Positions 1 to 49,262 of a stretch of 49,262 nucleotides of DNA are shown piece by piece; positions within the stretch are counted from its first letter, which is position 1, and every line of letters begins with the position of its first letter. Both the position numbers and the translations under genes were made by a program. The notes under the pieces are model-generated. The model was not told the origin of the DNA, searched no databases, and saw only the letters and a program-made list of their open reading frames with translations. This DNA is from Rhizaria sp. SCN 62-66. Taxonomy: Eukaryota. Location: the NCBI GenBank assembly GCA_001724265.1, contig MEDY01000216.1, positions 1 through 49,262 of the forward strand. The letters are read 5' to 3'.

Positions 1-397
1 TCTTGGCGGCAAGGATGTTAGACTTGTGCGCCTCCATGCCGCGCAGGCGCTGCTGCTTGCCCTGATCACGGAGGATGATAAAGGGCTGGCCATTCTCTGA
101 GGATGTCGTGGGGCACATGATTTTAGAGCGTGAGCACGAAAAGAAATCAACAGGTTAGAGCGCACTAAGTCGCATCAACAGATATACCAATCAATTTTAA
201 AGACATAAGATGAACTCAATTCCGTATCAGAGCGCGGGTTGGTGCTCTAAAGGGTTATGCATGTGAGACGGAACGAGGTGTCCATGAGGCACACGACAGC
301 GCAATTGAGAGGAAATATCTCATTGTTCCCGGGGTTGAATAGAGAACGTACCATCGTAGGCAACCTGGGGGTTTGCGAAATCGGGGTTAACTGCCAT
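1..397 (-). CDS. CCT5: T-complex protein 1 subunit epsilon (CCT5), 5' part; exons 397-352 and 96-<1
   Basis: Splicing GTACGT (351) to CAG (97) gives MAVNPDFANPQVAYDENGQPFIILRDQGKQQRLRGMEAHKSNILAAK. This matches the CCT-epsilon N-terminus pattern DExGxPFxIxxDQxxxxRLxGxEAxKSxIxAAK. The gene runs off the window edge and is absent from the ORF track in this form. Confidence 0.93.
97..351 (-). other. spliceosomal intron (255 nt) of CCT5
   Basis: GTACGT donor and CCTCAG acceptor; phase 1 restores the conserved D-E-N-G motif. Confidence 0.9.
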
Positions 398-602
398 ATT
401 AAAGCTATTCACGTCCGAAAACAGACAAATCGATTCAAACCAGATCTGCTCCTGTTCAAATTCGGGAAACAGCCCGCGCACGCAACCGTTGCAGGGCTGG
501 ACCGAAAAAAGGCAGCGACACAGAAATGTCACGATATCCAACTTGAAATCAAAAGTGAACCTTTGTATTACATATCATTTGCTAAATAACATAATCATTG
601 TT

Positions 603-3600
603 TTAAAATCCGCCGTTCGCGCGCGTCTTGGCCTGCGCGTTCCCGGCGTATTTCCCGCTCCACGTCAGCCGCCCGTGTGCCCCCACGCGCAGCACGGGGC
701 CCTCAACGGCGCCCAGTGCCCACCGGCGCACCGCCACGGGGCCCGTCGCGCCCGCAGCGCCACCAAGGCCGTCGTACGCACCAGGCCCCGCGGGCGCAAG
801 CCCGAGCGAGAGGTCCGTCAGCGCGCCCGCGGTCGCCGCAGTCAGGCCCAGCGCAGCACCGTGGCCGAGACCGCTGCGGCCAGCGCTGCCGCCGCTGCTG
901 ATGTTGCTGTGCGAGGGTAGCGGCGTGGTGAGCGCGTTGCGGTGGATGGAGACGGTTGCGGCGGGCGCGGCGCGGAACCGGCGGTCGAGCCAGCGCTGTT
1001 CCACCGCGATCACGTCCTCGCTCTCCTCGCCTGCGCCCGCGCCCGCACCTGCGCCCGCAGCGGCCGCGGCAGTGCCAGCGGCGCCAGCAGCGGTGCCGGC
1101 GGCGGGCCGGTTCTCGGCAAGCACCAGTGCCTGCTGCTGCTGCTCAATCTGCTGGAGCTGTTGCTGCTGCTGCGCGCTGACGGCGCCCGCGCCGCCAGCC
1201 CGCGCCTTGGCCTCTGCCGCGGCGGCTGCGCGCGCGCGCAGCGCCCCTCTGGCGGCCGAGGACTGGAGCCCGCGCGCCCAGGCCGCGGCGGCCGAGTGCG
1301 TGCCCATCGCGCGCACGCCGCGGCCGCGCGGCAGGGCGCCCGCCGCGATCACCGCCGCCGCAGCGGCCGCCGCGGCCGCCGACGACTGCGGCGGCGCCGC
1401 GCCGGCTGAGGCGGAGCCCGCACCGACGCCAGCGCCAGCGGCCGCGGAACCCGGGACAGAGTTGTTAGCGATGTTGGCGCTGCTCACATACCCGTTGTGG
1501 CTGTGAAACGCACCAACGCCGCCGCCGACAGCAGCGCTGGCGGCAGCAGCACTGGCCGCGTTGCCGTTGCTGCCCATGTGGCTGAGGTTGACGCCGCCGC
1601 CGTTCGCGCCGGTGCCCGGGTGTCCGGCTCTGAGTCCCGCCGCGCCGCCGCCGCCGCGGAGCGCGCTGAGGCCGCTGCCGGCGTGCGGCCCGCCCTGGAC
1701 GAGCAGTGCAGCGGCCTCAGCCTCGGCGGCGGCGGCCAGCGCGGCGGCGGCCGTGGCGGCGGCGGCCTCCTCCTCGGCCTCGGCGACGGCGTCGGCCTCG
1801 GCGTCCTCCAGGTCGCGCAGCCCCGCGGGTTCGCCGGCGCCAGCGGCGGCCGCGCCCGCGGAGGACGCGGCCGACGCAGAGGCTGAGGAGCCAGAGTCGC
1901 GACTGCCGTTGCGGCCGCCGGCGCGGAGGACCGTCGCCAAGGGACGCAGAAGTCCTAGAGATAAGGCAACACAAAAGACATGAGTAGAGATATGAGATAT
2001 TTGACATCAATAAAAACAACTCAAGTGAGACAACAAATATTTGCAGAATAGTCTATCTCATGCAAGTCAAGCAGTGATGCAGTACGTACCGGGGTCGAAG
2101 TTGACGGAGGGCTCCCACCAGGAGCGCAGGAAGAGCCTAAAGTCGGCCTCGGACACAGCGCCCGTGGCGTCTGCGACGGCCAGCTCGTCCAGGTCAAGCA
2201 GCCCCTCGCCCCAGCCACCGCTGGGCGCGGCCGCGGCGCCGCCCGACCCCGTGAGCTCGCCAGACACAGCGCCAGAGCCCGCGCCGGCGCCGGGGCCGCC
2301 CTTACGACCGCCCGCGCCGTTCGCGTTGGCAACGGCGGCGGCGGCGGCGGCGGCGTTCTTGCGCCTAGCCGTGAGTGCGGCGACCACAGCGCCGGCCCCG
2401 CGCGCGCCTGAGTAGGCCGACGCCGACGCCGCGGCGGCGACCGCAGCCGCCGAGGAGGACGACGACGTGCCCGCGCCCGCGGGGCCCGCGGCAGCCGCGG
2501 CGGCCGCGTCGTCATCCTCGCGCGCGCCCTCGGTGACGACGCGCAGCAGCTCCTCCTTGCTGACGCGGCCGCCGCCGGCGCGTGCCAGGGCCAGGAAGCG
2601 GAACGCGGCGGCCTCGCGCTGCGCCGCCGTCAGATGCGTCGGCGGCGTCAGCAGCGAGACGGAGCGCGACCACGACACCTCGCCCGAACGCAGCCCGCGG
2701 CGGTGCAGCAGCAGCGCCAGCAGGTCCGCCGCAGAGACGAGGCTGTCGCTGTCGGCCGTGTTCAGGTCAAACACCCCGCCGCTGCCGCTGCCGCCACCGC
2801 CGAGACCGAGACCGGCGCCGCCGCCGTTCGCGGAGCCGGGCGCAGAGAGGACGCCGACGCTGGGGCTGGAGCTCAGCAGCGCGCCCGTGCCAGCAAGGCG
2901 GCCCGGTGCGAAGAAGTCGGGCGTGTAGCCCGCGGCGGCGAGCTCCTTGCCGATCGGCTGCGTCGCCGGGTGCGAAAGCAGCGCCGCCACGCACGCGCCC
3001 AGCCGCGCGCGGCCCGCCTGCGCCTGCGCCTGTGTCGGCGTCGGCGTCGGCGAGGCCGCCGTGGCCGTCGCGCCGGCGGGTGACGTGGCTGCAAGCGACA
3101 CCGCCGCGATCGACGTGCTACCAATGTTGGCGACGCCGACGATGTTCCCGCTGGCGCCGGCGCCCGCGCCGGAGGCGGTGGCGCCGGCGGAGCCCAGCAG
3201 CGCGTGCGGAGAGAGCCCGAAGCCGAGGCCGAGCGAGGCAAGGCCGGCCGCCACGGCGGCGGGGGCCACGCTCCCGCCCGGCGCGCTGTGCCCGTGCCCG
3301 TGCCCGTGCCCGTGCCCGTGCCCGTGCCCGTGCGCGTGCCCGTGCGCGGCGCCCCCGCCCCCGCCATAGTAGGACCCGTGCGCGCTCGCCGCCGACGGCG
3401 CGGTGCCTGTGCCGGAGGCCCCGGGCACGGCGGGCAGCGTGAGCGCCAGCGAGCCTGCGCCAGCGCCGACGAGAGAGTCCGCGTCGGCGTCGGCGGCGAC
3501 GCGGTCCACAGTGCGCTGCATGGCGCCGATGAGCTGCCGCGTGAGCGACACGGGCACGGCCGAGCGCAGCACGTTGAGCTGTTCGCGCGTGGCGCCCACG

Positions 3601-5840
3601 TAGAGCGCCTCGAGCAGCCGCGGGAAGGACAGGTACGCGTGCAGTGCGGCCTCCAGCTCCGCCGCGGGGACTCCTGTCGCCGCCGCCGCCGCCAGCGCGG
3701 CGGGGGACAGCACCAGGTTCGCGTTGCTGCCGTTGCCGCTGCTGCTGCAGCCGCTGCTGTTGCTGCTGCTGCTGTTGTTATTATTGTTACTGTTGCTCAC
3801 GTGTCCGCTGTTGCGTGCACCGGTACCGTTGGCGCGCCCGTTCGGCCCGGCCACAGCGGCGTTGCCGGGGCCGGCGGCGGCGTTGTTCGCGGACTGGCGC
3901 GCGAGCGGGTCGCCCGTGGCGGCGGCCCACGCGGCCGACGCTTCATCCTCGAAGCCCGAGATGGCGGCGGCCGAGGGCAGACGCGCGATGCGCGCCAGCA
4001 TCGCCGGCTCCGCCAGCGCGGCCGCAAGGTCGCGCGCAAGCGCCGAGGCCTGCAGCAGCGCGGGGGGCGGCCGCCGCAGCACGTGCAGGCGGATGAGGCC
4101 GCGCGCGTCGGCGTCGAGGGCGTCGAAGACCGCGAACAGCGCGCGGGCCTCGCGGGGGGAGAACTGGGTTGGGGGGAAGCGCGCAAGGCAAGGGGGTTGA
4201 GGATATGGAGATACGGTGAGACAATACTGATTGATGATGATGTTACGCTAGCTAAATTTTACAAAACAACTCAAGAGATCACTGGAAAACAGAATATGGT
4301 AATGAAATTTGTTAATGCGCACCTTCTCCGAGAAGCGGAAGCGAACCATGGCGCCGGAGTTGAGACTGCCCTTGCCGCTGCCACTGCCGCTGCCGGACGC
4401 GCCGGCGCTGCCCCGGGCCCGCGCGCGGCGGCCGCTGCCGGGCGCAGTGCCGCCTGCCGCCGCGGGCGCAGTTGCCGCTGCAGCAGCGCTCGCAGCGGCC
4501 CTGGGTTGCGACTGTTGCTGCTGCTGTTGGAAACTGCTCGAGGACTGGCCGCCCCGCGCGCCGCCGCCGCTGGAGGCCCCCGTGAAGGAGCCCAGTCCCA
4601 GCAGCGCCAGCGGCGACGGCAGCGGCTGCCCCCTGTTGTACGCGGCGCCACCCCCGCTCGCGGCCGCCGCAGTCGCCGCCGCAGTGAGCTGTGGCGCGAA
4701 CCCGAGCGCCGAGGCCAGCTCGCTCGCCGTGAGCCCCGCGGCGCCCGCACGCCGGGCCTCGGACGCCACATGCGCCAGCGCCGCCGCCAGCGCGCCCGCG
4801 CCCGCGCTCACGGCCGCCGCCAGCGCGGAGGCCCGGTTCGGCGTGCTCTCTGACAGGAGCAGCAGCGCGCGCGCAACGTCCTCCTCCGCAGCGCCGCCAG
4901 CGCCGCCATTGCCGGCGGCGGCGGTGCTGCCGAACACGTTGGCACTCGCGCCGCCGCCGGTGTGCAGGGTTGGGAAGGGGGCAGCGGGGAGCGCGAAGAC
5001 GCAGGCGACCGCGTTGGCGACGTGCGCGAACAGGCGCAGCACGCATTTACGCGGCATGCCGCCCCGGCCGCGCGCGCGCCCACGCACGCGGCCACCCACC
5101 GCGCCCGCGCTCGCACCCGCGGCCGCAGGCGTCAGCGTCGCAGTCGTCGATGCAGCAGCAGTGGCGGGAGTGGTTGCTGCAGCGGCGGCGTCAGGGCTCG
5201 CGGCGCCTCCAGCCGCGGCAACTGAGGCGCCGGGAGCGCCCTTCAACGGCGTCGCCGCAGCGCCGCCCGCGGCGGGCTTGCCGGGGGCCGAGCGCGAGGG
5301 CGGGCGGCGGCTGCTGAAGCGGTACGTGGCCGCCGCGGCCGCGGCCTGGTCGTGGCCATACGCAGCGGGACCCGGGCCGCCGGCGCCGGCGGTGGCGACG
5401 GCGCGGCCGCCCGCCGCGGCGGCGGCGGCGGCGGCGGCGGCCGTGGCGGCGGTGGGCCCCGCAAGCGCGTCCGCGTCGAGGTCCTCGGGCGCGAGCGAGA
5501 AGAGCGCGCACAGCGCGTCGGCCTTGGCGCGCGGGGCGGCGTCGCAGAGTAGCACCAGCACGGTCACCAGGTGCGCGAAGGGCACCGTGGTCAGTGGCGG
5601 CACCGCGCCCGCGCCGGCGGCGTTGGCGGCGGCTGGGGACGCGGCGGAGAGGTGCGCGGCGAAGAGCGCGGGGTCGCCGCCGAGCGCCTACCACACCGCG
5701 GCCGCGGGCGGCGAGAAGGAGCCCACCGCCGGCGCGGGCGGGCCCGAGAGCGACGGGGACGGGAGCGGCGGCGCGGCGGCCGCGACAGGGCTCGGCACGG
5801 CGTCGCCGTCCGCCGGGAAGGCCAGGTCTGCGTCGACGTC

Positions 5841-5883
<43 letters not shown>

Positions 5884-6281
5884 AAGTTACTGTCGGTGTT
5901 GCTGGCGGGCGAGAGGGGAAACTGTGGGGAGCCGGGGCCCACCGCGACGGCGGCAAGTGGGCCAATAAACGCGCGCGCGGCCGCGCCGTCGCCCGCGGCG
6001 CCGATGCGGAGGTCCGCGGGGATGAGCTGCGCGATGTCGGGGACGCGGCCCAGGCGGGCGTTTTGCGAGCCCGCGGCCTGGGGCCCGCAGAGGCGGAGGA
6101 ACATCACGGGGTCAACGGCGTAGCCGAAGCCCGCCTGGTGGCGCTCAAACAGAGGCGTCAGGGCGCGGATGTCGACCAGAGACCAGCGGCCAAAGTGGCG
6201 CAGGGCCGGGTGGATGCAGTCGGCCCAGCACCGCACAGGATCCTTGTGGGCCTCCAAGAGCACATCCAAGATGTTGCCCAT
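603..6281 (-). CDS. Large EF-hand-containing low-complexity protein (~1794 aa); exons 6281-4323, 4163-2090, 1954-603; internal in-frame TAG at 5690-5688
   Basis: ORFs 5688..6281, 4248..5603, 2067..4082 and 603..1940 join through two phase-compatible GT-AG introns and read-through of one TAG. EF-hand-like segments: ARALFAVFDALDADARGLIRL, VFDLNTADSDSLVSAADLL, ARAGGGRVSKEELL, DATGAVSEADFRLFL. The N-terminus MGN.. is a possible myristoylation site. Ends in TAA. Confidence 0.72.
1955..2089 (-). other. spliceosomal intron (135 nt)
   Basis: AT-rich island, GTACGT...CTCTAG; phase 1 joins DP-G-LLRP. Confidence 0.85.
3288..3345 (-). repeat. (GTGCCC)n hexamer repeat encoding a His-Gly run
   Basis: Tandem GTGCCC units seen directly; translates as HGHAHGHGHGHGHGHGHGH on the minus strand. 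Confidence 0.9.
4164..4322 (-). other. spliceosomal intron (159 nt)
   Basis: AT-rich island, GTGCGC...CCCAG; phase 0 joins FSEK-FSPREA. Confidence 0.85.
5844..5882 (-). repeat. (GCT)n trinucleotide tract encoding poly-Ser
   Basis: Pure GCT run on the + strand, read as AGC codons in the minus-strand gene. Confidence 0.9.
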
Positions 6282-6602
6282 GGGAGACCTGTTTGATCGT
6301 CCAGAAAGGATTTAAGAAAATAAATGAATATTTGTAAGTTTGAATTGTCTAAACATTGAATTACACGTCTTGGAGATGCTACTGGCATGTGACTTGATCA
6401 GATTTCAAAACTGGCTTGACGATCAGGCTAAACCGTTTCTTTCGACCATGTACACGAGGGAGAGTTCAAAGTCGAACTGAAACAAAGCATAACTCACTTC
6501 AATAGCCATTAAGTGATAAATTAGGCGCGGATTGCGATACCTGTGTTGTTCATTTTTATAATCCCTTTTTACTGCTTTTAAATTTGTTCTTGAATAGGGC
6601 TT

Positions 6603-8021
6603 ATGAACCGTGACAAGCCCGCGGTGGAGATGCCCGAGGTGCGAATCGACCCCGTCAAGTTCGCGCTCGACGACTTCGGTCTCGACGACGACTGGCAAAC
6701 GCTCACGCACGAAGACGTGCGCGACCTTCAGAAGCTCTTCGAGTTCTTTGTCGCCCAGGTACGCCCTTATCATTCTCTTCAACACTCCTCTCCAAGTAAC
6801 CACCTTTCGATCGCCTGCTCTGTTCATGACTATGCTCATTATCTGCTCTGCTTGACCCAATACCTTTCTGTTTGCTGCTCGCGTGTGCATTTTCCTGCGC
6901 AGAACCCCGATACGGTGGACCCCGCGGATGAAGAGGAGGACGACGACCCGACGGACGACGAGGACGACGCCGCCGCGCTCGTGGGCTACCCCAACTCATC
7001 CTCGCTCAACAACCCCTCTGCCACCCAAAGCTCCGGAGCGCTCTCCGACGGCAACGCGGCCTTCTCGGCATCAGGCCCCGTCCCGGGCGCGGTGGCGGCG
7101 GCGAGCAAGCCGAAGCGGCCGCGCGTCTTTTCGACCCGCGGCGCGGCGCGGCTGCTGCAGGCGCTGGGGCTCTTCCTGCCCTTCCGCGACGTCCAGCGCA
7201 TGCTCAACGACACCAAGCGCTACATCGACCACGTACGTCCGGCAGTCATGCAACCGCTACTCAGACTGCGCGGTGTATCTTGTGTGATCATGAAATATGT
7301 CATTCTATGTTGATTCCCAACGTCATCGTGCTCACCTGTCTCCGCAATTTCCACAACTTATTCTTCGTTTTTATTAACAGGGCCGCCCCGCGGGCGCGCT
7401 TGATGCCGGCCTGACCTCTGCCTCGTCTTCTGGCGGCCCTGGCGGCGACCCGGCGTCCGCAGACGGCGGCTTTTATATCCCGGCCTCTGACGTGCGCGGC
7501 CTGACGTACGACGACTTCGTCATGCTCTATGCGCTCGCCAGCAAGGAGCTCTCCACCGACCGCGAAGTACGCCAGATTGTTATATATGTGTTTGTGTAGC
7601 CGTGCAATACGAAATCGCACATTCGTGTAATCGCACTCATCACTTCACTCGTAGTCATGTTCTCGCCTCTCTCACGCATGCCTTGTTTTCACTCACCTTG
7701 ACTCGATGTCTCCATTGTCCTCGCTCTCCTTCACTCCATCCTTAGGTGCGCGAGGCGTTCCGGTTTCTGGACGACGACTTCGACGGCTTCGTCGAGGTGC
7801 CGAAGCTGGTGGCCGTGTTGGGCCCGCTGCTGGGGCTCGACGCGCCGCGCACGCAGGCGCTGCTGCTTAAGGCGCGCGCGCCCGCCGCGGCGGGCAAACT
7901 GGCCCAGACCGGACACGGCGCCGCGCGCGCGCAGGCTGCGCAGTCGGCGCTGAGTCCGCAGGACTGGCTTCAGACCGGCAAGATGTCCTACGCAGAGTTC
8001 GTCGAGTTCCTCAGCATGTGA
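6603..8021 (+). CDS. Calmodulin/centrin-like EF-hand protein (~315 aa); exons 6603-6758, 6903-7232, 7381-7566, 7746-8021
   Basis: Three phase-0 introns: GTACGC..CAG 6759-6902, GTACGT..CAG 7233-7380, GTACGC..TAG 7567-7745. The spliced product has a calmodulin-like order: LTHEDVRDLQKLFEFF ... LLQALGL..DVQRML ... LTYDDFVML ... EVREAFRFLDDDFDGFV ... GKMSYAEFVEFL. Ends in TGA. An extra 5' exon is not excluded. Confidence 0.85.
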
Positions 8022-8535
8022 GGCGAGGGCGGTGTGCTCGCTCGCTCAGTCCCACTCACTCACCGGTCACTTGGTAATGGTGAAGCGTTGTAATTCGTGA
8101 TGTTATATAGCAAGTCGTTTTCTTTCGTAGTCTTAGTTTGTTTGATTTATCGTTTCTTTTGTCATGTTTTACTGTCCCCGAAGCTGGACAACAACCTTTA
8201 AGAATGTTGAATGTATTAAGCTTACATCCAACTATAAAATCGTGGATAATACACATATCAGCACATATATCACTGTTATAATCATACCTAAATATAAATT
8301 CAGTCATCGAACCTCATATGTAGGCACTTGACGAAGCTTGTGTCGCGATAAATAGCGCATTCTCACTAGTCAGTGTTTAGTGTGTTTCTAACAGTGCACA
8401 TCCACGCACAGAAAAGAATCGAAATCGCACGCGAGACAGTAGTAGAGCAATGGCCAGTGCTGAACGTGGTTTGTGTTGCAAAATACATATAGACAAGGCT
8501 TTTTCTGTCGATAACGGTGTCAGAGGGTGAGTGGC

Positions 8536-9126
8536 TCACTTGGTCGCGCTCGAGTCAGCCGGAGCAGCGGCGGCGGCGCTAGCGTCGCCGGCGGCCGGGG
8601 CGGTGCCGGGGGCGGGGAGCGGCCAGGTGCGGCCCGTGGGAGCCGTGTCAACGTTCTTGAGGTAGGGCGCATGGCTGACGATGCCCTCGAAGTCCTTTTG
8701 CGTCATGCGGCCGCGCGTCTCGCGCGAGCGGTTGATCATGTGCTGCGGGGTCGACGGAGTGAAAAGAGCATACAGAGGTGAGATTTAAGCAAAAACAAGT
8801 AAATTGGTACGATTCGCAGTCTTGAATAAGACTTAAATATGATATCTCAGAACCATTTGCGAAATAGAGCGTATGGTGCGATATAAATGGTGTGAAAGTG
8901 AACGAACCTGGAGGTTTTGTGAGGTGACGACGGCGCGCTCCTCGAAGACGCGGCGCTCCTCGGGAGTGAGGTTAGCAACCATGCGCTCAGAGGAGGGTTC
9001 AGAAATGAACTTGACGCCAAGGTACGTAGGAACGATAAGGATCATCGATGCCAATGTACCGCGCACGAGGCGTTGCATGAAAGTCAGCTCCTTAATCGGG
9101 TTCACACTCTTGACGAAAGTGGTCAT
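8536..9126 (-). CDS. Small single-TM protein resembling the Cbp4/UQCC3 cytochrome bc1 assembly factor (~141 aa); exons 9126-8908, 8742-8536
   Basis: Intron GTTCGT..CGCAG 8907-8743 (165 nt, phase 0). A hydrophobic helix (GTLASMILIVPTYLGVKFI) is followed by EPSSERMVANLTPEERRVFEE, which recalls the Cbp4 motif PxxEELIxxLSPELRxxYE. The family call is tentative. Ends in TGA. Confidence 0.6.
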
Positions 9127-9451
9127 GTCTTTCTATGATTTAAATGCACATGTATGAGAGTGTAAAAAGACGATCAAAATTGAACATTGTTTTTAAACTC
9201 AATTCTATGTATCAACGCGCCGCTGATGCTCAGACAACGGCACATCTGGTATCTAAATAACGTTTGTCGGCTGGAAGCTCAGCTGCGGCAATCAAGCTCA
9301 CTCCACCACAAACCATGAAATCAAGTGACGCGCATCGAAGTTTGCGTAGGTACGACTAAATATCGGTATAACACGCAACGCGTATATTTTAAACCTGGAG
9401 CTCAAGGTGTAGCACTAAATATGATAGTTATGGCTGTTGGAAGCTATGATG

Positions 9452-10907
9452 TCACCAAAGTGCCAAAGGGAGATCCATGAGCACCGTGACCGCAGTCTCC
9501 GCCCCGGCCGCGCCGGAGCCACCCGCGCCCGCGCCGCCCGCCGCCGCGCTGCCGCCCGCGCCGCCCAGCGGCCCTGCGTCGGCGCCCCAGAGCGCGCGCG
9601 GCCAGAGCTGGTCGCGCGCCGCAGTGACGGCCTCAACCGCCATGCCCATGCCTTGGCCGGTGGTGACAGTGACGGTGTGTGGCTCCCGCCCCGCGCTCGC
9701 AGTCGCCTCCATGCATCCGCCGTCGCTCGCCGCAGCCACGCCTGCTGTCATGTCTGTTGTCGGTGCTGCTGTCGGCGATGTTGGCAAAGCGGGGCCGTAG
9801 AACGCGGGGTCGATCCAGAGCGGCACATCGGGGCGAGGCAGCGGCGTCAGCGCGGGCCGCAGCAGCCACTGCGCGCCGCCACCCTTCCCCGCGCCAGAGC
9901 CAGAACTAGAGCCAGCGCCAGAGCCAGTGTCAGCGCCAGGGGCACTGCATGCCGTGGCGTCAGCGGCGTCAAGCGCGCTCTTGCCGCCAACGACACCCGC
10001 GCCCGCGCTCGCAGTCGCGCCCCCGGGGAGTGCAGACGGGCTGTTGTGGAGAGAGGTGCGAAGCCTGAACGAGGCTACAGCGACGGGGGCGGCGGCCGCG
10101 GCGACGGCAGCGGCGGCGCGCGCGGCTGCAGTAAGTACAATCTCCGCAGCCTCCGCAGGCGCCAAAGCTGTGTCTTCATTGTTATTGCTATTGTCACTGC
10201 TGTCCGCGACGGCTGACGCAATGACGTCTTCGAGCATCTCGAGCAAGGGCCGTGTCGGCAGGCCGCGCGCCGTCACACCGACGGAGGCGTCCACGGTCGT
10301 GCTCACAGTCACCCCGCAGCCGCCCACGGTCGCCCCCGGTGCGCTCGCTGGCGCGGCACCGCTACTCCCAGTCACGGGGAAAGTTGGACTGCTTGCGTTC
10401 GCGCCGGCGCTTGTGTTGGCGCCGGCAGCCGCGGTGATTGTGGTCGCGCCGACGGGCGGCAGCAGCGGCACGGTACCCACGGTCACCGTAAGCGGCACGA
10501 CAAGCTCCCGCGACGGATCGTGGCGGCTCACGGTCACGCCGCTGCAGCAGTGGCAGACAGGCGCGGCCGACGCCGACGCCGGCGCCGCACTGTGAGCTGT
10601 GTCCGCAGGCTCCGCGCCCCATGGACTCAGAGTCAGGGTTAAGCCGCCTCGATAAGGACTCGAGCCGCCCTGTCGTTGTGGCGCGCAGTGCCGCTGCGGC
10701 GGCCCGAGCTCGTAGCGCACCACGGGCAGCGTGCCCAGGTCTACGTGCGCCAGCTCGACGAGGTCCAGCGCGGCCGTCGCCGCAGCGGTCGCCAGGGTGG
10801 CGGCGCACGCCGCAAGAAGGGCGCGGGCTGCGCCATTGCCCGCACTGCAGCCGGGGTAGGGGGCGACTGCGCCCGAGTCGCCGACCTGCGGCAATGAGCG
10901 TTGTTGT

Positions 10908-10939
<32 letters not shown>

Positions 10940-12370
10940 ATGTTGCCGTTGTTGCGGCTTGAACGGACTGGCGCCGTGCACTCCACGCCCGCCCTGTCCG
11001 TCTCTCGTGTGCCCCTCGTCACCGCCCACAGCAACGCCCACCACACAATCGCCGCCAGAGCCTCTGTCAGGCCGCACGTGGGCGTCGCTGACGCCCGCCG
11101 CGAAGCCCTGTGCGTAGACAACTAGCCCGCGGCCGTAGCGTGGCGCGTAGGATGACAGCTGGCCCCGCACGTGTTCCGCGTGCGTGCCCGAGCTCGCCCA
11201 CAGCGCCTTGGAGTCTACCCACGAGTACGCCGCGGTCGGTACCACCGCGCTCGCGGCCGCCGCATTCGCGACCGCGGCAGCGCTGCCGGCGGGTTTGGGG
11301 GACGCGGCGGCGGCAGCAGCGCCGGCAGCAGACAGCGGCAACGGCACCGATGCCGATAACGACGACGATGATGACGACGACGACGACGATGACTGGGAAG
11401 GCAGGAAAGGGGAAGGAAATGACGGTGACGCAGCGCTCGCGTGCTGATGAGGAGACAAAGGCGCCGGGCCAAAGGCCGCCGCACTGTTGCTGCTATTGTT
11501 GTTGCCGCCAGTGCCACTGTGCGCGTGTGATTGTGAGTGCGAGTGCGCGTGGAGGGGGAAGGGGAGCGGCAGCGGATAGGGCAGGAGCACGTCGGGCGTG
11601 CGCGAAAGCGCCGCGGTGCGCATTGAAGACTCGGGGATCGCGGGGAAACCCAGCGAGGTCAGCCGCAGCAGCATGTGTTGTCTAAGCAAATGCGGCAGAC
11701 AGGAATTAAATTTAGGATGGCGTGAGCATGAGGACATGAAAGGCGAGATATGCTATAAGCATCGGGTCAGACCAAAACAAAGACAAAGGTATCTCGTGAA
11801 ATAAATCAAGTTAAACAAATGCATGGTGCTACAGTTCGTTACGTACTCGTAGAGCTTGCCGACGATGCGTCGCACGCGGACCGAGTGCGGGGAGCTAGCG
11901 TCGACCCAGCCTGCCGCGGCCCACATCTGCCGCCGCACGCCGCGCTCCGTGCGCGCCAGCGCAGCCGCTGCGGGGGTTGCAGGCGCCGCCAGCGCATGCG
12001 TCGGCGCGGGCGGCGCAAGGAAGCAGGCAAAGACATCCGTGGCTTGGACGTGCGGAGGCAGGAGCGCGCGGAAGGAGTCGGTCTGCGCGAGCGCGCGGGC
12101 CAGCAGCGAGGGCGAGTACCCGCGCGCCAGCGCCACGGAAAGGATAGACCGGGACGCGTCCTGCGCGAGCTCTTTGTGAATCTGGAAAAGGTGCTTGCGG
12201 ATGAGCGCGGACTGCTGCTTCGAAGCGGGCTGGCTCGACTGGGAGTAGATACTCAGTAGCGCATTGTAGCTCACGCCAGTCGCCTGGTGCAGCGCGGCAA
12301 GGTCGCCCTGCGAGCCCCGTTGCACTACTTCAACAAGAAATTTTGCGGAATGCTAGGATAAAATGCTCAT
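9452..12370 (-). CDS. CDIN1: CDIN1/C15orf41-like (TPD domain) PD-(D/E)xK nuclease with a long low-complexity C-terminus (~917 aa); exons 12370-11847, 11681-9452
   Basis: Family motifs appear in order: ALLSIYSQ, GYSPSLLAR, GKLYE, LGFPAIPESSMR..SRTPDVLLPYP, WVDSKA, QLSSYAPRYGRGLVVYAQGF. Intron GTACGT..TTAG 11846-11682 gives LYE-QHML. The start at 12370 needs TAG read-through at 12355-12353; an alternative start is 12485 with an extra intron. Ends in TGA. Confidence 0.82.
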
Positions 12371-12602
12371 CGTGCCTGGCAGTCTAATAAATTTGCTTTG
12401 ACGATGAGGACTCCGAGATTTTCAACGATGAAGAAACAATGGCATCAGCCCTCTCTCGGTTCGCGCGAACTTGCCACAAACGCATCTTTGTTTGACAAAA
12501 CAAAGATGTGCTACTTGAAGAAACAGTTTGGTGGTGCAAAACCACTGTATTATGGCCCGTAACTAAGTATTCTTCCCATATTAATTATTATAAATGCATC
12601 TA

Positions 12603-14977
12603 TCAATCATCATAGAGCGCAAAGATGTCCGCCGCATCATCCTCCGCAGCAGGCGCAGCAGGCACGGCTGGAAAAGCAGTCTCTGTCGCGACAGAAGGGG
12701 CTGCAGGAGTAGGAGTGTCTTGCTCCACCCGCGCCTTGGCCATGGCAAACGCGGCACGCATCTCTGCCTCGTCCTCCTCCTCCTCCTCGCGCTCTCGCTC
12801 GGCCGCCTGCGCCGCCTCCCTCTGCAGCCGCTCTTCCTCCGTCTCGGTCTCCGCCGCAGTCACTGCGTCTACTTGCTGCGCGGTACTGCCGGTGCCAGCT
12901 GGTTGCAGCTCAGCGCGAGCCTGCTCCTGCATGCGCTGCAGCTCGCGCACGCGGGCGCCCGCCTCTGCGCTCATGGCGCCGCCGCGCATGGCCACCGCGT
13001 CGACCTCCTGCCCCGTGAGCCGCGCGTGCACCGCCGCCAGATCCCGCTCCAGCAGCAGCGACGCAGAGTCCCCCGCGATGGTGGTAACGCTGGCGCGGCT
13101 GGCGTGCGCGTTGCCGGCCGCGGCGGCCGCGGCGGGCGTGCCGGGCTGCGCGAAGTTGACTGGCGTCTCGTCGATGAGCGCGTTGAACGCCGTCGTCTGC
13201 AGGTTCGGCACGTAGGGCGGCATAGGCGCCGAGGGGCGGTAGTCGCGCTGCCCGCGGTACGCGTCTGCGACGTCGCGGTAGAAGTGCGTCGCCGGGATCG
13301 GGTGGTACACGGGCACACTCAGGTCTGCCTCAGACGCGGACTCTGACGCAGATGACGACTCAGACGACGCTTCCGCTGAGGCCGAGGCTGAGGCTGAGGG
13401 GACGGAAGGCGGCAGAGGGGGTCCGAGGCAGGCGCGGAGGCGCGCGCGGACCCAGGCCAGCTCGCCCACGGTCGGCCGGAAGTCAAACCTCGGGTACGGC
13501 GCCGGGACCGGGGCGTCCGCGGTCACAGCCACGGCCGCAACAGCGGCGTCAGAAGCGCCGATCACGCTCGAGCCAGTGCTGGCGCTGCTCGTGGGCTCCG
13601 GCGCGAAGGGGTAGAATGTGACGGGCCGGTCGGGCCGCGGCATGCGGCTGTCCGCGTGCCGCGCGCCCGCACTCACGCCGACGTCCGCGCCATTGCACCC
13701 ACTCGCGTTCACAGCAGCCGCAGCAGCCGCAGCAGGCGCGGCAGCCGCAGATGTCGCAGATGTCGCAGTCGTAGCGGCCGTGACAGGGGCCGTGGCCGTG
13801 GCGTTGCTCTCGGCCGCAGTGCCGGTGGCGCGGAGCACGGCGGCAGACGTGACGCCGGCGCGCGGGTAGAGCTGGCGCGTGCTCTTGCTGACGGCGAGCC
13901 ACTCCTCGTCGTAGCACAGACAGCGCGGCGCGCCGGGCACCGCAGGCAGCGAGAACACGTGCAGGAACGAGCGCCCCGGCAGGATCTTGTCCAGCGCCAG
14001 GAACCGCGTCGCCGACCCAGCGGCCTCTGTGTTCCCGCCACTGTTGATGCTGCTGTTGTCAGCGGCGCCAGTGTGCGGGATGAGGGCGGGGAACTCGACG
14101 TGGAGGTGGGCGGCGAACCAGTAGGGCGGCCGCAGCACCTGCACGAGCCTGTTGTGCGCTGGGGAGCCGCCCAGCGTGCCCGCCGCGACCTCGTCGCGGA
14201 AGAAGGGCTTCGCGCGACACAGGCGCTCGCTGTCGCCGTGATCCGCGACGCGGAGCGGCCAGTCGTGCGAGACGACGACGTCGACTGGGCGCGCTAGCTG
14301 GGAGAGCTGGAAGAACTCGAACTCGCGAGCGTGGTACAGCGAGCGCATCGAGCCCGCGTCGAGCGGGGAGAACTCGTGCCGCGGCGAGTAGAAGTCGCGT
14401 TTGTCGTAGATTCCCGAATAGCCGGCGACTCGGATGCCCGCGAAGTTGACGACGCCCGCGAAGCCCATGTAGTAGATGTTGGGCGCGACCCATCCGCCGT
14501 GCGCGAGCTCCATCAGGTGGTTGCTCGCCTCGTGGTTGCCGTGCACGAACACGGTCGGGTACGGCGCGGTGAGAGTGCCCAGGTAGTACTTCCAGAAGGT
14601 AACCATGTGGCGGAACTTGATGGGACAGGCCATGCACGCGAGGTCGGCCTCGTTGCGCACGGACTCGAAGTCCCCGCAGCAGATTACCAGGTCGATCGGA
14701 CGCTGCTGCGGGTCGTTGCGCTCCAGGTCTGAGATCGCAGAGTACATGGCCTCCACCTCGCCGTGTACGCATCCCACGACGGCAATCTGAGTGGGAAGTA
14801 CGGGGCATGGTGAAGGAGTCGTTAGACAGTGCGTGATGTGGTGAGAGTATCAGAAAAGTGTGCGAGAATGGCAGAGCAACGGTGGAGTGGTTCAGACAGT
14901 ACAGATCGAACAATCTAGTAGTATAATTGAAATATAATACGTACGCGCACATCTTTGTTTTGAGCTTCGGTCGCCAT
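12603..14977 (-). CDS. DBR1: RNA lariat debranching enzyme (~738 aa); exons 14977-14945, 14786-12603
   Basis: Intron GTACGT..TCAG 14944-14787 gives MATEAQNKDVR-IAVVGCVHGE. Dbr1 metallophosphoesterase motifs are present: GCxHG, CGDFES, GNHE, SHDWP, YWFAAHLH, FLALDK, YDEEWL. Ends in TGA. Confidence 0.95.
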
Positions 14978-15441
14978 AGTGATTGACGGACGAAACAGCC
15001 CAGGCATATTCGTGAAAATCCTTATCTTGCTTGCCCCACTGCCAGAGTCGCAGCAGCGCCGAACAGTTTTCAAGAGGATATCAACAAATGTTTCGGTGCT
15101 GGAGACAAGAACTGTCGCGGCAAAATGTATATTTGGCTTTGACGTTGTTCGAAAAAAATATGTTTTGCCGTCCTTGTTCGGGTGGGCTCAGGCAGGTTGC
15201 CCTGGAGGTGACCGTTGGCAACCACCTACGAAGACTTGACTTCAATGAATCTGGCTCTCAGATGATACCGATGCTTGTATTGTTTGCGTCAGGTGGTGGC
15301 AAGTTTGTGGACGCATGTTTCTCTCTGTCCTTGACACTCTCTCACATCCTCTCCTCTCGTACATGAATCTTCGCATCCAGTCTCAAGCGACCTCCAGACA
15401 ACACAAGAAGTCGCTCTCTTGCGTCAACTACCGTTGATTGC

Positions 15442-18400
15442 ATGTTTGGCCCTGTACGCCTTGATGCTGCAGCAGCGGCCGCCGCTGCAGCTGCGATACA
15501 GAGCGCAAGCGCGTACACCTCAAGCTCTGCCTCTCACATCAACGCGAGCGGGACCAACACGAGCGCATCGAGTGGCGGCAGCAGTGCCATCAACGTCAGC
15601 TTTAGCGAGCGCGCACGTCGCATGCTCTCGGTTCAGCGCCCTACACCGACTGTTACACTGGACCTCGCCACGCTCGCCTCGGTGATGGCTCCGCAACCGC
15701 ACAGCTTGCAGCAACAGCAGCAACAGCAACAGTCGACGCAAGCACAAACCGCGACGCCTGTGACAGCGCCAACAAGTGTGAATGGCAGTATTCGGGCTGC
15801 ACAACACAGCGGTGTACGCCGCAATGTGCGCGCACCAACGGCAACAGCAGCGACGTCTCATGTGTCGGCAATCGCTGTAACGACTGCGGGTGCGGCAGCA
15901 CCTGTGCGGAAGCCGGCTGTGCCAGTGTCAAACGTCAAGCGTCCAACGAATGCCGGCATGAACTCGACAGCGCAATCGCACGGCGTTGGTACAGCGGTGG
16001 TGAATGGTCGAGTCGTCAATCTTAACCGCCCAAAGCCAGACACGTCAACGTCACATCGTGATAGTACCGCGAGCGACGCGCGCCGCAACACCAACAGCAG
16101 CGAGGTAGCCTCTTCGCCCTCGACTGAGCCCGCGCCCGAGTCCGGTGCGAGCGCGAGCGCGGGCACGGCGGCCCCGGTGTCGGCCGCGACCGTGAGCGCG
16201 GTGACCGAGAGTCTGGCGTCGCTGACGCGCACGCACGCGCGCGTACTGTCGGAGCGCGAAGGTGACCGCGCACGGCTGCGCACGCTCGCGCTCGCACTCG
16301 AAGCAGCGCGCGCTGAGGCGCAGGAGGCCGAGGGGCGCGCGCAGGCCGCCGAAGCGCGCGCGGGCAAGGCCGCCGCCGTCTGCGAGCGCCTGCGCAGGGG
16401 CGCGGGGGAGGGCCGCGCGCTGTGGGCCTTGGCGGAGGCAGAGGCCGGCGCTGCCGCACCAGACTGTGACGCAGACGATGGCACTGTGAGCGGCACAGAC
16501 GTGATCAGCGGCATCTTATTCGCAGTGAGTCAGAAAAACACTAGCGGTGTCAATGAAAGCAACGGTTTCAATGGAAACAATGATCACGAAGACGAGGACG
16601 ACGACTTCTATCGCGCGAACGCCTCCGAGTCTGCAGTTGACGCAGAGCAGCTGAACGAAGATGAGACCTTGCAGGAGCCGTTGCCAGCGCTTATTCCAGT
16701 GCCAGTACACGCTGCCGCGCTGGCCCGCCTGCGTCGCCGCCATGCCGCGGCCGCGCAGGCGCTCCGCACGGCGCTCGCCGCCGCACGCCGCGATAGCGCT
16801 GAGGCCGCGCGCGCGCATGCGGCCGCTCTGGCGGCCGCGGAAAGCGAGCTCGAGCGCGTGCGGCGGCTGGAGCGCGCCGACGCGGAGGCCGCGGTGGTGG
16901 CACTGGCGCAGGCGGGGCGGGACGTGGTTGCCGCGGCCGCGATGGTCGACGACGACACCGTTGACGTCGGCGGACAAAGTGCATCTGAGAAGGCGCTGCT
17001 TAGTTCGGGCCCTGTGGGTCCCTCGCCGGTTAAAGCATTGCGGTCTGCCGCGAAGTGGTTTGTCGATGATGCGACCTTCAAAGCAAAAGCGTTTAGTAGC
17101 AACAGTGCACAGTCCAGCTTGGAGCAAGAGCACCAAACGCCTGTGCGGAGTGCGCGCAGTCCGCACAGTGGCTACGGTGCCAGTGCGGAGCCTGGTAGAG
17201 GCAGCCGCGTGCGCGTGCTATGGGGCACACGCTCACCGTTTGCGCCAATCTCTCCTACTTCACCGCATGACGACCAGAGCAATGATCACGATCTCTCGGC
17301 AGCGTCGAAGTCGACTGTACGGAACGCCAGCACCGAGCATGTCGGTCGCCAAACCGGACCTTCGTCGCCGTTTGGTGACCTTCTGTCTGACAGTCTCGAC
17401 AACATCGACGATGAGAATAAGCGCCAACAACAGCAGCAGGCTGTCCACGGACAAGTTAATGATCTCTCTTTGATCGGCGCTCTTGGACTCGCCCAAGTTC
17501 ATGCTAGCCCCAGCGCGAACGCAGTCACTCGCCGCAGTTCTCGCACCACGCCCAGTGCGAATATTACGAAGGTCCGTGTTGATGCCGAGGCTCTTGATAA
17601 TGCGAGCGTGCTCAACACGAGCACGATTGACGCGTGGGGCCCGTGTCCGGACTGTGCGCGCCACATCGCTGAGGACGGCCGACTTAAGTCGCACGTGTCG
17701 TTGTTGAAGGAGGAGGTGAATCGGCTTAATGACGAAACCACTACGCTAAAGGCCGAGGTTGCACGCTTGACTGCTGAGCTCTCTGCTGCTGCGCTGGCCA
17801 CTGTCACCGCAACTGATGCAGCAGCGCTGGCGGCAAGCCGAGCCGCCTCGGCTGAGGCTCGGGCTGTTGCATCGGAAGCTAAGGTTGCTGCCGGTGAAGC
17901 AGAGATCATGAGTCTGAAGCGTGAGTTAGCGATCGCGAGGAGCGATGTAAAGACAACCACGCAGCAGCATCTGCAGCCACTGCTTTATCCGACGAGGCCT
18001 CAGCAGCTGCAAAATGGAGCACTTGACTTCAGTGCGTACTCAGCTGCCCTCGGTGGCACTGCTCACAACCACACATCACCCGCGCTTGGCAACTCAGCTG
18101 CCGGGGGTGTCAACGAGTCAACAGTGCTTTCCCAGTCAGTGCTGCACTCAATGCTTTATCAACAGCAGCAGCATTCTAATCACACGTTCATCAACGCCAA
18201 CACGCTTCACAATGCGTCTCTGTTTCAAAATGTGGCGCCGGCTTCTGGCTCCGCGGCTGCCACTGCAGCTTCCGCTGTAGCTGCCGCGGCCGCATTTGAG
18301 CGCGAGCTTCTTGCCGCGCGCGCCGCTGCTGCTGAGCGCGAGTGCGCGCGTCTTCTCGACCTCTCGACTGCCACAGCCGCTGAGACTGCAGCAGCAGTCA

Positions 18401-19305
18401 CCGCTGCGGATGCTGCGCGCGCTGACGCCGAGGCCCTCGCTGCTGAGGCTGCTGCGGACGCCCAAGCAGCGCGCGCCGAGGCAGAGGCCGCGCGCGCGGA
18501 AGCCGGTGCGGCACGCGCCGAAGCTGGTGCTGGCGTTGAAGCCCTGCGCGCGGCTGCGGCAGCGCAGGTGGCGACGCTTGCGAGCGAGTGCGAGCGGCTC
18601 CGGCGCGCGGCCGAGGAAGGCGAAGTGAGGCGTGGAGTTGAGGTGGGCGCACTGAGGCAAGACATTGTGCGGGTAATTGCGCATGCCGCGGAGGAGGTAA
18701 AGCGGGCTAAGGCAGAGGCCACGGCGACTGCAGCCATAGCGAATATGAACATGGTCCCCACGCCTATTGGAAGTAAACGCAATGATGCGACGTTATCTCG
18801 CAAAGATAGCGGTGCTGCTGTCGCTTTGGGTGTTAGTGTGAGCAGTGTTAACACTGCAAGCCAGATTGGACCAATGTTTCAGCGCTACCTCGCACAACAT
18901 GCTGCGGCACAGCAAAATGCTCAACTTTCAATGCAACAGCATCCAGCGCAACTACAGCAGCGTGAGCAGGTGCGCTCAAGCCCTACACCCACGCACCAGC
19001 ACCATGCTTTATCTGTGCAGCAGCACCAACAGCCTCAGCAGCAAAGGCAGCCGCCACAACAGCAACAGCAAACTCTCGAAGCACAGCTGCGCCGGGACAT
19101 GCAAGGCGCGTTTGCTGCGAGTCCGCCGCCGCTGGACGCAAGCGCGATGGTTGCAATGGGGACATTTGTGGCGCGCAACGGCGGCGCTGCTGTTGCTGCT
19201 GCTGCTAACATGGACGCAAACACGAGAGTTGTTGCGACGCCGGCTGCAGGTGTTGTGTATGCTGCTACGGACAAAACAAGCATGCAACTAAATAACACGC
19301 TGTAA
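15442..19305 (+). CDS. Hypothetical coiled-coil, Ala/Gln-rich protein (1287 aa or longer)
   Basis: Long uninterrupted ORF with heptad-like segments (LKEEVNRLNDETTTLKAEVARLTAEL), a CPDC motif and Q-rich ends, flanked by AT-rich DNA. Ends in TAA. The frame stays open upstream to a CAG at 15380, so an upstream exon is possible. Confidence 0.8.
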   Translation: MFGPVRLDAAAAAAAAAAIQSASAYTSSSASHINASGTNTSASSGGSSAINVSFSERARRMLSVQRPTPTVTLDLATLASVMAPQPHSLQQQQQQQQSTQAQTATPVTAPTSVNGSIRAAQHSGVRRNVRAPTATAATSHVSAIAVTTAGAAAPVRKPAVPVSNVKRPTNAGMNSTAQSHGVGTAVVNGRVVNLNRPKPDTSTSHRDSTASDARRNTNSSEVASSPSTEPAPESGASASAGTAAPVSAATVSAVTESLASLTRTHARVLSEREGDRARLRTLALALEAARAEAQEAEGRAQAAEARAGKAAAVCERLRRGAGEGRALWALAEAEAGAAAPDCDADDGTVSGTDVISGILFAVSQKNTSGVNESNGFNGNNDHEDEDDDFYRANASESAVDAEQLNEDETLQEPLPALIPVPVHAAALARLRRRHAAAAQALRTALAAARRDSAEAARAHAAALAAAESELERVRRLERADAEAAVVALAQAGRDVVAAAAMVDDDTVDVGGQSASEKALLSSGPVGPSPVKALRSAAKWFVDDATFKAKAFSSNSAQSSLEQEHQTPVRSARSPHSGYGASAEPGRGSRVRVLWGTRSPFAPISPTSPHDDQSNDHDLSAASKSTVRNASTEHVGRQTGPSSPFGDLLSDSLDNIDDENKRQQQQQAVHGQVNDLSLIGALGLAQVHASPSANAVTRRSSRTTPSANITKVRVDAEALDNASVLNTSTIDAWGPCPDCARHIAEDGRLKSHVSLLKEEVNRLNDETTTLKAEVARLTAELSAAALATVTATDAAALAASRAASAEARAVASEAKVAAGEAEIMSLKRELAIARSDVKTTTQQHLQPLLYPTRPQQLQNGALDFSAYSAALGGTAHNHTSPALGNSAAGGVNESTVLSQSVLHSMLYQQQQHSNHTFINANTLHNASLFQNVAPASGSAAATAASAVAAAAAFERELLAARAAAAERECARLLDLSTATAAETAAAVTAADAARADAEALAAEAAADAQAARAEAEAARAEAGAARAEAGAGVEALRAAAAAQVATLASECERLRRAAEEGEVRRGVEVGALRQDIVRVIAHAAEEVKRAKAEATATAAIANMNMVPTPIGSKRNDATLSRKDSGAAVALGVSVSSVNTASQIGPMFQRYLAQHAAAQQNAQLSMQQHPAQLQQREQVRSSPTPTHQHHALSVQQHQQPQQQRQPPQQQQQTLEAQLRRDMQGAFAASPPPLDASAMVAMGTFVARNGGAAVAAAANMDANTRVVATPAAGVVYAATDKTSMQLNNTL

Positions 19306-19635
19306 GCAACACAGCAACTCGACTGAAACGCACTGCGCGCGATCAGAAAACACATGGGTTATCCAAGTACATGTACATTTTTTATATAGTTCAGATTTTT
19401 TTTTCATCGAGAGAAATAAATGAATGCCTCATTCTACTCAGAATCCCGCAATCCGCTACCTTTGACACGGCTCCACTCAAGTAGTTCAAGAGCACGCAAT
19501 ATGAACAAATAAATCAAGACTATATTGAAATAAAACAATCACAAAAGTAAATTAAAACTATGTAAAGAGAACGGAGAAACAAAAATGAAATGGATCATCA
19601 CAAAACTCTGCATGGCTCATGCGTTTAAACTATGT

Positions 19636-22600
19636 TTACGCGGTGGGCACAAGTTCAGCGCCCTCAACGAGCTGGAACGGCAGCGGCTTGACTTCCGCGC
19701 CGCCCTCTCCGGCCGCGGCGGCGCGCGCCTGCTGGATGACGGCCACGACCTCGGCGCGCTTGGGCGTCAGCACGACGAGCCTCTTCTGCTGCGCCGCGCC
19801 GGGCGCACCGTGGAAGACGACAAGCGTGTGCGTGGACGCGCGCGCGAGTCCCAGGGCGGTGACGTGCTTGAGCGGGACGCGCTCCAGCACGCGCACGGCG
19901 TCGGCGTTGGCGCCCGCCGCGGCCGCGTCCTCGGGGCCCGAGACGAGGAGTGCGGCGTCCGTCACGGCCAGCACGCGCAGCTCGCCGGCGGGCGCCGCGA
20001 CGTCCTTGTGCGTCACCAGGTCAGAATACACGACGCTGCTGCCGGGCGCCTCGGCGGCCGCGGTGGCTGCAGCGCGCCAGTGCGCGTCAGAGCGCAGCGA
20101 CATGGAGTCGAGCGCGGCGGGTAGCGCGGCGGGCGCCGAGAGTCCGATGCCGCGCGAGGCCGCGAAGGCCGCGCTGGCGGGACCCGTGCGCAGCGTCGTC
20201 ATGTACTTGGGCGGGATGTACCCGCCGCTCGAGGCGGCCTGCGGGGCAGCGGCGGGTGTCGCGGCCGGGGCAGGGGCGGCGGCGACGGGCTCGGGGCGGG
20301 AGAAGAGAGCGACGCCGCGGGATCCCGGCTCAAAACCACCGTTGTTTGCAGCAGGGGGAGTGTCCGGGCGCGGCTCGACCACCGCGCCCGACTGCGGCTG
20401 GTACTGTGGCCACATGCTCTGCTGCTGCGGAGGCTGCTGCTGCTGCGGGGGCAGGAGCGAAGGCAGCTGCTGCCCGAGCTGGCCCAGCCCGGCCATCTGC
20501 TGCTGCGTATGCGCCAGCAGCTGCGGCGGGACGACCATCCCGCCCATCGCGCCCATGCTGCCCATAGCGCCCAGGCCGCCCATCGCGCCCATCGCGCCGG
20601 AGCGCGAGAGCAGCGCGGTCAGCAGCAGCGTCTGCGTCTGCATCTGCGCCATCACTGACGACAGCGACGACGCCAGCCCCACCGCGACCGCCACCGTCGG
20701 CTCCTGCGCCGCCGCCGCCGCAGCCGCAGCGGCCGGGGCGGGCGCGGCGCTGCCGGTCGCGTCGTCGAGCGCAAGCGCGGGCGCAGAGCTCCCCGGCGCG
20801 CCGGCGGCAGCGGCGAGGCTGCGGCGCTGCGCGTCGAGCTCGGCGCGCTCCTTGTCCATCTCGCGCTGCTGCTGCTGCAGCGAGATGTAGGTCGACAGCA
20901 GCGTCTGTTGACTCAGCACCGTCTGCTGCAGCGCCGCCAGCGCCGCGCTCGTGTCCACGGCAGGGGCCGCGGCGGCGGCGGCGGCGGGGGCGGCGGCGGG
21001 GGCGGCGCGGGTAAGCGCGACGCCGCGAGAGGCCGAGCCGAAGCCGCCGTCCTCGTCACCCTCTTGCGCCTGCGCCTGCTGCGAGTAGCTGGGGCGGCGG
21101 TAGCTGCTGGCGAAGCCCTGCTGCGCGCCGCCGCCGCCGGCCGCCGCGGATGCCGAGGCGCGGCCCGCGAGCGCGCTGCGCTGCCGCTGCCGCTCCGCGC
21201 GCAATGCCGCACGCTCGCCGCTGGCCGCGTTGGCAGTGGCGCCGGCGCCCCAGGTGCCCGCGAGCTGTCGCGGCGGCGCGATGGCCGCGCCCGCGGGCCG
21301 CCACGCCTTGCCCTGCGCGTCGCCCGCACTGCCGCCGGCGACGACCGAAGAGTTGCTCCCACCGCCGTTAGCAAGCGAGCGCGCCAGCGACACGCCGCGG
21401 GTCGTGCTGCCGCTGTCCGCGCCCGCGGCGGTGGCGGACAGGGGCCGGCGCGAGGGCGTGGCCGCGGCCGCAGTGGGGCCAGGCGTGGGCCGTGCGCTCG
21501 CGGGCCGCGCGCGCCCCGTCGCCGCGCCTGTCCCCGAGGCCGCGGCGGGCACGGGCTGGCCGGCGAGCCCAGGGGCCGCGTGCGCCGCGGCCGTGCGCGC
21601 GAGGTCGTCGTTGAGCACACCCGCGTTGCCCTCGAAGGCCTGTAGCCGCGCCTCGCGCTCCTTGAGCAGCGCGCCGGCCTGTGCGCGCGCCTGCCCCGTC
21701 GCCGCCGCGGCGCGCGCACGCTGCTGTGCCTGCTCTTTGAGTGCGGGGGCGTTAGCGCGGCACCAGCGCTCGAGCTCGCTGAGCGCGGCGAGCTGCGCGG
21801 CGACGCGGTCGATGTCCCCCGCGATCCACGACGGGTATTGCACCGCGCCCGCGGAGCCGCCGCGCGCGTCCGCGCTGGGCTCGAGCACGAGCGCGTCGAG
21901 GGCGCCTAGCAGCCGCGTGACCGTGGCGACAGCGGCGCCCGCGACGGAGCCTGCGGCGGCCTCGGCGGGCGTGGGCGCCGTTGCGGCCGTCGCGGCGGCG
22001 GCGGCGTCGCGCGCGGCGTGTGTGAGCACCGCGTGGATGCGCTGTACGAGCGAGAAGGCCGTGCGCAGCGTCTCCGCCACCGCGGGCTGCGTCACGTCGA
22101 GCGTCTCGCCCACCGGCGCCACCACAGCGGGCCGCGGCAGCGTCGGCAGCGTGTCGGCCAGCGACGCCGCGCTCGCGGTGGCCACGGTCGAGCTGGCGCC
22201 GCTGGGGGCGCGGCGGGCGGCGGCGGCAAGCGCGAGCGCGTTGGCGGCCGCCTGTGACGACGAAGCCGCCGACGCGGCCGCGGGCTGAAACGGCTTCGCA
22301 GCCGGGCTTGAGCTCGAGCCGGCGCTGGAGCTGGGCTGGCGGGCGACGCTGGGCGCCGATGCCGCCGCCGCAGTCGCAGCGACGCGGGGGGTGGCCGCGC
22401 CGGCGCTGCCGCCCGCGGTGACGCTGGCGCCTGCGTAGCTAGCCCCGGCCGGCGCGGCGGCGTGCTGGGCGGGCTTGCGCGGCTGCGGGTTGGTGCGCAC
22501 GTGGTCGGCGGGGCAATAGGGTGCAAACACGGGGTCGCCTGCCGCGCGCTTGGCCAGCGGCTCGTTCGCGGGGGCGCGCGCCGTGATATCCTTGCCGTGC

Positions 22601-25368
22601 GCGCACGCCGCGTCGACGTCCAGGTCACCCGTAACGGTGAGCGCGCGCGTGCACGAGCCTACCGTCGGCACCAGCGGCAGCGGGCCCGTCTGCGTGCCGC
22701 TCGCGCTCGCGCTCATTCGCGCAAAGGCACCCGGGGCCGACGCGGCGGCGGTCGGCGCGGCCGAGACTAGGGTGCGCGCAGAGGTCGGCGCGGCGGCCAC
22801 AAGCGCGGCGCTCTTGGCCGAGCTGGTGTTGGTCGGCGAGCCCGGGGTGGCGCTGACGCTCGTGGTCATGGCGCGCGCGCTAAGCCGCTGCGGCAGCGGC
22901 GCCGGCTCGGCCGAGTCCCACACGCTCGCCTTGCCTGTGCCCGCGCTACTCGCGGTGCCCGCGCTGTTCGCGCTGCGCGCGCTGTTAAACTTGGGTGCGG
23001 CGGGCGCGGACGCGGAGAAGCTGTCGTCGCCGTAGTCGCCGTCATCGTCGACCGCGCTTGCGCCGCTCTTGAGCATCGGCACCGCCGCGGCGGCAGCGTT
23101 CGCGCCAGAGGGAGTAGCGGGGGTCGCGGCGTAGAAGCGCGGCTGCACCGGGACCTCCTTCTCCGTCGCCGGGCGCAGCCGCACGACGCTGCCCGCGCTC
23201 ACGGCGGCCGCGGTCACGCCGCGACTGGCACTCGCGGCGTCCTCGCCGTCCACGGCGGCGCTCGCGGCGGCCTTGGGCACGCCCTGCGCGGGGTCGTACG
23301 ACGGCGCCTGCGCCAGCGCCACCTCAGCCGCTGCGGCGCCCACGTACACGCCGCGCGAGGCCGCAGTGGCCGCGGGGGCGGCGACGGGCGCGATGTCCAG
23401 GTCGCCCGAGACCGAGTCGAGCGCGGCGTGCGCGGCCAGCCCGCGGGCGGGGCGCGGGGCCGCCGCGCGGCGCGCCGCCATCGACGCCGCCGAGCGCGGG
23501 GCCGCCGCGGCGTGCCACGGGGCACTCGCCACGGCGGGGACAGAAGATGGAGCTGAGGCTGGAGCGACGAGAGCCGCAGTGAAGGCGGCAGGAGTCTTGG
23601 TGGCGGTAACTGAGGTCGGCGCCGCGGTGGGCAGCGTGGTGGAGGAGGCGCGGCCGGAGAGCGGGCGGGGGTCGTCGTAGCTGCTTGCAGCAGTGGCCAC
23701 GCTCGCGGCGGGCTTCGCGGGTGCCGGTGCACTTGCGCTCGAGGTGGGACTCGAGGGGAACACACTCGCAAACGCGTTCGCGCTCGTGGCGGCCTTCGGT
23801 GCTGCTGTAGCCGTCGTGGCAGCCGCAGTGGTTGTGGCCGTGGCAGTGGCGGGGCGGGCGACGGGCGCCGCGGGCTCGGTGCTGCAGTCGCAGAGCGCGC
23901 GCACGGCCTCGCCGCGGCCGCGCGCCGGCACCCGTGCCCCCGCCGCGGCCCGGAGTGGCGCGGCGCCGGGGCCCGCAGTGTGGTAGGCGTCGGCCGTCAG
24001 CGTGGGCGGCGCCGAGGAGGCCGGCAGCGCGGTCCCATGCGGCGCGCGGCCCTCCACGTCCACGTTGCCGTCTGCGCGCGCGTCCAGCGCGGGGAAGGTC
24101 TGCGAGCTGGGCCGACGGCAGCGGAGCGCGCGGGAGCCGGGCGGGATGCCGGAGCCGGCGGCCGTCGTCGCCGAGGCGGAGCCGCTGCTCGAGAGCGGCT
24201 TCGGGACTGCGGCGGCGGGGGCTGCAGACACGGCTGAAGCGGCAGACACGGCGGGGCTCGGGGATCGCGCGGTGCTAAGCCCGCCAAAGTTCGTGCTTGA
24301 GCTGGAGCTGCTAGCACTGGGTGGAAACGCAACAATGGCAGCGGCGGCAGAGGTGGGAGCTGTGGGAGCGCTCACAGCCGGCTGCAGCTGCGCGGGTAGC
24401 GCGGCAACGACGCCAGTAAGGTGCGTGGCGTTCTGCGCGTAGAGCGCGGAGCCTGGCGCGGGCGGCAGCGCGCAGGCCGCGGCGGTGGACGTGGCCGGCA
24501 GCGCGGTGCCGGTGCAGTCGTGGGCGTGCGCGGGGGCTGGCCGCACGTCCACGGCCACGTCGCCGCCCGCGGGCGCGGACTCGGTTGCGGTCAGGCGGGG
24601 CCGCGAGGACGCCGCCGAGAGCGCTGTGCGCGGGCGCAGGACCGTCTGGGGGGCCTCGTAGACCGAGGGCATCGTCGCCGCGAGCGAAGCAGACGCAGAC
24701 GCAGAGGCAGAGGACGCAGGGGCAGAGGTGGTCGCAGTGGGACGCGCTGGAACGATGGAGACGCCGCGGGAGGAGGACACGAGCGGGGCGACCATGTCGG
24801 GGGTGACAAGTGCGGTGGCCGACGCGGGGGCCGTCGCGGGCACGGACGGGGCTGACGGGGCTGGAGCAGGGGCGAAGGCAGCGATCGAGGCCGAGGGGGC
24901 GAGCGCGGCGGCAGAGGGCGAGGGCGACAGCACCGGCGACGGCGTCATCGCGGGGGTCCCGATCGAGAAAGACCCCGCGCCCGTCGCGGCGGACGCGGAG
25001 GCCGACGCGGCGGAGGGAGCCAGCGAGCGCCGGCCAGCGGTCGGAGCAGCGGGGGCGCCCGTCGCGGCAGCACTGCTCGAGGACGAGGCGGCGACTGAGG
25101 GGGACGGACGGGCACTCAGCCGCGCGGACAGCGCCGAAGCGTCGAAGTCATCTTCGTAGGCCTCGCTGATGTCGATGGCGCTTGTGTTGGCGTTTGCGGC
25201 GGCAGCGGCAGCGGGGCTGGGGCCGAGTGCAACAGCGCCCCCAGGAGGAGGCGGCAGCGGCAGCGAAGAACTGCCGGTGGGCGCGGGGGCAGCGGACAAG
25301 GAAGGCTTCTTAGTGTTGGAAAGAATCTCATCTAGGTCAAGTGACATGTCGTCGTCGGTGAGCGACAT
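19636..25368 (-). CDS. Large low-complexity protein with a C-terminal myosin-tail TH1/PH-like domain (~1910 aa)
   Basis: The first in-frame ATG is at 25368 (MSLTDDD). The C-terminus VVYSDLVTHKD..ELRVLAVTDAALLV..RVPLKHVTALGL..TLVVFH..LVVLTPKRAEVVAVIQQA resembles Myosin_TH1. No motor domain is visible. Ends in TAA. Confidence 0.7.
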   Translation of the reverse strand: MSLTDDDMSLDLDEILSNTKKPSLSAAPAPTGSSSLPLPPPPGGAVALGPSPAAAAAANANTSAIDISEAYEDDFDASALSARLSARPSPSVAASSSSSAAATGAPAAPTAGRRSLAPSAASASASAATGAGSFSIGTPAMTPSPVLSPSPSAAALAPSASIAAFAPAPAPSAPSVPATAPASATALVTPDMVAPLVSSSRGVSIVPARPTATTSAPASSASASASASLAATMPSVYEAPQTVLRPRTALSAASSRPRLTATESAPAGGDVAVDVRPAPAHAHDCTGTALPATSTAAACALPPAPGSALYAQNATHLTGVVAALPAQLQPAVSAPTAPTSAAAAIVAFPPSASSSSSSTNFGGLSTARSPSPAVSAASAVSAAPAAAVPKPLSSSGSASATTAAGSGIPPGSRALRCRRPSSQTFPALDARADGNVDVEGRAPHGTALPASSAPPTLTADAYHTAGPGAAPLRAAAGARVPARGRGEAVRALCDCSTEPAAPVARPATATATTTAAATTATAAPKAATSANAFASVFPSSPTSSASAPAPAKPAASVATAASSYDDPRPLSGRASSTTLPTAAPTSVTATKTPAAFTAALVAPASAPSSVPAVASAPWHAAAAPRSAASMAARRAAAPRPARGLAAHAALDSVSGDLDIAPVAAPAATAASRGVYVGAAAAEVALAQAPSYDPAQGVPKAAASAAVDGEDAASASRGVTAAAVSAGSVVRLRPATEKEVPVQPRFYAATPATPSGANAAAAAVPMLKSGASAVDDDGDYGDDSFSASAPAAPKFNSARSANSAGTASSAGTGKASVWDSAEPAPLPQRLSARAMTTSVSATPGSPTNTSSAKSAALVAAAPTSARTLVSAAPTAAASAPGAFARMSASASGTQTGPLPLVPTVGSCTRALTVTGDLDVDAACAHGKDITARAPANEPLAKRAAGDPVFAPYCPADHVRTNPQPRKPAQHAAAPAGASYAGASVTAGGSAGAATPRVAATAAAASAPSVARQPSSSAGSSSSPAAKPFQPAAASAASSSQAAANALALAAAARRAPSGASSTVATASAASLADTLPTLPRPAVVAPVGETLDVTQPAVAETLRTAFSLVQRIHAVLTHAARDAAAAATAATAPTPAEAAAGSVAGAAVATVTRLLGALDALVLEPSADARGGSAGAVQYPSWIAGDIDRVAAQLAALSELERWCRANAPALKEQAQQRARAAAATGQARAQAGALLKEREARLQAFEGNAGVLNDDLARTAAAHAAPGLAGQPVPAAASGTGAATGRARPASARPTPGPTAAAATPSRRPLSATAAGADSGSTTRGVSLARSLANGGGSNSSVVAGGSAGDAQGKAWRPAGAAIAPPRQLAGTWGAGATANAASGERAALRAERQRQRSALAGRASASAAAGGGGAQQGFASSYRRPSYSQQAQAQEGDEDGGFGSASRGVALTRAAPAAAPAAAAAAAPAVDTSAALAALQQTVLSQQTLLSTYISLQQQQREMDKERAELDAQRRSLAAAAGAPGSSAPALALDDATGSAAPAPAAAAAAAAAQEPTVAVAVGLASSLSSVMAQMQTQTLLLTALLSRSGAMGAMGGLGAMGSMGAMGGMVVPPQLLAHTQQQMAGLGQLGQQLPSLLPPQQQQPPQQQSMWPQYQPQSGAVVEPRPDTPPAANNGGFEPGSRGVALFSRPEPVAAAPAPAATPAAAPQAASSGGYIPPKYMTTLRTGPASAAFAASRGIGLSAPAALPAALDSMSLRSDAHWRAAATAAAEAPGSSVVYSDLVTHKDVAAPAGELRVLAVTDAALLVSGPEDAAAAGANADAVRVLERVPLKHVTALGLARASTHTLVVFHGAPGAAQQKRLVVLTPKRAEVVAVIQQARAAAAGEGGAEVKPLPFQLVEGAELVPTA

Positions 25369-25853
25369 GTGGCGCGGGAAACGGCCGAACAGGCAATGGA
25401 ACGAAGGGAGTGGAGTGCTGAAGTGTGTGGGGGAAAAGACGTCTGCAAAAAGAATCGGAAACACATTTGGATTGAGGTGTGAAGATTTATAACTTAGTGT
25501 TTGGAAATATCAACAAACGCAACTGTTCGTACACCCAGATAAATTTCGAAATGTCGATACATGTACTTCGCAATACTCGTGTTTAGTCTGCTCGGGTAAC
25601 AGCTCGTTTAAACCAACCGCAAGCAAGAGCTGGTCCGATATAGCCGTTAGTGCTACGAAGAAGCGGTGTTCGCTCAGCGTTTCACGTGGTGATACCGTAA
25701 TTATACAGTAAATTCGTAAAATATCTACTCTATCGTGTGTAGCGTGACTTCTTATAGTTGTTATTCAAATTGTATTTCTTCAAAACTTGTTATTTGTTCC
25801 TTCAACCCGTACCGCGGTTCCAGCTCTTCGACCACTAGAACTGACGACCCGCC

Positions 25854-28800
25854 ATGAGCGACACCGAGCCCACCACGCTCACCGGCGCACCTATCCACGT
25901 GCAGCCGCGTCTGCTCGACACAAGCGGTCACACTGTAACCGCTGAGCCGCATTACATTGCAGCTGGGACCCTTCCCGTTGCTCTGTCCCGCGCCGCATCA
26001 GCTTCCCCGGCTATGTCCGCTTCCTCCTCTGCCGCGCCTGTCGCCGTCCCCGCTGTCGAGCCCGGTCCAGGCTGCGCGACCGGCTTTGGCACCGCTAGCC
26101 TGCATGGCCACACCCCCGCTGCGCACTCACGCACGCCGTCCTCGCTGCCGCCCTCGCCCGTGCCGCACGTGTCGCACTTCACGGGCGACGCCAATGCGAA
26201 CAACACCGCGCACCAGCAGCAGCAGCAGCAGCCCCAACAGCAGCATCCGTTCTCGCCCTCGCCGGCTGCGCTGCCCATGCCGCCTGTTGCGCCGGGCGCT
26301 GTTGTGACCGACAGCATGCGCTACATGAACGACTCCGACGCGTTTGAGTCCGAAAACGGCCACGCAAACGACAACAACAACGACAACGACCAGTGCAATG
26401 ACGAGCCTGAGCACGAGCACAAGTCCCCCAGTCTTCTTCCCGCTGCCACCAACACGAGCGTGAACGTCAGCGCTAAGCCCTCTGTCTCAGCTTCAGCCTC
26501 AGCCTCAGCCGCCGACTCAACCTACAGCCCCCCCTACTCAAAGCAGTCGCAGTTGCAGCCGCAGCAACAGCACTCGGTGCCGCCGTCGCGGGGCTACTCC
26601 TTCACGGCGTCCCCGGGCCCGTCGATCCCCGCGGCTGCGGCGAACGCGTCACTGGGCGCGCTGGAGCGGCGGCTGGCGCAGGAGGCGGCCCGCAGCGAGC
26701 GGCTGCACGCGCAGCTGCTGACCGCCACGGCCGAGGCCGACGCCGCGCGCCGCGACGCCTCCGCGGCGGCGTACCAGCGCGACGCGGCCGCGGCCGAGCT
26801 CAAGGCCACGCGCGAACGCTACGGCGAGGCGCGCGCGAAGCTCACCGCGGTGGAGACCAAGTTTGCGACCAATACGGGCGGCCCGCTGATGGCCGCTCAC
26901 AAGCAGATCGGGCTCCTCAAGCAGCAGGCCGCTGACTTGGAGCTGGAGCTAGCCGAGCAACGCGCCGCGCGCGCACAGGAGGCTACGGCGGCGGCGGAGC
27001 AACGCGCGTACGTGGACGTGCTGAAGCGCGCGCTCGCGGTGCGCGCAGCCGAGGTGGCGGCGGCGCTGGGGCAGGCGCCCGTAGACGCGCAGGCCGCGCT
27101 GGTGCTGGGCGGCGTCAGCTGCAAGACGCTCATGCACGTCGCGGGCGTCGCACGGCAGGGCGCGCTGCAGGAGGACCTGCGCGCCGTCACAGAGCGCGCC
27201 GTTGAGCTGCAGTCGCGGCTGGAGCGCTGCGTCGCCGAGGGCCAGACCGCGCTGGCGGGCGCGCTCGCGCAGGCCGAGGCGGAGCGGCAGCGCGCGGCCG
27301 ACGCGGCGGCGGCGCGGCTGGCCGACGTTCAGGCGCGGCTGCGCGGCATTGCCGACGGGCTGGCGGCCGAGCTGACGGCGGAGCGCGAGGCGCGCGCGGC
27401 CGAGGCGGCAGCGGCGGCGGAGGAGACGGCGCGGCTCGCGCAGCAGGTGCGCACCCGCACCGTGGAGATCGAGTCGCTGCTCACGGTCATCGACGACTGG
27501 CGCGGCAAAGAGGCCGCGGGTCGCGAGCGCGAGGCGGCGGCTGCGACAGAGGCGGCGCAGCAGCAGCAGCGGTGGGACAGCCAGGAGCTCGCGTGGCGCC
27601 AGGCGCTCGACGCCGCCAACGCGCGCATCACCGAGGTTACCGAGGCCTACAACACGGTCGCGCCCGCGGCAGGAGAAGCGCCACAGCTGCGCTCGCTGCT
27701 CGCAGGCGCCACAGCGCGCGCCACGACGGTCGAGGCCGCGCTGACCGAGGCGGCCCGCCAGCGCGCGCGCCTGTGCCGGCGCATCGCGGCGCAGCGGGCC
27801 GCGCTGGCTGCGGCTGGGGACGTGCTGGCGGCGCACGCCGCAGCCGCGCCCAGCGTGCACGCGGCCGTCTCCGCGCTTGTCCACAGCGGCGGCCACGGCG
27901 GCGTGCGCGCGAGCACTGGCGCGACGTCGGAGCTCAGCGACGCCGCGGGCAAGGTCGCCGCCGAGGCCGCAGCGTTAGTGCGCGCGCGCGCTGCGTTTGC
28001 GACTGCGGCCGAGAGCCTCACGGCTGAGTTCTGCGGCAAGGCTGACGGCAACGACAGCTGTGCCGATGCTGACTGCGACGATGGCGACAACACTTTCTCG
28101 CAAGAGCGCGCAGCCATCGCGTCCGCGATTGCGGCTGCCACGGCATTGGCCCCTGTGGCCGCGACCGAGGCTGCCGCAGCGCGCCGCGCCTTATCTGAGG
28201 CCTCCGCGGCTGCGGCCGAGTCCGCCGCGCTGGCCGACCGCCACGCCGCGGCCGCCGCGCGCGAGACGCGGGCCGCGGCCGAGGCGGTCACGCAGCGCGA
28301 CGCCGCGCGGCGCGACGCGGAGGCCGCGCGCAGGGACGCCGACGCGGCGTACAACGCACGCGGCGATGCGGAGCGCGAGGTGGCCGCGCTGGCGGGCGAG
28401 TTTGAAGCGATCAAGCGCGAGGCCGCGGCGCGCGCCGGTGCGGAGCGCGAACTGCGCGAGAGCGAGCTGCGCGACCGCGAGCAGCAACAGCGCGACCGTG
28501 AGCGCGACCGTGAGCGCGACCGCGAGCGCGAGCTGAAGGACCGTGAGGAGCGCGAGCGTGACGAGAAGGAGAGCGCGCGCCGCGTCTCGCTTGCCTCGGC
28601 CGCTGCCGCGGAGGAGCAGGCGCAGACGTGGCGCGCGCGCGCGCGCGAGGCCGAGGCCGCCGCGGCCTCCGTGGCCGACGCCGCTGCGGCCGCGGCCGAG
28701 GAGGAGCGCCGCCAGGCCGCGCGGCGCGAGGGGGCGCTGCGGCGCCGCGCCGAGGCCGCCGAGCGCAGGCAGGCTGAAGCCGACGCCGAGGTGGAGCGCG

Positions 28801-29366
28801 CCAGGGCCGAGGCCGCGAACGCGAAGAAAGAGCTCAAGCGCACTGTGACTCTGACGACCAACGCGAACAGCAGCAACAGCAGCCGTTACGATGATGGCAC
28901 GTTTGAGCCCAGGACTGCGGCAGCTGCCGCTGCTGCTGCCGCTGCGGCCGCCGCCGTGGCTGCCGTGACCCCCAAGAAGGGCGCTCGTGGCCTAGGTGAC
29001 AGCAACAACTACGGCAAGGGACATAGTTCTAGCCGTGGCAGCGCAAGTGTGCACTCGAGTGACAGCGATGATAATGAGAACGACTACCGCCGCAGTCGCC
29101 CCGCCCACGGTCACTCTGCCCACAGTCGCGGCGGCGTTGAGTACCAAGTGAGCGGCGAGATCTGCATCTCTCCCCGCAAGTCTGCTCACGGCCACTCTGC
29201 TGCCCAGCGCAGCACCAGCGGACAGGCGCGCAAGCAGCTATTTGACGGCAGCAGCCACGGCAGCTCGCGCCATAGTAGCGGCGCGGGGGCTGAAGTCGGT
29301 GGATTGGACGCGCGCATGAAGCGCATCCAAGAGACATTTGCCCGCCTCAAGGCTGGCCGTCTGTGA
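25854..29366 (+). CDS. Hypothetical long coiled-coil protein (1170 aa)
   Basis: Single long ORF with start context CCGCCATG, extensive A/E/R-rich helical heptads and an RDRE repeat. Ends in TGA before an AT-rich spacer. Confidence 0.85.
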   Translation: MSDTEPTTLTGAPIHVQPRLLDTSGHTVTAEPHYIAAGTLPVALSRAASASPAMSASSSAAPVAVPAVEPGPGCATGFGTASLHGHTPAAHSRTPSSLPPSPVPHVSHFTGDANANNTAHQQQQQQPQQQHPFSPSPAALPMPPVAPGAVVTDSMRYMNDSDAFESENGHANDNNNDNDQCNDEPEHEHKSPSLLPAATNTSVNVSAKPSVSASASASAADSTYSPPYSKQSQLQPQQQHSVPPSRGYSFTASPGPSIPAAAANASLGALERRLAQEAARSERLHAQLLTATAEADAARRDASAAAYQRDAAAAELKATRERYGEARAKLTAVETKFATNTGGPLMAAHKQIGLLKQQAADLELELAEQRAARAQEATAAAEQRAYVDVLKRALAVRAAEVAAALGQAPVDAQAALVLGGVSCKTLMHVAGVARQGALQEDLRAVTERAVELQSRLERCVAEGQTALAGALAQAEAERQRAADAAAARLADVQARLRGIADGLAAELTAEREARAAEAAAAAEETARLAQQVRTRTVEIESLLTVIDDWRGKEAAGREREAAAATEAAQQQQRWDSQELAWRQALDAANARITEVTEAYNTVAPAAGEAPQLRSLLAGATARATTVEAALTEAARQRARLCRRIAAQRAALAAAGDVLAAHAAAAPSVHAAVSALVHSGGHGGVRASTGATSELSDAAGKVAAEAAALVRARAAFATAAESLTAEFCGKADGNDSCADADCDDGDNTFSQERAAIASAIAAATALAPVAATEAAAARRALSEASAAAAESAALADRHAAAAARETRAAAEAVTQRDAARRDAEAARRDADAAYNARGDAEREVAALAGEFEAIKREAAARAGAERELRESELRDREQQQRDRERDRERDRERELKDREERERDEKESARRVSLASAAAAEEQAQTWRARAREAEAAAASVADAAAAAAEEERRQAARREGALRRRAEAAERRQAEADAEVERARAEAANAKKELKRTVTLTTNANSSNSSRYDDGTFEPRTAAAAAAAAAAAAAVAAVTPKKGARGLGDSNNYGKGHSSSRGSASVHSSDSDDNENDYRRSRPAHGHSAHSRGGVEYQVSGEICISPRKSAHGHSAAQRSTSGQARKQLFDGSSHGSSRHSSGAGAEVGGLDARMKRIQETFARLKAGRL

Positions 29367-29642
29367 GACTATTGTGCTGTGACTGGAAAGGACGCTATTG
29401 TAGCGTCCGATCCGTGAAAATGTGAACGGATGGTGCGACTGTAGGCAACGAGAAGACCGTTGTCCGGCACATATGACACACTGCCAAACATAGCAACAGG
29501 AATGTTCAATGAGGCCAAGCAATGATTGAGAGTGTCAATAACAACAAAGAAATAAATTGTTTGATTCGTTTATTCATCTTGATATCAACGGCGGTGAATT
29601 GTATTTCGAAGTGTCACACAATACGTCACAATCACTGTTTTT

Positions 29643-31549
29643 TTACAGCCGCCTTTGTTGTTGCTGCTGCTGCAACATCTGTTCTTGCAGACTTACCGAC
29701 CCAGAGCTTGCAATGAGCACTACACGGCGCTTTTGGTCCGCGCCAGCAAGCCTCATCCGAATCAGGTCGTGCGCGCTCAGACGCGATGCTGCGCCGCGTT
29801 GTTGCGGGGTTGCCGCAGCGCCGCCTGCTGCCTGTTGCGCACCGGCATTCGTGTTGCCTGTACTAGTCGCGTTTTCCTTGTCCTCTGTGGTATCAGACTC
29901 GTTTGCATGCCTGCTTAAAGCGCTGCTGCGCTGTTTTGCTGTCCTTGCTCTTAACGCAGCAGCAGAAGTCCTTGTTTTGTTGCTCACAGCTGGCCCCGCT
30001 GCAGTTGCAGCGTCTAACGCCGCGCTAATTTGAGCCGCTGCCTCTGTGCCAGGTTCCAGCGCGGCCACCGGCGACGGCAGCGGCAGCGTATGCGATCGCG
30101 TGGTATCGGCCTCGGTTTTCACATCAGCACTGCTTGCTGTATCGGAAGTTTTGCGAAGAGATGAGGCAGTGACAATTGGCGATGCCGCAGAACGGGCGGC
30201 GGAAGCTACTGCAGCAGCTGCTGCAACAGCGGCGGCTGCGGCAGAGACAGGCACTGCAAGGGCGGCGCGCACAGACGCGGGTTGGCGGGGCAGGGGCAGT
30301 GGCGACAGCGGCAGCGGGGACGATGACGCCTCTGCCGTTCGAGCCCCGGCTGCAGGTGACTGAGAGCGCACCGAGTGCCGACGCCTGCTTGTATGAACTT
30401 GAGACGGGGGGCTAAACTGAAAGCTTATATCATTGCCACTTGCGTCCGAGCGAATTGTCAATGGTGATAGGCCTGCTGTTGTGCGCCCTAAATCCGACTG
30501 GCTAGGTGCAGGGTAGAACGAGAACGTTTGATCGCTCTCGTCGCCACTGTCGCTTTCGCCGTAGCGTCGGTCATTGCGCCGTCTGCGTTGTCGCTGGTGC
30601 AGACGACGCTGCCCAGTCGCGCCTAACCTTGCAGCAGCGCCAGTGCTAGTGCCCGCTCTATTTTGACTACTTAGATCATCGTCCACTTTTGTTTGCGAAT
30701 CTAGTCGCTGTGAAAATGAGTTGTGGAGTGAGAGCGCGCGGAGGCCCCGGGTATCGAACGCATGACCAGCCCTCCCGCCCCAGTTCGCCAAACCACTCCA
30801 CGCCGCCACTAGCGCGGCAAGTGAGATGAAAGTGGTGAGGACTACGACCGCGGCCTTGCCTGCATCACGTCCTGGCAGCAGCGAGGGGAATGGCGAGGGG
30901 GCCCAGTCGCCAGCGCCCGCCCACAACCAGGGGGCAGCGGAGCGTGCGAGTGATGAAGGATGGAGTTGAAGATGAAAGATTGTAACTGGCTCGTCAAGGG
31001 TCACAGTGAGTGTGGTGGGCGCAAAGAGTGGAGACGAGAGTGGGAGTACAGTACTTAAGCTGGCGGCCTTGGTTGCAGTGTTCATGGGAACTGATGAGGG
31101 GTTCAGAGAAACATGCGCACGCAGCGATGAAGAGAAAGTGGTGTTTTCTGGTAGAACCCAGTCTGCAATGATTGGGCCTGTGCGCAAAATGTCAGTTGAC
31201 AGTTCTTGTGAGATGTGAACAATACGAAACTATTTGTGCTTCAAGTCATGACGTGAGATTCGCTTAGTAAGCTTAAGAACGTACGGTATGGTGTCCAGGA
31301 GGTATAGAGCGTATCGAGAGTTTTCACAAGGCGAGTAGATGTTTCATCGTTTACGTAAAGAAACGTGATGACGACTGGAAGTGAGAGCGCTGGGTCAAGT
31401 GGCGCAGTGCAACTATCATCAGGAAGCACGATACCCTTCAGGAAAGCCGCCTCGTTGAGCGAGATTGGAGTTGTCGCTTCATCTGCCAATATGCCTAAGC
31501 AGAGACACAATACCCCTATAAAAAGCAGCAAAGTCTCAGCAAGACCCAT
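29643..31549 (-). CDS. Predicted type I membrane protein (~599 aa); exons 31549-31285, 31177-29643
   Basis: Signal-peptide-like N-terminus (MGLAETLLLFIGVLCLCLGILA). Intron GTACGT..CTGAC..CACAG 31284-31178 is phase-compatible. TM-like segment AAVVVLTTFISLAALVAAWSGL precedes a disordered tail. Ends in TAA. Confidence 0.72.
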
Positions 31550-31785
31550 TATCTTTATCGAGGTTTAGAGCGGCAAAAATGAGACTGGCTAAAACTACTT
31601 CAAGTCGTTCTCGTCCCACTGGCTTGTTCGCGGTTGCATGATTCAGATTATTTTCAAGTTGTTCGAAATGCAAATAAAGTTAGTACTGTTTATTAAAGCA
31701 AAATGAATCTCATAGTATATATCAAATCGATAATAGAGGTTTGAATAGTGTTTGATGTCACATCATATTCCTCGTATGATCCCAC

Positions 31786-34700
31786 TTAAAGATCCTTGAC
31801 AATCGTCGCGGCTTCCTCGGCTGCGAGCGCGCGCACAATGCTCTCCGCCCTCTCGGCTGCCACCGCAGCCGCGGCTCCCCATCCCGCGTTGGCCGCTGCC
31901 TCACTCATTGCAAGCCGCGCGATATCGCGTGCAGACAGTCCTCGCGGCCGGAGCAGCCACGCCCGCGAATCCAGCCCCACCTCGCTCATAGCGCTCGAGT
32001 TGGCCCCCGACTGTGTCGCGACCGTGGCGCATCCGCCAGTGCGCAGCCAGTGCGTGAGCAGCGGCGCGAAGAGCCGCCACCGCAGCGTGCCGAGCCTGGC
32101 CGCCGCGCTCGCGTCCCCGCCCTCGCTGCCGCTACCCACGGTCACATCATGAGACGGGGGCGCTGCGACCGCGCCGGGAGCGGTGAGCGCGGCGACCCAT
32201 GCCCCAGCCCAATCCGCGAGGCACAGCGCGGCCTCCTCTTGGCTCCGCGCCGCCGCAGCGAGCGCGGCCGCCGCGCTCGCCGGGGTGGCCGCGTCGCCCG
32301 CGAGAGCGCGCGCGAGGGACGCGAAACTAAGCCGCGTCTCGAGCGCGGTGGCGAGCCGACCCGTTGCAACGTGGAGGTCGCTCAGGGCCTGGAGCTGGAG
32401 GGACAGCAGCGAGAACTCACTCGCTGTCGTTGTCGTGAGAGGAGTGGAGCTTGAGTTGGCGCTAATGGCGGCGGCAGCCGCAGCAGAGGGTAAAAGCTGT
32501 TGCGGCGACGGCAGCACAGACAGTGCACGCGCATAAAGACACTCCGCAGCAGCCTCAGCAGCGGCCTCAGCAGCCGCCCCGTCGCCCATTGTAGCCTCCG
32601 CAACCACTGCCTGCAGCTTCTGTGTCGATGACAACGCCGAACCGCCTGACTTGTTGCCGGCAACGGCCGCGGCTGCAGCAGCGGCAGCGGTGGCTGTGGC
32701 GCTGGCGCTTGCAGTGGCCGAGGCCGTGGTGGGGTGCAGGGAGGAGTATTCCTCGGCTGCCAGGAACGGCCGCTGCCACGACACGTACGCCCACGACGCG
32801 GGCACGCACAACCCCTGTGCCGCGCTCGCAGCGCCAGCGGCCGCGGCATCAGCCTCGGCGGCGGCGACAGCGGCGGCGTCGGCGTCGGGCTCGGACTCGG
32901 AGATTGCGCGCAGAAGAGGCACGATGGCGTGCGGCGCGGTGGCGAACAGGAGCTTGACGAGCGACTCGAACACGCCTGGGGCCTCGCCCGCACTTGCGCT
33001 CGCATCAGCGCCGTTGTTAGCGCTGCTCGCGCTGGTTGGGCTCTCGAGAAGCAGCGTCGCGGTGAGCGCCGCTGCGCCGGCGGGCAGCGCGGGCAGCAGC
33101 GCGCGCACGCCCGAGGACAGGTAGTGGTACGACGGCGCAAACGGGCACGGGTGCGGCGACGGCGGCTGCGCGGCGCGCCACGGCAGCTGCACCGCCCACG
33201 CACCGCTCGCAGTCGTTGGCGTCGCCGCAGAGCTGCTCGCAGCCGTAGCGCCAGTAACGCTGTCACTGGCCGAAGTGTACGTGGACAGGCGAGTGGAGTC
33301 AATCGCTGCAAAGAGCGGGCCCAGCGCCAGCGCGGCAGCGGCGGCGGCGAGCGCTGCGCGGGGCCTGGTGGCGACGGCGGCAGCAAAGGCGGCCGGGCAC
33401 AGGCGCGGCAGCGGCAGAGGCGGCGGCGAAGGCGAGCGCGAGTACGAGAGCGGGGACGGAGACGCGTTGCGCGAGTAGTAGCTGCTTGTGTAGCTGTCGA
33501 CTCCGTGGGTCTGATGCGACTGTGGCTGCGGATAAGGCTGCGAAAGAAGGGATAGTGTCGATTGGCCAGCGTAAGCTCCCTGAGCTTTGTTTCTCGACGA
33601 GAACTCGTCGATCGAGACACCAAACATGCTGCTCTCCCCGAGATTAACTCCGACGCCGCGCAGGCCCAGCGCGCCGGGGCCCTGTGCACTCGCGTGGCCG
33701 TGGGTGGACACAGCGTGACTGCACGCGCGGGACGCAGCAAGCGCCTGCAATGACGCAGGCTCAAAGCAGGAGAGCGCGTCCAGTGACAAAGTACTGAAAG
33801 CGTCCAAGTGTGCAATCTGTTGCTGATGCAGCTGCTGGTGCACGAAGCCTGCATCGCGCGCTGTAGCAGCGGCAGCTGTGTTATTCGCAGCAGTGGAAGT
33901 GCTAAGTGCAGTCGCTGCCGTGAGCGGCGCCGGCAACAGCGAGACCACATCGGCAACCATGCCCAGCCCTTCGCCCTCTCCGTCCTCGCACACAACGGCG
34001 CCAGACTGCGGCTGCAATCGAGAGCGTAGCGACTGCGAGCGCAGAGACCGCGCACCCGCAGCTGACAGAGCACGCAGCGACCGCGCGGAATCAAGCGCAC
34101 TCACAACAGCCGCAAACCACGGCTCCAGAGTGCGGCTTAACTTCGAGTAGCCCTCGGGCGGCGGGGCCGCGACGCCGCGACCGGGAGCGCGGCCGCTGGC
34201 AGCTGTCGTCGGCGAGAGTGACATCGCGAGAGCGCGCGCGCGGGAGAAAGACGTGGGCTGTGTGAGAGCGAGTAAGAGCAGCAGCAGGCGGGCAGCGGGA
34301 GGTAGAGCGGAGCCGACAGCGGTGGCGGTGTCCGAGCCAGAGTCAGCTGCAGCAGTGGAGGCCAAAAGCGCAACAGCAACAGCCGATGTCAAATTGACGC
34401 TGCCATCACTCTTGATGTTTGGAGACGCTTCGGTGTTGATCGCGGCAACAGCAGCTCCCCAGGCGCCCGCGCCCCGCATCGCCGCAGTTTGTGAGTGACT
34501 GTGAACTGCGGCGCCGCGTGTCGAAATGGCCCCCTGTGGTGCAGCCTGCGACAGAGGCAGCGAGCGGCCAAGCGCAGCAGCGACATCGCGCCACCGCGTC
34601 GCAAGTGCGCCCGCCCTCTCACCGGCAGCAGCGCTTGCGGAGCCGCTGGCAACAGGCAGTGAGCGCCGGCCACCGGCCTCCGCGTTCGTGGCCGCGAGAG

Positions 34701-37250
34701 CGAGCGCAAGCGCGGGGGCCGAGGGGCACAAGCACCAGCCCACGGGTCCCGGACCGTGGCCCTGACGTGGTTGGCCGATCCGGCTGCGGCGGCGCTGGCG
34801 GCGTCCGCGCGCGCGGTGCTGCTGCGGCGACGAGTGTGGGTGCGACATCGACTGCGAGCGCGACTGCGAATGTGAGTGCGTCAGCGCGAGCGTGAGCGGA
34901 CGCTGCGGCAACTGGGGCTGCAGCAGCGGAGGCCAAGCAAGACCGGAGAGCGGTGCACCCATCGCACCGACCCCAGCACGAGGGTGGGGTCCTGAGTGCT
35001 GCCACTGTTGTTGCTGCTGGATGTGTTGCTACAATTGCATCTGGAGCGGCAGCGATGCCCGCAGCGCACGCACCATAGCTGTCTCGAGCACTGAAGCGCC
35101 TGCACTTGCGGTGGCAGCATGACAAGGCGTGAGGAGCAGAACGTCCTGGCTGCCGCCCTTGGCCTGCAGCAGCGGCCGCAGCGGCGCGGCGTCAGCAACC
35201 ACTGACGCGGAGATAAGACCGCCGGTCGCGAGCGAGAACACCTTGACGACCGTGAGCACGGGCCGCGCGCGGCTGCAGCGGTGGCGACTGGCGCGCTTGC
35301 CGCGACTGTGCGCGGAGCCAGACGCCGCAGCAGCGATGGCGGCGGTGGGCTGATTCTCAACGCCGACCGTGTTGTCAGATGCGGGATCCTCATTGGTACC
35401 ATTGCCGTGACCTGAAGATGTGACCGAGCTATCTGCGGGGAAACGCGAGCAGCGGCAGACGCAGTCGGCGTGGGAGCCCACAGTCGGGCGCAAATGCGGG
35501 GGCAGCAGCAGCAGCGGTGACGCAAGCGACACGCGCGCAGTGGCGGCTTGTGCGGGCAAACGACAATAGACAGGACTCGCAGAAGCAAGAGCCAGCGCGG
35601 CGTCGCCGTCAACAAGGGCGCACCGACAAGGGCATGCGCAGGGAAAGCGATGACAGCCCGTGTCTGTGATGCTCTTGTTGCTGTTTGTGGGCGGGTACGA
35701 GAAGAGAGGTGCGCACACAACGGCGACACCCGCCGCAGGCAGCACCGACAGTGATGTGAGTGACGCGGCTGGGCTCGCGCCAGGAACGTCCAGGCTCGCA
35801 CTATCATGGAAAAGCGGGAGCGATGGGAACGACTGCAGAGCCCGTGCACGCGCGCTCGCACGCAAAGTGGTGACAGCCGCCTTCACGGAATGACCGTGGC
35901 TGTGCGCAGGGGCTACGGTAGCAACCTCACCGTACTGCACCAGTGTCGGAGGGGCTGGAACCGCAGCAGCCGTAGAAGCTGCGGGCCAGACGAGTGCCCA
36001 CGGTCCAGTTCCTGCACTTGCTTGAACAGGTGCGCTCGAGTGCGTGCTCATGGAAGACGGGGGCGCACACCACACCCTGTTCAGGGTCGACGCTGCGCCG
36101 GAAGTGAACGCTGAGGGCAGCGGAAGTGGGCGCGCACAAACACGCAAACCTGCATGTGGAGCCACAGTTTCACAGCTGTTATCGTCAGAACTTGCTTTAC
36201 CGCTGCTGCTGGCACTTAGAACGGCAACGATGTCTGCGCTCGACAGATAATACAAGCACGGGTCCCATCCGTCGCCCGCTGAGGGGGCGCCAACGCCTGA
36301 CGCGATTGCGTTCGCGTCGTTGAGCAGCAAGAACGCGCCGTGGCGGCCGGCCCACGCGCTCTGCAGCGGCCGCGGCATCGTGGCCAGCGCGGCGGCCGCG
36401 GGGGCGCGCGCCGGATTCCCCGGCAGCACGCACACCGCAGCGGATGCGGCGGGTGCGGCGGCGCTGCCCAAGAGCGAGAAGGGACACACGGGGATCGAGG
36501 TGACCAGAGCGCGCAGCGCCGCGCTCGCAGCAGCTGCCGCGCCCGCCGCCGCTGCCGTGGCAGCAGCAGCGTCGGCGTCGACCGTAGCGGTGGCGTCGGT
36601 GGATGTCGAAGGCGCATGGACGATGGGCGAGTGCGAGTGTGAGTGTGACAGAGTCAGCGACAGTGCAGGCGTCTGGAGCGGCGCTGGCGACAGCGCCTGC
36701 AGCTGAGCGTGGGCCGAAGATGACGACGACGACGATGCGTTGGCGCAAGCGAAATGAGTGCGCAAAACGAGGGACAGCGACAGCGGTGCCCGACTCACGG
36801 TCACGCCGCTGCCCCCAGTTGCTGCAGTTGAGTCCTCGCCGTCAGCGGCGTTGGGGCCGCAGGTGGGGCAGTAGTGGCAGGCGCGGAGCCGGGCCAGTGC
36901 GAGTGCCACGTCCTTGACCGCGCTTGCATCACCTGCGGCCGCGGCCGCAGCAGCAGCGGCAGCGTAGCCAGCACGCGCATTGGCAATGGCAGCACCTGTA
37001 GGCATGCCGGTGGGCGCCGCCGAGAGCGCCGATATGAAAGCGGTCGTGGCGGGGGCAGGGAAGGCCACCGGCATCGTAACAAGGCCCAGCTCCGCGCCCT
37101 TGCGCGCGGCTGCGGCGTCGGCCTCGCGGGCATTCACATCATCGTTAGCATTGGGCGCGGAGGCACTCGTGTGAGAGTTGGGGAGAGTAATGGGTGCGCT
37201 GCAGAGAATGCATGGCACCACGACTGCCGCTGCAGGCGCCGCGGTCGTGA

Positions 37251-37294
<44 letters not shown>

Positions 37295-40200
37295 GTCGTG
37301 GTGACCGTCGTAGTCGCGGCGCGCGGCTTAGCTTCAGGGATAGACGGCTTATCGAAATCGTCAAGCGACAGCGTGACTTCCTCGTCATCGCCAGCCTTGT
37401 CGTTCTTGCGCTTCGCGCCGCCAGCAGCCTTGTCTTTGTTGTTGGCCCCATTCTTGGCGCCAGCGGCCGCAGAGCCCTTGTTGGCGGGCGTGGTCGGCCC
37501 CTTGCCTCCTTTACCCGCAGCGGCCTTGCCTGCAGCGGCAGGCCCTTTGGCGCCCGCCGCAGAGGGCGCGGGGGGCGCGGGTGGCAGCTGTGTGACAACG
37601 ACCTGCCCCTTTACAGCGGGGGCAGCAGCGGCCTCGGCGGCGGCGGCGGCCTCGGCGGCAGCAGCCTCGGCGGCAGCCGCCGCAGCGGCAGCGCGGGCAG
37701 TGGCGGCATCAACTGCGGCTGCGACAGCAGTGTCGCTCGCAACAGCAGCCGCAACGGCGCGGGCAGCAGACGCGCGCAACAGCGCGCTCGTAGCCGCAAC
37801 ACCGCTCGCGGTCAGCACCGACACAGCAAGGGGAAGGGTGGTTGCGTGCACAGAGTAGGAAGGGCCGATGCACGATTGTAATTGCTCAGAATGACTCGTG
37901 GAGCTGGTTGCAGCCGATTGAACAGTGTATACGGCAATAGCCGTTGGCATCGTCTTGGCGGCCTCAGAGACTTCGCTCTCGTCACCAGTTGCAGGAGACG
38001 GAAGCAGCCAAGTTACCGCGCCCACGGAGGCGGCAACAGCAGTCGCCTGCGGTTGCGCGTCCGTGGAGGCTGTGGTTAGCGCCGCCGCAGATACTGGCAA
38101 AGACGTGGCGTCGGCCTCAGCCTCAATGCCAGAGCCTGACGCGGACTGAAACAGTCGCTGCACCGGGAGCGGCGCTTGTGCCTGGACCGTTTGAGGCTGC
38201 GGCGACGGCAAGGGCGACGTCGAAGGCAAAGGCAGAGCGCTTTGCGTGGAAGCGAGAGGACGCCAGCAGCGCATCTGCGACAGCCATAGATACTGCAGCA
38301 CAGTGCCGTCACTCAGTGTCACCAGCAGCAGCCGCGCCTCGCTCTCAGCAGCGCTCCCACAGTCACCCGCCCTGCTTTCGCTCACGCCACTGCTGCTCTC
38401 GCCATCGGCAGAGGCATCTGCTGGGATCGAAAACAGGCGCTGCGCGTCGCCAAGTAAGCGAGCGCACGACAGACTGGCCGACTGCGACTGGGACGGCGCC
38501 GGCGCGCGCGAGGCCGCGCAGGGGACCGCGATGAACGTCGCATCGACAATACGCACCGTACGTGCGTGTGCAGCGGCGACAGGGCGCGGCAGCAACAACA
38601 GGAAGTCATTCGCGCTCGTAGACACATTGCCGATACTGTTTGTGGCTGCGGTGTCCGTGGCAACCGTGGGCAGGAGCCAGTGCCCAACGAGTTGCTCGCA
38701 GTCATCCGCGCCACGGTCGCCGTCACTGCTGCGCGGCACGCAGTCTCCGCAGCCGCTCGTCGGCGACAGAAACCGGGCCAGAGCGGGGGCGGCGGCAGCA
38801 GCAGCAGCAGCTGCTGCAGCAGAGACAGAGCCGACGCCAGCAGACGCGGCGTGCGCGCTGTGCTGGAAGCGGCTGCTGCTGGAGTTAGCGGGCGTCAGCT
38901 CCCTCATAGAAGGTGTAAGGGGCGAGTACGGGCGCGGGCCCACCAGCACCGCGGCTGCGAGCCCGTGGCCCGCAACGACGACGGCGGAGTTGGTCGCGGC
39001 ATCACTGACGACCGCCGGCGCAGCGCTGCTGCTGTTGCAGTGAACAGCCGCGCTTGCAAAAGACTGCGAATGCGAATGCGCTAGCGCGAGGTGCGGGTGG
39101 GACAGCGTGTGCGACAGCGAGAGCCCGAACGCCGCCTTCGGAGCACCGGCGCCGGCGCCATTGTCGCAGTTGGCGCTGCCGCCGTTGCTGCCGGCGCGGC
39201 CAAGAGACGGGGCGCGTGCGAGCCCGCCGCTGTTGTTGAAGACGAGGGCGCCAACGATGTCGTCGCCGTTGTGAGCACCATCGGCGTCGACGTCGTCGTC
39301 GTCGTCGTCGCTGCCGGTGCTTTCGTCATCATTGTCGTCGGCGCCGTCGTCGTCGTCGTGATGGTCGGAGGCGTCGGTGTCGGTGTCGTTTTCGCTGGCG
39401 CCACTGCTCCTGTCGCTGCTGTCGGCGGCGCCGGCATCGGCATCATCGATATCGCGAGAGCGCCGCCGCGGCCGCCGCGGCCGCTGCTGCCGCTGCTGCC
39501 GCTGCTGCCGCTGCTGCTGCTGCTCATGGGCACTTCCTGAACACAGCGCCGCAGCAACCGCACGCGAGACGGCGTCCGTCTCCGCAGCCACGACCCCACT
39601 CGCACTGCTGTTGCTGGTGCTGCAACTGCTGCTGCTGCTGCTGTTATAAATGCTGCTGGTTGCGGTCAACGCGGTGCTGCAAGTGGCCGAAGACTGCGCG
39701 GCGCGTGCACAGGCGTGCGCCGACAGCAGCGCGGGCACGGACGGGTAGCACCGCGCCCGCACCGAGACGGAGCTCGATACAGACTGTGACTCTGACTGCG
39801 ATTCTGACGGTGAGTGCGACTGTGGTAGTGGCTGTGTGTGTGTGTGCGACGGCGCTGGCGTCGCGGCGGCCAGCGCGGCGGCGAACAGTGGCGAGAGCAG
39901 CACGGACGCCGCTGCGGTCGCGGGGGTAAGCGCGGACGGAAACGGCGCTCCGTCGGCCGCGCCCGACGCAGCAGCAGCCGCCGCGGCAGCCGCGGAGGCT
40001 GGGGAGGCTGCGGAGGCGTTTGCGGCTGAGGACGGAGTGAAGAGCGCGGGGAAAGGCACGGGCGTCAGAAGAGGGAAGTTCTGCTGTTGCTGGTAATGCA
40101 ACGCAGCGGAGCGTGCGTGCTCAGAGCGCGCGCCTGAACCTACAGCGCATGCAGCGCGTGCGGCGCCCGCAGAGGAGGCGGAGGCAGCAGAGGCAGAGGC

Positions 40201-40314
40201 TGAGAAGGTGGAGGACGAGAGAGGGGCCGAGGCAAACGGGGAAGGAAAGCGGTAGCCTGTTGATAAGCCGGAAGCGGGCGCGGCACCATAAAAAGCGTCG
40301 CGGCCGGCCGACAT
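31786..40314 (-). CDS. Giant hypothetical low-complexity protein (~2842 aa) with an internal in-frame TAG at 35031-35029
   Basis: ORFs 35029..40314 and 31786..34962 are in the same frame, separated only by a TAG and 22 sense codons, with no AT-rich spacer. Family not recognised. Ends in TAA. Confidence 0.65.
37250..37298 (-). repeat. (CGT)n trinucleotide tract encoding poly-Thr
   Basis: Near-perfect CGT run, read as ACG codons on the minus strand. Confidence 0.9.
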
Positions 40315-41799
40315 AGCGTGAATGAGCGGGTGTGGGTGACCAGGGGTGGGGGAAGTTGAGGAGAGGAATTCGAAGGCTCAATGCAGAGGCCTCGGCGGAT
40401 CCAACCTAAATCAGAAGATATACAGGTAGTAGAGAAGACACAATTAGAAAACAATGTCTCTGGGGTGCATTCAGTATCTGTGTTGCATGTAACAGGACTA
40501 TAGACGGATGATGTGTCTATAGACATCTTCACAAAGGCAGCGACGACGTTGCCTGCCTCAGTCTTGCACACGATCGTGGCACCTCGACAAATCCCTGCAC
40601 AGCCCCATGGCAAGGCGAGAATGCCATTAATGTGTGGCAGTCGGTCCTTCAACACAATTTTGAGCATTTTGTTAAATCGGTGCTGCTGGTGACGTCCGTG
40701 GTGTTGCTAAGCAATCGGTGGGAGGCACTTTCCTCGAACGGCCAGAAATCAGGGCATCGACAAAGCCTATTTGCCTTTGTATAGCGCGCCTGCATGTTGG
40801 CCTCGGAGAATACCTGCAAGGGTATGCCCGTAACGCGGTGTGTTCAATTCACATATGTTGACTTTCTTTGGTAAAACATTCAAATATGCGCCGTGCCCCT
40901 CCATGTATTGCCACAACTTGTTTGCTGCATCAAGCTCGATGTCATTATCAACTCATCTACGAGCATACCGTCGATACAAAAGAATGACTGCACCTATTCT
41001 CTCAATGCACCAATACATGCTACGTGTTATACGAAGTCATTTTTACTTAGGTGAATCATTCATATCCAACGCGGTCAAGAAAGCCAATGAGCTACGCTGG
41101 ACATTCGAGACACGCTCGATGATCAAGCGCAATACTAAACAAATCTACCATCGCTGAAATTCAAATATGGCAAGTGTGAGATGTTGGGGTACTTGAATCA
41201 AAATCTTGGTTTGCTTTAGCGCGCGATTATCTCGTGATGCTGGTGTGAATGTGCTCCTGAAACGACTGGTCGAGGACTCGAAATAGATCTTCAGACACGG
41301 ATTAGACTGACACAATAAACCCACGTTAAAATAAAACGCATATATGTAATATATTGCGCTGCAACCTAAAAGTTAATGGCGGTGGCTAACTTAGACTCAA
41401 GCGATAGTAAACTGAAATCACGACATTTGACACAAATGGTGTGGCTGCTCACGGTCGCCTCGTCGCCTTTCGCCACGAGACAGCATGAGATAAGAAAAAG
41501 CTGGCCCGGCGTCCATATCCGTTGAATACGGATACCATGTCTTTTGAGCCATTAACTATGTGTTTGATTGCGCGTTAAATTGTATCTCTAGTCTTGTTCG
41601 CCTTGCACTCACCACAAACAAGTCCTTGCCCTTCATGCTTTCCTACCAGAAACGTTGCCTCGTCGCTCGTGCATACCAGCATCCCTAGAACCACTGTTGC
41701 AGAGTGTTACTCACTGCGACAAGCAGAATTACATAGAATTGCATTTACTGTTACTAAACATCACCGTCAACAAAGTGGGACGCTTGCTTTCATTCCGCC

Positions 41800-44700
41800 A
41801 TGTCCCATAAATCAACCCCTGAGCGCGTGCCCCCCTCGGGACCTGTAATAGCGTCGTCTGTTAATCGCACGTCCACACCCACAGGCACTGCTGCAGTCCC
41901 CATGGACGTTTCTGCTCGCGTTCTCTACCCCGCCACAGCCGCCGCGCCGTCCCCCGCAGCGCGTCGCCCCGCCGCCCCCATCCAGGCGGCCTCGCTAGCC
42001 TCCTTCGCCCCCGCGCCGCTACTCACCAACGCTTTCGCGGCCGCCGTGGCCGCCGCTGCGGCCGCCGACGCCGCCGCGTCCCCCGTCGCCCCCGTCGTCA
42101 CCACACCTAGCAGTCTACGCCGCTCGGCGCTGACGGCGGCGAACGGCAGCCCCGCCACGGGCGAGGACGCGCAGCTGGCCAAGCGCCGCGCGCTGCGCCG
42201 GCAGTCTGGCGCGGCGCACGCGCTCTCGGCCAGCAAGGGCAGCCTCGGGCCCTCGCTGTCGTTCAGCTACAACGGCGCTGGCAGCAGCGCCGATGCGGGC
42301 GGCACCAGCAAGCTCGGCGGCGTCGGCAGCTTCAGCGGCGCGTCGCTGGTGCTCAACAACGCCGTCGTCGACGTCAGGCGCTTCGCCTCGCCCACCGCGG
42401 CCTCGGCCCGCGGCCGCGCCATGGACCTCGCGTCCTCCTCGTCGTCTTCCTCGTCGTCGTCATCCTCGTCGTCTTCAGGATCGGATAGCGAGGCCGAGGA
42501 CGCGGGTGGCGTCGCGGCGCGCAAGCCTGGTGCCGCGGCCTCCGACGCTATCTCGGGCGCGGGCAGCGGCAACAGCCCCCTTGATAAGTCGGTCGACGGC
42601 CGGCCGTCGCCCGCGCTCAGCAGCAATGTTACTACCGCGGCCGCCGGGATCAGTGCTCGCGCCGGCGCCGGCGCGCGTCCCCGCGCCTCGATCTCGGCTT
42701 CGGCCTCAGCGTCAGCCTCGGCGTCGGCGTCGCGCGCGCACCGCAACAGCCAGAGCCTCGGCCGCAGCAGCACCAGCCAGCAGCGTGACCGCAGCCGTAG
42801 CGGCAGCCGCAGCCACAGCCACGGACGCGGACACAGACACGGGCACGGACATGGACACCTCAAGACGCAGGCGACGCTGGCCTCGCTATCGAGCCTCAGC
42901 GCCGCGCTGCTGCCGCACCTGCCGCGGCCGCTGCAGCCGCCGTCGCGTATCCCGCGCTTCCGCGTGTCGGCGCACTGCCGCGCGGACCGGCTGGACCTGC
43001 CCGCCGTGCAGGCGCGCCTCAGGCTGGCCGTGCACACCGTTGAAATGCTCCAGGCCGCTGCGACAAGCAATGGCAACGGCAACAGCAACAGCGCCGCCAA
43101 CATGAACACCGACGCGAGAACGAGTGCTAATGCGAGTGCTAACAGCGGCGGCTTTGGCGTGAGCGGGCGGGCGGTGCTCCCGGTCATCTCCGCCGGCTCG
43201 CTCAACAGCAATGGCATCATCAACAGCCGCTCCGTTCCCGTCGCCGGCTCGGGCTCGTCGTGGTCAGCCACCAGCGACAGCGAGTCGTCCAACGCGCCCG
43301 CCTCCAGCTCCGCCATGCTCAACCTTTTCCCCAATCTTAACACCGGCAGCAGCGGCAGCGCGCCGCTCAAGGGCGCGGTCGTGACCAGCGACGCCGCCGC
43401 GCCGGTGGGCGACTGGGGCGCGGGGCTTGCGTACACGGCCAGCGGCAGCACGCTCGCCGCGCCCGCGAACCTCGCCAACGCGGGCAGCAACGGCCTCGGC
43501 CTCGAGCTGAGCGTGCACAGCGACGCGGTCGTGGTCGTTGGGGAGCAGGATCAGAAGCAGCAAATGCGCCTGCTCAACGCGCACAGCGCCGCGATCGCGT
43601 CCGCGCTGTTGGCCAGCAACACGCCCAAGGCGACGCGGCAGCAGAAGGAGAAGCAGCAGGCCGCGACTGCCGCCGCGGCCGCCGCCGCCATCGCGGCCTC
43701 CACGGCCTCGCTCTTTGCTGCCACCTCGGCCGCGCCCGCGGCCGCGCCTGGGCTGAGCGCCGCGGCGCAGGGCAACCACGGCTACAATCACAACAACTAC
43801 AGCCACCTGACCGGGTTTTCAAACGCCAACGCCAATGCGTACGCTGCGAACGCGAACGTGTACGCCGCGACTACGAGCATGTACGCCGGCATCCACGGCC
43901 ACAGCCACGGCCACTACGGCCAGTACACTGCGCCGGCGCTTATGCCTCCGCAGCTCAGCAACGCGCACGGGCCCGGCATGTACGCGTACAACGCGAACCA
44001 ACAGTTCCACGGTCACGGTCACGGACACGGTCATGGGCACAGCGGTGCGCCGCCCCAGCCGCCGGCGCCGCAGTCGGCCGTCGAGCAGGCCACCGCGGCG
44101 CTCGTGCGCGCCGTGTTGCCGCTACCGCCGCTGCTTGCGCTGGGCGTGGTGTCGCGACCGTCATCGAGCGGCGAGTGTCTGCTGTTCCAGCCGCTGTGGA
44201 ACCCGCACAAGTACGTGTTCCTGTTCCACTACGGTTGTGTCGTCTTCGTCAACTGCTCGCGCGCCGATGAGCGCACGCTGCTGCACTGGCTCGAGACACC
44301 CTTCGCTGACGTCCCGCTCCCGCCCGCCGCGCGCGCCGCCGCGCAGCACCTCGCTGTCGCCGTCGTCGTCGCCGCGGCCGGCGCGGCGGCTGCGGCGGCC
44401 GCGGCCGTCAGGAGCGACCCCGCGGCCGCCTGCGCTGCCGTTAACGCGGCTGCCGCGGACCTTGCCGCCGTGGCCGCGGAGCCCACCGCGACCGCGGGGC
44501 GCGCGCTCGCAGCCGCGGAGGAGCTGCTGACCGCGGCGACGGGCGCGGCGCGCACCGCCGCCGACGCCGCCGACGCCGCGGCCGCTGCAGCCGACGCCGC
44601 CGCGGTAGCCGCCGCGACCGTGGCCGCAGGTGGCGGCGTCGCGGCCGCTGCGATCACCGCGGCGACCTTCGCCACCGCGGGGCTCGCCGCTGCCGCCGCG

Positions 44701-47700
44701 GCTGCGGGCGCCGCTGCGGCGACGACGGTGTCGTTCGCGTGCGGCTCGGCGGGCACGACGGTGAGCAAGGTGCTGCGCGCGCTGGGCGCCAAGACGCGCA
44801 CGGGCCCGCCGCTGACTGCGCACGAGCTGGCCAACGGCGCCGAAGAACTCAAGTTCACTTACCACCCGCTGTCGGCGGCCGTTTGGGGCGTGCCCGAGGC
44901 CGAGGCGCTGGCGAAGGAGACGGCCGTGCGCGCGCAGGTGCGCAACATTCTCGCCGGGGGGGCCATCGCGCCCTCAGACGGTCTAAGTGCCCCGCTGGCG
45001 GGCGTGGCCGAGGCGCTGGGCCACGAGCTTGTGCGCTCCTACGACGCCGCCAGCGCCGTGTGCGACGCCGACGCCGCCGCCGAGGTCGCCGCCGCAGTCG
45101 CGGGCGCTGGCATCTGCACCGACGCCGCCGCGGCGGCCGCGGCGGGCGCGCTGGCCGTGGCCGCCGGCATGAGCACCAAGACGCGCGCGCGTGTGCACGC
45201 CGCTGCCAACGCGGCGGCGGCCGTGGTCGTCGCCACGGCGTGTCTGCCCACCGCCACCGCCGGCGCGGCTGTCGGGGGGTCCGCGACGGGCGGGCTGCGG
45301 ACGCCGGTGTCCACGTCGCTGCCCGGCACGCGGCAGCCGCTGCAGCGCGGCGGGCAGGGCCAAGGCCAGGGCGGCCTCGGGGTGACGTCGCCGCTTGTCC
45401 TCGCGGCCAGCGGCAGCGGCGGCGGCGGCGGCGACAGCGGGGCGATGTCCCCGCTGGCGCAGGCAGCCGGCCAGGGCGGCCTGACTTCCCCGCTCCTGAG
45501 CCCGCTGTCGCCGCTGAGCGCCGCGGAGGCCGCGGTCGGCAAGGGCAAGGCGGACCGTTCTGCGGGCCTGTCCGTGCCCTTCAAGCTTGTAACTTCGGCC
45601 GCGAACAACGCCAGCGGCGCGAGCAAGAGTCCCACCGAGTCCGACCCCGACACAGGCGCGGGCGCAACCGTGGGCAGCGTGCAATCGACTGTGTCGCCCA
45701 ACTTTCTCCCGCTGCCCGGCTCCAACTCCGTCGTGGGCCTCGGCTCCGTCTTCGGCGCTAGCGTCAGCGGCAACGGTGGCAACGGCGGTGGGCGCTCCCC
45801 AGTTTACCCCATTCTTGCGACCGCGAACAACGCCGGGAACGGCGCGAATGGAAACGGCAACAGCAGCGGCCTGCTCGCCCCCAGCCCCGCGCTGTCTGCG
45901 CTCGCCGTCGCGCTTGCCGCGGGCGCCGCCACGGGGGCCGACAGGGGCACGCCCGGCTCGCTGGCCGCGTCGCTCATCTCCTTTGCGCTCCCTGGCGGCT
46001 CGCCCGCGGCGTCGTACAACGCGGCTGACGCGGCGACCGTCACGCTGCTCGACGAGGACGGCACCCCGGTTCCCAACGCGCTCGCCAACGCCGCTTCCAA
46101 CGGCAACGGCAACGGCGACGATGACGGGGCCGTTATGGGCCGCCTGCGCTCGCGCGGCGTCCGCACGCGCGGCCACAAGCACGGGCGCGCGGCGGGGCAC
46201 CCGGACGCGTCCTCGGAGAACAACGGCAGCAGCAACAACTTCGGCAGTGTCGGCGGCCGTGACGGCGGCATTCCCCACAGAGACTCGTACTCGTCGCTCT
46301 ACAACAGCGCCAACACGGCCTCAGGCTCCCGCGGCGACGCTCACGACGCCGATTCCCACGGCGATGCCGTGGCGCTGGACGACCTGCCCGTTGGCGAGCA
46401 TGTTGACGACGACGACAACATGTCCGTCGGCTCCGCCGCCTCCGCGGGCGCCGCGTCCGAGGCCGAGTTCCTGGCCCTCGCGGCCCCCGCCGCGTCCGGG
46501 GTCACGACCTCCAACGCGCCCACGGCCGCCGCCGCGCTCGCTGCGGCCTCTGCGCTGCACGCCCCTGCGTCGGGCGCCGCCTCGGCCGCGCTGGGCACCG
46601 CCAAGGCGGGGCTCGTCGTCGGCGACGCGGACGCCGAGGCCGACGCGGAGGCCTTTTACTACGGCAACGGCGACGGCGCTGGGGAAGACGACGACTACAC
46701 CTACACCGGCACCGGCATCGCGGCTGCTCCGCCGACTATTGGCATTGCCGGCGCGCGCGCGATGCCGATGGCGATGGCGATGGGCGCTTCCCGCACCGCC
46801 GCTGCCGCCGCTGCCGCCGCTGCCGCTGCGACTGCCAACTCAGGCAGCTCCAACGGCAAGCGGCGCGACAGCAAGCGCGGCCAGGCGCAGTCGCTGAACA
46901 CGGGCCGGCGCGGTAGCGGCGTCGGCGTCGGCAGCCTCGACGCCGTCGCCCCCTCCGGCCGCCTCGCCGGTGCCGGTGCGGGCGCGGGTGATGACTTCGG
47001 CTTCGACGAGGACGGCGACGGGGACGGCGAGCACTCGGGCTCCGACGCCGAGCCGCCTGTCGCGGCCGCCGACGGGTGGGTGCTCGTCACGCCCACTGCG
47101 GCTGACGCCAACGCCGCGAGCACCGCGATCGCCGGCACGACCGCGACCGGCACTCCCGAAGCCGTCAGCGCCAGCCGCCGCGGCAAGCGCGTAGCGACAG
47201 GGGCCGGTGGCAGTCCGCTGGAGCAGCAGCTCGACGGCGCGCACAACGAGGAGGAAGAGCACAACGCGCTCGCGGCGGCCGAGGCCGTCGAGGATGACGA
47301 CGCGCTGCTGCTGACGGGCCCCGCGCGCGCGGGCTCCGTCGCCGGCGGCTCCGCGGCCGGACTCCACGACGACGACGACGCTATCAGCATTGCTGAGAGC
47401 ATCGGCTCCGTCGTCGTGCTCGACGGCCCCACGCTGAGCGGCGCCGTCACGACCAGCTTCGGCGACGGCGCGGCCGCAGCGGCCGCAGCGGCGGCGGCGG
47501 CTGGGTCGACAGCCCCGTCCGCACAGGGCGGTTCCGTCGCCGCGGCCTCCGCGGCTCCGTCCGCCGCGGCCCCCGCCGTGACGGGCGACGGCGCCGCGGC
47601 CATCGCGATTGCGGGCGTGCGCGACGGCGGCGACACAGGCCGCCGCGTGCGCTTCAATCTCGCGCAGGCGCATACCACGTACCTGAAGACGCTGCAGGAG

Positions 47701-48573
47701 GCCTCCAATGCCGCTGCTGTGGCTGCGGCGACGGCAGCGGGTCTCTCCAGTCCTCACGTCTTGGGCTCGGGCTCGGGCTCGCCGGTGACCGGAAACGGCG
47801 CCGGCGTCGACGGTGCGGCGGCTGCAGACGGCGATGATGTGGTCTGGGCCGGCGCGAGCAACGGCAATGGCAACGGGAGCGGGAACGGAAACAAAAATGA
47901 CCTCGCCAGCGGCCATCATGACGACGAGGACGGTGCGGATGCGCTCGTGGAGACGGTGGCCGTCAACGACGGTAGTGGCAGCGAAGTGCCGGCCATCTTT
48001 GACCTGACGTCGTCCCGCGGCCGCCTTGCGCGCTCGCGCACGCGGCAGAACCGCGTCACGCTGGGCTCAACGCTTCTTGAGGAGAAGCTCACGTTGGCCA
48101 TGGCGCTGGCGCAGGCCGTGAAGCTCAACGTGTTCGAGACGCGCGTCGAGCTCGCCATCGCGCGCAACGACGACCTGGCGTACTCGCTCGCCAAGACGGG
48201 CAAGGCGGGCATCTCCAAGGCGGAGATCTCGCGCCGCATGGGGCAACTGTTCCTGGAGAAGAGCAACGTGTTCCTGAGCTCAGACGTGCTGCAGGCGCCA
48301 GACTACTTCTGGACCGAAGGCATTGAGTACAAGGAGCAGTATGAAGCGCTGATCAGCTTCCTGGAAGTGGCAAAGCGCGTGGACCTGCTGAACCACCGGC
48401 TGGAGGTCATCTCGGACCTGTTCGACATCCTCAACCACACGCTCGACCACTCGCACATGGGCAAACTCAACGTTATCGTCATCTGGCTGCTCGCCATCGG
48501 CTGCGTCGTGTCTTACTTCTATGACCTTCTATTCCTTGATGTCCTGGGGTTCCTTGCAGACCCGCTGTTATAA
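41800..48573 (+). CDS. RMD1/RMD8/RMND1 family (DUF155) protein with very large insertions (2257 aa)
   Basis: Family motifs: RVSAHCRADRLDL, YVFLFHYGCVVFVN, EELKFTY, KLTLAMALAQAVKLNVFE, GQLF, PDYFW, LEVAKRVDLLNHRL, and a C-terminal TM (LNVIVIWLLAI). Ends in TAA. Confidence 0.88.
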   Translation: MSHKSTPERVPPSGPVIASSVNRTSTPTGTAAVPMDVSARVLYPATAAAPSPAARRPAAPIQAASLASFAPAPLLTNAFAAAVAAAAAADAAASPVAPVVTTPSSLRRSALTAANGSPATGEDAQLAKRRALRRQSGAAHALSASKGSLGPSLSFSYNGAGSSADAGGTSKLGGVGSFSGASLVLNNAVVDVRRFASPTAASARGRAMDLASSSSSSSSSSSSSSSGSDSEAEDAGGVAARKPGAAASDAISGAGSGNSPLDKSVDGRPSPALSSNVTTAAAGISARAGAGARPRASISASASASASASASRAHRNSQSLGRSSTSQQRDRSRSGSRSHSHGRGHRHGHGHGHLKTQATLASLSSLSAALLPHLPRPLQPPSRIPRFRVSAHCRADRLDLPAVQARLRLAVHTVEMLQAAATSNGNGNSNSAANMNTDARTSANASANSGGFGVSGRAVLPVISAGSLNSNGIINSRSVPVAGSGSSWSATSDSESSNAPASSSAMLNLFPNLNTGSSGSAPLKGAVVTSDAAAPVGDWGAGLAYTASGSTLAAPANLANAGSNGLGLELSVHSDAVVVVGEQDQKQQMRLLNAHSAAIASALLASNTPKATRQQKEKQQAATAAAAAAAIAASTASLFAATSAAPAAAPGLSAAAQGNHGYNHNNYSHLTGFSNANANAYAANANVYAATTSMYAGIHGHSHGHYGQYTAPALMPPQLSNAHGPGMYAYNANQQFHGHGHGHGHGHSGAPPQPPAPQSAVEQATAALVRAVLPLPPLLALGVVSRPSSSGECLLFQPLWNPHKYVFLFHYGCVVFVNCSRADERTLLHWLETPFADVPLPPAARAAAQHLAVAVVVAAAGAAAAAAAAVRSDPAAACAAVNAAAADLAAVAAEPTATAGRALAAAEELLTAATGAARTAADAADAAAAAADAAAVAAATVAAGGGVAAAAITAATFATAGLAAAAAAAGAAAATTVSFACGSAGTTVSKVLRALGAKTRTGPPLTAHELANGAEELKFTYHPLSAAVWGVPEAEALAKETAVRAQVRNILAGGAIAPSDGLSAPLAGVAEALGHELVRSYDAASAVCDADAAAEVAAAVAGAGICTDAAAAAAAGALAVAAGMSTKTRARVHAAANAAAAVVVATACLPTATAGAAVGGSATGGLRTPVSTSLPGTRQPLQRGGQGQGQGGLGVTSPLVLAASGSGGGGGDSGAMSPLAQAAGQGGLTSPLLSPLSPLSAAEAAVGKGKADRSAGLSVPFKLVTSAANNASGASKSPTESDPDTGAGATVGSVQSTVSPNFLPLPGSNSVVGLGSVFGASVSGNGGNGGGRSPVYPILATANNAGNGANGNGNSSGLLAPSPALSALAVALAAGAATGADRGTPGSLAASLISFALPGGSPAASYNAADAATVTLLDEDGTPVPNALANAASNGNGNGDDDGAVMGRLRSRGVRTRGHKHGRAAGHPDASSENNGSSNNFGSVGGRDGGIPHRDSYSSLYNSANTASGSRGDAHDADSHGDAVALDDLPVGEHVDDDDNMSVGSAASAGAASEAEFLALAAPAASGVTTSNAPTAAAALAAASALHAPASGAASAALGTAKAGLVVGDADAEADAEAFYYGNGDGAGEDDDYTYTGTGIAAAPPTIGIAGARAMPMAMAMGASRTAAAAAAAAAAATANSGSSNGKRRDSKRGQAQSLNTGRRGSGVGVGSLDAVAPSGRLAGAGAGAGDDFGFDEDGDGDGEHSGSDAEPPVAAADGWVLVTPTAADANAASTAIAGTTATGTPEAVSASRRGKRVATGAGGSPLEQQLDGAHNEEEEHNALAAAEAVEDDDALLLTGPARAGSVAGGSAAGLHDDDDAISIAESIGSVVVLDGPTLSGAVTTSFGDGAAAAAAAAAAAGSTAPSAQGGSVAAASAAPSAAAPAVTGDGAAAIAIAGVRDGGDTGRRVRFNLAQAHTTYLKTLQEASNAAAVAAATAAGLSSPHVLGSGSGSPVTGNGAGVDGAAAADGDDVVWAGASNGNGNGSGNGNKNDLASGHHDDEDGADALVETVAVNDGSGSEVPAIFDLTSSRGRLARSRTRQNRVTLGSTLLEEKLTLAMALAQAVKLNVFETRVELAIARNDDLAYSLAKTGKAGISKAEISRRMGQLFLEKSNVFLSSDVLQAPDYFWTEGIEYKEQYEALISFLEVAKRVDLLNHRLEVISDLFDILNHTLDHSHMGKLNVIVIWLLAIGCVVSYFYDLLFLDVLGFLADPLL

Positions 48574-49200
48574 AACAAGACAGACACCATTCGAGAGACC
48601 TTTCACTAAGTAGGTTTCTCAGTGCTTCTCGTTGCTTAGAAAGTTTCGTAATAAGCTTAACAACGTTTAAATAACAAACTTATGTGTGTTCTTGCATAAT
48701 TTTTACTGTTCTTTTGCATATTCTTTTGTACTATTATTGTTCTATTTGTATCAATAGTTTAATTATAATAAATCTGCGGTATTATTCGATGTCTCTGTGA
48801 TTGTGTGGGTAAATTGTGGCGACGCGTGATCATATTGAAATAGAAACACAATCAAGTTACATGTGAATGACAGTTAAATATAAGTTTCGTGCATATCACA
48901 CCTGCTTTGTTGGCACAAATGAGCCAATTTCGTGAAGGTGTGGCAGAATGTGAGCACTTCATCAAGTCATAATTGTAACAGTCATGTTGTGAAAATGGAG
49001 CTGTATGCGCCAGAACATAATTTCAACAAAAGAAATCAACAAATACCACAATATATTTTATTAATTTACTAGTTATTTAATTTTTGTGTTATAAAACCGT
49101 TTTTTTGTAGAAATACGCTACCAGAAGTTTTTTCGTCGAGTAACATTTGCTTTGACATATTTTTATGTAACCCCTATGTAGCGTCAACTAAAAAACGCGA

Positions 49201-49228
49201 TTTCGCGCTTTTTTTGCGACTTTGGCGC
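49201..49228 (+). promoter_or_regulatory. Two E2F-consensus-like motifs (TTTCGCGC, TTTGGCGC)
   Basis: Exact TTTSSCGC matches at 49201-49208 and 49221-49228 in AT-rich intergenic DNA. No downstream gene is visible in the window. Confidence 0.3.
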
Positions 49229-49262
49229 ACTTTCGTAGAAGTTATCAAACTACGTGGTTTAT

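Follow-up and report, generated by a model that had tools for sequence, protein, structure and literature searches.

Does UAG still mean stop in the organism from which this DNA came, an uncultured eukaryote of high GC content (about 68%) found in wastewater? A sequence-only reading of the window (the whole 49,262-nt stretch analysed here) had placed three in-frame TAG codons at 5690-5688, 12355-12353, and 35031-35029. All three lie on the minus strand, and these positions and the peptide contexts quoted with them are confirmed, as is the accompanying caveat that TAG use is very low: 2 of 13,964 codons. The further claim that all three TAGs are coding holds for the first and third (sites 1 and 3); the second (site 2) is probably the 3' end of an intron. 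We consider it an even bet that ribosomes decode UAG as an amino acid at these rare in-gene positions, with genes ending only in UAA or UGA.

Genes and stop codons in the window

The gene models and the features discussed below are as follows.

Gene A, 603..6281, minus strand: exons 6281-4323, 4163-2090, and 1954-606; stop TAA at 605-603
Site 1, 5688..5690, minus strand: in-frame TAG, codon 198 of 1,794 in gene A
Gene B, 6603..8021, plus strand: EF-hand protein; three introns; TGA stop
Gene C, 8536..9126, minus strand: one intron (8907-8743, donor GTTCGT); TGA stop
Gene D, 9452..12352, minus strand: TPD-motif family domain (PF14811); intron 11846-11682; stop TGA at 9454-9452
Site 2, 12353..12355, minus strand: TAG, probably the last three bases of an intron; acceptor-like context
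Candidate gene D intron, 12353..12470, minus strand: 118 nt; donor GTTCGC, acceptor TCCTAG
Proposed gene D first exon, 12485-12471, minus strand: ATG plus four codons
Gene E, 12603..14977, minus strand: lariat debranching enzyme; 33-nt first exon; intron 14944-14787; TGA stop
Gene F, 15442..19305, plus strand: TAA stop
Gene G, 19636..25368, minus strand: TAA stop
Gene H, 25854..29366, plus strand: TGA stop
Gene I, 29643..31549, minus strand: one intron (31284-31178); TAA stop
Gene J, 31786..40314, minus strand: single frame; ATG at 40314, TAA at 31788-31786
Site 3, 35029..35031, minus strand: in-frame TAG, codon 1,762 of 2,842 in gene J; Gln-rich tract
Gene K, 41800..48573, plus strand: DUF155/RMND1 domain; TAA stop

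The 11 gene ends agree with those listed in the earlier reading: six TAA (603, 19303, 19636, 29643, 31786, and 48571), five TGA (8019, 8536, 9452, 12603, and 29364), and no TAG. That reading had also held that no internal TAA or TGA is needed, and indeed the exon models of the 11 genes contain neither. Their only internal stops are the TAG codons at sites 1 and 3, and no frameshift is required anywhere in the 13,964 codons. Every intergenic stretch delimited in the window is AT-rich.

The reading frame across site 1

Gene A matches no Pfam family above cut-offs. The case for site 1 is made by coding score and by a single relative. The six frames of the window contain 1,898 stops, of which 150 are flanked by at least 60 stop-free codons both before and after; when these isolated stops are ranked by coding score on both sides, the site 1 TAG comes first (22.4 and 31.8 bits). 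The frame then continues for 1,596 codons with no further stop. A search for relatives of the gene A product among 1,835,955,588 representative proteins returned one match (P0003) at E<=0.001, with 46% identity over an alignment of 329 residues. The gene A sequence VGSFSPPAAAVWXALGGDPALF (X denotes the TAG) aligns gap-free opposite VGTFSPPAAEVWAALGGDASLF in P0003, and the residue opposite the TAG is an Ala inside a conserved motif. Conserved blocks lie on either side of the TAG and reach as far as a shared exon end, RFRFSEK; the shared part of P0003 ends where the gene A exon ends. An in-frame UAG where an orthologue has a residue is found, then, at site 1, the single aligned site.

The P0003 gene call, 667 residues, has no stop inside, and so gives no sign of TAG use in its own lineage. 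An AlphaFold model of P0003, made from a two-row alignment, was unusable (mean pLDDT 34.7).

Could the TAG instead end one gene, with a second gene beginning behind it? The next in-frame ATG lies about 220 codons downstream of site 1, and coding score is high throughout, so that neither a gene boundary nor a second start falls at this position. This two-gene reading is rejected by the missing start codon together with the gap-free alignment to P0003.

The glutamine-rich tract at site 3

Gene J, too, matches no Pfam family above the curated cut-off. When the gene is cut into 19 blocks of 150 codons, its frame outscores the other five in every block, the site 3 TAG is the sole stop in that frame, and the 1,080 codons downstream are stop-free. 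It is this continuity of frame that argues for an in-frame UAG at site 3: local coding scores are poor (4.2 and -10.0), and a protein word-index search around the site found no match (residues 1450-2150 at near lengths; residues 1640-1930 at shorter lengths). A two-gene reading is unlikely: no AT-rich spacer was found near site 3, the frame is unchanged, and the next ATG comes 67 nt past the TAG.

Nine Gln residues stand within 12 residues on either side of site 3; just 0.97% of positions are as dense in Gln. In so Gln-rich a tract, a TAG read as Gln and a nonsense change from CAG to TAG fit equally well.

Introns and site 2

Nine introns were modelled in the window, 107-179 nt long with GC 0.36-0.49, and candidates were judged by the features of introns in this organism: donor GT[AGT][AC]G[TC], length 107-179 nt, GC below 0.5, and a YAG acceptor. 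Since the set was found by AT-richness, GC-rich introns could have escaped; no ORF break in the window requires one.

By these local features of donor, length, GC, and acceptor, site 2 alone looks like an intron end. Only five codons (MSILS) precede its TAG, which terminates the acceptor-like sequence ttttatcctag, and 118 nt before it stands a good donor. The donor score is 7.3 (5.1-12.4 in known introns), the acceptor score -0.5 (-5.9 to 7.1), and the GC content 0.47. No donor of equal score was found elsewhere, in 18 intergenic strand stretches. An in-frame ATG stands 15 nt upstream of the donor, and short first exons are known here, such as the 33-nt exon of the debranching enzyme gene. Judged from the sequence, the more likely reading is that site 2 forms the 3' end of a 118-nt intron; given the short MSILS lead, the acceptor-like end, and the upstream donor, it is left out of the count of coding TAGs. 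The gene D ORF itself is present in public assemblies as P0005 and P0006. A protein search with the gene D N-terminus returned the window's own ORF alone, which leaves site 2 without an orthologue, and a PDB sequence search with the same N-terminus gave chance matches only (E 0.34).

Might splicing remove all three TAGs, as intron ends or interiors? The earlier reading had cautioned that splice acceptors could be involved, a caution that probably applies at site 2; at sites 1 and 3, no typical intron fits. The best TAG-ending candidate at site 1 is 39 nt long, with donor score 2.9, acceptor score -5.6, and GC 0.77. Moreover, a single P0003 residue faces the TAG, with conserved positions immediately before and after it, so that any intron there would delete conserved sequence. 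Site 3 does offer in-frame candidates, of 45 and 162 nt, from GTGCGT; their donor score, however, is 4.2, their GC 0.64-0.65, they lack a CTCAC-like branch motif, and the shorter does not reach half the minimum length (107 nt) of the known introns. Across both sites, candidate GC (0.64-0.77) lies outside the modelled range, and donor scores (2.9-4.2) fall below those of all nine modelled introns. Splicing as the explanation for all three TAGs is extremely improbable. As far as the sequence can tell, coding sequence runs uninterrupted through the TAGs at sites 1 and 3, and neither a gene end nor an intron of the local type can account for them.

Codon counts and possible nonsense alleles

Inside genes, TAG occurs at 0.14 per 1,000 codons, and makes up about 0.4% of the 511 Gln codons plus TAG. 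Were TAG a neutral synonym for Gln, standing to the 395 CAG codons as TTG does to CTG (70:497), it should occur about 55 times; the two observed are about 28 times fewer. Appreciable use of the codon, which would mark a UAG-sense code, is thus not seen.

An established sense codon would be used far more often than TAG is here, which is consistent with a rival explanation, in which both TAGs are recent nonsense alleles of a clonal lineage with the standard code, and genes A and J are truncated in this strain. Several observations agree with it. The genes have a GC3 of 0.79, and TAG is their most reachable stop: stop codons have 2,680 sense neighbours one step away, 1,711 of them (64%) neighbours of TAG, and when transitions alone are counted TAG has 483 of 708. 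Because random nonsense changes would mostly yield TAG, the fact that both stops are TAG is weak evidence for a changed code. CAG and CAA codons abound around site 3, where a C-to-T change gives TAG; proteins A and J are both long, low-complexity, and without known family; and contigs of several runs, which show almost no differences from the window, fit one clonal lineage.

Against nonsense alleles stands, first, their number: two null alleles per 11 genes would be a very high rate. The site 1 TAG would remove 89% of its protein, yet the downstream part is conserved in P0003. Many null alleles are usually indels, whereas no frameshift is needed in any of the 13,964 codons, and neither site is followed by a further stop in its frame. 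Finally, none of the 11 genes terminates in TAG; the chance of this in so small a sample is about 6.5% at a TAG share of 22% among terminators, a share that is assumed rather than measured in this organism. On this evidence, nonsense alleles are an unlikely account of both sites.

Possible readthrough or RNA editing

A second rival also retains the standard code with UAG as stop, and has each site recoded individually, either through programmed or leaky readthrough by a near-cognate tRNA or through A-to-I editing of UAG to UGG. Rare sites fit a site-specific event. The share of fungal genes with such premature UAG sites is far below the 2 of 11 genes affected here, which counts against recoding, and some of the 11 genes would be expected to end in UAG if it were still a stop.

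Reports on filamentous ascomycetes describe A-to-I editing that turns premature UAG into UGG; it favours hairpin loops and U at position -1, hence often UAG (PMC4817773, PMC11156358). When 41-nt windows are folded to minimum energy, both site 1 and site 3 do have the A of their UAG in a predicted hairpin loop, but shuffled sequences fold just as well (z 0.71 for site 1; z -1.47 for site 3, matched by 22 of 200 shuffles). The edited ascomycete genes resemble genes A and J in having a genomic in-frame TAG and a need for the full-length product. As described, however, fungal editing is a stage-specific RNA change under the standard code, with UAG still a terminator; the window shows no sign of editing or fungal affinity, nothing puts the organism among the ascomycetes, and an Atlas search with the debranching enzyme yielded no informative taxonomy. 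For readthrough, tRNA-Gln is reported as a near-cognate mediator in organisms with the canonical code (PMC13192750). Recoding of one kind or the other seems quite unlikely.

A proposed UAG-sense code

The preferred reading, then, is that UAG is occasionally sense and no longer used at gene ends. On the simplest mechanism, already put forward for other UAG-only codes, a tRNA with anticodon CUA would decode UAG without pairing with UAA, and a release factor with poor recognition of UAG would accompany it. Within the 49,262-nt window, no tRNA gene was found, and so none with anticodon CUA; there was likewise no Rfam match and no eRF1 gene. That ribosomes read both TAGs, through which tRNA and as which residue, is an inference. 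At the single aligned site the orthologue has Ala, and the other of the two sites stands in a Gln-rich tract; that UAG encodes Gln here is only a guess. Reassignment must also contend with the small number of sites, two, both in proteins without a known Pfam family. Two sites are insufficient to prove a changed genetic code, and one window cannot prove a genome-wide change.

The rarity of TAG suggests that the change is recent, or else that decoding UAG is costly. A tentative and somewhat speculative extension is that a stop-to-sense change is in progress, in an unsampled, GC-rich, non-ciliate wastewater lineage: UAG would be gone from gene ends and just appearing in genes. Such a lineage would represent an intermediate stage predicted by codon-reassignment models and rarely observed.

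Related codes

Nuclear codes that split UAG from UAA are described as rare; the examples named are a single fornicate, a single rhizarian, and a few lineages of ciliates (PMC5304391; PMC11687900). The closest may be that of the fornicate Iotanema spirale, in which UAG is reported to encode Gln, with UAA and UGA as stops, to make up about 8% of Gln codons, and to occur in hundreds of alignments (PMC5304391). Both systems would have UAG alone as sense, termination at UAA and UGA, a proposed CUA tRNA, and a non-ciliate protist as host. By comparison with that account, UAG is far scarcer here (2/13,964 codons), the one aligned site has Ala, and the organism is GC-rich and known from metagenomes alone.

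In the rhizarian exLh, the same report gives UAG as Leu, with 384 in-frame UAG codons in 71 genes, all aligned to Leu, and true ends only at UAA (56) or UGA (15) (PMC5304391). The window shares with exLh the in-frame UAG and the restriction of ends to UAA and UGA (six TAA, five TGA); unlike exLh as reported, it offers no pointer to Leu.

Among phyllopharyngean ciliates, mined from environmental assemblies, UAG is reported as Leu or as Gln, and two of the genomes in that study carry suppressor tRNA genes (PMC11687900). In one further ciliate, UAA and UAG are reported to encode different amino acids (PMC10553269). These ciliates also uncouple UAG from UAA, but their published descriptions include widespread UAG use and ciliate genome traits, in contrast to the long GC-rich genes and 107-179-nt introns seen here.

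If correct, the UAG-sense reading would add a further independent origin of a UAG-only code, in an unrelated, GC-rich, uncultured eukaryote, and, with UAG used so very little, the first steps of reassignment would be open to direct testing. It would also have a practical consequence: gene callers that apply the standard code break such genes apart or miss them. The exact products of the first ORF of gene A and of both halves of gene J are absent from the public protein collection.

Contigs from other runs

Three contig searches gave no match: metagenome contigs with P0002 and P0003, viral contigs with P0002, and genome contigs with P0002 and the debranching enzyme. A separate comparison with DNA and RNA contigs covered the stretch with sites 1 and 2. 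DNA contigs from two other runs cover the site 2 TAG with no other letters (X3 record 5; X4 records 12 and 13). Among the matches listed, no DNA or RNA contig covers site 1 (5688-5690), and no RNA contig covers site 2 (12353-12355). Polyadenylated RNA (X7) covers gene A downstream of the TAG, at 2754-3168 and 3800-4119; X7 also contains an unspliced piece, 6641-6909, so this cover does not show expression.

The contig matching produced many spurious GC-rich matches and joints. A joint from 5687 to 10088 in X3, with 21 letters on one side and a depth of 51.6, was set aside as noise.

Splicing of gene B is seen in a cDNA contig of X6 (record 17), which joins 6755 to 6900 and 7232 to 7381; the first of these joints can be shifted by 3 bases.

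The organism and its gene models

The source of the window is a eukaryote. Its genes encode a lariat debranching enzyme (PF05011 and PF00149), a TPD-motif protein (PF14811), and a DUF155/RMND1 protein, and are interrupted by GT..AG introns, two of which (6755>6900 and 7232>7381) are removed in one cDNA contig (record 17) of the public run X6. GC content, taken in 2-kb steps over the 49,262 bases, ranges from 52 to 78%, with AT-rich spacers and introns separating GC-rich coding stretches. A public-run search placed 4000-13900 in metagenomes from bioreactors and wastewater (four runs with at least half of the sampled words; 11 with some part); the window therefore belongs to an uncultured organism. 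In the first exon of the EF-hand protein gene B (6633-6665, plus strand), one contig from run X4 carries six differences, four of them at third codon positions from the ATG at 6603, so a related strain or species lives in that sample.

Eleven complete genes (A-K) with nine introns were modelled. The introns are 107-179 nt long (GC 0.36-0.49; pyrimidine 53-69% on the coding strand), and have the donor GT[AGT][AC]G[TC] and the acceptor YAG, with a CTCAC-like motif lying 30-60 nt upstream of the latter. All 11 models stay in frame over 13,964 codons with no internal TAA, no internal TGA, and no frameshift required. Six end in TAA, five in TGA, and none in TAG, at the positions listed in the sequence-only reading. 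Codon composition is extreme: GCG (Ala) reaches 99.6 per 1,000 codons, with GC3 at 0.79. For seven of the 11 proteins (A, C, F, G, H, I, and J) there is no Pfam family at E<=0.01, a count that includes the unscanned C; gene A was scanned as three exon pieces, and gene J gave sub-threshold matches only. The divergent genes J and K flank a spacer (40315-41799) of about 1.5 kb, several times the length of the others, with no gene modelled, no tRNA, and no Rfam match. The left end holds a further gene:

1-397, minus strand: partial twelfth gene, with ATG at 397-395, a 46-nt first exon, a GTACGT intron of about 255 nt (351-97), and the next exon off the left end

Its N-terminus looks chaperonin-like; a Pfam search of its 32 residues gave no match.

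In-frame TAG triplets

Three in-frame coding TAGs had been proposed from sequence, at these positions:

5690-5688, minus strand: site 1, codon 198 of gene A
12355-12353, minus strand: site 2, at gene D
35031-35029, minus strand: site 3, codon 1,762 of 2,842 in gene J

The first and third hold up, through a protein alignment and through frame scores in 19 of 19 blocks, respectively; the second is a likely intron end.

Site 1 is the strongest case. Scored with codon usage from five other genes as the training set, its frame keeps a high value on passing the TAG. In six frames, 150 stops have no neighbouring stop for 60 codons either way, and of these the site 1 TAG has the best coding score on both sides. 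Gene A exon 1, with X for the TAG, was searched exhaustively by HMMER against 1.84 billion representatives and matched a single protein: P0003, an orthologue of 667 residues encoded on a 15,957-bp JGI/IMG metagenome contig. The two are 46% identical over 329 residues and align ungapped across the TAG (gene A VGSFSPPAAAVWXALGGDPALF opposite P0003 VGTFSPPAAEVWAALGGDASLF), which faces Ala. Conserved blocks continue downstream to a common exon end, RFRFSEK, past which the P0003 gene call runs into its own intron. The ungapped alignment and these blocks exclude a gene end, a second start, or an intron at site 1. Scans of sequence collections for DNA of the window's organism, or of the source of P0003, gave no matches.

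Site 3 lies in a frame that is the best of six in every block of 150 codons, and is the only stop in that frame; the other five mostly have several stops per block. Locally, coding scores are weak (4.2 upstream, -10.0 downstream), and protein searches around the site found no orthologue. Two in-frame intron candidates (45 and 162 nt; GC 0.64-0.65) both start at GTGCGT, with a donor score of 4.2, below all nine known introns, and without the branch motif. The surrounding tract is rich in Gln and His: the 12 residues on each side of the TAG include 9 Gln in all, and 0.97% of positions across the 11 genes attain that density. This Gln-rich setting suggests that the TAG may have descended from CAG.

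At site 2, only five codons precede the TAG (from the ATG at 12370), which ends the acceptor-like ttttatcctag. A donor upstream, GTTCGC at 12470, has a score of 7.3, against 5.1-12.4 for known introns; no other donor of this score occurs in the 18 intergenic strand stretches scanned, and it resembles the GTTCGT of a confirmed-looking intron in gene C. The candidate intron would span 118 nt at GC 0.47 and follow an in-frame ATG and four further codons (12485-12471), a layout shared with the neighbouring debranching-enzyme gene E and its 33-nt first exon. From these features, site 2 is quite probably an intron end. The TAG letters are confirmed by DNA contigs from runs X3 and X4. Among the contigs listed for positions 1-20000, no RNA contig covers site 1 or site 2.

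UAG as a possible sense codon

The 11 genes carry two TAGs in frame, lack any other internal stop or frameshift, and never end in TAG. The simplest explanation is that UAG is translated, leaving UAA and UGA as the sole terminators. This is the best single explanation, with roughly an even chance of being correct. A tRNA with anticodon CUA would pair with UAG and not UAA, and eRF1 recognition of UAG would be weakened, such that UAG is read as an amino acid and only UAA and UGA terminate; PMC5304391 proposes this tRNA and eRF1 mechanism for UAG-only codes. The window contains no tRNA genes and no Rfam matches. Gln would be a candidate for the inserted residue, as hinted at by the tract around site 3; site 1 faces Ala in the relative.

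Other observations weigh against a settled reassignment. TAG accounts for 2 of 13,964 codons, versus about 55 expected were it a neutral first-position variant of CAG (TTG:CTG of 70:497, applied to 395 CAG). The count of no TAG in 11 gene ends is a small sample. Moreover, 64% of one-step paths from sense to stop give TAG in these GC3-rich genes, so random nonsense changes would look alike. Null alleles that arose recently in a clonal lineage thus stay a real, though clearly less probable, rival as the source of both TAGs. So does site-specific recoding under the standard code, slightly less probable still, either by readthrough or by the kind of A-to-I editing that turns UAG into UGG in ascomycetes. 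Minimum-energy folding puts the A of both TAGs (sites 1 and 3) in a hairpin loop, but these folds are no better than shuffles.

UAG-only reassignments are described for Iotanema spirale (Gln) and a rhizarian (Leu) in PMC5304391, and for phyllopharyngean ciliates (Leu once, Gln twice) in PMC11687900. Among the papers listed by literature searches on UAG reassignment and eukaryotic metagenome-assembled cases, none describes such a code in a GC-rich eukaryote from wastewater. If UAG is indeed translated here, this would be a further case, in a genome of another sort that uses UAG far less than these examples.

Intron 1 of gene A (4164-4322, minus strand; 159 nt, a multiple of three) has as its sole in-frame stop a TAG at 4250-4248, which ranked second when stops were compared for coding-like sequence on both sides. 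TAG is the first in-frame stop beyond the terminator in genes A, G, and E; in gene E it directly follows the TGA (12600-12605, minus strand).

Follow-up and report, generated by a model that had tools for sequence, protein, structure and literature searches.

Two nuclear genetic codes outside the ciliates have been reported in which UAG alone is reassigned and both UAA and UGA are kept as stops. They are those of Rhizaria sp. exLh, where UAG specifies Leu, and of Iotanema spirale, where it specifies Gln (PMC5304391). According to that report, 71 genes of exLh carry 384 in-frame UAG codons, and all 71 end in UAA or UGA (PMC5304391). Among ciliates, reassignments of UAG which arose independently are described from the phyllopharyngeans (PMC11687900), and an oligohymenophorean ciliate is described in which UAA and UAG code for different residues (PMC10553269). 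A genomic UAG can also be dealt with in the RNA. In Fusarium and Neurospora premature UAG codons are repaired by A-to-I editing, a stage-specific process which the sources describe only from filamentous ascomycetes (PMC11156358, PMC4817773, PMC5496914).

We have analyzed a contig of 49,262 nucleotides (MEDY01000216.1, hereafter the window), in which an otherwise intact gene is interrupted by an in-frame TAG at 5688–5690 on the minus strand. Since sequence of the window is found in bioreactor and wastewater metagenome runs, we regard it as a contig of an uncultured eukaryote. Among the papers listed by a literature search on wastewater protists with UAG in frame, none was relevant.

As with exLh and Iotanema, an uncultured protist was spotted by its interrupted reading frames, UAG is the only stop that occurs in frame, and genes end in UAA or UGA (11/11 here, 71/71 in exLh; PMC5304391). 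The density is very different: two sites in approximately 13,000 codons (one firm, at 5688, and one probable, at 35029) against 384 in 71 genes of exLh (PMC5304391). The window differs from both of these organisms in the extreme GC-richness of its exons, and in being known from one 49-kb contig alone. Ciliate nuclear genomes are AT-rich, and the window, with exons of 75–80% GC, shows no sign of a ciliate origin. It does share with the ciliates mentioned above the decoupling of UAG from UAA (PMC11687900, PMC10553269), and with Fusarium and Neurospora the interruption of an otherwise intact gene by a genomic UAG (PMC11156358, PMC4817773, PMC5496914). Lastly, a single stop in a lineage-restricted, low-complexity gene, with a sense codon in the orthologue, is what an ordinary nonsense polymorphism or a young pseudogene would look like; unlike these, the locus has no other lesion, a neighbouring gene has a second TAG, and no gene is terminated by TAG.

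The interrupted gene at 603–6281

The window consists of exon-like blocks of 72–83% GC, interleaved with AT-rich spacers and with introns of 35–50% GC. Its genes lie on both strands, and their introns are few, with donors of the form GTRCGY. The model of the interrupted gene was read by eye and its frames were then checked for stops. It is predicted to comprise three exons on the minus strand with a total of 1794 codons. Exon 1 (6281–4323; 653 codons, TAG included) is divided by the TAG into 197 codons before it (5691..6281, MGNILDV...AAAVW) and 455 codons after it (4323..5687), which contain no in-frame stop and end in ...RFRFSEK. Intron 1 (4164..4322, GTGCGC...CCCAG, 159 nt, GC 0.43) leads to exon 2 (2090..4163), which starts FSPREARALFAVFDALDADARGLIRL... 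and has 691 whole codons over 2091–4163 without a stop. Intron 2 (1955..2089, GTACGT...CTCTAG, 135 nt, GC 0.36), predicted like the first from the sequence, is followed by exon 3 (603..1954), which is stop-free for 449 codons over 606–1952 and closed by a TAA at 603–605; the DNA downstream of this terminator is AT-rich (GC 0.41). The TAG is codon 198 of the gene, and the other 1,793 codons are free of stops, which is unlike a decaying pseudogene. With GC3 at 0.87–0.91 on both sides of the TAG and no second stop, an old pseudogene is rejected.

The predicted protein is rich in Ala, Gly and Ser. It had been taken from the sequence for that of an EF-hand gene, a label for which there is no support: no EF-hand match was returned by Pfam for the four gene pieces at E <= 1 or for the exons at E <= 0.01. 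Indeed the gene pieces match no Pfam family, the sole match being a low-complexity one to Dehydrin (E = 0.37). The EF-hand matches below the Pfam cut-off belong to the neighbouring plus strand gene; inspection of exon 2 by eye shows no more than a loose DxDxxxG-like stretch. AlphaFold, run on a two-row alignment, gave a pLDDT of 36, too low for use, and a search of the ESM Atlas with residues 1–120 gave a top score of 0.89 and no lead. The gene contains a (GCT)n run in exon 1 (5840–5885), translated as poly-Ser, and a His-Gly dipeptide repeat in exon 2 (3290–3350). The contigs of other runs end at repeats such as these. Upstream lies an AT-rich spacer (6282–6602, GC approximately 0.40), between the divergent start codons ATG 6281 (minus) and ATG 6603 (plus), which is probably a promoter region common to both genes.

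On the minus strand the ORF which begins with ATG 6281 is closed after 197 codons (span 6281..5691) by the TAG, and past it the frame continues for 455 stop-free codons to AAG|GTGCGC, the exon ending at 4323 and the donor GT occupying 4322–4321. The sequence-only reading was correct in this, that is, in describing an ORF (5688..6281) stopped by TAG with a frame running on to a splice donor, and also in noting that the next ORF listed in this frame (4248..5603, minus) has only a GTG start. Its further observation, that GC content and codon style are the same before and after the TAG, agrees with both of the measures used. GC3 is 0.86–0.98 in the part of exon 1 before the TAG (5691..6281), and 0.94–0.98, in the same phase, in every 150-nt window from 5831 to 5457 on either side of it; the 200 nt downstream of the TAG have a GC content of 0.79. 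A codon-usage log-odds model, for which two other genes of the window served as the training set, gave the minus frame +0.45 bits per codon over 5691–6281 and +0.70 over 5400–5687, the plus strand shadow frame scoring -0.01 and +0.26; over 4350–5687 the minus frame scored +0.42 bits per codon. Of the stops in all six frames, 188 are flanked on either side by 50 stop-free codons, and in only five of these do both flanks exceed +8 bits. The strongest pair of scores, 22.8 and 34.8 bits, belongs to the TAG at 5688. Of the other four, the stop at 4248 falls within intron 1 of this gene, which is AT-rich; those at 27329, 44859 and 45039 are opposite long plus strand ORFs.

Opposite exon 1 a shadow frame of 604 residues (4309..6123, plus) is also open, sharing its GC-rich third positions, and it would mislead ORF-based gene callers. 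Since such a frame too stays open in DNA of 80% GC, openness alone is little proof of coding. As a true gene the shadow frame is rejected, for both codon usage and the homologue P0001 favour the minus strand.

P0001 is a protein of 667 residues from a 15,957-base metagenome contig, and was matched with E = 1.4e-62 by the read-through translation, in which the TAG was given as X. Like the window gene it begins with MGNIL, and residues 1–110 of the two proteins align with many invariant columns. Its coding-like part closes with the same RFRFSEK|V, while the alignment reaches YRFSSRR; beyond RFRFSEK|V it corresponds to what is intron in the window. P0001 is thus the naive ORF spanning the first exon of a related organism's orthologue, an exon that forms one unbroken frame. 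Alignment of homologues had been proposed as a check on the TAG, and P0001 passes over the site without a gap (VGSFSPPAAAVW-X-ALGGDPALF versus VGTFSPPAAEVW-A-ALGGDASLF in P0001), having an Ala opposite the TAG at this one site in one homologue. No block of the alignment is better conserved than the one which holds the TAG (5661..5717, minus; FSPPAAAVW-TAG-ALGGDPALF, with AAEVW-A-ALGGDASLF in P0001). Here 15 of the 18 residues which flank it are identical, against 46% across the 329-residue match. From the gapless alignment it follows that the gene is read from the minus strand, that a single protein includes both flanks of the TAG, and that an intron removing the TAG would cost conserved residues.

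Relatives of this protein are scarce. A word-index search with the 653-residue read-through translation returned P0001 as its one match, and the same search with residues 1–330 returned none. An HMMER profile run against 1.84 billion representatives returned two matches, P0001 and P0002; the latter, a TPR-like repeat protein, was rejected as a chance match. A metagenome scan with P0001 and two viral-contig scans each gave no loci. On the sequences compared, the gene family appears to be nearly an orphan one, with one true relative among 1.84 billion representatives. ORF pieces of the window, those of this gene among them, are absent, by exact look-up, from a collection of 15 billion proteins.

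Removal of the TAG by splicing would call for an intron of the local kind, running from GT to AG with a GTNCGY donor, AT-rich, 135–180 nt long and unconserved as protein. No GTNCGY donor occurs in 5691–6281, upstream of the TAG, the earlier reading having found none there within the local intron size range, and the sole one in 5400–6281 is at 5511, downstream of it. The lowest GC content of any 100 nt in 5400–6000 is 0.63, versus 0.43 and 0.36 in the two introns of the gene. An intron excising the TAG is therefore rejected on its missing donor, on a GC content of at least 0.63 and on flanks conserved without a gap as protein. That reading had itself named a splice junction as one way in which it might fail; the P0001 alignment together with the lack of a donor rules this out.

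The TAG is also present in Logan contigs of 445 nt from two other runs (X2 and X3), which cover 371 bases of the window (5457–5827) with no differences, TAG included. At the TAG these contigs have a depth of 4.6, with neither a break nor a variant. The contig sets of X2 and X3 are identical and probably represent one data set, so they count as one further assembly; X2 and X1, the probable source run, belong to one study. The TAG is a true genomic codon amid a conserved, single-exon coding stretch. Parts of the gene are also present in a poly-A metatranscriptome (X5), of which the pieces listed reach 5628, short of the TAG. Two of the eight pieces listed (4263–4437 and 6641–6909) contain intron sequence and may derive from carried-over DNA or from RNA not yet spliced. 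Among the X5 pieces listed there is no splice joint, even for the two good introns of the gene.

Terminators and a second, probable in-frame TAG

Twelve rough gene models of our own were drawn up for the window, of which the first, a partial CCT gene, does not end inside it. The other 11 end at 603, 8019, 8536, 9452, 12603, 19303, 19636, 29364, 29643, 31786 and 48571, six with TAA, five with TGA and none with TAG, and each terminator is trailed by 200 nt with a GC content of 0.29–0.46. TAA is a frequent terminator here although several of these genes have a GC3 of approximately 0.85–0.9. If TAG is assumed to have its typical share of 20–25% of terminators in this lineage, the chance of finding no TAG among 11 terminators would be about 4–9%, and the lack of TAG ends is no more than suggestive. 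In the 13,042 codons of the main segments of the 12 models no in-frame stop other than two TAGs was found. Yet in these GC3-rich genes 64% of the single-base routes that lead to a stop end in TAG (69% if only transitions are allowed), so that in-frame stops which are exclusively TAG would also be expected of nonsense mutations. Neither a tRNA gene of any kind (ARAGORN) nor an Rfam match was found in the 49-kb window, and a gene for eRF1 is absent from it.

The second in-frame TAG (35029–35031, minus; ...LPLQMQL-TAG-QHIQQQQQ...) is located in another gene, whose frame of 8.6 kb (31786–40377, minus) is otherwise stop-free, with 1782 and 1080 codons on the two sides of the TAG. Codon bias is flat in this gene. 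Over the 600 nt which follow the TAG the in-frame score is approximately 0 bits, yet this is more than 45 bits above any other frame. Moreover, the 200 nt after the TAG have a GC content of 0.66 and form no AT-rich spacer, versus 0.29–0.46 after the 11 terminators. We consider it probable that this TAG is internal to the coding frame. With a downstream coding score near zero it could instead be the true end of a separate upstream gene, and a genuine TAG terminator would overturn the reading of UAG as a sense codon. A search for homologues of the region, which covered longer proteins only, gave no matches.

Possible decoding of UAG and the competing explanations

The explanation we rate likeliest, at a probability of roughly 0.45, is that UAG is a sense codon for this organism or is efficiently suppressed by it. 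UAA and UGA would then terminate the genes, and the consequence would be a full-length protein. This is favoured by the position of the TAG in the best-conserved block, without a gap and with 15 of 18 residues identical; by frame, GC3 and codon usage which are constant across 5688; and by the stop-free condition of the remaining 1,793 codons. Beyond this gene it is favoured by the second TAG, lying in an 8.6-kb frame with no AT-rich spacer after it, by the lack of TAG ends among the 11 terminated models, and by the lack of any in-frame TAA or TGA in 13,042 codons. In-frame UAG alone, combined with UAA or UGA at the ends of genes, is moreover the signature described for exLh and Iotanema (PMC5304391). 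Several observations weaken it: two TAGs per approximately 13,000 codons are few beside the 384 in 71 genes of exLh (PMC5304391), 64–69% of single-base routes to a stop yield TAG in any event, the window has no tRNA or eRF1 gene, and the RNA contigs listed end short of the site.

It is conceivable, though we hold it only tentatively and at somewhat less than even odds, that this is one more non-ciliate nuclear code, of independent origin, in which UAG alone has been reassigned. The low usage of UAG possibly represents an early stage of reassignment. If UAG is indeed translated, a GC-rich lineage with few UAG codons would illustrate an early or low-usage stage of the process, and standard gene callers would truncate the proteins of this organism, with which the absence of the pieces of this gene from the collection of 15 billion proteins is in keeping. 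Should the TAG prove to be a simple nonsense allele, there would be nothing unusual in it.

A recent nonsense allele is the principal competitor, and one which we doubt on balance but regard as a serious possibility. Here a single-base change would have struck a fast-evolving, low-complexity orphan gene, the gene would now yield a truncated product of 197 residues or be silenced through nonsense-mediated decay, and the downstream part would still be open since the change is young. One TAG in one orphan gene makes this the simplest reading, and it fits the single site at 5688 equally well. TAG is the expected product of 64–69% of nonsense single-base changes in these genes, the relative P0001 carries a normal Ala codon at this position, and the TAG has neither a read-through context nor a structure. 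A gene with one true relative in 1.84 billion representatives may well be dispensable. On the other hand, a nonsense allele does not account for the lack of a second lesion in 1,793 codons, nor for the lack of TAG at any gene end in the window. The 445-nt contig of X2 and X3 shows no second allele, albeit at the low depth of 4.6. The second TAG, which lies in a different gene within these 49 kb, would raise the number of knockouts to two in 12 genes, a heavy load.

Programmed read-through of a normal UAG, specific to this gene and giving a 197-residue product with a scarcer long form, was the proposal of the sequence-only reading, and approximately 1,600 codons of frame do follow the stop. We now think it improbable. 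What stands of that proposal is the continuous coding exon without an intron. The other attributes of a read-through site do not: the stop is not conserved, the orthologue P0001 having Ala in its place, and it splits a conserved block instead of lying at a domain border. The 126 nt from the stop onwards fold with z = +0.55, and 141 of 200 shuffled sequences fold at least as well. The context UAG GCG CUC is not known to be one that promotes read-through.

A-to-I editing, by which UAG would become UIG and be read as UGG (Trp), as occurs in the sexual stage of filamentous ascomycetes, strikes us as more improbable still. Such editing is described as favouring an A preceded by U and as frequently acting on UAG (PMC11156358, PMC4817773, PMC5496914), and both in-frame stops of the window are TAG. 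But nothing places an organism with exons of 78% GC among the filamentous ascomycetes. In the minimum-energy fold, furthermore, the UAG is situated in a stem and not in a hairpin loop, which is a weak argument.

An error of sequencing or assembly in the source contig is scarcely credible. The source is a metagenome assembly and the other runs are shallow (4.6 over the site), but the Logan contigs of X2 and X3 are identical to it across 5457–5827, the reading frame is unshifted at the TAG, and the 3,907 bases which a second assembly of this organism shares with another part of the window match it at 100%, which indicates a good consensus. A base-call error, which the earlier reading had listed among the possible objections, is thus unlikely, the X2 and X3 contigs carrying the identical TAG. 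Pyrrolysine and selenocysteine were dropped, since the former is not known from eukaryotes and the latter is encoded by UGA.

Other features of the window

Pfam identified a lariat-debranching enzyme (DBR1), an RMND1/DUF155 domain, a TPD domain and weak EF-hands among the other genes of the window. Positions 1–400 (minus) contain the start of an intron-bearing, chaperonin-like gene (CCT/TCP-1-like by eye) which is cut by the edge of the window. Between two long genes lies a 1.5-kb AT-rich stretch (40338–41844, GC 0.47) with no obvious gene.

Codon bias varies sharply along the contig. In three long genes (15367–19305, plus; 29643–31229, minus; 31786–40377, minus) the GC content of the codon positions is nearly flat, with GC3 at 0.54–0.73. 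They adjoin genes with a GC3 of 0.84–0.91, a strong contrast in codon bias between neighbours.

The gene at 12603–14849 (minus) specifies the lariat-debranching enzyme (Pfam Metallophos and DBR1), which an Atlas search confirms as a eukaryotic DBR1. Its first residues lie outside the ORF, and a small upstream exon is likely. A metagenome scan with this gene returned only L001, from the same organism, a 3.9-kb contig of another assembly which is 100% identical to 10106–14012.
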